From the NCBI GenBank assembly GCA_000934665.2, contig KZ538129.1, forward strand, positions 62,001 through 126,000: a stretch of 64,000 nucleotides of DNA, given 5' to 3'. The notes under the pieces were generated by a model, which did no database searches, had not been told where the DNA came from, and saw nothing but the letters and a program-made list of their open reading frames with translations. Position 1 is the first letter of the stretch. The number at the start of each line of letters is the position of its first letter. The DNA is from Catajapyx aquilonaris (Eukaryota). Positions 1 to 64,000 of this stretch are shown here, in pieces. Made by a program: the position numbers and the translations under genes.

Positions 1-556
1 GTACTTGCACTGTTAACACCTGTCCGGGCAGGTGAAAAGAGCTTGGCTAATGTTAACACAAAAGGGTGGTTATGCGGAATAAGCCATAAAAGCTCAAAAC
101 ACTTCAGGGGTTGAGTCACGTGGTTGGCACCACTTAGCGGCACGTGCCTTGATCTTAGAAAAGCTAGGATATGCGTTACATGGTATTTCTCATGCTCATG
201 CTAAACAGCACCAATGGCCGGATCTTTTCAAGGGAGAGAAATTTCACACCCTTTATGACTTCCCTCGGGGTCGAACAGGCACAACTTAAATGAGCAAGTC
301 CAGTTTATATATATATATTTTTATTTTTTTTAAAAAAATATTGATTAGATGGGTAGTTTTTGCATGGTTGGGAGTGGACATTTCCTGTCAGCGCCATCTG
401 TGAGCGGGCATGGTAACTACGAATCGGAATTGTAGTGTGAAGCACTTCACTCACACCTTTTATCATGATCAGAGTCGCCCCTCACACTATACCAAACGAG
501 ACAGCCTTTCACGCTTACCTAGGCAAGTCTTCATCAAGGGAAAAGACGACGGGGGC

Positions 557-577
557 GAAGAAGAAGAAGAAGAAGAA
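557..577. repeat. (GAA)7 microsatellite
   Basis: Read directly. Confidence 0.9.
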
Positions 578-3500
578 AAAATGGCGAGCGAAGAAAGTGT
601 TCTTAAAATCATTTCTTCCCGACAATGAACTTCATTTTCATTTCCCCGCTTTTATCTCCGGCTGACAAGAGCCATTGTGCCAGCCTCTTTTTCTACGAGG
701 GGTGGCAGTTTTCAGTTTCGTTTCCCATTCTTGTAATTTTTTTAAAAAAGGAAAACTCGCTGTTCTTCCTACCCCTCCTCCTCCGCCCGTTTGTTTTACC
801 CTTCTTTTTTTGATGCCAGATAAAACTTTCTTCATTAAAGAAGAGTTGCTCTGCATACAAGATGGCCTTTTGGGCAATGAAGTTTTGAACCGGAGTGGGA
901 GCAGGAAGGAGACGGGAGGGGGGGAGGGGGAGGGGGGAAGAAAAGTGCGATAGATAGATTGCTACAGCGTGCGCCTTCCCTTACGATTCACTCTTGGAAA
1001 TTAAAACTGGACTGGAAAGATTCATTAATGTTTTTTTTTTCTTCCCCCAGTTCCCCTCCCATCTGCTAGATAGGAAAAATTGATAACGCCTCCCCCATCG
1101 TACATTTCTGCATTCATTTACACGATTTTTTGGCAACATGACCATCCGCGCCACCTGTCGTCTGGTCCACGCACTTTTCCATAAAATAATCGAACCTGAT
1201 GTTTATGAATAGCGTTGGAAAGAGGCTTTAATGAAAATCCGTCGCTCCCGTCAAGACGACTCAAGAGTAAATTTTCAGAAAATTTTCCATGCCCCCCCCC
1301 CCCNCCCACCCCCCTCCTTCTCTTCTCCGCCATTCCCTGCGATTTGACGCCATCACCTTTCATTAGACGCTGGTGCTGGGCCCTAGCTCTAAGAGAGAGC
1401 AGGGGAAGCTTCCTTGGCGTTCCCCACTCGTGTATAATGCATGACGGGGACGGGCGGAATAATTACCAGGGCCCTGTGTAAGGGAAGGAATAAATGAGTC
1501 TTTTGTTTCAATTCACCACCAGCTAGACAAGAGACGAGCAACTTCCAACTCTCGTTACCCCCACTAATTAGCGGGGGAGATGCTGAAAACTGTGGCAGGG
1601 CGAAATATAGCCGGTGTTTAGCCGGGGCATAAAAAGAGCATAAATATGACTTGCCACACGACACACTCGCCTAGGGCAGTTAGTCACTCGGGTTGGAAAA
1701 GGAGTGTCAACTCGACGTCTCATATGTTGAGTGCGTGTGAGTGCGAATCTTTGCTTGGCACACCGACCGGAGACTGTGAATAAGATGGTGTAAAATACTG
1801 TAATATACTATGTCGAATCCTGGGCCAAATTTTTGAGTGAGGTTGATGGGTGAGTAGTAGTCAGGGGGTATAGGAAAGAGGGATTGCGTGCCGCTGGAAT
1901 CTAATTATGCAAGAACAATTGCGGGGCTTTTTACGTAAGGCTAAATCTCATTTCCCCCCTCACACCAAAGCCCATTACAAACCTTACCCGGCGTTAATCA
2001 CATCGAAATCCGATGGAGGGGAGAGACTCAGGGGTGCCCCAGTCACCCCACCCTTCAGAGAGAGAGAGAGAAAAAAAAAATAGACAGAAAGGGGGGGACT
2101 TCTGGGGACCCCCTGCGACACTATACCACCCTGGGTGCGACTTGATGACGGGCTCTGCATTTGCATAATCATTTTACTCGTAATCTGCTATTAAGGAAAT
2201 CTTATTTCGTCTGGCCCCTTGGCAGCCTGGTAATCGATTCGTCAGCCAAGAGTTGACATTGCTGTGACCAACCGGTGACGTTGGGTGAAGGACACTGCCC
2301 GATTTATTCAAGCTCAGGCCGGGACAGTTGAGACGGAATAAATTTTTTGTGTGTAACTCACCCAGCTATCTGCAAGTTCAGTATATGCAGAACATGAAAC
2401 CTACATAATTCATGGCGGCATCTTGGGGGGGAAAAAATTATTGTTGTCCTAAAAAAAAGAAGAAGAAGATGGAATTTTGGACCTTGCTGCGTTATATTCA
2501 CACTTGTAGCTTTGGCGCTGAAATCGATAAGCATGGCGATGACGTAAACGCCGCATTTAGGCGACTGGAATTGAGTGGGCGGTAGCAAAAACATGGTACG
2601 TGCAAAAATGGAGTTTTCAGACTGAGTTGAAGGTGAAATTTGGTAGTGCGTGACATGGGATCTGCACGACGTTCCTGGCCCTGCCAAATTGGAGCCAATA
2701 TATTATTTTTTTGCGCAAAATTGCCGCAATTTAGATCGCTGATACAGAGTTGGACATACTTCTCGAAAAAGTACAAGCGCGTTTGAACATTTCCACAATC
2801 AGTGCACATGGCGCTTAAATGAATGAGAGGAATGTAACGATCATCTTTGATGTGCTGAAGGAAAGCAGGCTAAATTCAACGGTGTTCTGTATTAAATAGT
2901 AATTAATGCATTAATAAAAATAATAGGGGGTAATAAAAATAATAAATAATAATGAAAATAAGAAAGAATAATAAAATAAAATTAAAATTCACTGGGATGA
3001 ATTTTTCTAGAAATTGAATTACACCACTGCCCTTCTAGGTCTTCTCAAAAGGAAGCATACACAGCAAGAACATTCAAATAGAATATTAAAATTAAGGTGA
3101 AAATTGTTGACTATGAAGCTATTGCAAATTGTGCATTTTATTTACAATTTAAATCGTGTCTTGTATGTAGGCACCATGCTTGTTCCTTTTTTTTAAAAAA
3201 AAATTTGTGTGATTGCAAAATTATTTTGTCAAGAACTTTCAGAGAAACATGGCATTTGCTAAACATTGCAATTATTTTGCAATTATCCGGCGATTAAATT
3301 TTGGCAATAAATGTCTGTTTTTCCCCCTCTTGGTCCAACCGCAGCCACAAAAATGCACAGGTGCAATACAAATCACATACTTAGAGGCTAATGCCGTATT
3401 TGGCATCAGGAGTCATGGGGACGTGATCACAGGGCTTAGGTCAGTAATGGTAGGGTCTCTCTCTCTCTCCCCCATCACCATCCCCCCCCCCCTCCCAAGT

Positions 3501-4589
3501 GGCCCTACCCGTCATGAACATCGCGGGATCCGCTTCATCACCAAGGAATGAGTGTCATTCGTGCCGCAAAGATAACCAGGGAGTTTAGGTCTGGGGGAGT
3601 CTCTGATGGATGGGTACACAGGTTGAGACGGATGGATTGGATCCCCATGCATCGTACTGGGTACCTACCCTTTTTTTTTGGGGGGGGGGGGGTAGAAGGA
3701 TTTCGAGGGTAATCAGCTCCAGGAATATGTGGTCTGGCAGTTACTTATGGCCGGATTATTGCAGGGATTCTAATGGGGAAAAATTACATTGTTGCCAATG
3801 TGAGGTAGAATCAAAATGCAAGAAAGTGCTGGGTCTAATCAAGTTTGGGGAAGGAACAGGGGATCGTATACTTCGATTAAGGGAAAGCGTCCAAAAACTT
3901 CTCCGCGTCGCTTCGGCCAAATTTTGATAAAGGTAATAGCTCTGGGGAAGAACCCACTAATTACAAGAACACTTCCATTCATTAAGACTTTCGGGGACTT
4001 TGGATTAAGCCCGGAAAGTTCGGGTCATTTTGGACTGTAATTGCCCCCGCAGTCTCAAAACTTTGATCACTGCAATCTTGTTGCCGGGGACTGAAAGCGA
4101 CTCAAATTTTTGGGAGTCTGATTTATCTCACAGACGGAGATAGGTCGCTTTTGTGAAGCTCAACCCCTCCATTCTCTTGGCGCCGTCACTCCCCGTCTTA
4201 CAAATAACGCCATCCGGTGTACCGAAAGCAATGTACACACGGATCAAGTTTCCAACCATTTTAGATTTGCATCCGTTGAGTCACACACAATCAGGGGTGA
4301 GCCTTAATTGGCTCTGATTTTTACGTATTTGATTCACATTAATCCGGACCCTAAATTTGCGTATGTCAACCGAGTGTATTGAATGTGAAGAAAAAGATGG
4401 TTTTGAGGAGGCGGCAGCCATGCAGTTCAAAGTTGAATATGGGAGGTGGGGTCGAGTCCAGCCAGAAGGGCGGCCTTGATTAGGGGGTAGGGAGTGACCT
4501 CTAGCGGGGCACACAGGATGCTTCCAATCTCCCGTCATTACCGGCCGCCCCAGCCTCATTACCCCATTCAATAAAGCCTAACGGGGACT

Positions 4590-4655
4590 GGGATGGATGG
4601 GTGGGTGGTTAGGTGGAATGGATGGATGGATGGATATAGATGGATAGATGGATGG
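4590..4655. repeat. imperfect (GGAT)n microsatellite
   Basis: Read directly. Confidence 0.8.
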
Positions 4656-5039
4656 GCCAAGGAGGAGACTTGAAGTGCTTACCACTCGCTTACATTCACA
4701 TTGTTATGGAGTGACTGCTTGTGAGTGCACAAATGTCAACACAGGCGACTGGGGGCGGACCTAGTTATTTGCAATTAATTATTTAGAGATGAACTTATCA
4801 AATATTTGTTGCATATTTCTGGAAATAGAACAGTATAGAATGGGTTATGAGGTGAGCTGACAAGAAAATAACTGAGGCTATTTATATGGCATGAAACTGG
4901 CGGTCATAAGCAAAGAATAGTTGTGGGGCATTCTTGAGTGTATTTATACACGTTGTTAGCTATTATTTGCTCGTTGTTGCCACTTCTGGATCATTTTTCG
5001 GCACAACTTCGTTCTCTGTGGTTGGCAGGGCTTTGGCCC

Positions 5040-5560
5040 TGATGAGATATGACTCATTCCATATCTTAACCATGTAAATAACATGTATTAGGTTTTACGT
5101 ACCAGCAATTTTTTTACATAATATGATTGCATCGATTGACTCGGAGCATAATTTTTTAAATTACGGAAGTAAGTCGAACTAACGATGTAATGATAGCCAA
5201 TAATATAGAGAGGTAGTAATGTACCATTTCTTATATCAGGTAAAGGCATACCGTTATTAGTCATTGCAATAGCCCACATGGATAATAATATTCTTAGTGT
5301 TCTTTCTGAAAGCTAAATGATGACCGTAGTATGTGTCTGATCCTTATATTTAGTTCCCAACTGCTGTGCTGCATATGCGTTTATCCTTATGATACCAAGT
5401 ATACCATATGTATCATTTGGCTGGTTACGTATAGTATCTGACGACAGACTTTTGTCAGCGTTCAGCTTCGATGGATATCTTGATATATGGAAAGAAGGAC
5501 ACGAGCCATACACTACCGAATTAATGAAGTAACCTGTTCTCAGACTTATATAATTTCCAT
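5040..5560 (-). mobile_element. highly decayed CR1/L2-like LINE 3' fragment (post-RT region)
   Basis: Minus-strand translation through stops and frameshifts gives LYKSENRLLH*FGSVW...PYIKISIEAER*QKSVVRY, then KYKDQ...LSERTLR, then MVKIWNES, in the same order as the CR1/L2 ORF2 C-terminal motifs LYKSxxRPxLEYxxxVW-SPYxKxxIxxLERVQ, SYxDRLxxLxLxxLxERR and RVVxxWNxLP. Locally AT-rich. Confidence 0.5.
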
Positions 5561-8218
5561 AAATATTTATTTACAATATCGCAGTTTCTTTCGCGATTTC
5601 CTGCATTTGCATTCAGTGCACCTGCAGTTACGAGACTTGAGGCGATGTGACGTGGCAACGTTATTGAAAATGGGGGAAACTGCTATTACGGTGTAGTCTT
5701 TGTTGCTTGTTTATTTGTTTATGAAGCAATCTAAATGCACACTTCGAGCAGCTGCATATTATCAGGGTGAGTCATCACCGTTCAAAGTTATCGCCTTATG
5801 TGGACGTAGGATGTGAAAACACGTGTATATTTTCCTTCTATTGTGCCAGTACAAAAAATATCCATGTTGTTTTACTGCACTTGCGAGTCTGGAAGGCGCG
5901 CCTAGTTGGCTGAACTGGTATGGCACAGTACATGTTCTAGGAGTGGTGCAAGAAGCGGCAGTGCATGCATGAAATAATAATGCACAGTGTGAATATTTTA
6001 ATCAACACATCCATACGAGCCTCTTTCTGCAGTTACACGCAACACCTAATTACATACGAGTTGCATAAGACCTGTATCCTTGATGTTTTCAAGACGAGTA
6101 TTTGACGTGTGCGATAAGTGTTTGTGCATAACATGCCACGTATATATTCCTTCTCATGAATAGAAATGAAACTAGTTCTGCGTGATATAAGCACTGTCAC
6201 AACCTTTGTCAGCAAGTGCGAAATTGTACGCTAGCGATTTTTTGTTTGTTTTTATATCACCATTTTTGATAAGTCAAACATTCCTGCCAGTAGATGTCAT
6301 TGCGAAGTACTTGAGAACGATGGCTCCAGATTGACCCCGGAATCTAGCCTGATGACTGTGATTGCCACACAGCCATCAGAGGTCAGTCATTAGTCTCCAA
6401 AGAGCCGCCATTAGCCTCAGGGATTGACCCTAGGGAATATATCTTTTTTTCCCCCACGTCTTTGAGTCCAGCTTTTTACCTTAGGACTTGTTAGTTTATC
6501 TGGGAATTATCTGGAAGCGATGAGTAATTGTATCCTGCCCTGGAAAAAAAATGTGCAAAAAAAACTGGAACCAGGTAGACTGGTCGGGGTCTAAGTACTC
6601 CAAATTCTCACATTCACGGAAATGCAATTTCCATGTACACACCAATAGGCGTAAGTGCCACCCGAGGAAATTTATCGCGGAAAAAAATGTCAACTTTTAT
6701 TGTCGAAGCATAAAACCAGGAACCGGTACCGGTACGACCTTTATGTGTAACACTAATGAGTCGGGCATGACAAAAGACGTGAGAAATTAGAGTCGGAGGT
6801 GCGAAATGTCGTATACGCACGTTTGAAAATGGTGGTGGACAGGTGGGATAGAAAGGAAGTGTGTGTAGGGGGGAACAAGGAGCACAGAGGAGCAGCTTCA
6901 CCTGTCTTTGTGACATGTGTGGGCGTCCCACACATATGCAAGGAAGAAAAAGGGTGCAGCTGCGTTGACTCCGGGGGTACTATTTCCGCTAGTTTATGAG
7001 CTGTGAAGTGCATTCAGTCTGTTACACTTCTTGCACAAAAAAAACTGTTAGATTCTTTAAAAATATTAAGTGCATCAAATTGTGTGTGTTTTTTTTTGAA
7101 TTTTCAGCAGCACTTTCCGTTGATGCTTATCCATACTGACCATGGCCCCGTACTTTTAGGGTTACTATAGTAGGGGCGGGATGGGTGGGAGGGATATAAT
7201 AAGGCTAATTAGTATTCGCAGCGCCGTCTTTATTAGTAGTATGCAAATTAATAGTAGCCGTTATTAGTAGCATTTGGGTTAATTAAACGGTGATTGTTCC
7301 CGTTGCAAAATGGCATCGCAGGTGGCGGGCCAAACGGCTCTTCTCGTTTGGGTGAGCGGGGTGTAAACGCCATTGCGAGTAGCGCTCATGTGATGACTAC
7401 GCCATTAGAGGGTATCGCAGGCTTGTCACTGGCACATCGCCTTTCCTATCGGGATACACTAATAATTTATGTTTCATGCCAGCGCATTCCTGTGGGTCGG
7501 CACATGTTACAACCAGGGTGGTAATTATGCTGTTTTGTCTTATCCGGTGACTGACAGCGCATCATGTGGTCAGCCAAAAGTACTGCCACGTGTAGCGTGA
7601 TGCTACACGTGGCGGTAATTTTTTACTTCTTCAAGATGGTAGCTTCTAGTGACGCATCATTTTTTTCGGACAGAAAGGGGTACCAGATTTGTGTGGAGAT
7701 GCCCTATGCTGATAAGAAAACGCAGCGATTTCTGTGAGCTTGTATTGGAGACCTTTATTACGACCGACCTCGAGCCCCGTTTTTGCTTACACCGTACATT
7801 ATGCTATAAATATTTGGTGAGGATGGCTTGTGGATCACGAAAGCGGCCCCCTCTAATCCTAAGAAACGTCATCGTATGTCGATACGAGTTATCGAGCTGT
7901 AGGGTCATTCATGCAGGTTATGACTATGTAATGCCCTCCTTTTTTTTGGAGGGTGGGTGAAGAGGTGCTGGTACGTAATAAAAATGATCCGGAGGCCAAT
8001 GACGATTAGAAATGAGCTTGGGAAGGCTGCCTCACACCTCTTATTCTCTTCCCCGCCGAAGAATCACATTCATAAATCCGTTGACGTTCCCTGTCCGCCC
8101 CCACTGGGGGGCCATAAAATCGTTATCATTTTCTAAATAGCCTTCATTATAGCGTTTTCATTATCTCGTACTCATTTAGCGGGAGTAATATATTCTTGGG
8201 TTTCATTGTCATTCTGAT

Positions 8219-8261
8219 TCTAATTCGGTCCTCCCCTCTTCTTCTCTCCTTCTAGGTAAGC
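8219..8261 (+). promoter_or_regulatory. candidate recursive splice site (ratchet point) RS1, AG|GT at 8255/8256
   Basis: ctaat branch-like motif, about 25-nt pure pyrimidine tract tcctcccctcttcttctctccttct, then ag|gtaagc. Confidence 0.7.
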
Positions 8262-8309
8262 GTTGACCCTTCTTCGTCATAAATGCCTTGGGGTGGAAGG
8301 AAGCTGAAG
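8256..8309 (+). other. cryptic 54-nt exon defined by RS1 and a downstream donor
   Basis: Ends at gaag|gtaaga (GT at 8310-8311); contains stops in all three frames. Confidence 0.55.
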
Positions 8310-10466
8310 GTAAGATTTATGACGATTTTTTTTTAAAAATTCGGAGACGGCGGGGGAGGGATACATGCAGCGTTGCCAATTTTCCAACATTTGCGTCGCA
8401 GCCTGGCCATCACCATGCGAAAGGCCCTGGTAAGATTAAGCTTGAAATATGAGGCAGTTTGTATGGGTTAGGCGGCTGGGTAGGAAAACAAGGCCGGTTA
8501 GGTATGCAGGAGGTGTCTCCATCACCACTCGCACCTGGAAGGTGGGAGGGAAGAGAGAAAAAAAGGTGTGGATCAGCAGGTGACTACTTGACATCAGAAA
8601 ACATTGGCAGCCTGGTACAGTATTGCCAATTGTAAATCAAAATGCTGCCAGTATTTACAGCCAGGTTTCGATACAAACGTGATCATTAATGAGGTCCCGA
8701 AGACACTTATTACATGAATTAGCAATTAAGGTAAGAGCCGGCTTTGAACCTACTTTTATGACTGTTGTTTACTTCCAACACCTTGTCGGATTATTGCGCC
8801 GCGTATATACACACATTGGGTGGGGGGAAAGAGGGTGAGACACCCCTATCCTTATCGAAGAACATGCAAGAGATCGAACAATGGGGCCTTCCTTCCTGCG
8901 GCTTCCCCCGAGTTTGGATGGAATCAATATTTTGTGCGGCCCGCAATTACATAAACAGCGCCATTGTCGAGTCGTTTTGACAATTCCTTTTGTGAGTAAG
9001 GGGCTGGCGGGTATTATCAGGTGCAAGGATCGCAGGTAGTGCTGGGTAGGTGTTGAAGGGCCATGGGGCTGCTGAAAACGTAATTTGCTAGACCCACCCA
9101 CCCCACCTACCTCACGTGCTGATACCAACTAAGGTGTTCTATATATGTAAGTAATATGGAAGCCCAGGATATACACTATATGGCAAAGACGTGGACCGAA
9201 TTCGAAAGGTGGGATTGAAGGTTCGTGTCTATCACGCGGGATCTTTTTGATGAGCTTATTTCTTGCCGGAGTTATCCAAGGTTGCAGTTTACGTCGGTGG
9301 GTACGTGATTTGCTTGCAGATGACCGGTTGTGTGCTTTCGGAAGGTCGACCCCTCAATGTTCCATTCTGAAAAATAGAAACGGAGTAATGTACTAGGATC
9401 GGACCATTTTTTCCCCCCAACACACGTATACACACACGCAAGTGCACTAATGGACCAAGTTTCTTGTACGCGATGAGTATGCGTAATGGGGCAACAGTGA
9501 CTCATTTATTTTTCCCAGAACTGTGTAGGCACTGTTTTTTTTTTGTAGGCGGTTGTAACAGGATGGACAATAATTAGGGATGACAATAAGGTCGATCACG
9601 TATCTGACAATTTTATTACTCGGAGGTATTTCAGAATAACACGTTATCAAGGGTTAGTAAGTCATTGTAGTGCGTGTGTATGTCACATCAAAATGACTGA
9701 ACCGGATATCAAGCTGCTTGTATTCCAATCAGTACCATTGTTACCGGGAACAACCGCGTGCTCCGATAATATTAATTTCAGATAGTGCTTGTAATTGGAT
9801 ACAATGGTTTTTTTTTTTGAGAGCGATATTAATTGTGGCTATAGTTTTGTGGAATTTTTGGTCTGATGACAGGGGGAATTGACAATGACACAATCTGGTC
9901 GATTGATCCTGTGCATGGAAGCAGGGAATAAAAAAAAAGTGAGTGAGAGCCTGTGAGGCTTAAGTGAGCCGGTTCAATTTCCGTGATGGTCTTTCGTGTG
10001 GTGCTTTTGAAATTCACCGAAGGGTCGATTTTCTGGTAAAGCCCGTGGTCCCTTGGGGGGACTGAAGGGGGGTGGGGGGGCCACACCCCGACGCTTTTTT
10101 AATCGGCCCACGAACCCCCCAAAAAACTTTTTTTTTACCCACAAGTCCACAGAGACAGTAGTCTCTTCCTCCCTTCAAAAAAAGCAGGAAAATATAGATG
10201 GAGAGACGGAGCAGGAGAATTGAATCAACAGCCGAGTATCCCTCGAGGAATGACCAGTGAGGCCCTGTCGGTTTATTAGGGGGAACATTTCATAAATCGT
10301 CAGCAAATACTGGCCCCTTTTTGGGAAACGTGACCTGAGTAAGAAGTATGCCAAATATGGCTGACCAGTGACCACCAGAATATTTTTTTAAAAAATATTG
10401 GAAACGCCAGTAAAAATTATTTAACTTTGTGTGTGGTAGATGGTGTGAATATAATATAGCATGATG

Positions 10467-10514
10467 CATAATATTACATATTTGGTACATAATATTACAC
10501 ATTTGGTGCATAAT
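10467..10514. repeat. 21-bp tandem repeat, about 2.3 copies
   Basis: cataatattacatatttggta / cataatattacacatttggtg / cataat. Confidence 0.75.
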
Positions 10515-11784
10515 GTTATTGATACGCATTTTTTTTTTGAATTTTTGTGTAATTTTTAGTGTACAAAGCCAGAGCCGATTGCGAATACCAGGAAGCTGCT
10601 AGGATGACTTTGCATGGTAGTTGCTAGGGGCGGTAATCCTCATAAATGGCACGACTCCCGTTTGCTGAATCATTTTTCCTCCTCCTACCCCTAGGGGGGT
10701 CATCTCCATATGTTGCGAAACACATGACTTGCAACTATTTTTGGGAGCTTCCTCAACATGTAGTTTTTTTAGGGGAAGGAATTTAGTAGGACGTTGATCA
10801 GAATTCTTGCGCAGTTAATCGTCGAAATCTGCCCAAATCAGATTGCGGAGGGGACGCCCTCTGATTCCATTATGGTGGAGATGATTGATAGGCACTTTGC
10901 ATAGCCAATGCGCCAACGGGGGGAGGATTAAAAATAGAGCAGGACATAACACATTCAACGATTTTCGCGGGCTGTCTGTGAGAATTGCAGACTAGCTGTT
11001 GGCGATCGGAGTGGTAGAGAGAAAAAAAATAGAGCTGCCGGCCCTTTTTCGGGGATCGTGAGCTATTAGCTAAATAATTTCTGGCTAGGACCAAAGGGTG
11101 GGGAGGGGGTTTGAACTCTAGCGCAGGTCAATACTCGGCTCGTCAATTTAAAAATTTCATAGGGGGAACGTGTGAAGGGGGCTGGAAGTGTAATATTCGG
11201 ATCAATTGTTACTCCTTCTGTTTCATTACTTAATGACGCAACAATTGGCTTTCAAAAAAATGTGTGCACGGAAAAAGAGTGGGTGGGATTTTCCACCCTC
11301 CAAAATGGATCTCCTTTAATTGCAAATCGTTTTAATTTTCTGGGGGGGGGGGATCCATTACCTGGGATTGCTTTTTGATGCGCCCCCGTGTTTGGTCAGC
11401 ATCTTGGGAATTTGGGCGTGGGCTGGGTGGAAGAAATGGACGGAAGTAATCTTGGAGAGGCCAGTTGGCGTATATTTTGGCGACAATATTGCGTAAAAAT
11501 TGTGCCTGTTCAAAGTGTACGACAATCAACTCGGTAGCCGCGGTTGGGACGAGCCGCAACCTGTAATATGCTTCCATTAAGGTGATTGCCAAGACCAAAA
11601 TCCTGCAATTTATCCTTGCTAAGAAGTAATTAGGCGGGTGGATAGTGGGGGGGACGACTCTGATGGGCTTCCCCCTAATAAAGTCAGACTGGGCTACCGT
11701 GCATGGCCCCTTTCTATTTTTTTTTCTCCTATCCACCCTACCACGATCGAACAATAAAAAGAGAGCCATTTCTCTCCCCCCCCC

Positions 11785-12014
11785 NNNNNNNNNNNNNNNN
11801 NNNNNNNNNNNNNNNNNNNNNNNNNNNNNNNNNNNNNNNNNNNNNNNNNNNNNNNNNNNNNNNNNNNNNNNNNNNNNNNNNNNNNNNNNNNNNNNNNNNN
11901 NNNNNNNNNNNNNNNNNNNNNNNNNNNNNNNNNNNNNNNNNNNNNNNNNNNNNNNNNNNNNNNNNNNNNNNNNNNNNNNNNNNNNNNNNNNNNNNNNNNN
12001 NNNNNNNNNNNNNN
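11785..12014. other. assembly gap (230 N)
   Basis: N run flanked by poly-C. Confidence 0.99.
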
Positions 12015-15000
12015 CCCCCCCCCCCCCCCCCCCCATCGTATATTGCTGATGTGGGTGTTGAAAAATTGGGTGCAGTGTATGTGCAGCACAGTAGGCGGGA
12101 TAGGTGGACATGTGGAGTCCCCTCTTCGGCAGCCACACCCTATATTTTGAGTGCGGGTTGCATGCCGCAATGCATTAGCAGCGCCATGAATTATGGAGGA
12201 GGGAGCCGACGCGCGGTTTTTATCGGCCGATCTGCATGTATGGAGAGACAATAATGGTGTGACATGGCTGTGTCAATACCTGGGATCCGCGGTATGTGGG
12301 TTTGGTGCACCCGCAGCATACAGGGTGGAGCAGTGACACAGCCAGGTGCCCCTCATAAAGAACTTTGGAAACCGGAATACCTTGCAACAAGTACAATTCA
12401 ACACTTTAGAAATTAATTCATGGTGTCACGACACACTCTCCTTTCCTGTCCATAGGGTGGGGGGAGGGGGTAGGCTCTATATATACCTTTAAAAAAAAGG
12501 GGGGGAAGGGATGTACCTGCTCCAGGTGGCCTTTTTCAACGCTGCGGAAATGCCTCGTCGGACAGCAGCTGCTTCTAACATATGTGTGTTCCAAAAGGGA
12601 AGAAGGGGAAAAGGGGGGGGCACAAACCAGCATTTCCTACTCATTGCCATTTTTCCACATCTTAAGCACTCAACTATGCTTGGATAAGAAGATGGAGGGG
12701 AAGTGTTGTGAAGAGGGAAATTATCTTCCTTTTTTCTTAACGAAATGAGGAAAATGGATGGATTTTTTTTTTTTTGGAGGATAGGGGTCTAAGTAGATAG
12801 CCGGGGGTAATTATGTGGGAAAGCTTGTGTGGATGTTGTGGCCGCCAGGTGTTGGGAGGGAGGTGGAGGAAGAAGAGCGGTGATTTTTTTTTTCTTAAGA
12901 TTTTTTCCCCTGTTCCATCCTCACTGATTTCTTCCCCAAAATCTTGATGTGTTTTGGGAAGAAGGGCTTCGGGCGCTGAGGGGTAGGGAATGGTGTTGTT
13001 TTTTTGAGGCAGGTTCGGTTTTTAACATTCGGTTCAATCATCAGTTCAGACACGTATGGTGGTGTAAGCTGTTTACTGGTTGTCTGCTACGAAAGGGGTT
13101 CATTCGGATGGAAATCGACTGGGAAAAATTCTGGGGACAGTCGGGTAAGGACAAAACGGCTAACAGATGGCGCCACGTACGATCGCCACTACTACAGTGC
13201 CATAACATTAGGAATGATGGGAAGTAAACTTTACCACAGTTGACCAGATGCCGGAGGATGCTTTGCGCGTGAGGGGCGGGCGCAGGAATGTTCTTTTCTA
13301 CCTTCCTCCAACTTTATTCTTTCTGGCTGGCCTGCGGGAGGCCCACACACCTGTTCCATCAACGGCATCAAGTCAGGAATTCCCAGCGAATAGTTTTGGG
13401 GGCCTTGTTACATTAGACTTAAACCCACCCACCAACCACCCCCCAGGACTCTGGTGCCCTAGCAACCCACCTATATTTGAGGGGGGGAAGTGTATAGTTG
13501 TTGAGGTTAGTGAGGTGAGGCTGAAGAGGACCATTCCTCCAGCTTGCTGGCATAATTGTCAGGCCGAGATGGGAAGGATGCCGACGGGACATTTTGCATA
13601 CTGATGAAGGGACTCATAAAAGGCTGTGCGATGAATGGGAATTGGAGGGTTTCACTTGAGGGCGGCTTGGGTGGGTGGTAGGGTGGTACAGGGGAGGGAG
13701 GGGGGGGGTCTCGCCTGTTTTTCCATCCACTTGAGCACTTGTACCGGGGGTCTCGTGTTTATCATAATGGAAAAGCGGGGTGGGGGTACATACTTTGCGG
13801 GGCGTTTAATGTCGGGTCGTTCTCCAAAATGTTATTTCTGAGGTGGGGGTGACCCGGGCGGACAGAGGACACCACCTGGGCTGGAGGGCCAATGTGCAGT
13901 CGAATCACGTTCACCGGTCCGGCTCATAAATTGCTTTAATTTTGATAACTGATTAATATGCATGGAGTAGGCAGGTTGTCAATTAGCCGCGTTGGGCCCA
14001 TAGGAAACTATGTCTGCATCAGCTGGAATTATTACAGAGGGGTGGGTTGTTGCACTATACATGCTCTCATCACTCTACAAGATGACTTTACGTCAGTTTA
14101 ATATTGCGCAGTCTGCCCGTACTATTCATCTTGCAACTGGAGGACAAAAGGCTTTTTTTTTGTGTAGCTGAGGAATTACAAAGCGTAGCCTTGGTAGGAG
14201 GCGAGAAAAGCTTTGTCACCGCTGATCCATCAGGTGAGAGACAGATGTCGGGTGGATATTAGTACTATAGGGCAATAGTTGCTCCTTCCCTTTTTTTCTC
14301 TCCATGATTTTGTGTTTCATAGCTGGGGTAAGCTGTCCAGCGGCCATTTTCCGTCGCTCTCGATCGGATGAATTATGGGAGGCCGGGCTTGGTTGCCATG
14401 GCTACACGGGGGCCTCTCTCTGCTTCTCCGTGATTGATAACTGGAAGGGACAAGAAGGGCTGTGCTGTTTGGATGCGGCTGCGCTGGCGGGCACTGCACT
14501 TTCATCCCCCCCGTCTCACTTCCTGGTTCCTCTCCGCCATTCTCCTTCCATCTGCTCCTATGTCCGGAGATGTAGAGAAAAAGTCAATATGAAAATAGAT
14601 ATAGCCATAGACAGCCTGTACTTGTGAGCAGAATTGCTAACAGTAGAGGCGTTGTTGGCACGCGCATCCAAATTCCCCCGCAGATTTGGTTTACTAACTG
14701 ATGATTGCAAACCGCCGTGACGCCTACAGGCTCTAATTAGCGATGGGATTTGATGAACAAATTGTAATGCGCCTGGATCCAGCTCGTGTGCGGTGTTGGC
14801 TATCAGTTTTCCTAATGACACGTGATTCATAACGTGTGTGGGGGGGGNGGGGGGGGGGGAGCCTTAGTTATCAGGCATCTGCAGGCTGTATGGGTAAAAG
14901 CCCTCTCCACCCACCCCCACCATCACATCCCCGCTTTCATTTGCGGCCATGTCAGAGAGCAACAGCACACCAGGTTCCGCGACGGACGTAAACACAACCA

Positions 15001-17960
15001 GGCTGATAAAGACAGAGAAGCGGTGCTGAATGACAAGCCGACGATACAAAATGCATGGGGAAGCCTGCTAGCTAATCTGGCAAATAGCATATAACCACAG
15101 GCTGCCTGTCGCTCGACTGCGGCCCAACTGGCAGCTAATGGAATCTTGGTATAAATTCATTAAGATATCTATCACTTAATACCCCCGACCCAGGGTTTTG
15201 GGTTGCTTGGCCAGCCCAAAAGCACAGCACACTTTTCGATCCTCACCACTGTTGGCGCTTGCGTACGGGGGTATTACCCACCACCACCTGGGGAGATGAT
15301 CTGATGTGATGAGCCGAGGCTTACCTACTACAGCCAAGATTCCGAATTAATGTTCAGCACGGAGGCATTCCCTTGCGAGTGGCATTCCTCCTTTGAAGTG
15401 GTTCAAGCAGACGTACCACGATGTGTCCAGGCGGAAAATAGAGTCAAAGACATCTCACGGATATGATTGCAGCACTGGGGCGACATTAAAAAAAATGGGA
15501 ACGGAGGAGGAGATGTTCACGGAGGGACACTTTCATGGCGAATAATTCATTCTGGCCACTTGTAAGTCGACGGTTGTCATGCCTGATGCATTAGTCACGG
15601 TGGATTTGCATTCTCGGAGGAAACTGGAACAACGCCCCTCACACTGGTGAAAGACCTTACCTTCTCCTCACAATCCCTTCTTCCAGCGAGGCAAATCAAA
15701 GCGGATATTCTTTCCACGAATTGACAGGTTAAAAGCTGGCGCATTCCCTTCCAATGATGAATATGGGGGTCTGCCCGACTCGATTATGCCTGGAATAGAG
15801 AGGTGTTTTGACTCATATTTGGCGCTGTGAGGCTCGCTCCGGGGCCGTCTCCATCCGGGCATGTGGCGTCAGGCATGATGGCGTCGCGCGCAAGCCGTGA
15901 TCGACTCGAATAACAATTTGGAGTGGCCCCAGGGGCTTGGTACGCTCGGGCAATTAATATTCCGGGGTTATGGATGCAGATGCGAGTGACTTCGTGACCT
16001 AGGCCGGGCCCTGGCCCTCCCCAGGCCACACCTTCCCGACCAGACCCCTCCCCTTGTACCTGCACGGCGAATGAGGCTGTTGGGGAGAAAGGGGTGAAAG
16101 GGTGGAAAAAAAGGGATATGGAAAGGTACAGTGTGCCATAAATCAGGAAGAGGGGGAGGGTTTTCATGGGTGCGTGCATGGCAAACCATCTTGTACAGGT
16201 GATGGCCTCGGCCCACCCTTCTGCACGGTTGCTACACTTGTGCCAGTTCAGTCCTTGCACTATTTGTTTACCGGCAGCGGCCGTTTACATTATTTAAATA
16301 CTGCACGTTTGACGCAACACTCGGGGAGTAATAATTTATCGTACTGTAAAGAAGGCGTGTACAGATGGAGATGATTTATCTTCCCGGCCGGCTGCGGCAA
16401 AAAGTGCGTGAAACATTTACCCTCTTGTCAATACAACCTGTGTCTTAATCGCTGTTCGTTAAAAAAAAGGAGACAGTTAGAAATGGTATGCAGATATGGC
16501 AACAAGACGTGGCGGACAGTTAGTTTAGTGCCCTGAAGCCCCGGAGATAATTTGCAGCAGTGTTGTCTGGGTCAGCACGCGTTTGCGATTGTTTACAACG
16601 ACACGCCAGATGAATCTCAGGGGTGTGGCAGTGGCAATAAAATATTCCGAGGCTTCTGGTAGGTCAGGGCCCTTTTGCTTGTCTAGCTGACACAGGCGTG
16701 TAGTATTTTCACGGAAGGAGGATAAAAGAAATGTGAAACCTGTTTGTTGAGTGTGAATCATCAATTCGTCTGATTGTTTTTGAGAAATAAATAAAACAGC
16801 AGTTTACATATGCCTTGGCCCCCCAGGTCCGTTGCTTAGATAGTAGCTAGATGCCAGCACTTGCGCAAATGGCACTTGTTTACGTAAATTTTTGCGGCGC
16901 GTATACGCAACGGTTGCGTGTCACAAACTGCTCTTTTAAAATCTTCATCCTTTGAGGTCGCCTTCTCGGGCCGTCCTTACTGGGGTAATAATAAAAATAA
17001 CAGTGATTGTAATAATGATAGTGGTGAGTGTGGGTTTGGATGATTATCACGGGGGGAGCCCCTCGATGACTATAGGCACGGCCTATTAGGGCCCTCTCTT
17101 TTAATGATGATGAGTAGCCCTCCAACACACCATATTTTTTGTGTGATGTGTCCGTATGTGAGAAAAACCTCTGGCAGGATGCGCCGGGTTCTCCACACCT
17201 AAACAAGTCTGAAATAGGTTTTATGCAACCGGCACTTGAAGCTGTGCAGACACCCCGACAAGGTGTATTTTGTTAATTGGAGGAAGGGGGTCTTCCCCCC
17301 CCCCCTCCCCCCTCCGAAATAGCTTTGAGTACACCCTGCCTAGGGCCATTCTCCTGGAGGGGCTCGCACGTTAATGAGTGTTAATGCGGTCGGGTAAATT
17401 GTACGTATACCCGGGGTTATTGCGCTAATTCGCCCGTTTTAGCGGGTTTAAATCTTGTCTCGTAAGAAGAACAATAAGAGAGGAGGGGCTGCACACATAA
17501 GATTGGGATCAGGCGGTGGGAAAATGCCTGGAAGGGACTTCATTAAAGGCTTGTATTGCACTTGAGGAGCCCGGTGTTTGAAGTGCCGAGTGCGAGAATG
17601 GCACGCTCTCTTGCACGTCAACAATTTTCTCCAAAGGAAACGGCGTACCTCCCCTTTTTCAATTAATTGTTGGTATTTCCCACTGGTGATGCTTATGTGA
17701 CTGTAAATGTCGGGTTTGATCAGGTTCCTTCCACTCTTTGCTATGAATTGGGTTGTCACACGTGGATGCAGAACGAGCTAATAGTCAAAAATTGGTTTTA
17801 TAGGACACCTCATGGGCATGCGCATCTTGTGTAGCAAGACCATGAGGACTTGGACACCATCACCCATGTCATTGATGTAACATTAAAACCAGAAAAAAAA
17901 CCCACTCCTTTTCAGCATTTAAATTGATCAATAAATGGTTGGTTCTGCATGCCACTTGGG

Positions 17961-17991
17961 CTTTAACTAGTGCCTTCCTTTGTAGGTAAGT
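17961..17991 (+). promoter_or_regulatory. candidate recursive splice site RS2, AG|GT at 17985/17986
   Basis: ctttaac branch-like motif, tgccttcctttg tract, tag|gtaagt (consensus donor regenerated). Confidence 0.65.
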
Positions 17992-19942
17992 TCAGGGAGG
18001 GACTTATTCCCCATAGAATCAAAGTGTGGGTAGAAAGTGTGGGTAGAGTGCATCCAGCCATTTTTTTCCATATTCTCTCCCCCACCCAAAAACCACTAGG
18101 TCTCTGGAGACGATCAGGTTTCGGTGACGGCACAACTGCCACAGCATCGGGTTCCGATTGGGGGAGGTTGGGGGGGGGGGATATAGCATGTGGCTTAATG
18201 CTCATAGATATCGTGTGATGGCCGCACGACAGAGAGAAATGGGGCCTCGTGTAACACTACTGCACTATCCAAAGGGGGAGGAGACAAATATGCAGTGGAA
18301 ATGCGGGCCGTATCGGCACTGTTTCATGATTAGGGGCCTAAGTGTGAATTTGCGACACAGTCCCTCGGATGATAGACGGGGGGACTATAAATATTTGGTG
18401 GATATCATTCGATTCGTTTTATCAGGAGGTATTAACTGGCACATGTGTGGGGAATGTGCAAGTGTGCGTCCCCTTTTTGCCCATTAGGATTATGAATGAG
18501 TTTGTGAAAATCCTTTTTTGAAAGTCCTTGTCGTGACGTGACTCAGCTTCAGCTCAGCTGTACATTTGTCCTGGTAATAACTACCATCATCCGATTCCGG
18601 AAACCGCGGCCGGGCTCCCAACATGTAATTGTTCAGGGGCAGATCTACCCTGGAGGACACTGCCAGAACACGCGTCCAAAAGCGGGTTGCATCGCGCAAC
18701 CCTAACATGGTAGCACAAAATCCGTGCTGGGGGGAAAAAAAGAAGGAAGACAATCATCCTCTTCCGTTTTTGACTTCCATGATAATACGCATGTAACCTG
18801 TCATTGGACAACTAGAAATTACTGTCGTCGCGGTCTCACACGCGTGGCAGGTCCAAGAAATGGCGAATTTCAGCGTCTTGATAAGGCTGTGGGTGGGCTG
18901 CCATTGTAAGCTTGATGATAAGTGGTTATGTTTAAATTTTTTTGTGTGGTGTTTTCCCACCGGTCATAGTGTCAATGCAAGTAAGGGCAGCAAAAAATCA
19001 TTTCATTCCAAGCATACACTGCAGCCTCACTCGCATACTTAAATAGCCATTATGTAGTTAATTAAGATCTGATTACGCCCCGGTAATGATTTCCTGCACG
19101 AGGTGCATTCAAGTGCCAACCAAACCTAAGGGGGCATTCACAGGGAAGCGCACTGGAACTTTGCATACCAGACAGGATGTAGCCATGCGTTTTTAGGCTG
19201 TTTTTCCTTGATATCTTTGGGAGACTGCGTGGCAACGCGGTAAGACTTTTTGGGGTTGTTGGAAGGCCAAAAAAACGAAGAAGTGAAGGTAAAGGAAAGG
19301 GGGAGATGGGGGCGCAAGATTAGCAGGGCGAGTCTGAAGGCTGAGAAAGAGAGATGAAGAGATGGCATGAGCTTGTCTGTCCTATGCCCTCCCCTGCTGT
19401 TTATTCCAAGAGAGAGACTCTTGGGATGGCCCACCTGGACATTGTCTCCAAGTCCGAGAAGTGGAGGCGGCGGCCTCCTTTTTGGAACGACTTCTCTCAG
19501 GGTCAGCGGACATTGCCGACACTTAACCTTGCTTCATTTGCCTAATCTCATTTGCATGAGGAGGGGATACGCTGCCACTCCCCACCTTCGCTGCATCTAA
19601 CTTGGGATGTTAGGAGGGGCTGTTGATGTCTGGCTGCTGGGGTTCACGCTTTTGAATTTCCCGCCGTGCGTGTCATGCTGGGGGTTGAATTTGCATTTTG
19701 GTAGGGGTCCCATGAGGAATGATTACGCCAGGTAAAAAAAAAAGTTAAAAATTAATTTACAAATAATCAAGCCTGCTATTTGTATGTTTGTTGTAATAGT
19801 GTGTAGTAACCTACCCTGTACGCTAATGTGATATAAATTGAAATGTAACGCAATTTGAGCAGTTCAGTTAATTGTCAAAATCTGGTAATTATGCAGGGTT
19901 TATCACGGCCGAGTGGACACCTCTAATGTATTTTAATTACAG

Positions 19943-19972
19943 GTCTCTACTCGGCCCTGTTACACCCTACAA
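19943..19972 (+). CDS. candidate 30-nt alternative microexon of hth (GLYSALLHPT)
   Basis: Branch-like ctctaat, T-rich tract and acag| acceptor, consensus caa|gtaagt donor; 30 nt, open in the phase-1 frame required by the exon at 28810. No expression evidence. Confidence 0.4.
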
Positions 19973-21966
19973 GTAAGTAGCATAGTTGTAGTTTCTGGTG
20001 TATCAAAAGTAACGTGCATAAATGGGGGGAGTTGAGGGCAGTTACTCTTGGTACAACGCACGTAGAATTACAGCTGGGTTCACACGGGCCTCGTCTTTGG
20101 GTCGATACGCCCGTTTGAACTCCAGCTGATGTAGTCCAGTAGTTACACAATGTTTGATACAAACGTAGTCGGCTCCTCACACTCAGTATCAAGTAACACT
20201 GGATTAGTGTTTATGTGTATCTTTCTGGACCACATTTTAGTACCCACTCTTTTTTCTGACCCTCCTTCCTCCACACAAGATGGTCTCTATATGCCCCACC
20301 ACTGGCTTTCTCATGTTTCTGAACCGGCTTTGAGGGGTTGTTCCCAGAGTCCTTGACACCAGAAAACTTGATGAGTTTTTCAGAAACTCGCATTGCATTA
20401 TTGATGCGTTTTTGCACATACGTATATTTACATGGCTGAACTAGCTGCGTCTGATCCCAGGGGGAAGCACAGTCCAGCGGACTGGACTGGACTGGACTAG
20501 GGGAAAATTTTTTTGTGCTTTTTGGCGCTGGAGGCTTCCATTTTTGCTCGTTGGCTAGAAAAAGCAATGGGGCACATGCAGTGTTGGCCCTGGGCTGGAC
20601 TGGTCATCCATCAGGAGGGGCTAAGGCCCGACCTGATGTTTTAATTGGTTGGTGCCTGGCCGGCCATTCACGCCTCACTCCCACCCCTCTAATTGTTACG
20701 TCACCACGTGACACTAATTGTTACCTTTCTGCACGGCATGGGTAATCTGTGTGGGGTTGAGGCCCACTCAACCTTGGGAAATGAGGGGAGGATGAAAATA
20801 AGAAGAAGAAGAAGAAAAAATATATAGAAAGAAGCAGCTTAAAACCTTTTGTTTGAAGCCTGCTTTTTTGGGGGAGGAAGAAGGAAACTGATGCTATACT
20901 TAGATTGCATGGGCATTTTATTTGGGACGCGACTACCTCAATTTCGGCAGCCCCGATTTACAAAAATTGGGGGTGGGGATAAGAGCTGGGTTATTTGTGA
21001 ACATAGGTTTCGTGATGATATTTTTTGGGTAGCACGGGAGGATCATGCTTATATTGTTTGGAAAATGTAACAACAATTGGAATGTGCCCATGTCACCGAA
21101 ACTAATTCGTAAAATTTGATGCTAATGATATGCAATTGGTCCGGAACATCTCAACAGCATCAGTCAGAAGTGTGTGTGTGTCGTCTGATTGGAATGAAGA
21201 GTGTGTGATAGATGGGTATGTAATAGCAGCGCGGGGCGGCCCGTTTCCCAGTAGGGTGATTTATAGCCGAGGAGATTGGCGACATGTGAGTGTGTGTGTG
21301 TGTGAGACGGGTCCGAGAGTGAGCTGGGGATGAGTGACGCGACTGTTTCGGACACTCTAATTGGGTTGGCACTTGGCAGCCATGGGGACCTAACAGGCCG
21401 GAACAGAGGCGTCAGCCCCAGAAACAATTCCGTCGCCTTGATCCTGTACTACCCGCAACCCACATTGCATAGGGGTTTTTCACGGGGGTTAAAAAAAAAA
21501 TCGGCAGCAATTTTTTTTTTTTTTTTGGGGGGGGGGACATGGCTTCCTCCCCCATCCACCGGGTGCATAAATATTTGAGGGCGGGCTTGCAGCTAAACCA
21601 ATTGGTAGTGCGCTTTGGCGTGGTGGCGCTAGACTGGGGGCCGGTGCGGACCCGGCCCTTAACAAGATTTGTCGCAGGGGCCGGGGGATTGCTGCTGCGG
21701 CCGCCCCTTGAATTATTTAGCAAAGCCGGGTTGTTTATGGAGTTTGCAAAAGGGGTTGCTTTTCTATCCGAACTTGGGAGCAGAGGCACCACCAGACGGC
21801 CTGGGGGTTACATAAGGTGGAGGAATCTATACTGCCAATACTATCAGCTATTTACTGGTTGGGAAATAGAACCAGGGCTTTAAGGGATTATGAGATATGG
21901 CGTAATGAGGAAATATACTTATCGCGTGTCATTTTTTAATGTAATTGACGTATGCAGTTGGAGGAA

Positions 21967-22665
21967 ATCTTTGGACCTCGATGTGTGGCCATGAGTATAA
22001 TTATGGGAGGAAATAACATAAGCTGTCTGTCTGTGTGGGTTTTTTAAAAATCTGTCCGTAATGTAGCGTGCAAATGGCATATATTTCGTAATTGCGAGTA
22101 CGAGTAGTTCTTTTTTCATTCTTAGGGCAGTTGCATACAATCTGTTTGGTGATGTTGAAAATGTCTTCAAAAAAAGTCGACAAAAAAGTTAATAGCTTTT
22201 GTTGGTAGTCATGTTGGTGTTGCACGCGTGCATTTTTTGTAGCTACTGCAAGCATTCGCAGCAGATATCAAAATCATATTTACAACATACCAAAAATTTC
22301 TCTTGGTATTTTCTTGGATCTTTGGACCTCGATGTGTGGCCATGAGTATAATTATGGGAGGAAATAACATAAGCTGTCTGTCTGTGTGTGTTTTTTAAAA
22401 ATCTGTCCGTAATGTAGCGTGCAAATGGCATATATTTCGTAATTGCGAGTACGAGTAGTTCTTTTTTCATTTTTAGGGCAGTTGCATACAATCTGTTTGG
22501 TGATGTTGAAAATGTCTTCAAAAAAAGTCGACAAAAAAGTTAATAGCTTTTGTTGGTAGTCATGTTGGTATTGCACGCGTGCACTTTTTGTAGCTATACT
22601 GCAAGCATTCACAGCAGATATAAAAATCATATTTACAACATACCAAAGATTTCTCTTGGTATTTT
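21967..22665. repeat. recent tandem duplication, period 351 bp, two copies
   Basis: Copy 1 starts atctttggacctcgatgtgtgg at 21967, copy 2 at 22318; near-identical with a few substitutions and a 2-bp indel; AT-rich. Confidence 0.92.
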
Positions 22666-23040
22666 TCAACGACCCATTTTGCACATTTTCTTGTAGCTTG
22701 CAGTGTACAATATTTAAAATATGCAAACGATTGTTGTGCTGTAAATGTACTACAAGAATCATATGTCACTATGATTATGAACACAATTCAAGTCAGGTTA
22801 TTGTTTCAACAAACTGACCCTGAGTCCAAAGCTTTCTGATGCTGAATTCACATAGTGTTACATGTATTTCACTGTTCGTGTATTCCCACCCGAGCACTGA
22901 GGGGGTGTTAACGAGCGAGTGCACCTAATTTTGGGGAAATGTTCGGATGTGATGGCAGGAATACCATGGGATGGGCTTGATGTCACATGTTCACAGAGAG
23001 TGTTATGTACCATTCTGCACCTATGATTAAGTGAGAGAAA

Positions 23041-23187
23041 TATTCAGGGTGACCCGAAAAGAAAGAGATATACTACTTTCACTTCCACAATCTGGCTGAG
23101 TGACCGCAAACAAACATGAATTAATGACATAAAAAGCGTCAAGCCACATCTCGAAATTGGTAATCTCATTTCTGGACTCTCTGAATA
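23041..23187. mobile_element. small Tc1/mariner-like MITE remnant
   Basis: Imperfect terminal inverted repeats tattcagggtgacccgaaaag versus reverse complement tattcagagagtccagaaatg (16/21 identical), both ending in TA; 147 bp, non-coding. Confidence 0.45.
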
Positions 23188-23545
23188 ATAATAGTCTCTT
23201 TAATATTTCTGCGGATGATAATATGGATAGGCCCTGATAGAACGCTCACCTTTCTCTGTTTACTCCAGCCGCCTGGGAGTCGGAGACGGGTCTTGAAGTA
23301 GCCCATAGAAGGCACACCTCGTTAGGTATGTACCAAATCAACTTTCAAATAGAACGCAGACAAACGTTCAAGATCACTTATTTTGGTTCCATTTTTTTTT
23401 GGCCCCCCCCCCCCATATTTATTTTATTCCGTTTCTTTAGCCCTTAGGGCCGGGGTGGGGATACCCGTTTATTTGTCGAATCGACGTTACACACCCGCAT
23501 GCTCTTATTAATTCTGTACATATGATGTTTCTCTATCTCTATATC

Positions 23546-23550
<5 letters not shown>

Positions 23551-23586
<36 letters not shown>
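23551..23586. repeat. (CT)18 microsatellite
   Basis: Read directly. Confidence 0.9.
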
Positions 23587-23590
<4 letters not shown>

Positions 23591-26500
23591 CTGTCTCTGT
23601 GTGGGTTGGGCCTGAAGGAAGAGCGCAATTGTAGCAAGCGCCCACTATCTCTTCTATTCCCGGGGTCACCAACAAAAGCGCAGCGCTTAATTCCTTCAAC
23701 ATCGATTCGGAGATTCCATTGTTTCGTGGAAATGTGCTGGAAAATGGGGGAGATCCGGCATGGCGGTGTTCGGCTTGTTGGAGAGATAGGCTCCCACGTT
23801 ACGCACTCGCTCGCAAGGTGGTAGCACGGAACTAGGATCAAAAGGAACTGCTAGCATATGGGGACATAACCGTGGTGCTAATTGCTATGGGGACACTGAG
23901 CGTGTCGCGCGCGTGTCACAAGCGCGTTTCATCCTCAGGTTCAGTAATAGGCAATGCTCATGTACTTGTTGACTTTCCCATAGGGATTCAATTTCACACC
24001 ACATTAGGATTCGAGTATTGAAAAGGCTGGTGACGCATTGTTTACGAATTAATGAGTAGTGCCCTGAGCCTGGGCATCATGTCGGATGTTGACAGCCTCC
24101 CCACCCATGTACCCCCCCCCCCCCCCCNGAGGCAAAAGCCAAGTAGGGGAAGCGGTCAGATGACCAATCGAGCATGCATGTGAGAGTCCAAGAGCAGACA
24201 TGTGGAGAGGAGAAGGGGAAAGGGGGGGGGGGGGATGTGATGATTACTTTGTGCATGTTCGCTGCTCCTGTTTGTTTTGCTTCACTCTTCGGATGTTGTC
24301 GCAACGGACTCAAGTGGCCTGTCTGGAGAGGGTCATGATTGAGAGCGGATGAGGAGGAATCAGCTGCCTCGTGGACAAGTGAGCTTTCCCAGAGCACAGG
24401 GCAATGTGCTCTTGTGTGTCGCCAGGGGACCTCCCAGGGACAGATTCCGGCCGATTATTTCCGGGGGTTTTATTAGAAAGGGTGTGCATCTGGACCCCCC
24501 TTGGTGGCCTCGGCATGGGAGATGACCGCTCTTTAATGAGAATGGTAAATCTTGGGCGGAGCGAGGAAGGAATCCTTGTCCATTCGACACGGTTTTTTTG
24601 CGACCCTGTACTATATTGGGTTAAATGATCCGGACACGGTTGGTTCATATAGGCGGTAGATGGCCAGTCATAACTCAAGGGGTGCTGGCCTAACCGCGAG
24701 ACTTTGTCGCGATAACGTCACTTCCCTCATCAGTCAGTATTCTGAGCGCGACTTTGTTCCAACCGAGTTTACGGTCCGCATGATAACAAGCGGCAGGCCT
24801 TAAGGTTGCCATAATTTATGCCTCTGTTGACAGGAAAATGAATAAGCTATAAGGGCAGCCACTGCGAAGAAGCTCTCCGGGTAGTTTCCGTTTCGCAGGA
24901 TACGGACCGTTCGGAAGCAATTGTTGCTTCCTTATACCGGTCGGCATGTCGAGAAGGGGGCATTTTGAGAGATAAGTCGGCGCTTAGGAAGGAGGACTGT
25001 TAATAATGCATTTTCTTGAGGGAAGGCACGATGAATTATTAGTCCAGCGACAAAGGAAATGACCTGCCTGGTTTGCAAGCTGTCAGTCACTCACATGGTA
25101 GATATGTCAGAAAGGATGTGTAAACACCTGCGTTGACTGAACTGGGTCGGGCTTAAGTCTGGCCTGAATCGGCTATCCGTTGACAAATGAAGCTGAATAA
25201 TTTTTGATGTCCAGTCAATATTTTTGGTGCTTGAGATAACATAGGGGCAGCGGCCTGAACGTGTCGCGTTTAACCCCCCACAGCAGGCGGTTTGATAGCC
25301 CCCTGAACAGTAGGTTTCGTATGTCACGTCGTTGTTGGGTGTGAGGGGAAATGGGCCACCGAGTCGTTTACTGCTGGGCCAACATACGCAATCGGAGCAC
25401 AAACGGGCCAATAACATACAAACTAGCATGCAAAGTGCGCATTTCACAGCATTGGGGGCGAGCAGGGCTACCAACTACCATTTTGCGAGGGCTTGATTTA
25501 CGCTATAGCCCATTGGAGTTCGTTTCGTGGTTTCCGTTTGTAATGCCGTTCGTTTTGTAGCTTGGTCGAGGTCAGAGCGATGACAGGTCGCCGGTGCATT
25601 GTTGTCCCCCCTCTTGCAGAATGATGCGAGGAAGTCACGATGGAGCTGCGGGGATCGGTTTCTGGAAAATCATTCTCGAATGTGGGCACATCATGAAATG
25701 ATAAGGGTTCGCTAATAATTTAGCAGAGGGCGCCGTGACTAACTCGGGCCGTTAAATAATTCTTGCGTCTCTCTTCAGTCGGACGGACAAAAGAAACCAT
25801 TGTCGTTATTGTTGGAAAAAAGGCGTAATTCGGTGGAGCACGCACAGAAAAACCCGCAGGATCATGAAATTGAAAATTGAGGTGAGCTATGCTCCAGGCC
25901 TGAAATTGGTCAATTTTTTGTGGGGGAAAGTCATGCATAAATCACTTTTTAATTCCCCTCGAGAGTCCCGATTTTGATTTTTTTGCTGTTGTTGTTGTCC
26001 CCACACACTTACGCGGTATTTGGGCAAAAAAAAACGAGTCCAATCGGGTGGCAGATCGGGATGCTGCATTATTCAGGTCCCTTTGTTGACTACCTTGGGC
26101 TGCGTATTGATGCCAGGGCATTGCGGCATTGGTTTTGCGTCAGAATTTTCTGCGAGGCTTCTAATGTGCTGCCGTTACGTATCATTAATTCAGATTGTTA
26201 TCGCGTGCGAGGAAAATAAGTAAGTACTTTCATCATGACGGAAAACAATGGCGATGATGCCGATACCTGGGCTATCTTGAGACAGGTGTCTGTGTGCGCA
26301 CAAGACGGCTATTCCGCGAAACGCCTAGCCTATACCAGGCGACAGATTCAGAAAACAAAGTCATTATATCTGGAGACACTGTCTTTGTCCTCTTTTTTGG
26401 CGCAAATAAGATGGTAATGTAACTCTGAAATGACTGCAATTATTTACTCAATGGCGATTTTGCCTGGAATGGTCATGGTCTTCACATGCCTACTTCTCCT

Positions 26501-27070
26501 TAGTACAAGTCAGCACAATTTAACCAGCACTTTTCGAGTATTATTGTCGCCATAAGAGTGTTTCGGTCATTGGGTAAATGACCCATTGTTTCCCCCCAGG
26601 AGCAGAAGAGTTAGAAATGTTCGTCGCATGCGAACCTTCCATTAGGCCCGGGCGACAGTTACTAGAGCCAACTATCCTCCCTCCAAGGCAAATCTTGAAA
26701 CGCGCGTGTGTATATGTATATATCCTCCAGCGTAAAATCGACTGAAAATGTCCCTCTGGGTGGGTGCCGCAAACAGCCGGCCACTAAAATAGTGATAGAT
26801 GCTTCCGGGCGCCAGACTCTATTCCAGGTGAGAATTAATGAGCGTGGAAATTAGCAAGTGGAAATGAAGTGCGCGCGCATCCTTCAGGTTGGGTCGGTGC
26901 TGCCCCTGGTGGACAACGGCCATTAAAATTGAATCCGTCGCATATGTCCGTCTTCGGCGTGGTCATTAATATGCGATAAAGAAGCCGGCTTGTGATGTAT
27001 GTTTCAAGGCTGTGAGGGGAGAGGGGGGGGGGTGAAAGGGGACGAGTTCTTGTCATGTTTCCACCTGGCG

Positions 27071-27096
27071 ACTAATTTATTGTCTTGCAGGTAATA
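27071..27096 (+). promoter_or_regulatory. candidate recursive splice site RS3, AG|GT at 27090/27091
   Basis: actaat branch motif, ttattgtcttgcag acceptor, immediately followed by gtaata. Confidence 0.5.
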
Positions 27097-28301
27097 CCTG
27101 TCCGGGCGAATTACCCCAGTCTTTGCCTCACATTTGCGGCGGCACACTCGCATCGTAATTGGCACCGGAGAAGTTGGGAATCTCTTTTCTATTTCATCCC
27201 TCGAGTTGTTGGTTAATTGAGGAGTTGGTTAACCGCCGGGCTCTAATTGAACTAAGGTTGGCTTATTATTTATGGCAAGTGGAGGTTGCCAGGTTCGACA
27301 CTGTTGGGCACTGCTTGCTTTTTATTAAATTGTTTAGGTAACCAATATTAGGTTGTGTGATCGGCCCTGGGTTCTGCCCCGGGGCCGAGTTGTAATCGGG
27401 AGTCGGTGAGGCGCGTTAAGAAGGCGTAAGAAGTGACTTTATGAAGAGTGATAGGGAGTCCCCCGCAGTCCAAGAGCGGGCCTACATATCACCAAGAGCT
27501 GCGCTTCGCAGCTTGTCTCAGGTCCCCGAGAGACCATTCATTTCCCAGCTCGACAGGGGGATTAGCATATGTATGACGCTGCCGAGGATAACGGCTTCCT
27601 CCGCCATTGACTTGTAAACTATTTTGGCAACGCCGACTCCTCATACTTCAGTGACAAGAGCCAGCCATCAGGGATTTTTTTTTTACCGGGTGTTGTTGCG
27701 ACCGATTTTTTGAATAATGCGCCACAATATTTCCAAGCTCGTTACGACATACCGTGACTGGCAGGTCCACAAGACTGGTGCGGTCACCCCAAAGTCGGGT
27801 TAAATTTTTGGTCGTTATGCTTATTATATGGGTTAAGAAACATGTTCGTCAAAAAATGACGTAACAATGTAAGTGTTGTAATACCTTCTGTCGTGCGCCG
27901 GAACGTGCCGGCACTGCCAGGGATCCATTCAGGCGTCATATCAAAGAGAAGACAATAAAGCGAGGATCATAAATTATCATTTATAGCCTGCGGAAAAACA
28001 CAGTGTGTCTTCTTGTGGTTAACGAGCCATCTTGTAAATCCATTCGGCGGGGGCCAATAAAATGGGTTTTTATTCCCCCCTATACTTTCATATACGGGCA
28101 GACGCAGATTTTGGTTGTATGGGACAGGGCGGGGGTGGTGTGCTAGTGCTGCCAGGGGCTTTATGAGCCGCCGCCTGAGTGATATATGACGGGGCCCAGG
28201 CCCGGTTGAAGGAAGCTGTCATTATCGTATTACCTTTCACTGATTGAAATTAGGGCAGGCGGGGACAGATGGGACCAGGGCTGACTGCTGGGGTGCACGC
28301 G

Positions 28302-28335
28302 TCCACTTGTCTTACCTGTTTGTATCCAGGTATGC
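28302..28335 (+). promoter_or_regulatory. weaker candidate recursive splice site, AG|GT at 28329/28330
   Basis: tccacttgtcttacctgtttgtatccag|gtatgc; AG-free pyrimidine-rich tract, 480 nt upstream of the first homeodomain exon. Confidence 0.3.
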
Positions 28336-28809
28336 AGGTTTTATGTGTGTCAGCAAGGGGTCACACCCTGCATAGTTCCAATCACTCAAAAACTTGGCAT
28401 TCACGACCTAGGCACTGTCTTAATAATACAGATTCCAAGTATATCTAGAGAGACACTGAGGAGAAATAGTTGGAGCGAAATGACTGTCGACTTGATGATA
28501 GTGAGGGATTTTGCAGGAACTTATATCCTATAGTTTGGTTCGAGGGGGACCGGCGTTTGATGGCAGGTTAATGTCTCGGAAGGCATTCAGGCTGCGGTGG
28601 GGGCCTAATCGAAGAGTGAGGGTTAATGGCGTTTTAATAACAAAGGAAGGTTGGTAACGACTTTCAGGATGTAGAGTCATTATGAATGGGGGCCACCCTC
28701 TCGATTTGGTCTGTTTTTTTATATATATTCTGGAGCACCCTGTAAAAAGTAGTGATGATTGTTCCGGAGCGTACGGTTATAGAGTAATAATTAACAGTTT
28801 TCTCCCCAG

Positions 28810-28958
28810 GTGACGCCAGCAATGCCAGTATCGGCAGTGGAGAGGGCACCGGTGAAGAAGACGACGACACTGGCAGCAAAAAGAACCAAAAGAAGAGAGG
28901 CATCTTCCCCAAGGTGGCCACCAACATCCTGCGAGCTTGGCTCTTCCAACACCTCACA
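28810..28958 (+). CDS. hth: homothorax/Meis coding exon (linker, homeodomain N-terminal arm and helix 1)
   Basis: Acceptor ttttctccccag|, donor |gtaagt; 149 nt, phase 1 to 0; translates (G)[49 protein letters not shown], near-identical to arthropod Homothorax as I recall it. Confidence 0.96.
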
Positions 28959-31900
28959 GTAAGTGTCTTTGACATTATATCATGAGCCAGCATGTGAGCT
29001 AGTGCAAATCTTTGATTTGGATTATCTCCAAGCTGATTTTTTTGTGGATTTTTTCTGATATATGCATGGTCGCAGCGTGTGGCCGCTGATTTTGGTGAGC
29101 TATCACAGGGTGAGTAGCATTAGTCACCATTAGCAGGCACCGCTAATCCATCGAGGAGGACTGGGTATATCCGCGTTATTTATTTACGCCAACCATTTCC
29201 CATGCGGGTTTGTGTCATTCAATGAAACCAATTATTTTTGTTTTAGCGGCTCCGGCAATTTATTCGATTACGTTCGAAAGCAGGGGAAATCCATCATTGG
29301 ACGCTGTTCCATGCGGCACGAAGCCCTTTGGGGGGACGTGAAAGTATCCACCGAAACGAATCCCCCAACAATGCTGCAATGATGCACATCATTTCGAAAA
29401 GGGGGGGACCCTCACATCAATCCAGACACGATTTGTCGCGTGCGCGTTTCTTCACGTAATGTCAGTGGTGGCGTCATGAACTACTAGTTGCCGGACCATC
29501 CGCTTGAGTAGTAGAGCGGTGCTATCTTCCAGTGCCCATTTTCATTAGAAAGTGTTTATTTTGGGGTGAGGCAAGCCAGGCGGTCGCCATCAAAAACGCA
29601 TTACCTGGGCCTTCGATAATGACTTGCATCATGGGATGGGCCAATCAGGCTTCAGGCCTGGTATGGTGGAGAAGAAGACGGCGATGCCGGAGATTGGCGC
29701 AGATTTACACTGCAATTTGAGGGGAGCTCTGAGGTCCTAATGAGGAGGTGTGAGGCTTCAAATCAGGAGGTACCGGCTCATATATGGGATGTGACACCTT
29801 ATGTGGGCGTGAATCATGTAGAGAGTGGCAAAACTGCCGCCTTGAGAATCATGCTTTTTGTTGCCAGCCAATTGCCTATGGGAGTTGGATGCGGATCAGT
29901 TTCTCAAACCGCAAGATCAACAGTGGACCCCCCCTCTCAAACTTTTTGGAATTTTATTACGAAACCGTAGAAATTGACTTTGGGAATTAGGGAAATGTAA
30001 CCTAATCTAATAAAATGGCTCCTTCGGGGCAGCCAACTGGAAATGGATCTGTGTTCGACATCAGGAGGGTTTGATTCGGGGATTCGCAATTTTTTCTAGG
30101 GGGTCATGCCAATGCAGCAATTAAGCCGAAATCGTTTCAGTTCCATAAACGCTAATGTATTATTGATACGGTTATCTCTGCTCGTGTGCTCACCATCGGC
30201 AAATACGGTAACGGTCTTGGGCCGAACCTAATGGCGATTTCCATTTGTCGGTCGGCCGAAAGTCGTGCATAATGCATTTATAATCAAGAAAATTCATTCC
30301 CGTTATCTTCACCGCCAGTATAGTTGGAGGATTGACTGCATTTCCAAACTGATGATCGATTTTATTTTTTTGCCTTTCCATCTGGTCATTTAGAGGCTAT
30401 TTCAACAATCGGAGTCTGTTTTTCGCTGATACGGTCTGGGTCATTTGGGAGGTACGGGAGACCCCTCGACTTCTTTGCCAACCAATCGACAGGGTATTAG
30501 AACCGTTTACCTCAGGCTGAAAAATGGATGCGATTGTGGGCCGATACCATGGCTAGGGGAATCGAGAACCGTGAATGGCAAAATTGCAAGGAAGGTTCAT
30601 GAAAAATTTTGATGACAAATCTCGCGAGAAATCAATGGGCCAGTATCGTGCAGAAGAAGGGCGTGCCCAATGATAGTGAATAAATGAATGCCTATAGGCG
30701 CGGGTATAAGGCGCCGAAAAATTCCGCCGATGGATTATTCAGCCATGGGGTGTGTCAGGTTTTTTGGGGTAACCCCTCGACCCGAGGGTAGAATATCGTG
30801 ATGAGAGCTTGAGGAAAATGTGAAAAATTAGCATCTGAATGCGTGAAACGTAGTGTAGGCGGTTTTTGGGTCCTAGGGTAGAAGAGAGGAGGAAAAGGGG
30901 GGAATGGGAAGAGAAGGCAGCGGAGAAGACGAGAGAAGCAAAGCATGAAAAGCTGCAGGATCTTTCCGAGCCATTAGGCACCGGATTCATCCCACAACTT
31001 CGGCGACTCGTCTTCTGGATCGTCTATCGCTAGAATCAGTCGAGGGAGAAGAGCTTTTCCTTCGATATAGGAGCTGCCAAGGAACCAGCAGCCCTCCCTG
31101 CCAGAATAAGACCCGGTTTTTTTCCTACCACAACTTGGTGTTTATCTCGGTGTGGAAGCGGCCATCTTGCCGTCCGGATCACTCAGGAACTGGTTGTATC
31201 CAGCGAATTTGGGTCTTGAGACTCGCATCGGCTCAAATCTACAGTTTCTGCCAGTTTCAGGCATATTTACAAGTAGAACTGAGTACAAAGATGGCGCCCG
31301 ACTGTGCCATGCTGGGGGCGGCCATGTTAGGCCTCCAAATTACATTTTTGGGATTTGCAGTTAATCACAGATGGCGCGGACAACTGCTTGCTAAGCGCTC
31401 CTAGCGAGCGTGGTTATACGGGCCAAGGCGAACGGAATTCGTAATACGGCCATTGTTTTGACCCCGGAACGGTCAACAAATGCCACCACCAATCCCGGGC
31501 TCATTTCCAGCGGGCTGCCTGCGTTATACTTGATAAATTCGGGCGGGCCATTTCCAGCGGCATGCCCCCAGATCAGACTAGATCATTGGCCCATTTTCTG
31601 TGGAATTTTGCGGGCATTTATAGTAATTCGTTTGCACGGGGAGGTCCACACACCCCCCCCCCCCTCCCCTCTGAAAATTCATGCCGGTGCATTTCCGAGT
31701 GGCACACGGTTGCCAATATATTCCCGGGCGGTTGTGTTTATGGGTTCGCTAATTCACTGACAGCGGTTTTATCCGCACAGACAGCCACAGTTTGTTGAGG
31801 GGGAAAGTGAGCCGCTGATGTAATCCAAGTGGAATCTAGCCCCCGACCGTTCAGGAGCAATATCCAAATGCCGATGATGGAGCAATGTGTCATTGGCACC

Positions 31901-32003
31901 GACGTTCCACCCTACCCAAAAACCCAGGCTTTAATTGGTTCTGCTCTGCCAACAACCGACTGCTGCAGATGATGGAGGTTCAAATTTTAGCAGATTTTTT
32001 TTT

Positions 32004-32019
32004 NNNNNNNNNNNNNNNN
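32004..32019. other. assembly gap (16 N)
   Basis: N run between poly-T and poly-G. Confidence 0.99.
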
Positions 32020-32840
32020 GGGGGGGGGGGGGGGGGAGGAAAATTGCAAAAAAGGGGAGTGTGCGTGCCTGGTCCATTTCCCCAGCCCCACTTCCTGCTG
32101 GTGATAAGACGGGGCCGTCTGTCAGCAGAATTGCTATCTGCCGTCGCGGAGGAGATTGCAGGACAGCCGGGAAAATAGAGTGGGTCGGAAGGGGCCTGGG
32201 GATGGGTGCGTCGCTCGATGGATGGAACATACAGAGGAAAATAGAAGTTGGAAGGAAATGGACCAGCTTGGGATTTTCATATCACCCTGTAGTTGGATGC
32301 AGCTTCATTATTTTCCTTAATGCTGTATGGATTCTGCATGGAAAAGAGGCAATTGAAGGGCATGATGATATGGAGTGGCAGTTGAACCGCCACCATCACG
32401 ACTCTCGAAGCCACCGACACAAATCCGGGAAGCAAATTCGGGGAAGGACCCCCCCCCCCCCCCCCCCCCCTCTCCCCGGTTTTTCGATCGCGGATGTGGG
32501 TTGGGGTGGAAAAGGCCCATCTCTTTCCTCTCTCCCACCCTCTCTCTCCCACCGACATTCTTGCTTGTCCCCTTCCATCATCGGATGGAGCAATTTCCCG
32601 AAATGGGCACGGGCTAACTCCGGGGCCTGAGCGGGCCAACCCGGATAAAAAGAAGATGGAGGGAGGGTGAAGGAGAGAAAAAAATAGGGAGAAAGGGGAT
32701 GAGAAGATGGGGGGTGCGCACTGCAGTAATCCGCTTGGAAAGAAAAGGATTTAGTATGCAATAAGTTGGAGGAATTGGGACGCGACGGATAATGACGTTA
32801 TGCTGTGGAGGGAATGCTGACCGTTGGGCTTCCAATGGGC

Positions 32841-33020
32841 TCCGAGCTTCACCGGACTCGCCCGAACTCGTCCGGACTCTCTCGAGCTGCTCCGAACTTC
32901 ACTGGACTCTCCTTATTGGCTCCGAACGACTCCGTACTGCCTTGATTGCCTCCGAACTCTCCCGAACTGCTCCGGATTCTCCTGATTGTGTCCCGAACTC
33001 TTCCGGATTCGTCCGAAATG
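32841..33020. repeat. degenerate 10-bp-period minisatellite (consensus about TCCGAACTCY), about 18 units
   Basis: Units such as tccgagcttc, accggactcg, cccgaactcg, tccggactct, tccgaacttc, tccgaactct stay in 10-bp phase apart from a single 1-nt insertion near 32991. Confidence 0.8.
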
Positions 33021-34925
33021 GCCATATTAGCTCAGAATTGCTCTCCTGAACTTCCTCGATGTTTGTTGTTGCCTGCACAGGCTGAACAAGTCAATTCTGG
33101 AGCGGCGTCATCCATATTGAAACACAGGGTCTTGATTACCTGGTTGTCACTTGATTGGCAGGAAGGACAAAGGGGCTTGTTCAAGTTGAGTTATATCGAG
33201 AATCAGTCACGCATAGTCTGGTCCCAGCTGCCATTCTTGATCTGCCCACGGTTTGAGATTGACTAGAGCAAGGCAATGAAATTTCGCTTATCAGTGGGCA
33301 TGGGGACTTTTCCGCCATGAGAATTGCCTATTGGGAGAGGGGGAGAGAGGATGCAACGAGTTCTGTCTCAACCAAACTTACTCCTTCCCCCATCCAGCCT
33401 CCCCTGAGAAATGAGACGAAGTGAAAACCGGAATTGAGGCCATGGAAACAATTCGACCATTTTGGGTAATGAGACTGCGACGACCACAGCCTCTAACCTC
33501 TCTAAAAAAAACACATCTCCTTTTTTTTTTGGCCGCCTCAATATCCAATTTCCGGCTGCGGCTTGTCGCCCGTTGGCTCCCGGCGCCATTTTTAATCACG
33601 GCCAGAAGATTTATAACTTGATTTGCTGCTAAAGATTTGCGCTAAAACCTACCCGGCTCCAGGAGTGACTGGAGCGGTAATTCCGAGCTGCCGCCGGTGG
33701 ATTACTTCGTCGTGGATCATCGTTAGGATAATTGCGATTTCTGGTACCCTGCGTCTAATTAATATTAGCACTGCCAAGCGCCCCTAATGAAACGGAGCGT
33801 AGTCCACTAACTATCGGTGAATGATGTGAAAGAATGCGATTAGGAAAAATGTATCGGGTGCCACAAGGTGACCAGAAAATATTTATTAATTTTACTAACT
33901 GTATGGTGATGACGACCCCTGGAATATCCTGCCCCATATGCAACCACTGCACGTGATCTGTAGTCTGGAAGTGGGGTAGGTAGTCTGGACAAACATACAC
34001 GAATAGTTTCAGGTTTATACAGTATATATAGAGGGTTTTTTGTTGAAAAAAGTTCATTAAATAAAGGGAGGATGTAGTTTTCAGCGAGTGGTCCGTATAA
34101 CCCAGGCTAGGCCTAGGCCATTCCACTCTCTCTCCATCTGCCGGGGCTTAAATTACGAGGCAGCGGCGTGAGCCAAGGGGATAAAGACATGATCTTTCCT
34201 CGGGGTCCCCGATAACGGGCATTATGGCTGATATAGGGAAAAGGGGAAGAGAGAGGATGTTGCCTGGATGCACTTGCTCCCTCGGGAAACAATAGCGGAG
34301 CGGAGCTGCTTGCCCGAGGAAGGGACATGGCGTCGTAGAAACCACAAAAGCTAGGCGCTTGTCACGGCCGCTGGGCCTGGACCGCAGAAACTCCGGGAAA
34401 CCCTCTCGGCTCCCTATTGACCCAAGTTCACCCCGAATTACCGGATCCAATTATGCACACACTTGGCCGCAGACTGCGCTCCATTGGATGTACCGGAGGC
34501 TCAGGTGGCGTCATCACCCGGCATCGCCTCGTTTATAGGAAAGCCTCCCTTTTTTGAAGTCTCTCCAAACTGAAACAAGGCGCTTTTTTTTTGGCCAGAG
34601 GAAAAAATCCGCTGGGCAATTTTCCAGCCAATTTTCGCAGCGCAGCTTTTCCGGCAGTTCGTGCAGATGGATCCGCGATGGATTATCCCGCAGCGGATAA
34701 GGCACAGGGTGATGAATAGCTCCACTGTTTTGCTGCAATGCACGTTAAGTCAAGGGAAAAACCTGACTTTTGCCAAGTTGTGCACTTATTTTCTCAGCTA
34801 GTCATCTGGCTCTATTCACCGTTTTCTCCCATACCACAATTTTTTCGAGGGAAATAATCGACCTGCGGCCTTCCAATATTCCGATACGATGTCCCTTCTT
34901 CTTCTGACACCCCCCTCCTCGTCAG

Positions 34926-34967
34926 TCCATTTCTTATCCAATCCATAACCGCCCCCTTTAGGTGAGC
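34926..34967 (+). promoter_or_regulatory. weaker candidate recursive splice site, AG|GT at 34961/34962
   Basis: tccatttcttatccaatccataaccgccccctttag|gtgagc; roughly central in the 10.6-kb intron. Confidence 0.33.
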
Positions 34968-37900
34968 AGTAAGGTTTTTTTGGGGGGTGGAAAACATGTG
35001 CTGCCTTCATTTCCTAGACTTCCTGGACAAAACAGGCTGGAAATGGAAGTGGGAAACCTACACAGGGGGGTGCCCTATAGACGGACATGGCGAGGGCGGG
35101 TCCCTTGGTGGGGAAGAGATGGTTCCAATCAACAACTGGACAAGATTGGAGTCAGGCTGCCAAGTTTCCCACATACCTGCGGATACCCTGCTGGCAGTGT
35201 TTTCCTCCGGATTTAGATGGTATCGGCTGGATTGTCATTTGCTGCGACCAGCTGCTTATCCGATGATGGGGAGGACCCGGATTCATCTCCCCCTTTCGGC
35301 CACATTGGGTAAACAGGGCACCACAGCGAACGTAACTGGCTTTGTACACCTGATTGCACTCGGCAGCAAGAGAGGCCCGTGTAATGCATAGAAAGGGAGC
35401 TGTTAAGGGTTGGATGGCAAAGGGGGCGAAAATCAATGGCCAGCAAATGGAGGATCGGGACAGAAAAGGGGGATAAGATGGCGGTTTATTTGTTATAAAA
35501 ACTGCGGTTAATTTAGTAGCTTAAAAATCAATTTTGTAGGATGCGCTATGAATCAAACGGTTCGTGTCGGGAACCCACTTGGCAAGTCCACTCCATATCG
35601 CATCTTCATGCAGTGTTAAACAGATTTCTCACATTTTTCTCCATTACCATCCCGAGGTTGTCCAATAAATTTAGCGATCACGTGATATCGGTAATAATTT
35701 TTGCAGCCTGGCCCCCCCGGTAGCAGAAGGGGAAATTAAGTAATCGTGCATAATGTAACAAGCGGAAATTCGCTTCAACATGATTTGCACACACTGGTGT
35801 TAGGCCCCCGTCTTGGCCAGCTGCTTGCCTTTGTCTGAATAATTGAATCACCAGGATTCAGTTAGTTCCCTGGGATCCCCCCTTGGCAGTTTTCTTCCAT
35901 CCAACACACGGTCCGTATACGTGCAGTGTTCCCCGGACGATCGGCGTCCGGTTGCCGTGATCCCAAATTCCTCTCCTTCCATAATAAACGCGCCGGGGGG
36001 ACACTTTGCCGTCTTTTGCCTGGCACTTTACCTACACATAAGCCGACTGGCCCCATAACTCCAGAGCCCTCTCATGAAACATGAAGGAACCAGCCCCGTT
36101 TCCCTGGTCCGCTCCCCAAAAAAAAACGGCAGTCCTGTTTAAAAAGTCAACAAGAGTTGGGCGTCGAGCTGGCCTCTTGCGGGCAAGGACGGCGGGGGCT
36201 ATTAGGCTCGACACGAGGGCGGACTCCCAGGGGCCAACTGCCCACGGACAAGCAGCCCTCCCCTTCATAAAGCTCCCACTCGCAGGCGCGCTATTTCCCC
36301 CACGAGGAAGGTGAATTTCAATTCTTCCTTCGACTTTGGCATAGTTCATATTGCATGAGGAGAGTGCTGCGAAGGGGGGTGTGGGGCCCATGGGCCCCTT
36401 GGCGCGTGGGAGGGCGTCCATCCGGGGACCGTTGGGGGCCATCAGGGTTGCCAGAACCCGGTTTTACGGCGGTGCTTCTAAAAAGAGGAGAGGAGCCTGT
36501 ATCACGGGTTCAAGAATAAAGTTTGGTGAACTGGCCTGGTGTCTGTGGGCGAGATGAGGGTGTGTAATAAGGATGATACAGGAATGTACATTAGAGACAG
36601 GTAGATTAGATGAATCATTATTGGCTAGTGTTGCATTGTGTTGACTCCCCTGGAGCTTAGAGGCATGGGTATGAGCCCCTGGAGATTAGATTTCACTGAA
36701 CACAGGAAAGGGTTACGAATTTCGATAGTTTGGCATCGGTAAAGAATGAGTCATTTGAAGAACGCGGGTTATTTTTTCAATCACTACTGTACTTAAAATG
36801 TACAAAAATCACGAATTGCTTAGCCCCACATGTTGCGTACCGGTACCTGGATAAACAGGCAATACAGGTTTAATAATTACACCGAACATGCGCCGTTATG
36901 AGGTGCATTATTTCGCACATGTTAGACACAACCAGCACTCTGCAATTAAAACAATAGTTCTGAAGTTAGTACCGTGGCTGGCACTCCAACTCCTACAACA
37001 CAACAGTGGTGTTGAAAATGGCTTGATGACTATGATCGTGAATCATGACTGTAGGTACAAGCATAATGACGGGTCACTCTTATTAGCCAGGCATTTTCGT
37101 ATATTTGTCGTGACGCAGAAAGTATACGGCAGGTTTGCGTAATGAAGGGCGAATATGTGGCTGCTGGGAAAACATATAGTTCTATTTTACTCGTTGCATT
37201 GCGGAACTTCACCATTAGAGAAAGAGTAGTACTTGATGAGCTCACGTCATCAGATGATTTCAACTACCGCATATGCAACGCGGTATAGTTTGTCTCAGTG
37301 ATAGTTATTTAGGACGCATAACGTAATGTCACTCCGATCTAACCCCTGGCGAAATATGAGCATGTAATAAACATGAATGACACGCCCTAACTTGAAAACT
37401 CTATTATCATTATTTACACACAGTGTGTTGACGTGCTCGTCCCTCTTAGTTTTCGTCACCACCGCCACAGCACTGTCAGACACTGCGGGTGACACACGTC
37501 CTCCGCCAGACACACACTTCATTACCACTCCTGGACACGACCCCCTCGAATATTGAAATCCACCGCACATGTGCATGTAACTCACGTTTCCCAAATACTC
37601 CACCTCCTGAGATAAGCCACATTAATGCTCCTCGAATGACCCCAGCTTTACGGTGACACTAAAACCTTATAGCTGTACAGTGCACATTGCACGCTAATGC
37701 CGCGTCCTTGACTTGACGCCACGTCGAGCCCTGCCAGACAAAAGACGTGTGTTTGTGCATGTGAACGTTCCTGTGCATCCATCTGGGACACACAAGAACC
37801 CCCTTGTTTATCGAGTAATTTGGCCTAACGAGCCTAAGAGACGGGCGCCTGACTGACCCGCTAACCGGGACCTCCTTGTTTTTGCCAAGATATTTCCAGC

Positions 37901-38327
37901 CACCCTGTACTGTACCCCCGACTCGCTGGCTTGGGTTTTCACATCATCTGTATGCATTATGTGTGGAAACTGAGTTTCCTCTCGGCCCGCCGAATCCATG
38001 CTGCTGCTGTTTGTTGGGAAGAAAGAAGAGATCGTAAAACCTTTTTCCCAAGTCCCTCTGGAGTTATAAAGCTGCGCCACTTCAATATCCGTTCGAGATT
38101 TAGGTTGGCCGGCATTGAATAACCTGTCATAGGGGTATTTATGGTAGCAGGTCCCCGTATCACAAAGGCATTTCCTTGAAACGCCGCTCCTCCATTATTA
38201 ATCCCCCGATCCCCCTGGCAGCAGCATCGTCTTTCGGGTTATTCCCTGTATATGCTGGTGTGTGTCCCGTTGGAAATCTTGTCAACTATTTTTAAGAAGC
38301 CAGGCGACACCTCAAATTGAACTGTAG

Positions 38328-38341
38328 CCGCTAGATGGCAC
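38328..38341 (+). promoter_or_regulatory. CTCF-like motif CCGCTAGATGGCAC
   Basis: Close match to the CTCF core consensus CCRCYAGRKGGCRS; motif only. Confidence 0.45.
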
Positions 38342-39430
38342 GCCCAGTGGCCCGTGTGGTGGCAGCACCGTACTGTACTTTAAAGTACGCTCGTACGAAT
38401 TGTTGCCTGTTGGGTGAGAGGGTGCGATATCCTGGCAGGGAAAGCTATTCCGAAATGAGATGTGGAGACATCCATCACAAGTGGTTGGCGAAGAAAGATC
38501 CCTCCCTTGCTCTAGTCCCTGCCTTGTCGCTATGGCGACGGGGCAAAGCCGCGCCCCCCTGCGGAATACATTCTTCTCAGCTGTCTGGCGGCAATGTCCG
38601 TGAAATTGAAAATTTTCGCTATTCCGTGCAATTACGGATCTCATTGAGGGATTTTTTTTTCCTTCTTCCTCTCATCCTCTCCCCCCTTTCTTTCCCTCCC
38701 CCCTATCCTGCATGCACTTCCAATTCCGGCTCCCAGATGATGCATGTCGTCGGATGACACGGGAGACATTTTACGGTCCCCCTCACCCCCTTGCTTTCAA
38801 GGGGCCCCCGTTGCGGTCGCCGGGCCATCACTTCACATTATGAAGAGTGTAGGAAATGCTGCAAGGCATCCGTCCCCCCAGGGGCATGAGCCGGGGGTGC
38901 CCAAATACGTGATCCTTCTGACACTGCCTGCTGGGAACAAAAGATTCGAGTATTTTTTTTATTAAAAAAGAGCAACAATGTGTAGTTGGTGTCCTCTGAT
39001 TCTCCTGTTTCTAATGGAAAAGTTTGGGAGGGATATAGGGTAGGGAAGTGGCTTTTTTTGCGAGAAGTCACATCCAGGGAGGGGGCAGTGACACTCTTTG
39101 ACAGCTGGACTTGGGGGCCCGAGGGATTTGCGAAGAAATGACACTGGCAAGAGGGGGTATTTCGGGGCAAAGGGGGGACGTGGGCTCATCACTGCTGCCG
39201 TCGTCAAATGAGAGCCGACCAAGCGCTAAATGCCTGGCTCTGGAGCAAAACTGTCATCCGACTCCGCCTCCGTCGCGTTTTTTCCCGTCATCCTGTCAGT
39301 CATTAGATTCTGAGGGGACCTGGTGGGAGGATGGCCACCACTCTTTTGTTCTTCTCCCGGAAGGCGATATGATTATTCCCATTGGTAGGGGGAGAGACCC
39401 CTCCAAAAAAAAGAAGAGGGGGACTGAACG

Positions 39431-39432
<2 letters not shown>

Positions 39433-39459
<27 letters not shown>
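39433..39459. repeat. (GAT)9 microsatellite
   Basis: Read directly; about 80 nt upstream of the second homeodomain exon. Confidence 0.9.
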
Positions 39460-39461
<2 letters not shown>

Positions 39462-39508
39462 TGTGGTGATGACGATGCCAGCTCATTTATTCAAGTTTTT
39501 GAATGTGA

Positions 39509-39619
<111 letters not shown>

Positions 39620-40083
39620 TGAGTACCACTCGGGGTCGAAGGTGCGGAAAGTTGTGTAGGTGGGTGTGGAGAGGACCCGAGAGAAAATCGTCTCTGCCAG
39701 ACGTGAATCAATGGCTGGATCCGCCTGGTTCTGGCAGGGACCATAGATCATGGTGTGGTCGCCCGGAGGACCGCTCTTGTCTTTTGTCATCTGGCCGAGC
39801 GAACTCTAATCAGATGAGCATGTGCCACCGAGGGGGGAACTCCGAACCAGTGTTTTTGCAGCGGGTCCGTGATTAGGCAAAGATGGCCGCTAAGTTGATC
39901 TCCGGTCAGGTTTATGCCCGACAGGTGAATAGAGCTCGAGTATTTATATGGGGCACGAAATTCAAGATGGCGGCTAAGTTGATCAGCTGGTTGGACACCC
40001 CAACAATGGCGAGTAGTCGCGGTTTATGTTGGACAGGTGAGTTATTCTGTGCGCCAATGGGTAGAAGGGAGAAAGAGAGAGAG

Positions 40084-40300
40084 NNNNNNNNNNNNNNNNN
40101 NNNNNNNNNNNNNNNNNNNNNNNNNNNNNNNNNNNNNNNNNNNNNNNNNNNNNNNNNNNNNNNNNNNNNNNNNNNNNNNNNNNNNNNNNNNNNNNNNNNN
40201 NNNNNNNNNNNNNNNNNNNNNNNNNNNNNNNNNNNNNNNNNNNNNNNNNNNNNNNNNNNNNNNNNNNNNNNNNNNNNNNNNNNNNNNNNNNNNNNNNNNN
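40084..40300. other. assembly gap (217 N)
   Basis: N run between a GA repeat and poly-C. Confidence 0.99.
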
Positions 40301-41520
40301 CCCCCCCCCCCCTCCCTCCCCCGACATCACAGCCATCCTTCTTCTCTCCCGGGCCAGACAGAGTTACGTCCAAAACACCATCGCTAGTGAGATATGCCTT
40401 GGGTGAAGATCGCTTGGAATTTGAGGGAGAGAAGAATTTTAAAAAGGATCCGTACACCATGGATGGCTCTAGCGGCAAGAGCCTGAACTTGGACACAAAA
40501 GGGCCACCCTGTTGCTAACATTTCTGGAGCGATGGCCCATCCATCTGGAGGTGGGAAGAGGCGCAGTCTCTTCTCTCCTGCGTGGCTTACGTGCCAAGGG
40601 TATATTTAGGGGATGACAAATATTCGTACGGAAGCCGCAGCCCGCCTCCTCTTTGCTGGGACCCTGGGAACCCAGGAAATTTTCCCAAAACGCTGCAATT
40701 GGATTGAGGGGAAGGGGGGGGGGGGNGGGGGGGGGGGGATGGAAAAAGTATCTGGCCCCCTCCGTGCGACTAAACATCGGTCGGGTCAAGGAGGGATAAC
40801 TAAATGATGGTTCAGAAGAAAATGGGGGCGCTCACCTTTATACCACATGATCGGCTTGATAAGGAGTGACGTTGTGAAAGGACCTGGAAGGAAATTTATG
40901 GGATTTCACGTGTCTGGAGGTATAATTACATGCTTTGTTGTCGGGGATCTCTGTATGATCCTCTTCCTCTCATCCACCTGCATGCATTCCCCGCCTCCCA
41001 GATGGAATGTTACAATAAATTACGCTCGCAGACAATTTTCTTCGGAGATCATCTCGTGACGCTCGGTCAAAGTGCAGGGCCTCCAAAAAGTCGTGGGTAG
41101 GACAAGGCATTAGCATTATTAAGTTTGTGCCTAATGGTGGCCCTCCAGACATGATTTATCGATACGGCGCTAGTTTTTTGGAGCTGGATTATTCCCCCAT
41201 TTTGGACTATGTGGTGTTTGCTAGAGCGTGGGTTGGGAGCCATTTGTCGCGGGCACCATCCGTTCATCCTGGTCCGATTGTCATTGGTGTGGGTTGGCAG
41301 CAGTAGAGGGTTTGGTTTCCCAGCGGGGCCTGAGAGAGGGCGCCATTTGGCCATGCCGCCAGCAGCGCCATTGTTGCGCCCACCATAATCTAATTAGCAG
41401 CGAAAGTTGATCAGTAATTAGTCGATTAATCAATCTGTTTTCCATTTGGACCGTCCCGTGTGCGCCATTAGGGGAAATTAAAGCGGGCCCAGGCCCCGTG
41501 GCAGCAGCAGCCGCCTCTCC

Positions 41521-41524
41521 CTCT

Positions 41525-41560
<36 letters not shown>
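41521..41560. repeat. imperfect (CT)n microsatellite
   Basis: Read directly. Confidence 0.85.
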
Positions 41561-44500
41561 GTTGCCTCTGCTGATGCTGATGTTGCTGCTGGCGTTGCGA
41601 TCAATGCTGCAGCTCAGCAGGGTACACGGGGGATGGGGCTCCCGGATCCTCACTCCCCACCACCCACCGCACCTAACTCTATACATACGATCCTCTGTCA
41701 CAACAATTAGATTCCAAGAAAATTAAAAAATTCATTACTTCCATATCAGCCCAATTTCCGCATTAGCTGAGCTAGTCAATAATGGACGTACTGCCAGATT
41801 TGTGCGATGGATTTACGTAGAAATTGTGCAATTTCCTAGAAACTATGAAAGTTATATGTCGCGGATTGAATTTTAATAGCGGAGACTATATGGGGCAGGC
41901 ATGACCCGAGGTCGCGTTCTCTAATCGACTGCATCGGCTGGAGGTTATATGAGCCTTGAGCTGAAATTGGCCGTATAAAAAGGGGGCGGCAACGTCGCCT
42001 TTTGGCCCCAGCTGCCTTTTCTCCGCTTGTAATTTACGGATCCGTTTTCATTTTCAGTACCATTTCGGGAAGAATTCGCCCCCTAATGTTTCTCTTGCAA
42101 AATGGCCCTCGGAGGAGTCGTATGAACGGCCTAATAGCTTACCAAATCGCCACCGAAACACCTTTTTAATGAACTATTGTAGCAGGGAATGAAAATGGGA
42201 GGGGGCGCCCAGCCCGCCCCCTCTTTTGTTAGGTTTGGCTTGGGAGAATGCTAGCTCATTTTTAGATAGTGTGGGTCTACTAGGGACCCACGATTTTTTG
42301 GACATTTTTATCAGGCTGAAATTTGGGGGAAGTATACGGTATATGAGGAATTTTCATATTTTTTAAACTATAGTTGGCCCACATGCTAGGTCAACGGTCA
42401 TGTAATTTAATCTCAATAAATATTAGGCGTAAACTTGGTATCAAACTGTGTGATTCCAGGCGAAATCTGGTATGGAATCAGCCAGCAAGTTGTGGGAGAA
42501 TAATAGGAACTTCTGCTCTCTAGAGGTCAGCACTGTGATTTTTCACCTCAAATCCACCCGTTTTTCACCATTTTTTTTTTGTACAATCACATGTTAGCGG
42601 ACTTAACCTTATTTTCCCCTCCAGCGAGAGAAACGAGGACGTGCGTCTTGGAAAATGTTTAGCATCCCGCACATTCCTGAAGCGTATGAGATGAGAAAGG
42701 AATGCAGGAATCCAGTCCGTCGGTGGTGGCTGAGGAGTAGGATAGTAGAGCACCACCCACCTTTTCCCCTCCCACCCACGACCCCGTATAATCCGGGGCT
42801 TCGCTCTCAGAAACCCGGGGGTGGTGGGAGGGGTGGTTGATCGATTCCAGCAGCTTCCAGGATTTATCAATTCCTTCCAGAGGTAGGGAAAAAGGAACCG
42901 GAGCGTAATTTTACGGGCTTCCGGAAAAGAGCGCCGACCGTTTTATTAGCTTCGGAAGCTTGCTGGAGCCCGCTGGACGTGGCCACTTTCAATGCAACCC
43001 AAAACCCGGGGTGTGTGTATGTGGAACCGGGTTCCGGACTAATTCATTTGCTCCGACAGCCACTTACATTATTCTAGGGATTTGGTCCTGCAATGTTCAG
43101 GGTCGAGTAGCTTAATATTGTGAAGGCACATTAAAACTAAAGGGGCTGGTGTAATATTTAAAGGGGGTGAGAGGGATGGAGTAAACTAGCAGATTTTGGG
43201 TAATGGAGTCAACACGAATCGTGGTTGTCAGCTTGGTCCTCGAAATCTGTAGCAAAGTTTGATGATGACGTGAAATTTTAAACATCCTGTTATTCCTCTG
43301 GGTAAGGAAGCATAGGGACTCGGCCACTTCAACAAAGGTTATTTTTGCGGTTGCCCCATCCGAAAATATCGCGGCTGGCTCGCCCATCACGGAGACGTAA
43401 ATAAGTTGTCTATTTTGGCACCTGTGTGGGATTTTGCTAGAACAGAAAAAGAGCAGGAAAAAATATTCGGGGAAGTGCGGGGGTAGATTTGCCAATCCGC
43501 GGTCCATCTCCTTTGGGTCCTGTATAGGTGCAACGACTTACCCACCCTTTGATCCAACTGCCCTCCTGGTTGACTGCCGCTCTTTCGGATGTATCGAGTC
43601 GAGAAATTATATCGCCCGCGACCCATTTAGTCGGTAGAAGAGACTCGGTTCATCAACAGGGATGCTCTCAGTGGTACATGGGGAGGGCGATGAAGGCATG
43701 TTTTCTGTCCCGGTGTGTTGAAACAGCCTCTCGACATAAGTCACCCGTGTGTAAACTGTTTACAACGACGCCATTTTTTTGAAATTTGCCCATCAATTTT
43801 GCCGGGCAGGTTGGCGGGGCAGGTGCGTACTAGCTATCGGCCGACCGCCATTTTTTTCTCCCGTGATTGGAAGTGAATCAGCCGAATCCGCAAAAGACCT
43901 GAAATTTTGGGTGGAGTAGAAGCTGCGGTTCCTTGCAGATGGCGCCTGAGGCATGGGCTTGGGCGGCACTTGCAGAGGACACGGCTTATTAATCGGTGGT
44001 GTAAGTTGTACATTTTTATTGTGCAATTCAGGGCGAATTTAGCTGCGGCGGCGTGTTGTGTGCTCCGTCAGGGGGTAGGTGGCCTGGGAAATCAGAGGCC
44101 GAGCACAAGCCCCGAGCAATCATCCCAGGGCTCGGTTGGCTTGAAGGCAGAAACAGGGCCGAGGGAGGAGAGGATCATGGGAGGCAGCACGTCAGAAAAT
44201 AAATTTCCCCGCTTGCATTCCTAATGATTTCCTCCGAGACCGAATGGAATACAGTGGGCAAAATGTTTTATTTCAATTTAGCACGCAAGTCAGCAAGCGG
44301 CCCTCTCAGAATAATGCTAAGGCCCCAGCCGTTTTGCCTTAATGCTTGCACATAGTCATAAAAGTGAATTGGGAGGACAAAGATGCCGCAGGAAAAGGAG
44401 GAAGGAGGGCTGAGGTAAGCGGCTGGAATTATCCAACCAAACCGCTGAGGTGCGCTGCATATACACGGCTGGCACCATTGTGAACTAGACTTGCTTCTCA

Positions 44501-47500
44501 CCACTATTAAAATTGCTTATATCTTCCGGGCGAAGCCTTTTGCAGCCATTATATCCCGTAGAATTAACCATTAGGATTATCTTGCCTGCCCATTTAGCTA
44601 ATTGCAAAGCATTCACGGAAAGCTAGAATTACCGCCATTACATTCACCTCGTGCGGGATTCAGGCAAAGAGCAGAGGCGAGGAAGGGGAGGATAAAAGGT
44701 AGGGGAGGATGAGAGGGAAGAGGGGAGGGCTGTGAAGGGGGGAGGTGTGTTTGCAGGCTTTGAAGATAGGACAGTTGGGGACCATGGAGAAAAGAGCCTC
44801 GTTTGTGGTGGCGAGGCTGCGCGGTTATGCGCCAAATCTGTTGTTACCACTCTTGCCGAGGACTGATTGGCCTGCTTAGCTCCACTGGGGGTAGGGGCGG
44901 CTAAGCTGCTGCTGGCCTAACAATCGGGGACCCCAGGATTTTTGCACAGAAATCGGGACGGCGGATAATGAACCCATTTTGGGGAGAGCACCGGCCCATT
45001 CGTCCAAGGCACGTCAGAGGGGTGTGGCCACAAAACATCCCGCAGATCTTATCCCCAAACGTGCAGGTATGTCGAGGTCCGTGTTTGGCGCTGATTTACT
45101 GCCGCTCCAGCTGGCAACCCGTGAGTGGAGCGCGTGGCTCCATCTGGGCAGGCAGGGAAGGCCGCCATCTTGGGGTCTCCTGGGGAGCGGCCGTCTCCCC
45201 GTCTCCGGAGAAACGCAATTTCGCGCAAAAACAAGAGATTAGGGCCAAAATGGGAGCAGCTGCAATTAAGTGTAGTGCTGGCATGAAGGGCTGGGGGATT
45301 TGGGAGCGGGGGGGCTGGCTTGCCTGGCTGGGCTGGCTGCCTGGCTGCGCATTCACCATCCAGCAGCAGCCATCCCTGGGCTAATTACCCTCTACTTCGA
45401 TCGCTCGCGCCTGCTGCATGGCTGCGAACACAGCTAAGCCGATTGCTTTGCCCCTCCCCACCTCTTCCAGCACCTCCAAATGCCGCAGTGTCAATGGATG
45501 AAACATTTATGCCATCGACATATCTAGTCCACCAAAGAGGGACGCTGGGGTTTCCTCCCCACCGGCTCAGAATAAATTGTGCTTGTCAAAACGCAACAAT
45601 ATCCTCCTAGGGAAACCGATTTCAGAGTGGAAGAACCCGTCGGAATGCGTGCTTCCCTTTGTTTCCTTCCCATGACAAAAAGAGGGGGGTCCGGACCCAA
45701 ATTCGGGACGGATCTCTCAATTAATCTGTCAGCATGATTGTACACGGGGCTTAGACCCCCTTGTGACGAGCCTGCGGACAGGATATAGATGGCTGGAGAC
45801 AGGGTTGTCATTTGTCAGCCTTGCGCCAGAAGGGCAGCAAATAATTAGAGCACACGCCATCTTGTATTGACACGAGAAAAAAGGAAGCCCCGGGGCCATG
45901 TGCCACTGACATTTTGGGGCACATCCGGGGCATCCGAAAATGGTGGTCTCACTGACATAAAGTATAAGGTAGGAGCAAGCAATTTGTTGACTCGCTTTTT
46001 CCTCCTGGTGGGCACAAGTAGCAACAACTAATAATGGCGGCTGTGGGGGAAGAAAGGCACCCTTTTCCCACTGCTGCTATCCCCAGCAGTAGAGGTCTGT
46101 CTTCATTCATCACCAAAAGACAAGCCATTGACAGGCAAATTGCCAGGGAAGAGCCGTTTGCTGTTAGTGGAGCAATTCCGCGCTTTGGCCTTCACGTAGC
46201 TAAGATAGATGGTGCTGAAGGTGTGGGTTAGTTCGCCGGAGGAAGTGGATCCATACGTTATTTGCCACGGCCCGTCTCCTGTGGAATTGGACTTTACCCC
46301 CATCCACTTGGGTTTTCTCAACTTTTTGCAGCTGTACTTTCCCCATGCCTATATAGCCAGCAGGAGAAAATGCAATTGTTGGGGGAGCCCAGTGGTAAGA
46401 TGAACCGGTTGGGCGATCGGCATTGTTTGTTTCAACTGCCAAAAAGTGGGAATATTGTATCTGTACACATGAAACGCACCCGAGGGGAATGTCAGGTTGC
46501 AGGTTGAACACATAATAAAAGTTACCCCGCGGATAGAAGAGAAAACTGATCGGACGAGCTGCTGTCAACACACCACGGTATAGATAGCAAAACCGTGCCG
46601 GAGGAGACCCGGCCCACTCCCTGGCTCTCCCCCCAAAAAATAACCTTCCGTAAAAATAGATAGGCGAATAGTGGAGTGACATATCCCTGGTTGGCCAAAA
46701 AATGGCGCTTCATCCATGGCAACAACAAATCATTATCGGAAACGTGGCATTCATGGAGGCTGAGCTTGGCTCCGGCGCCCCCTGCTGCATTCTGGACATA
46801 GCACCTCACTGATAGGACACGTTCGGGTTTCGGGCTCTGGCTTGTCACATCCGCCTGGGATTACACTCACATATGCGTACATGCACGTCATGCACATCGG
46901 CCTCAGGCGCACTGCACGGATTTGCACATAATGCGTTTGGCTTTCGGCTCTCTGGTCAGTACCGCAGTCATGACTTGATCCAGCGGGTTGTACTGGCTAT
47001 CGGCATACTGTCCGATCCACGCAACTATTTTCATCAGTTCAGCTTGCAGATTTGAAGTAGAATTAGGCGATTCAGTGCAACTGAAGATGTAACCTTATAC
47101 ATGGACGCTTCAGTAATAAGAGATCACAAATGTCAATTTGGGCGCCCACAATTCAAGGGTGTGTAGTTACAATGCAGTTATCAGTCAGCTTTTGGCTTTT
47201 AAAACCGCGGGTGATTGGCACATTAATCTAGGTGAAATCCTTGTCGATACAGTGATATCGCCTTTGACATTGCATAGCCCGTTATTAGTGCAGGGAATTT
47301 GTACGGTCCCAGACGGGGCCCGTCACATTTTGGGAGGTTTTCACACACACAAAAATATAGGGAATGATTCCGTCAGCGATGGTATCGGAGTTGATGGAAC
47401 CTGATCGCTCCTGTAGCGACCTGTCTGTTCATGCAGTGAAACGGAGAAAACTCCCAACTGGAAAGGAGAAGTAAGGATTGTGGCAGGAGATTAATGGCTG

Positions 47501-50500
47501 CCATCAGGGAGCATAAAACACGCAGCTCGCCTGGATAAAAGGGGGGAGTGCCGAAGAGAGTTTCTGGGGAGGGGTCAGAAGAACCGATTCAATAAGATTT
47601 AATCCCTCTTCCTCTTAGGATTTATCCCCCCCACCACTTATTGCATGCGGGAGGGGAAAAAAAATCCAACTCCAAAAGGTAGGCCTTCCCAGTTTTGATG
47701 TTCGCCATTGTAGGGCACATCAGCTTAGACCTCCCAGGGCATTACGTTGATCCATTCTCAGGATTAAGATTATTTTTTCTGATTCATTTCAGTTTAGTGT
47801 TATGTTTTGGGGGTTGGGGGGTTTCAGGTCGAACCCGTGCTTTAAATTTTAATAGTGTGGTTGGGGTTGAATCATGAAGTGATAAATTTAAAATAATTTT
47901 ATTCGGTTGCTAAAGAGACAGAAGAGTTTGTTTGTAATTGTCTTCAGCCGGAAAATGGTTACTGGAAGTTGTGCAATAGTTTTTCGCACCTTTTTGACTA
48001 ACTATTCAGGGTTGAACCATTAATTACAAGGGAAATGGGCATTTCTGGACGTAAAGACTTGATGACACGTGGAAAGCTGGTAAATAAAGAGCTAGAACAA
48101 GGCCTTGAGGATGAGTAATGGCCGCATTGGTCTCCGGCAGAATCTGTAAAAGTGGACTGGGGCCGAGATAAATGGGGAGAGAGGCCAGTGCAGAATATCC
48201 TGGATCCCAGATGGCAAGACCCAAGTGTCTGTTCCAGTTGAGTCGGACATTGTTGTTGCTCCGGGCCGGCCATTGTTCCGGTCGTGTCCATCGACCAATT
48301 TGGGCCTGCAAGTCGTGTCTGCGAATTCCGATATCCCTGGGACCACCGCACAATCAAACCGGGCGTAGTAATGGAACAATTGAACGGGACAAATCAGAGT
48401 GTAATTTTAGCATTTCCACCTCAATGGGCTGAAAGGGGCCATGTTGCACTTATGCGCACACGTACCCAAAGTAGCCATTGTTCACTCGGAACCGACATGG
48501 GATTCAATGTATTTTCGCACACCATGGCGAAATAGCATCAGGATGTTTCCAGTCACCTGGGACGCCCCGGAATTTTATCCTATGTGTGTTTCCCTGAAAA
48601 TGACCTTATCACATTTCCGACCAGTGATGCGAACGTACAGGTAGGCGCTACCGGAGCGATGATCAGACGACCCCCCACCTGACCGCGGGAGGCTGGGTAT
48701 CCCGCCCGTACATGATCCTCGTGCTCTTGCAAAAGGGGGGCAATTGACTTGTCATGGGGAAGTGATAGAGCCCGTGGGTGGCTGGCGGGAATGGGATCAC
48801 CCTGCTGCCCACCCCATGTGTCATTATTTTTATCCCGTGTCTTTTGTCTTGGCTGACGGCTCCGGCGCACCCCCGCCACTCTCGCCCTCTGCAGCATCAC
48901 GCCGAGACATCTGGCGGCCTCTCCTCTCAGCTCCGGAAGTCAGTTACCCCCCACCCACCCCTCCTCTCCATACCCATATCTTGTCAGATGGGCACCCCCG
49001 ATTAGCGCTTCCCCCCGGTGGGAAAACTGTCTGCAGATAGTGGGGGGAGGGAAAAAGGCTGCCATTTTCGATCCAAATCGCCCTTCTGCCATTTTGAATG
49101 TCAACGCGATTTTTGCGTCCGGGCTAATAGATTTGATATTGACAACATGGCAGCCATCTTATCTCTTTTCCTGTCGACCCAGGCGGGGTTTATGTGCCTG
49201 GGATTTTCTACATGCAGCTCCAAGCCACATGCACCTACAGTATGTAGTTTGACCCCCCGTGGAGGTGGTCCGGGGCCGAGAACGAGCCCGATAAGGGCCA
49301 GCAGGGGGCCTCATGTTACACGGGGACCTCCCGTGGCCTCCCAACTGCATTCCGCTGCCACACCAAAAGAGAGGCGCTGCCCCCCAAGCCCACCTACCTT
49401 TTTCCCCTCACAACCACCCCCCACAGAAACTTCTTTCAAATTTGGCCAGGCGGGGGCCACCGCGGCCTAACGAGGTCAAACACCGCCAGAAATGGGATAG
49501 CACACAGAAGGTTTTCAAAAAAATTAAGTCGCATCTAAGGGTTTAATATCCATCAAAAAGTTTGTACAAAATTAATTGCACGGTGTGCTCAGCGGGGTTT
49601 TTGCGCGGCATATTTTATGTTCCCAAGTTTGGTAGGCCTACATGTTGGCAAGGGTAGAAAAAATAGGACAAGAGATGATGGCCATTGAGATGCGGCTCAC
49701 GTAGCGGCAAATCAGGCGGCGCTGTCTTCCTTCTGGCCATGCATACGCCGCCATCATTTCTGGATGAAGGCAAAAGGGGGCCTTCGTTGCGTATGCCCAA
49801 GCACCAACCTCAACTCGCATGTGTTATTGTGAGATAGCGGGCTCTGCATCTGGTTGCCCCATCACGTATCATGTTGGAGGGCAACTCTTAGATGCGGTCT
49901 GATTTTGGCTGGAGGAAACTTCTGTTCCAGTAATTGTTGCACTTTGCCCCCAAGTTGGTGTTATAAGTCATGTCAAATATATCAGTGGCGCAGTTGTAGC
50001 CTGGGGGCCACGCCCTGCGCGACCTCGCTGCTAATTATCCACTGACATCTGTACGCGCGGGGGCTGTTTACTTATCGGAAATTTGCTCAATATTTGCAAG
50101 GGCGCAAGTTGGGCCGGGGCTGGAGGGGGTGCGCTCGGATACTACAGCTCCCTGGGTCACCATTATTGGGCCATAACGGGCGCCCTCGGGGTCACCGCCC
50201 AGCTTGAGCCAGGCAAGTGGCGCTCCTCCACTGAAACCCGTACTATCCTGGTGTAGTAGTAGTCGTAATTCCATTTGGGCCCGTATTCACCATCATCTCC
50301 TGTTAATTATGCTCAGCAGTTGGACCGGAACCTGACTCAGAAGCCTCCTAACAGGATCCCCGCATTGTAGCAGATCCTACCCCCATCCTCAATTGTGGAA
50401 GTGTCGGAGCGAGCCTGGTAATTGAACTTGCACAAATTGAATCCATTGTGCAAATGGCTGCCGTCCCCCCTTCCCCGCCATCCCTCCGTCATCTCTGGAA

Positions 50501-50708
50501 AGAAACTAAGCATTAAAATTCAGACCCTCCCCGGTTTCCCTACGCCACGGCCGGTACCTACAGGGGTTGACATTGTAATTAGGAAATGGAGCTGTTTGCC
50601 CAAGTAGGCCTGGTCCCGCGGTGCTTGAATTTCCGTACAATCGGATTAAAGCATTAGGCTGTTGCTTGAGGGTTTTTGGTTAGGGGGAAAAGAGGGGGAC
50701 TGCGCAGA

Positions 50709-50727
50709 TTTTTTTTTGCAGGTGAGC
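50709..50727 (+). promoter_or_regulatory. candidate recursive splice site RS4, AG|GT at 50721/50722
   Basis: T9 tract then gcag|gtgagc, near the middle of the 24-kb intron 39619-63639. The tract is short and another AG lies just upstream. Confidence 0.5.
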
Positions 50728-53700
50728 ACATATGTGCTGGGTTGGAATGAAAGGGAGTACTCGAGAGAGAGGGACGTAATGGCGCCTGGCGCTCTGGACA
50801 GCGCCCTCTCGCGCCATTGCCCTTTCCTTTTCCGCTTCCGGACAAGGCAGAGTAAGGAAGGAAAGCTCGGTTGCCCGCCGTGGATCCGGCATACAACTTG
50901 TTCCGAACCAGAGCACCCCCCCACAGCAGGACTATACAATAGACGCTCACATCATTTGGCTCACTGACAAATTGCGTGGATGTTCGTCGGCTGATGGAAG
51001 GCGGCTACAAGACTTGAGAGAAGCCTGGGTTGAGGCTAGTGACCGTGCACCTTTTTCCCACCAGCCGAAGAAGAGTGGTGCAGTGCAGCAAAGGCATATC
51101 AAAAGAAGCGAGGCGTTATCGCGTTTGGATCCGTGAAAATGAAGTTGTGGTCCCTCGTTCTGTGGCGAGGGCCCCGCAGCGGCCTATAAATCTCCGCTGT
51201 TGACAACGATGAAAAATGAATTGTTAGAAAGAGCCGCGGCTGGGACCTCGTCACCTCCCCGAATCCAGGCTTTTGGTCTCCTCGGGGACTTCCGGCCTGA
51301 GATGGCCATTGTCGCCTGCATGCTCTGGAGCCTTGTATTAGACTATATCGCCCAGGTTCTCTCTCTCTCTCTCTCCCATCCCATTCTTTTCCCTTCTCCA
51401 TTTTTCCCCCATCCTCCTCCCCGCTGCGCAAATTCCAAACGATTTTTACCCACCCAATTACCGGGCATCTTGATGAGATGAGGGGTCGGGAAAGAAGTTT
51501 CGCAGCCAATTTTAATCTTTTCCCGGGGAGATGGCGCCCCTACCTAATGCCATACAGGGTGAGGCCAAATGTTCGCCACAGGCAGCCTACCAATTACACG
51601 GCTACAGATCAAAATTCGGAATATGCGCAGAGGACCGCTGAAGATGTTTTCCTCCAGCCCTTCATTTGAATGCCGCGGGGCTGCCGACTGTTCCGCCTGA
51701 CAGAGCCCATTAGGAGCAGCGCCCAGATTACACCGCCGGAATTACTTGCTCGCCTTTTCAGACTGGGTCGCTCATACTGCCGACAAGTCGTCATTTCCTT
51801 CACCTCTTCAGGAGACATCCTGCGAAACACTCAGTTGCCATACACTGAGCAAGAGCCATACCTTCCAATTCCTGAAGAGTTATACGCATCAAGCCGTCAC
51901 ATTCTGGAGGCATCCATGCGGGAGGAAGGAAGAGACAAGTGTCGGGATATGAGTGTCTCTGGCTAGCGAGGGATTCTATAGCCCTGGCAGGCAGCGAGCA
52001 GATCGGATCCGGGCGCAGGAGATTGTATTCCCTAGGAGCGGGCGGGCCCGGAGAATTGCACTGTCAGGCCGTGATGAATTCGGCCCCCGCGCGCTTCCAT
52101 CCCGAATCCATCAAATTTGCTCGTAATCTCCTCCACTGGCATTAAGGCGGGCAAGCAGCAGACGAGAAGGAGGAAGAGGCGCTCCAGCCAATAGGGAAGG
52201 CCCGGATCACGTGGTGAAAATGGCGCCCGTTTCAAAATAATCGACAACGAAGTCTGCAGTTTGGAAGGCGGGGGCGAGAATTACAGTGCGAAAATCTTTT
52301 GTTTTTGCTTCTTGGCGCTGGCAAACGGGGAAAGTTTAATTAAAGTTTTCCCCGACATTGTATGGAAACATCTTGGCTGCCGGTGAAGGAGGAAGGGCCC
52401 TCTCTCGTTTGCTTGATGACTCCTCCGACTCGAAAACAAGACGGGAAGTAGTTAAGGGTAGTTAAGACTATGGGGCGCTCTCGGGGCGCCCTCTTCCATT
52501 CTATTCAGGCGAAAGTGAAAGGAATCGGGAATTGAAAGGAGAAAGAAAAGGACGAATCAGGAAATCTTGGTGGGTGCTTAATGGGATGTTATAGCGGAAG
52601 GAAACTTCAGTCATCTTAACCCCCGGGAGGGGAGAAAATATCAAAAACGTAAGGCTTTAATTAGAAGCTTTCTCTTTTTTGGCGAACAATGGCCCCCGCA
52701 AGTGCCTCAAGTTCCTCGGATTATGGCGCGCAGTTCAAACCATAAAAGCCTTGATGTACATTAGCGTTGATATCAAAGTAGGAGGCAGCAACACGAAGGC
52801 GAATTCCCCCTTCTCTGGTCTCCCCCCTTGGCCCGTGACAGCGTGATTCATGCTCCCCCCCTGTGACAAATCGCGCTTGTCACTGCAGCCAGGGGGCAGG
52901 CTGCGATGGGGAAGCGGGGAGGGAGGGAGGTAAGGGATCCACAAGAAGACGCGGCCTAGGGCTTTCAGGGGGATGGAAGGAAGTTGCACCAATTTGTCCA
53001 TTTCACTCCAAAAGGAAAAGGAGAGCGAGAAAAAAACCTCTCGGTTGTTTTCCTCCTTGGTTCTATGAACTATTTACATATAGACTAATATTACGTCACA
53101 TACGGGGAGCTACTTGCGCATGCAAAGGCTGACCCCAGTCCGAGTTTGATTTCTGGATGGAATGGCATCGGAGGGGAAATGGGGTTTGCAGGAGCCAGTG
53201 GTACGTATCTTCCTCTTTGGTGGTACGGCAAGCTCCATCGTGGCAGCTCAACCCAGGGCCCTCGCGTCATTAGGCGCCGTAATGTTCCGGGCCTCATCTG
53301 GCCGCCTTCACAGCTCATTGCTCACCCGCGAATGAACGGGGTTTGCACCCACGGGGAAGGCCTGCCCTTTTTCCCGGGTTGCCACACTTTCTTGTTATTC
53401 CAGGGTTGGTCAATACCCATGGTGAACTAGCTCAAGTTGATATAAAGCCAATGTTTTTTTTCGGGCTTCGTCTCAGTTGCGATACGATTGGGAAAGATGC
53501 AGCCGAGTAGAAAACACCGATGGACTTTGCTCCTGTGGGAGATCCTGGAACGTTCGTTCTGGAAAAAAAGGTTGTCTTCCACACATGACGTCATTGTGTT
53601 CGGCGTGCCAGACACATTTTTACCAGCGTAGATCAGTGATGATGAGGAATTCCAGCTTGGCTTTTCCCCCCTACCTGTTGGATGGCAATGTTCCTCGAAG

Positions 53701-56700
53701 GTCATTTACGTCGTTGCCCCTCCTCTTTGCGTTGATTTACACGTCCGTTGGTGAAGAGGCGGCAGGAGAGAGAGGCCAGCTAGCGGGCAGGTGGGAATAG
53801 GTAAAAAATAAAAGACCTAAAAAAGAAACGATGGAGGAGGAGGAGGAGGATAGGAGGTCCATCAACGTGCGCGAAGCACATGGCCCCCCGCTGGTGCCAG
53901 AAGAAGCCCCCCCTGATTAAAGGACGGTGGCCGTCCCCCCGGGCCTAGACACCAAAGCCCCCTGCTGCTTGCCCCAAATGGACTTTTGCCTGCCAAAGGC
54001 CCTCCCGAAACAACTTGGGCAATTCTTTCAAAACAAAAAAATAAGAGTGGTTCATAAGGATTGGAAGCCATCAAATGGCGCTCGATTTTTTTTTGATTTT
54101 TTTTTGGGTTGGAACCGGGCTTATATTCTGCAAATAACCTCTCCTGTAAGCAGCAGGAAAAATAAATAAGAGCGAGAGGCTACACGCGCTCTATTCCAAA
54201 TGGCCTGTGTGTTGTTCTTGTCCACGTGCCAAGCGCCAATGTTTCCTTCTTCATCCCTCGCGCGACCCCTCCTGCTTTTCTAATATCTATTTTCTGACTC
54301 GAAAAATCACTGAATAAATATTGCCTAGGAATTTGATCCGAAGGCAGATTCCCCATAATCCGCGACCTTAATGCGGGAATCCGGGCAGCCGAATGGCGCG
54401 GAATTCCGATCGGAGGAGGTGCTTCTGGATGGGAGACGGCAGCGCGACACGGATTTGGAGACATGCCATCACTAGGGTGCTCTTCACAAATTGAAGGTGT
54501 TGGGGGAGAGTGACTGTATATATATACCTGATGTTGTCACTCTTGAATACGGTATGGCCTGAGGGGAGAGAGGGTCATTTTGAATCGAGCAACCAAATCC
54601 GTTGTTGGTACACGGAGTCGAAAGAGGGGATGGAAATGAGAGAGGGCGAGACATAATGCCGGAAGGAAAGAGGCTGATGGACGAGGGAGTCTGATGCTGA
54701 GGAGAAATGTTCCATCCCCGGGAATACGGGGTCCTAATCGCTGGTGAGTGAGCACACCCTCCTCCCATGTAGGGCCAACCAAGCCTCTATTTTACTAATG
54801 ATCAATGCGTGACGCATCCATCCTCTCTTTTGTGGCGGGAAGTGTCCCACCAGCCCATTGTTTCTAATCATCTCCAGCACCCCTTTTGTTGCTGCTTCCA
54901 ACTCTTTCCATGTCAATTTATTTACCTTGTTTCGCTTTCCACGCATCAGATCGGAATGGCGTTCATCATCCCCCCTCCCCCCCCCCCCGACCCCATCCGA
55001 CTGTTCTATACAATCGGCACCAAGGGACCACTTCTTCTGGAATTGTGTCGGGCTGCACTGTTTGTGATCAGTCGTGGAGTAGCTTGGGTGGAGGCTATGG
55101 GGGTCCATCTGTACCTGACACTGCATACACTTAGTCCTTCCGTGCTCGTCCATGGAAATTCCTGGATGCGACTGACTCGTGAGCTGGTATGATATTCCAC
55201 ACCCTTGTTTTTCTCGAGACTTGCCCTTGACCAGCACGTCGGTTGTTGTGAAAAGCGCGTCGAATTGGAGGAAGAGGGGTCTGGATCCGTCCGGAATCTG
55301 ATTCCGGAGAGGAATGGGTTTGCACGCCCCGAAGGGAAACGTGGTGCGGCCATGTTGGGGAGGAGGAACTGAGAGGAGTCATAAAGCTTGGCATTGTATT
55401 CGGGAGACTGCAATTAAAAGCCAGCAACTGTGAAAATTAATGGAGCGATGCTTTTAAGACGTAATTGGAGGCATTCATAACCCCGGCGCGTGTATTGTAG
55501 GGGTGACGTAACCCGGGTCAGGTCCTGCTGTAGCCTGGCGGATGGCTTAACGAGTCGCAAGGTTACTGGGGGAGATATGCGGATTCCGGCACATACTCAC
55601 CCACGCACGGCCTTGTCAAGGCTGCCACTTTTGCGCATTTGATCCGTAACCAGATATTTGCTTGCCCCCCAACCCTTTCATTACACCCCCCCCCCCCCCT
55701 AGGCTGGGGGAAGGATAATCCGAGCTAATGATTACTCACCCGATTTACCCCTCATGGACGGTTTGTCTTACAACCGGAGGCCAATCACATTACGGTCCCC
55801 CGCAAGAAAAGCACATCGATATTGTCACAATCATGAATTTTTGAGCAGCTCGACAGATGGCGATCCGAATTCGCTGGCTCCATCTGTCCGAAGCGCTGGC
55901 TAGTTATCCGGCCGTCTCAGATTGCGTCTTGTTATGGTGTCCCCCCCTCCTTGGCCAGCACAGATTGTTAGCCTGGAGAGCATGATGAATCCCCCGGCGG
56001 CCCAACAGTAGGGGGAAGCTGGCGCTAATGAGCAATCGGAGCAGCCTTGGTTAATCCCAGCGCGCCAGAAGATGAGGACCATCACCCAGGCTTGGAGATA
56101 TGCGGGAAGGACACGCCATTTTTTTTCGCACCTCCCTCAGGGGGTTGATATTGAAACCTGACGAATGAAGAAATGCCTTTTTCTAGGCGTAATTGCGCCG
56201 GTTGAGGGATAATGATCGGCTCGCATATCGCGTTTCAGGGCCTGAATTGATTAACGCCATCGAAAGGTCTGTTTTGTGCATTAGCACCAGGCCGGCTTGC
56301 TAGCGTAGCATGGTCACGATAATTCTTTTTTGCAAGTGTAAGCCGCCTTGATTGTTATGACAGTTTGAAGGGTAGAAAAGTAGCATCCAGTTTCACTCCT
56401 TGGCCCGCACCGCTAAGAAAAAGGAAAAGCAGGGTGCTGAACAGCTGCGTGGTTTCGCAACGTAAACGTGCGGGTGGTCCCTGGCATTTGGACACCGTCG
56501 CACCAATTCAATTAAATGTTACTCCGCCAACACCTGCTCTAGTTAAATTTTGCCTTCTGAGGCGCAGTCATTACCGATTCGAAACAGATATAGCCCTAAC
56601 CCCACCAACAGTGCATAAAACAGTCGGTTCACACTTCCAACCGGCTGGGGGCACCCCCAAAGAAGAGGAGAAAAACCCTCCTGTCATTGTCCCCATTAAA

Positions 56701-59700
56701 CTCATCGACGGCGACCCAGCAGGACAGCGCTACCTGGCAAAAGGGAGAAGCCCCGCCAGTACTTATCTGACCTTAATGGCTCTATTTTCAAGCCTGGCTG
56801 TTTCATTACCGGGGGGTAGGCAGGGGGTTTCATTCGAGTTGGCAAATTCTGCCAGTCTCTCGGTGGCGACTTGACACGCTGCAGCTAATTGTTAATGGAA
56901 GGGCTGCGCGGTAAATCAACTCGGGGGCCAGGTTTCCTGCCGAGAAATTTACGGCCGCCTGGCCCGGAGAATCCGTAATGGTCACCTGAATGGCGGCCCA
57001 CCCTATCCACCCACCAGGCTCAGGATAACAATGTAATACGTGAGGGGAAGATGCACAACTCCTCCAGCATTTCTATAGTCGAGATAGTAGAGTGTAATGG
57101 CGGGGTTGGGCTGGAATGGGGTCAGCCAGGGGGCCAGATTTGGCGCGCTTGGCGTCCCCTGGTTGCCATGCCAACCGAAGGGGGTGGTCTAATGGGCAGT
57201 TAGGATCTGGAGGGGGTGGTGGTGGACATCAGAGGCTCCTCCTTATCTGCAGGGTTCAATCCGACGGGTATGTTCCGAGCTAGATGTGCGTCGGCGTGTA
57301 GAGGTCATGCCCAGGGTATTGATTTCTCAAGGAGAGGAATGACAAAGAGGCAATTTAAATCATAGGCGAATCCCCCTGTGAGCGCGTCTCCGATCGAAAG
57401 TTCGCCATTAGGAGAGACATGTCTGCTTTCGTTCCCGACTTCTCCACCTCCCCGCCAGATTGCTCTTTGTGACGTGCCGGGCCTAGAGACGGCCCCAAAA
57501 TGACCATTCTTCTTACGTCTGCCATCTCCCCCCCTTTTTTTCCAATTGCCATCCGTCCTCGCGACAATACTTGGACCTTTGCGCTATTCATCACTGCGTC
57601 GCAACAATATCATTTTCGTGGGGCCCCCGAATGGTAATGGATGCTCCCGGAAACCCAGCAAATCCGGAGGACACGGAGGCCGCACTTGAGACAGCCGTAT
57701 AATGCGGGGCAATGCCGTGTGGTGGGCGGCGAAGAGGCCTTTTGGGAGGATTTACCCCCGGATTGGCGGATCCGGGCTTGCGGAAGGAAGCCTCGATGCT
57801 TTTAGGGGTTTCCGAAGACAAGCGCATTGTCACCTTTGGCCAGCCCCTAGCTTCCAACTGCAAATCCCTTCCGAGTTTTGAGTGGATGAGCGGTTGCCTC
57901 CACCTAATTTTCAACACTGGTGGTCCACCCTTGATTTATGCTGTATGCCGCCACCTATGGAGTGCGTGCCAGACTACTGTAAGAAAAAAACTATAAATTT
58001 CAACTGGGTGATGTTACATCTTCAGAACGAACAAAAAAAAATGTAGACAATATCTTCCCCCAGCCATTCCTGCACCCTTGCCCTCTGCCGCCTTGTTATG
58101 AGAGTGACCTCTTCACACGTGCGCCGTCATAATGAAGTGAGGCGCCAATTGGAGCGGGGCAACAGCTGGCTCTTATGGCTCCATGATGGCAGCAGCAGTT
58201 GGCGCCATATAGCGCCTCCCCCTCCCTCCATTCTCTTCATTCTCGCCCTCGCCTTTTCTATGCCGAGCTCTCAGGCTTCCATTCCGCTGATATGTTGCCA
58301 CCTCCATCTGGCACCCAGGCTTTCATATCGTCTCAAGGGCCAGAAAAAGCCCCATTTTGGAAGCGGGGAAAACGCCAGGCGCCACACACCTATGAGGCTC
58401 GTCTCTCACCCAGAGAAAATTTCAACGCCAGCAATTAACCTCCAGGAAAGTTCAAGATGGATGCTGGCAATCTGAGTCTAATAGCTGCAAGGTCTTCTGA
58501 CACGTGGTGGGCGACACGGCCCTGACCGTGATTAGCAGCGTTTACAGTTTTTTGCGCTGTTACGTCCTCAATATGTCAAAATTGACAGGCGCCATGCCTA
58601 TACAAGGCTAAGGAGAAAATAACGCCATTGGGTTTTTAGAACCCGTCGAATGATAGATCTATTTCCTGTGCCGCCATTTTGTGTAATTAATATGCAGGGG
58701 GCTCCCAAGACATTAGAGCCGAGGCTAATGACTTGGCAGAGGCTGGGTGGGGGTTGCCCCCGAGTCAGCCCCCCAACTCTTCCGTCCCCCTTCATGTCGC
58801 CTTCCTTCTCTCCACCTTCTGCGCTTCATGGAGTGGAAATGGCATTATGGGAGATCGAAAGGGTTAAACGTGCAATAATGAGAACTAGAGGGGAGGCTCT
58901 TGCTGGCGCAGGAAATATTTCATTGGAAGGGGTGGAGTTTGTGATTCGACACGTGGAGTGATCGATCACCAAGTTCAAATCGCGCGCCAGTGATCGCAGC
59001 GCCATCATGTTGTTGAATAAAAAATTTGGGGGTCGTTGTCGTGCAAGAGCCGGATGTCCCCTTTCGTGGGCGAATGACTTCGATCGCCGCCTTCTTGTGC
59101 ATGTTCAGGGGATTAAGACGTTTTCCGGGAACTGGGAATTGACTCTGTTGCTATAGAGGGCGGCATATGACATACACTAGAATGACCCATCAGAGCGTGG
59201 TATTTTGTTCCCAACCCCATCCGACACTTGCTTCCATACGCACACACAAGCCCCTTTTCATGAGAAATTTCACAGTGGAATGAATCCGAGAGGGATCCAG
59301 GGCGGCGATAAGCTCTTACTTTTGCCTCTCTACCATTCATCACAAGAGGGTTTGCTGGAGGAAGCATCTGCAAATGCCTCCACATTTATGTGACCAGATA
59401 ATGATGGCGCATCTTGATAAGCCTGGCTTTAAGGAGGGTTCAAAGGCAGAACCATTGAGTGGCAACAATGCGTGCAATTTCCAGCTCGCTTGGGACTTGA
59501 GACGGCAATTCAATATCATCTCCATCGTGGATGATGCGGAGTGACAGCCTCCATTTTTATTAATATTTGTGGAGAAACATAGGTGCGAATTCACCGTTAG
59601 GTGGTGTAGCGGTATGAAAGCTTTAAAATGGCGCAGCTGCACGTTCCGTTATGCATCCAATTCCTCAAAGGAGATCGATAAGTGATGTTGGCGGCACATT

Positions 59701-60003
59701 GATGGGAATTTTATGGAGGGAGAGTGTGAGATGGGACGTGGAGATAGTCCCTGGTGTCCTCTTTACCCCATTCGGGGAATGACAGCTCCCCGCCAGTTTT
59801 TCATAAAAATTGGAAATTGGCCAGGATGCGATGGGAAGGGGAAGTTGTTGGCTCGGAGGAATAAGCAGGAAGAAGGAATGAGGAGACACTGCTGTTCCCA
59901 CCCCTCCAACGCCCCACAAAAGGGATTCTTGGAGACACATCTCCCTGGAGTCATTGTGCAAGAGTGCTCCCTTTTAAGCGAATTTGACTTAAGTCTCTGT
60001 AGA

Positions 60004-60060
60004 GCGACATCTAGTGGGAGCGTCTCTAACTCCAGTCAGATATGAGTGCCATCTAGCGGC
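60004..60060 (-). promoter_or_regulatory. tandem pair of CTCF-like motifs (CCACTAGATGTCGC, CCGCTAGATGGCAC)
   Basis: Two same-orientation motifs 42 bp apart, at 60004-60017 and 60046-60059; motif only. Confidence 0.5.
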
Positions 60061-63000
60061 ATGCGATCCCTGATGAGTCGCAAGTGGTCGAGTCACGCCT
60101 TAAAACACAAAGATGTGGGCATAATGGCTGGCTCCCTCCACAACACAGGATATGACTGTGCTGACAGGGTCGCATTAAAAGGCACGACAGCCGGTAGCAC
60201 CACAAAAAACTGGCCGATCAATTTCCAGTGGGGTAAGTGTGCGACCACCCTCGGGGTGAAAGGTAACTGTCCAGTCCACCATATAAAAATAGTGCGATGC
60301 CATGTCCCACTGGTCTATTTCGGCCATAGGGGTCCGACCTTCAGATATTACCGGTCGGCATGCGACCCGACATGCACGAAGAATCCACTACATGGCAGTT
60401 ACCATTCCAAAAGTTTCAGTGCCTATCAGGAGCCATATGGATCCGCATCTCCGCCAATAAGACGCCGGAACCCTCGAATGAATCCTGGCCATTGGCAACG
60501 ATCTGATTTCTTTTCTCCGCTTCTTTTTGTGGCCAGCCGAGGCCCAAAGACCACTTTAATTCGGGAGCTTCGGGCCAAAACCATTGGGTTCTGATTGCAG
60601 GAGGAGGGACAAGTCCCAGGAACCAATCTAGGAGCCATGCCAGAACCCAACTGTATATAGACTGTTGCCGATGAAAATGTGGCGGCTCATTGAGGAGTGA
60701 AATGAAGTTGGCTGCATATTGCGTCCCCTGCCGCGTCTCTTGACGGCTGAAAGACATAAGGAAGCCATAACATGGCCCTACTCGTTTCAGTCGGCCTCAT
60801 GGGGCGAACCACCCTATTGTTACAGTCGAAAATTTTTAATGTAAAAAAAAAATGTATTGTTGCTAACCCATAGTGTGTGCGGATTATTTATTTGTGATGT
60901 AATCTCACGCCCCATACGAGTTGCTCCCCCTTCAGCCCACCCCCGGTACCTGGGATTTAGAGCTGTATTGATTTTGCAATTAACGTTTGATAAGGGAGCT
61001 CGTGGGGGGAGGGGGGGCTGGATGGTAGGGGGGTGTTTGGGAAGGGGGGGAAAAAATCCCCCCCCCCCCNCCCCCCCCCTCTCTCTCCCTACGCTTCCAG
61101 CTTGGTAGCTGGCTTTCAGAGTGTATATAGTGTAGCTATATATGGGGAACACTGTGCCGCGGGTTGGGTCAACGTTGCGTGAAATGGTGGGTGGAATTTC
61201 AGAGCCTGACTCGTGCTCGGTGAGTAAAAGCCATGTGTTGCATCACAGGACCAGCCCACCCATTTTTTTGCCAATAAAATATTAAGCGGATTTTTTTTTC
61301 ATGATGGCAATTAGAACCTTCCTATATAATTATATACATATGAGGAGCTGATTGACTTTGACTTGAAGGATGCGTGTGTGTCGTGGAAGTTTTTTTTTTT
61401 TTTTGCAATTTTGGGTAAATGAAACTCTGAAAAAAGTTTCAGGGGGAAGACGGAGGGGAGGAGAGATAAAGAGATTAGGTTTGCATTGAGGAGGAGGGCT
61501 TTAATTGGGCATTTCACTTACAAGAGCTGCCTTCTTTTGTGGACGTGTGGTCCATACAATGAAGACGCATTATAAATATGGCGCGAATTAGCATGAGAAT
61601 GGGTTGAGTCTCTTTCTCCATCCTAGACCCAGGGACCCATTTCGGCGTATACGCACCGTGGAATCCAGCCGGGCGTATACGCTCTTAAACAATTACCATT
61701 TTTGGGGGAGGGAAACTCAAAATTGAGTTTATCGACGGGGCGGGTTTCAATCTCCGTTTTTTTTAAAAGGGAAAAACTCAGGCGCCTGCAAAACCGCAAA
61801 GGGTGTGTTTCTAAATGAAAGGGTGAGAAGTTGAAGAAAAAAAAGTTTCAGGTTTGCCAATTATTTTAAGCAGAAAGCTTGATTGAAGTATATGCCATGA
61901 TGAAGAGTTCGTTTCGTATCAAGATCTGAAATTCAGAACGATCAGTCACAGTTGACTGATTTCGAGATATGAGGGGGTTGAAGATTGCATTGGTCCTTTT
62001 GTTTTCGCAAATTTCTCTAGGGGACTATAATTCTTCTCAGAAAACTGACTTGTCTCTCTGAAAATATTCAACCAAAATGTCAGTAGTTTCTTATATCAAA
62101 TATTTGCCGAAACTGCATTTTCCTACCCAGCGCCACATTTGTGTTAATATTCGGTACATGCGGTAATTGAATCAGACAATTAAAATATTGTGCAATACTA
62201 CCAATATGCTGACTTCAGCACACGCTCGTGTTACTCCAGGCACTTTTTTTTGTTTTGTAAAATCCGCTCTGGAAGCAAAATTCTCTTGCAATGGAAGCAG
62301 ACCGAGATAATGCTCTGCAGCAGGAGGAAATAATTGGGTGGACTCTTGTGATTAATAGAGTCTGAGCCTGCAGGCGTGTCTGTTTGGGAGGAGTAGGGTG
62401 GGAGGGGTGGGGGTGGGTTTTAGGCTGGTGGGGGAGGGGATGAGGCCGTCATTTCCATCGGATGCCACCCTCTGGGTTGCAGCAGCAGCCCTCTCTCTCT
62501 TTTCGGGGGATCCCTGGCAGCAACTTCCCCTTTTCCTCCTCATTTGGCTTGTCAAATGCAGCTGCGGCTCAGGCGGGACCTGCAACCGACATCTCTACCC
62601 CGGATTCAAGGAAGACTTTTTCTGCCCAAATTGGAGGGAGAGGGAGAAACAGGGATATAGCATACTATCCAGACACTATCCGAGACGTAACCGGTAGATG
62701 GCGGTAGGCCTACCCGGTAGGTGGCAGCAGGTACCTGCACATTTCGGTACAAACAGTTCTGGAGAAATCAGGCCGGCAGATGGCAGCAAGGCGGTGGGTG
62801 GACAAATTGGACGGGCGTTTTTCCTATCTAAAAGCAAGGGGGCGGTCCTATTAAAAGGAAATCGAAGGTGGTCCGGGTCCTAATGGACTGATGACACAGC
62901 GAGCCCATCGGACGGGGCGAGGGCGGTTGCAAAGATGGGTTTGCAGCTGATGAATAAGTAATAACTGCGCCACCGCGGTTCCCACACTCACTGAGGGAGG

Positions 63001-63486
63001 GAAGGTTGTTCATAAAAGAACTGCCGATATCAGCTCTTTCAATAGGTGGGGATGACGTGGGTGCGGCGATATGAATTAGTGATGAACCTTGGTCCTCCAA
63101 GCGCGCACACTGGTGTCCCACTGCTCACAAGCCTGCTTGCATCTCCCCTTTTCCTGCAAGGCAGGCGGAATTTTCTGTAAATTACAAATTGCACTCTTGG
63201 GGGAAGGCGCCGCGCCGCTTCTGATATAGCTAAATGGCCGGCTTATCTAGCGGGCCCACACTTGGGAAAGCCAGCCAACCCAGCTAACCCTCCCTCCCTG
63301 ATGAAAGTCCCGTGTCAAATTCTGAGTAAACAGTTGGCGGAAAGAATGGGAGAGGGGAAACTCGAGCGTTCAAGAATTTCACCAACACGGCTCATTACAC
63401 TGGGAGAAGAGACTGCACAACCCCTTTGGTAGAATCGCACGGTGCTATAGGCCTAGCCTCGACTCAGGCTACAACACGACTCCTCG

Positions 63487-63586
63487 ACACAAACCTGATC
63501 CTACAGGGTGCACCATGTGTTATGACTCTCCATACCAGTGCTCTACACAGCTCCGATCCTACCGGTTGCGCCATGTGTCATGATTC
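63487..63586. repeat. diverged 58-bp-period tandem duplication just upstream of the helix-3 exon
   Basis: gatcctacagggtgcaccatgtgttatgactc versus gatcctaccggttgcgccatgtgtcatgattc. Confidence 0.65.
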
Positions 63587-63639
63587 AACTTGCCAACAAT
63601 CTGGCTCGTGACTAAAACTGCCCTTCTTGTTCATTACAG

Positions 63640-63707
63640 GTTCATCAACGCCAGGCGTCGGATTGTCCAACCTCTCATCGACCAGTCCAACCGGGCGGGT
63701 GCTAGTG
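63640..63707 (+). CDS. hth: homothorax/Meis coding exon (recognition helix and post-homeodomain segment)
   Basis: Acceptor cccttcttgttcattacag|, donor g|gtaagt; 68 nt, phase 2 to 1; translates (W)FINARRRIVQPLIDQSNRAGAS(G), with the Meis-class WFIN (I50) signature. Confidence 0.94.
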
Positions 63708-64000
63708 GTAAGTGCCGCATGTCCATAACATACCGGCTGCCTCTCAGCACCGTGTCGCAGACTACCGGGACCGTGACCCACCGGCCACTAACCCTACCCC
63801 CTCTAATAAATCCTGATGATCCTCCCCGCAAAAATTTTCGCAAGTTGGCCCTCCCCTGCCTCAAAAATGGGCGCGAGTTCGTAATTCGCGGCCTAAGCCC
63901 AGGGCCAGAGAGTCTGGAGGCCGCCTTCATTAGAGCAGGAGGATAGGTATCCCTCGGGGGCAAGGAAACAGTGCCTTCTCATTATTTGGACACATGGAAT

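Follow-up and report, generated by a model that had tools for sequence, protein, structure and literature searches.

In the stretch of DNA analysed here (64 kb, hereafter the window), a Meis/hth gene on the + strand is represented by three exons of its homeodomain, designated A, B and C (Table 1). Exon A matches the Meis1/Meis2 homeodomain, exon B matches the Pfam family Homeobox_KN at 5.5e-10, and each of the three exons can be aligned to full-length Hth proteins translated from mRNA-type contigs, so that the earlier assignment of this locus to hth is upheld. The encoded homeodomain is of the Homeobox_KN type and is split at the conserved ...NNW/FIN... intron, as is characteristic of Meis/Hth TALE homeobox genes. 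Exon A gave no match when used as a query in a protein search among longer proteins. A tblastn search of the window with Hth proteins recovered exons A, B and C and no upstream coding exon (the rows inspected for such an exon were those of six mRNA-type contigs, L009, L047, L014, L017, L023 and L065), and short motifs of fly Hth likewise found no convincing match in the window. Because no upstream coding exon, which would end ...SEA/G, was found in the window, the intron 5' of exon A should span at least 28.8 kb, and positions 8255 and 17985 most likely lie together within this one long intron. The intron between exons B and C measures 24.0 kb. Scans for other residents of the window were negative: none of 28 long open reading frames reached the Pfam cut-off that would point to a nested gene or a transposon, and Rfam and tRNA scans gave no match.

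Table 1. Exons and candidate splicing signals of the hth locus, in window coordinates (a slash marks a splice point)
Feature	Position	Strand	Description
CTAAT branch-point-like motif	8220..8224	+	branch A 32 nt 5' of the AG at 8255
Pyrimidine run, 25 nt	8229..8253	+	unbroken, ends TTCT, directly 5' of the AG
Candidate ratchet point 1	8254..8261	+	TAG/GTAAGC; passes both filters
Putative cryptic RS-exon, 54 nt	8256..8309	+	stops in all three frames (frames read by hand)
Closing donor of the putative RS-exon	8310..8315	+	AAG/GTAAGA; heuristic donor score 11.1
Candidate ratchet point 2	17984..17991	+	TAG/GTAAGT; perfect donor, moderate pyrimidine tract
Third site of the original prediction	27089..27096	+	CAG/GTAATA; good acceptor (CTAAT, TT at -6/-5), weak donor
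hth exon A	28810..28958	+	homeodomain start; ancestral Meis exon 8
hth exon B	39542..39618	+	homeodomain, ending ...VNNW
Candidate ratchet point 3	50720..50727	+	T9-GCAG/GTGAGC; passes both filters
hth exon C	63640..63707	+	homeodomain end, FINARRRIVQPLIDQSNRAGAS

The original prediction had named four sites within the hth introns at which a splice acceptor directly abuts a donor (AG/GT), and all four are exactly placed, at 8254-8257, 17984-17987, 27089-27092 and 50720-50723 of the + strand. Every one of them carries TT at -6/-5, the pyrimidine tract is very strong at 8255 and moderate elsewhere, and both the acceptor and the donor half pass at three of the four. As a composite site 8255 is stronger than any other in the window, ranking first among 371 AG/GT sites in a first crude score. 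Its acceptor scores 11.6 bits and exceeds the real hth acceptors, whose three scores lie at 2.9-6.6, and no AG intervenes between the upstream CTAAT motif and position 8254. The donor at 8255 scores 9.6, which is below that of the donor closing the putative cryptic exon; read in the expected phase this 54-nt segment encodes Gly-Lys-Arg-stop, and its 3' half is purine-rich. The sites at 50721 and 17985 are each moderate in one half. No clear branch motif was seen at 50721. A cryptic exon layout of about 50 nt is present at 8255, a moderate donor (AGA/GTAAGG) lies 130 nt downstream of 50721, and no donor scoring above 5.6 lies within 250 nt 3' of either 17985 or 27090. The site at 27090 fails as a ratchet point on its donor, GTAATA, which scores 0.2 bits (in the same crude ranking the site comes about 37th among the 371), and it would create a step of only 1.7 kb; it is probably not a ratchet point.

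The segment lengths originally listed for the pre-mRNA (9730, 9105, 1719, 10583, 11103 and 12918 nt) are reproduced exactly given the ends of exons A, B and C, with the reservation that runs of N at 11785-12014 and 40084-40300 render two of the distances approximate. The description of these segments as an even ladder of about 10-kb steps holds for the three strong sites (8255, 17985 and 50721) and not for the full set of four. The three strong sites yield intron segments of 9.7, 10.8, 11.1 and 12.9 kb with a coefficient of variation of 0.10, which is equalled by 0.65% of random placements. Inclusion of 27090 makes the ladder uneven, and the evenness of the original four sites is equalled in 9.7% of random placements. 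[quoted passage not shown] The intermediate segments of 9.7-12.9 kb found here agree with this pattern, as does the location of 50721 at 46% of the intron between exons B and C. A preferred splicing span underlying even spacing is an idea that is already in print for flies (PMC6110457).

One alternative is that these sites are not zero-length elements but the edges of ordinary small exons that have escaped annotation. Inclusion of 8256-8309, which has good splice sites on both sides, would then give a homeodomain-less Hth ending ...Gly-Lys-Arg-stop. There is precedent for such exons: arthropod hth genes have one to three lineage-specific exons in the intron before exon A and homeodomain-less isoforms exist (PMC3140891). 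Additionally, insect hth contains a micro-exon 8 in the same region, a 3-nt exon in Drosophila (AG/ATG/GTAAGT) and one of 3-9 nt in other insects (PMC7392893). This micro-exon resembles the window sites in that an acceptor nearly abuts a GTAAGT donor, and also in its location in the interval between the MH-domain and homeodomain exons, which is the intron that holds 8255 and 17985. An insert of 54 nt is also present in two mRNA-type contigs (L009 and L010), exactly at the junction before exon A. However, likeness of 8256-8309 to the L009 insert ends after the first six bases, and the stops in every frame of this segment are not those of an expressed, frame-preserving exon. Unlike micro-exon 8, the window sites would contribute no nucleotides to the mRNA, and a search of the + strand up to 28808 for a frame-preserving micro-exon of 3-12 nt found no candidate. 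Furthermore, an ordinary exon has no need of a donor placed directly on its acceptor, yet this arrangement is seen three times. We consider ordinary small exons an unlikely explanation, and one that overlaps with the expressed type of RS-exon and is compatible with recursive splicing.

A second alternative, that the motifs arose by chance in 64 kb of intron rich in pyrimidine tracts and are never used, must be judged against the frequency of such motifs. Plain AGGT is common in the window, where the sense strand has 196 occurrences and the antisense strand 176 (372 in total), and the real hth acceptors at 28809 and 63639 also read AG/GT. Long pyrimidine tracts precede AG on the antisense strand as well, at 8534, 12486 and 53816. 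The core motif YAG/GTRAG by itself occurs seven times on the + strand and three times on the - strand where 2.6-5.4 are expected, which is no clear enrichment. The two strands carry pseudo-exons of 0-60 nt in similar numbers (16 rows on + and 12 on -), with those of zero length found exclusively on +. When published features of fly ratchet points are combined into a motif filter (YAG/GTRAG, preceded by TT at -6/-5 and by a stretch from -20 to -7 in which 9 or more of the 14 positions are pyrimidines), three matches are obtained on the + strand, namely 8255, 17985 and 50721, and none on the - strand, the pyrimidine threshold having been chosen after the sites were known. In simulations with Markov models of order 1, 3 and 5 (300 each) the mean was 0.05-0.11 matches per strand, and none of 300 reached three. 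A second filter, requiring heuristic acceptor and donor matrices to score at least 2.5 bits each, returned the identical three sites on + and none on -. Applied to the hth loci of other organisms, this second filter gave three matches per 719 kb (359,559 nt, both strands). Over both filters the number expected per strand is 0.05-0.27. The TT dinucleotide occurs at -6/-5 in 4 of the 7 sense YAG/GTRAG sites as against 16 of the 196 sense AGGT sites overall. The three sites are unique within the window and lie outside repeats.

These counts come from a single genome, with motif thresholds and matrices that are heuristic and partly post hoc, and the moderate halves of 50721 and 17985 also lend the chance explanation some weight. 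If the cut-off is raised to match the lowest-scoring of the window's real hth donors, only 17985 remains. We rejected this threshold as excessively stringent, since all three of those donors are close to consensus. A comparison with 80 metagenome loci that carry hth exon A showed that exons align to the window and introns do not, and a graded ratchet-point motif (level 2 or 3) was found on neither strand of these 80 loci. Nevertheless, the three-to-none strand bias with two filters, the association with TT and the unusually even spacing all argue against coincidence, which we hold to be rather improbable. A role as decoy or regulatory sites that bind U2AF or U1, for example to counter cryptic splicing or premature polyadenylation without completed recursive splicing, draws on the general function of U1 and on the strong U1-type donors within a long intron, but it leaves both the strong acceptor abutting each donor and the regular spacing unexplained and is very unlikely.

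Our preferred reading, which we hold with slightly better than even confidence, is that the hth pre-mRNA has intronic ratchet points at 8255, 17985 and 50721. That at least one of the three is used we regard as likely, the use of two or more is evenly balanced, and the use of all three is doubtful. The original proposal of stepwise hth splicing fits the sequence at these three sites, with their sense-only occurrence, their TT and their long host introns, and does not extend to 27090 with its weak donor; the full ladder of four steps is highly improbable. By extension from work in flies, each candidate site would act first as a 3' splice site, and exon definition spanning the 54-nt cryptic exon would probably assist this step at 8255. 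Joining of the upstream exon to the site would then rebuild a 5' splice site (for example ...G/GTAAGC or TTG/GTGAGC), and this rebuilt site would in turn remove the segment that follows. Stepwise removal of this kind would take out both the intron of 28.8 kb or more that precedes the homeodomain and the 24.0-kb one inside it, in pieces of about 10-13 kb, and the mRNA would bear no trace of it.

A cryptic-exon definition step of the kind proposed at 8255 is also a feature of the vertebrate RS-exons that Sibley and colleagues are said to have described in 2015. Vertebrate introns and their segments are far longer than those of the window. Among arthropods outside the Diptera, locust NPF1 has a predicted recursive site, in an intron of 230 kb, and this prediction was combined with a U2AF65 pull-down (PMC8892266). 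The hth sites are likewise motif-based predictions of fly-type recursive sites in a non-dipteran arthropod, though in contrast to the locust site they rest on sequence statistics. Because the locust prediction is in print, the extension of recursive splicing to another arthropod lineage would be an increment and not a first. Nor would the known mechanism change. For flies, recursive splicing of hth and the rule on spacing have each been published (PMC8605326, PMC6110457). If confirmed, the window would show that zero-nucleotide recursive splicing of the fly type acts on this developmental gene outside Drosophila too, with motif, arrangement of the cryptic exon and a step of approximately 10 kb all shared. 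It would additionally point to an ancient tie between the conserved long Meis/hth introns and their stepwise removal, and would offer a simple motif-based means of annotating ratchet points in other arthropod genomes. A far more speculative extension, which taken as a whole we think improbable, is that hth has been spliced recursively since early in arthropod history and that this is no speciality of flies; the long, conserved introns 7 and 9 of Meis/hth would be excised in this non-drosophilid lineage, too, by steps of about 10-13 kb. Under the same proposal one ratchet point of intron 7 (8255 or 17985) would represent the zero-length state of insect hth micro-exon 8, with the 54-nt cryptic exon doubling as a switch to a homeodomain-less Hth that ends in Gly-Lys-Arg.

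The closest known counterparts of the three candidate sites are the zero-nucleotide ratchet points of Drosophila. In both cases a strong acceptor and donor abut at AG/GT behind a long pyrimidine tract with TT at -6/-5; among 197 fly ratchet points, 196 carry this dinucleotide at -5/-6 (Duff et al., 10.1101/006163). Both also occupy the sense strand of very long introns in developmental genes (here at least 28.8 kb and 24.0 kb, with three sense matches to no antisense match) and delimit segments that measure about 10-13 kb. In flies, cryptic RS-exons are mostly out of frame and have a length of about 50 nt (Joseph and Lai 2021, PMC8605326), and a putative cryptic exon of this size follows 8255, the best site of the window. 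In fly Bx and kuz, weakening of the ratchet-point donor is reported to switch splicing towards inclusion of the RS-exon. The candidate sites of the window differ from those of flies in that their tracts are C/T-mixed rather than T-rich and in that two of the three have no strong downstream donor. Drosophila hth is itself a documented recursive-splicing gene, with a ratchet point that has been used as a minigene reporter (PMC8605326). The S2-cell site table of Pai et al. 2018 (PMC6110457), queried by FBgn number, did not return hth. Beyond belonging to the same gene family, 8255 shares with the Drosophila hth ratchet point the unusual relation by which its own donor (9.6) scores below that of its cryptic exon (11.1) (PMC8605326). 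Lastly, among the validated fly sites of S1 Table in PMC6110457 there is one that, as judged by eye, also contains the 12-mer TTCTAG/GTAAGC spanning 8255.

Recursive splicing at the candidate AG|GT sites of the hth (homothorax) gene in the window is a plausible reading, and sequence statistics support three of the four sites well, short of proof. Ratchet points are defined by two properties, use of the site and conservation. The hth assignment of the original prediction is upheld by homeodomain matches, exon A matching Meis1/Meis2 in the PDB (E = 1e-7) and exon B matching Pfam Homeobox_KN (5.5e-10). The coordinates predicted for all four sites (8255, 17985, 27090 and 50721) are exact, and the ends of exons A, B and C yield all the distances given with them. 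Long ORFs of the window all fell short of a Pfam cut-off, and Rfam and tRNA scans of it were empty. At 63672-63674 the homeodomain reads RRRIVQPLIDQ, with QPMIDQ in six of six full-length relatives. A (TGA)n repeat of ~16 units occupies 39432-39477, and the exon B acceptor lies 65 nt downstream.

Coordinates of the hth homeodomain exons and of the branch-like motif near site 8255 (window positions)
Feature	Position	Strand	Detail
hth exon A	28810-28958	+	end reads ...RAWLFQHLT|gtaagt
hth exon B	39542-39618	+	end reads ...VNNW|gtgagt
hth exon C	63640-63707	+	reads FINARRRIVQPLIDQSNRAGAS|gtaagt
Branch-like CTAAT	8220-8224	+	upstream of the 8255 pyrimidine run

Scanning metagenome contigs with exon A yielded 80 kept loci, with identities to animal contigs of 59-96%; together with a likeness to fly Hth, these identities point to an arthropod source for the window. 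Several of the loci are of mRNA type and carry exons A, B and C contiguously, and they were the source of full-length Hth proteins. When searched against the window by tblastn, these proteins matched exons A, B and C only; neither an MH-domain exon nor an exon for the ...RPPSSS...SEA stretch was found on the + strand before 28809. By this search the intron preceding exon A measures at least 28.8 kb, and sites 8255, 17985 and 27090 share it, barring very small unrecognised exons. No intron sequence was alignable between the window and the 80 related loci. One relative with an exon A 96% identical (contig L004) lacks exon B in the 10 kb after exon A; at position 10599, 9.2 kb into that intron, it has a single sense composite site, GTAG|GTGAGG, without TT.

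AGGT alone is frequent in the window (196 occurrences on the + strand, 176 on the - strand), and AG|GT is also found at two real hth acceptors. Ratchet points in flies are described as juxtaposed splice sites with a prominent pyrimidine tract, 196 of 197 having TT at -5/-6 (preprint 10.1101/006163). Our motif was built from these published features and applied here to Catajapyx aquilonaris. YAG|GTRAG occurs seven times on + and three times on -; adding TT leaves four and none, and further requiring a pyrimidine at 9 or more of the 14 positions from -20 to -7 leaves three (8255, 17985 and 50721) and none. Block-wise Markov simulations (order 1, 3 and 5; 300 each) gave means of 0.05-0.11 such sites, and 0 of 300 attained three. 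A second filter demanded 2.5 bits or more from each of two heuristic matrices, one for acceptors and one for donors. It retained the same three sense sites and no antisense site, and found three sites across both strands of the 80 foreign loci (total length 359,559 nt). We set the pyrimidine threshold and devised the matrices ourselves, partly after sight of the sites. Site 27090 (CAG|GTAATA) passes in its acceptor half only. Pseudo-exons 0-60 nt long between such sites served as a control and were comparably common on both strands (16 rows on + versus 12 on -), while those of zero length fell on + in three of three cases. A very strict cut-off at the weakest real hth donor left 17985 as sole survivor, and a first crude score placed two antisense tract-rich sites within its top five.

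The three strong sites yield segments of 9,730, 10,824, 11,103 and 12,918 nt, two of these distances being estimates owing to two long N runs (11785-12014, 230 N; 40084-40300, 217 N); the unsplit A-B intron measures 10,583 nt. Long homopolymer runs of C or G border both gaps, and runs of this kind contain several single N's as well; N runs number seven inside the span of candidate sites and eight across the window. A segment CV as low as that of the three-site set arose in 0.65% of 200,000 random placements, compared with 9.7% for the four predicted sites. This pattern fits fly behaviour as reported by Pai et al. (PMC6110457), with recursive sites near intron midpoints, chunks of ~9-15 kb and a mean segment of 9.1 kb. 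Since that spacing rule is in print for flies, the suggestion that even spacing reflects an efficient splicing span is not new. Fortuitous motif matches are an unlikely explanation: the 3:0 strand asymmetry and the spacing, both of them post hoc statistics, speak against them.

At site 8255 the branch-like CTAAT is followed by a 25-nt pyrimidine run and then TAG|GTAAGC, with a donor, AAG|GTAAGA, 54 nt downstream. The intervening 8256-8309 has stops in all three frames, reading Gly-Lys-Arg-stop in the phase that exon A dictates. This is the layout of fly cryptic RS-exons, reported as ~50 nt long, mostly out of frame and always skipped (PMC8605326); likewise, the donor of the cryptic exon outscores that of the ratchet point, as that source reports for the fly hth site. 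We consider it improbable that the sites instead mark ordinary, unannotated small exons. Arthropods are reported to have 1-3 lineage-specific exons in this hth intron (PMC3140891), Drosophila hth is reported to have a 3-nt micro-exon, AG|ATG|GTAAGT (PMC7392893), and in two contigs (L009 and L010) an insert of 54 nt occupies the junction before exon A. However, 8256-8309 is full of stops and bears no relation to that insert, and a search of the + strand up to 28808 turned up no micro-exon candidate of 3-12 nt that would preserve the frame. That the sites are decoys is highly improbable.

The insert (L009:1868-1945 and L010, both mRNA-type) encodes GKQWNQWQRREERTRCYS, lies exactly at the junction and is not present in L047, L014, L017 or L023; it probably represents the lineage-specific exons that sit between ancestral Meis exons 7 and 8. 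The insert opens with the hexamer GCAAGC, one base off the donor at 8256. A possible 5-nt micro-exon, CATAG|CTGGG|GTAAGC (14322-14333, sense), is not frame-preserving, and CAG|GTGAGA at 14233 (sense) lies 94 nt upstream of it. On the - strand at 8509-8534, 280 nt from site 8255, a very strong pyrimidine tract (a purine-rich block on +) precedes CAG|GTGCGA, strong in its acceptor half and poor in its donor half.

Published work already covers recursive splicing and its motif, the mechanism of the cryptic exon, the fly hth case and the spacing rule. Among non-dipteran arthropods we found locust NPF1 alone, a predicted recursive site reported with a U2AF65 pull-down (PMC8892266), and no genome-wide study in arthropods outside Drosophila; subscription journals and supplements may hold more.

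All candidate sites lie in unique sequence. Site 17985 combines a perfect TAG|GTAAGT with a YNYTRAY-like branch motif, and the only donors downstream are weak (GTGTGG), one in each of the two exact tandem copies of a 13-nt unit (AAAGTGTGGGTAG) at 18021-18047, 36 nt 3' of the site. Site 50721 reads T9-GCAG|GTGAGC and has a moderate donor at +130; joining exon B to it would restore TTG|GTGAGC, which differs at one base from the real donor of exon B. The sense strand also has CAG|GTGAGA at 26827, 263 nt upstream of 27090, with TT at -6/-5 but a poor pyrimidine tract.

Follow-up and report, generated by a model that had tools for sequence, protein, structure and literature searches.

Ratchet points with cryptic RS-exons have been described in the Drosophila genes Ubx, kuz, Bx, ct, chinmo, and hth (10.1101/006163; PMC8605326). 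The branch points of fly ratchet points are mostly located at positions -36 to -21, and the ratchet segments have a mean length of 17,953 +/- 9,039 (10.1101/006163). TT is found at positions -5/-6 in 196 of 197 fly ratchet points. According to PMC8605326, a second donor located about 50 nt downstream defines the cryptic exon, and fly hth itself has a cryptic ratchet point, the reporter of which gave the skipped product. At this fly hth site the exon is still skipped even with the regenerated donor being the weaker one (PMC8605326). Stop codons and frame shifts are described as usual in cryptic RS-exons (PMC8605326; PMC5126111).

The Drosophila hth gene also has an exon 8 with the layout AG/ATG/GTAAGT and a second donor at 48 nt, a 3+48 form reported to be limited to Schizophora, and it encodes the homeodomain-less isoforms E, F, and I, which terminate either past an alternative exon 7' or past an extended form of exon 6 (PMC7392893, a report that does not mention recursive splicing). 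In the consulted literature, which consisted mostly of papers outside subscription journals, we found no account of the site described below, nor of recursive splicing of hth in species other than Drosophila. The nine supplements of PMC6110457 contain no entry for hth (FBgn0001235).

The window analyzed here is a 64,000-nt stretch of Catajapyx aquilonaris DNA that corresponds to positions 62001-126000 of a 138.5-kb contig (C242, KZ538129.1) from the 285.6-Mb genome. A Meis N-terminal family match is present on this contig upstream of the window, and mapping with full-length Hth homologs identified homothorax (hth) as 11 exons on the + strand. Exons 2 to 11 are 224, 142, 51, 51, 198, 136, 149, 77, 68, and 149 nt long (the last one to the stop codon), and these sizes fit the insect table in PMC7392893. 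Without the 54-nt exon discussed below, they form a single open frame, the product of which is 86% identical to mayfly Hth. The exon mapping and the intact frame support the gene identity proposed in the initial annotation, as well as the position of the site upstream of the homeodomain exons; the gene is an intact homothorax. In a tree of 30 proteins, this Hth is placed outside the winged insects, whose group has a support of 100/98, and pairs with one other protein (support 98/84). Two acceptors 18 nt apart precede the last hth coding exon (C242:130195-130213; L012), and both are probably used because homologs have the extra six residues. A Meis/PKNOX N-terminal domain is also encoded by another gene in the genome, at C3509:13269-18712 (L002, L003).

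The intron between hth exons 7 and 8 is 35,482 nt long and is the longest of the 10 introns in this gene. The candidate ratchet point is located on the hth sense strand within this intron and would split it into a segment of 14,928 nt on the side of the exon 7 donor and one of 20,554 nt on the side of exon 8. Table 1 presents the features of the site and of the surrounding gene.

Table 1. Features of the candidate ratchet point and of the hth gene (window coordinates unless a contig is given; a slash marks the splice position)
Feature	Position	Strand	Details
hth exon 7	C242:55192-55327		+	outside the window; homolog mapping
Exon 7-8 intron, part in the window	1-28809	+	between exon 7 and exon 8
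Branch-like YTRAY motifs	8214-8224	+	CTGAT (A at -39) and CTAAT at 8220-8224 (A at -33); motif match
Polypyrimidine tract	8229-8253	+	25 of 25 pyrimidines; TT at -5/-6
Fused acceptor/donor AG/GTAAGC, candidate ratchet point	8254-8261	+	AG at 8254-8255, GTAAGC at 8256-8261
Candidate cryptic RS-exon	8256-8309	+	54 nt; phase 1 at both ends
RS-exon donor AAG/GTAAGA	8310-8315	+	score 6.9
Weaker extra donor CTG/GTAAGA	8430-8435	+	174 nt past the acceptor, also frame-keeping; score 5.0
hth exon 8 (E11 in fly numbering)	28810-28958	+	homeodomain start; downstream acceptor of the intron
hth exon 9	39542-39618	+	homeodomain
hth exon 10	63640-63707	+	homeodomain end

Both branch-like motifs belong to a 68-nt AG-free zone upstream of the acceptor, and the motif closer to it has its A within the fly branch-point range, as judged by motif match. 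The joining of exon 7 to position 8256 would recreate the donor CAG/GTAAGC, and the 3' third of the 54-nt exon contains three GAAG motifs. The locus combines a sense-strand YAG/GTRAG, an intron of more than 11 kb with segments within about 3-60 kb, a pyrimidine tract with TT, and a branch motif, as in the fly sites. The branch motif, pyrimidine tract, fused signal, and second donor after 54 nt listed by the initial annotation are each found at their positions, and the anatomy, strand, and intron position agree with the arrangement that it had suggested, namely a ratchet point followed by a cryptic exon.

A repeat or transposon origin of the site and RNA structure as one of its features were both rejected. 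An origin from a repeat or transposon is not indicated, since the site has one match in the genome in a DNA search that skips common words. RNA structure around the site was no better than in shuffled sequences (z = -1.0, with 28 of 200 shuffles as good). Elsewhere in the exon 7-8 intron, a 230-nt assembly gap at window positions 11785-12014 could hide a small exon or a splice site, and near-identical translated stretches recur at approximately 21900-22800, suggesting a local tandem repeat.

The general matrix used for scoring the splice sites is approximate, so that only the ranks of the scores matter. The candidate site ranks first (score 16.4) of the 810 AG/GT positions in the 138.5-kb contig, both strands included; the runner-up scores are 10.8 on the antisense and 9.7 on the sense strand. 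Its acceptor at 8255 scores 12.5, above all 10 acceptors of hth coding exons (best 11.2); only three of the 7,054 AG sites in hth reach 12.5 or more, and the one at 8255 is the only one that precedes GTRAG. The regenerated donor, usually the stronger of the two at Drosophila-type ratchet points, scores 7.4 compared to 6.9 for the RS-exon donor, values that are close on this approximate matrix. By multiplying the component frequencies, we obtained a chance expectation of 0.01-0.05 such sites in hth, or 0.0002-0.0008 when the second donor is included, a rough estimate with thresholds chosen after the site was seen. The splice architecture exceeds chance. The gene structure, phases, motif anatomy, and rarity reported here are read from the DNA.

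Genome-wide, a strict pattern with a 14-pyrimidine tract and AG/GTAAG had 35 matches, compared to 13 for the reversed pattern and 17 for the non-donor control, i.e., only approximately a twofold excess over the latter. Examination of 30 of these 35 loci revealed a strong donor 30-90 nt downstream in 11 (10 of 29 excluding the candidate) versus 2.6% expected. The full cassette pattern of acceptor, donor, and second donor was found seven times in the genome, including the candidate, and not at all in the reversed control; the six other cassettes are at C6:145297, C230:119237, C376:4874, C579:51908, C1157:3677, and C2410:9171. Apart from the candidate, 10 exons have a second donor; seven of these have an open frame and might be ordinary small exons.

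Several weaker AG/GT sites were noted in hth. The second-best sense site on the contig, tttgtag/GTAAGT at window position 17985/17986 (+), scores 9.7 and has TT at -5/-6. It belongs to the same exon 7-8 intron, where it would divide the 20.6-kb segment into 9.7 and 10.8 kb, and it has a weaker tract, an AG at -17, and no strong second donor. Weaker candidates at 50721/50722, 34961/34962, and 45066/45067 (+) are located in the 24-kb and 10.6-kb hth introns. The first of these, with TT at -5/-6, is in the middle of its intron (11.1 + 12.9 kb); the other two are without TT at these positions.

For comparison with other arthropods, we used 29 metagenome loci with exon 7, comprising 20 genomic loci, which are from distant arthropods, and 9 transcript contigs. 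An AG/GT site of comparable quality was found in none of the 20 genomic loci, of which only three reach approximately 10 kb past exon 7. The two complete introns among them are both short, and the candidate lies 15 kb into its intron, so this is a weak comparison of conservation. One of the 29 loci has a 7-nt micro-exon-like motif.

Based on these results, we propose that the site is an intronic ratchet point. The splice-in/splice-out signal inside the 35.5-kb exon 7-8 intron makes it probable that this intron is taken out stepwise, in two steps or more, as in flies. In the features that can be read from DNA, the site looks like a fly ratchet point, with an unusually complete signature. By analogy with the fly work, the 8255 acceptor and the 8310 donor would first be recognized as a pair across the 54-nt exon. 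Exon 7 would then be joined to position 8256, removing 14.9 kb and regenerating CAG/GTAAGC. The regenerated donor would outcompete the donor at 8310 and splice to exon 8 at 28810, and the 54 nt would leave with the remaining 20.6 kb, with no trace in the mRNA. Rare use of the 8310 donor would give a message ending in ...SEA-G-K-R-stop, which by the same analogy would most likely be degraded. The sequence alone would fit either recursive splicing or plain skipping of a cassette exon.

The initial annotation emphasized that the 54-nt exon has stops in all three frames. These are present as written (TAA 8257-8259, TGA 8264-8266, and TAA 8280-8282) but are not notable. In random 54-nt exons starting with GTAAG, all three frames are closed with P = 0.30 and the frame relevant here is closed in 63%; all three are also closed in 3 of the 10 comparable exons elsewhere in the genome. 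Because hth exon 7 ends in phase 1, only G/GT AAG CGT TGA can be read, giving G-K-R-stop, and this frame-keeping exon has the TGA at 8264-8266 as its single stop in the reachable frame. The three-frame stops add little, since the GTAAG donor itself supplies one TAA, the chance level is 30%, and only one frame is reachable; for the same chance-level reasons, their interpretation as a designed fail-safe was rejected. The accompanying claim that inclusion would stop translation ahead of the homeodomain is supported, with the TGA in the readable frame and the homeodomain starting in exon 8. The TGA is 43 nt before the end of the 54-nt exon, and three further junctions and a long tail follow it, making decay the likely fate of the inclusion product and a likelier one than a stable product.

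The first rival explanation is that the 54 nt are retained in a real share of messages, either as a poison exon or as a source of an MH-only Hth ending in G-K-R, which we regard as unlikely. The 8310 donor would then win in some tissues, resulting in less full-length Hth through decay or in an MH-only protein. This reading is in agreement with the strength of the 8310 donor, which is close to the regenerated one, with the presence of three GAAG motifs within the 54 nt (P = 0.016, post hoc), and with the stop placed ahead of later junctions, as in poison exons. Some inclusion was seen in four of eight fly cryptic reporters, and the sequence of the exon can outweigh the strength of the donors (PMC8605326). 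Homeodomain-less isoforms are abundant in flies (PMC7392893). However, the stops are at chance level, and a stop exon after exon 7 was found in none of the nine arthropod hth transcript contigs, which are from other species. In flies, transcripts of the homeodomain-less class terminate before exon 7, and not by way of a stop exon with more introns after it (PMC7392893), and the link to this functional isoform class made in the initial annotation is not supported. The site is located after exon 7 and has a donor, in contrast to the terminal exon 7' and the extended exon 6 at which the fly transcripts end. The gene also has its own exon-6 read-through at C242:40045-40152 (L009), with 35 extra codons before a stop and the nearest AATAAA 2.7 kb further on; such a read-through is the route of the fly homeodomain-less isoforms F and I (PMC7392893). 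For the candidate site, the terminal-exon reading was rejected: the closest downstream AATAAA follows only after 1.67 kb, and this motif occurs at its background density (0.68 per kb). Because of this read-through and the lack of a poly(A) signal near the site, the homeodomain-less link is unsupported. Nothing in the analyzed sequence favors the poison-exon or homeodomain-less reading over simple skipping; if true, it would bear on Hth dosage.

An improbable second rival is that the 54 nt are a current or recently lost coding cassette, with 18 in-frame codons and a single TGA, that is kin to pancrustacean cassettes at this junction. The TGA would then have arisen recently, represent an allele, stem from an error in the assembly, or allow read-through, and skipping may still use the fused donor. 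In addition to the kept frame and the one stop in the reachable frame, this reading draws on homolog proteins, since decapod and krill Hth have a 17-residue cassette at the exon 7 junction that starts with G-K-K-S-P. Global alignment of the 18 codons to the decapod/krill cassette gave p = 0.034 and 0.007 versus donor-forced random intron, and the best-of-10-cassettes value of p = 0.037 indicates a weak resemblance. Arthropods also gain one to three exons in the interval after hth exon 7 (PMC3140891). In contrast, the donor motifs largely dictate the G-K and the final E, and eight of the 10 cassette peptides gave p > 0.18. At the DNA level, comparisons with the cassette of the nearest tree neighbor (p = 0.36) and with an insect-type exon 9 transcript (p = 0.57) revealed no similarity, nor did the comparison with the insect exon 9 peptide (p = 0.96). 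Other cassettes at the exon 7 junction of homolog proteins begin differently. A length divisible by three is found in 5 of the 11 comparable exons of the genome, and a frame-keeping 54-nt fly RS-exon is still skipped (PMC8605326). Insect-type exons 8 and 9 were not found in the exon 7-8 intron, minus the 230-nt gap at 11785, by a profile search (best E = 0.19), and tblastn of homolog linkers (best E = 0.042) and a micro-exon scan of the intron also found none.

It is very improbable that the arrangement arose by chance in a pyrimidine-rich intron and is ignored by the spliceosome, since, against the 17 AG sites in hth that score 9 or more and include strong unused acceptors, the possibility that about half of the strict genome-wide matches are background, and the selection of the site from a scan over many windows, stand the minute number of such cassettes expected in hth, the seven-to-zero ratio in the genome, and the correct strand, longest intron, and fly-like spacing and branch position.

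A more far-reaching idea, which we offer as a long shot, is that the slot after hth exon 7 is an old recursive-exon module that changed in evolution from silent to coding or back. Its coding state would be seen in decapods and krill (G-K-K-S-P) and in insects (exon 9, G-K-W), and the fly 3+48 exon 8 would be a coding version shifted by 3 nt; this assignment is similarly speculative. Equally conjecturally, the locus described here might hold a frame-keeping 54-nt version shut by one TGA. Several cassettes at the exon 7 junction start with G-K, the two residues that a fused GTAAR donor specifies when read in phase 1. In an insect-type transcript contig (L048:1740-1760), a micro-exon of 6 nt (AATTGG), also reported in aphid, is followed by an exon 9 starting with GTAAAT, a start that is donor-like in this one contig. 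If this idea were true, the lineage-specific exons of this interval would have had ratchet points as their nursery, and hth would have been spliced recursively before the winged insects arose. If the exon were homologous to the coding cassettes of other arthropods, exon birth and loss at ratchet points could be traced in one gene.

Use of the site as a ratchet point would by itself provide a further case of fly-type recursive splicing, in a gene with a Drosophila ratchet point and with an Hth that branches outside the winged insects. It would support an older origin of recursive splicing, with the mechanism itself unchanged.

Among the known systems, the homeodomain-less fly isoforms E, F, and I are similar in that the inclusion product predicted here would also keep the MH domain and lose the homeodomain. 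They differ in ending upstream of exon 7, whereas the product here would include exon 7, followed by the stop and four more exons. In vertebrate RS-exons with premature stops (as described in PMC5126111 and PMC8605326), the regenerated donor likewise competes with the exon's own donor and inclusion is thought to lead to decay. These exons belong to another lineage, and their inclusion has been observed, whereas the exon described here is known from its sequence. The Drosophila hth exon 8, a 3-nt micro-exon ATG within a 48-nt exon (PMC7392893), occupies the same interval after exon 7 in phase 1. It has an acceptor followed almost directly by a GTAAG donor and a second donor approximately 50 nt further on, and the two donors compete. 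The fly donor comes after 3 nt of exon, compared to 0 nt here, and both fly products are in-frame coding isoforms; the likeness noted here is one of layout. The fly ratchet points share with this locus a fused AG/GTRAG in a long intron of a developmental regulator, a long tract with TT at -5/-6, and a branch near -30. Also shared are a donor about 50 nt further on (54 here), segments of 15-20 kb, and a stop in the cryptic exon, and hth itself has a tested site in flies. The differences are that the host Hth branches outside the winged insects and that fly cryptic exons are mostly out of frame, whereas the 54-nt exon here keeps the frame. Most likely, the candidate functions as the Drosophila-type ratchet points do, with its cryptic RS-exon being skipped.
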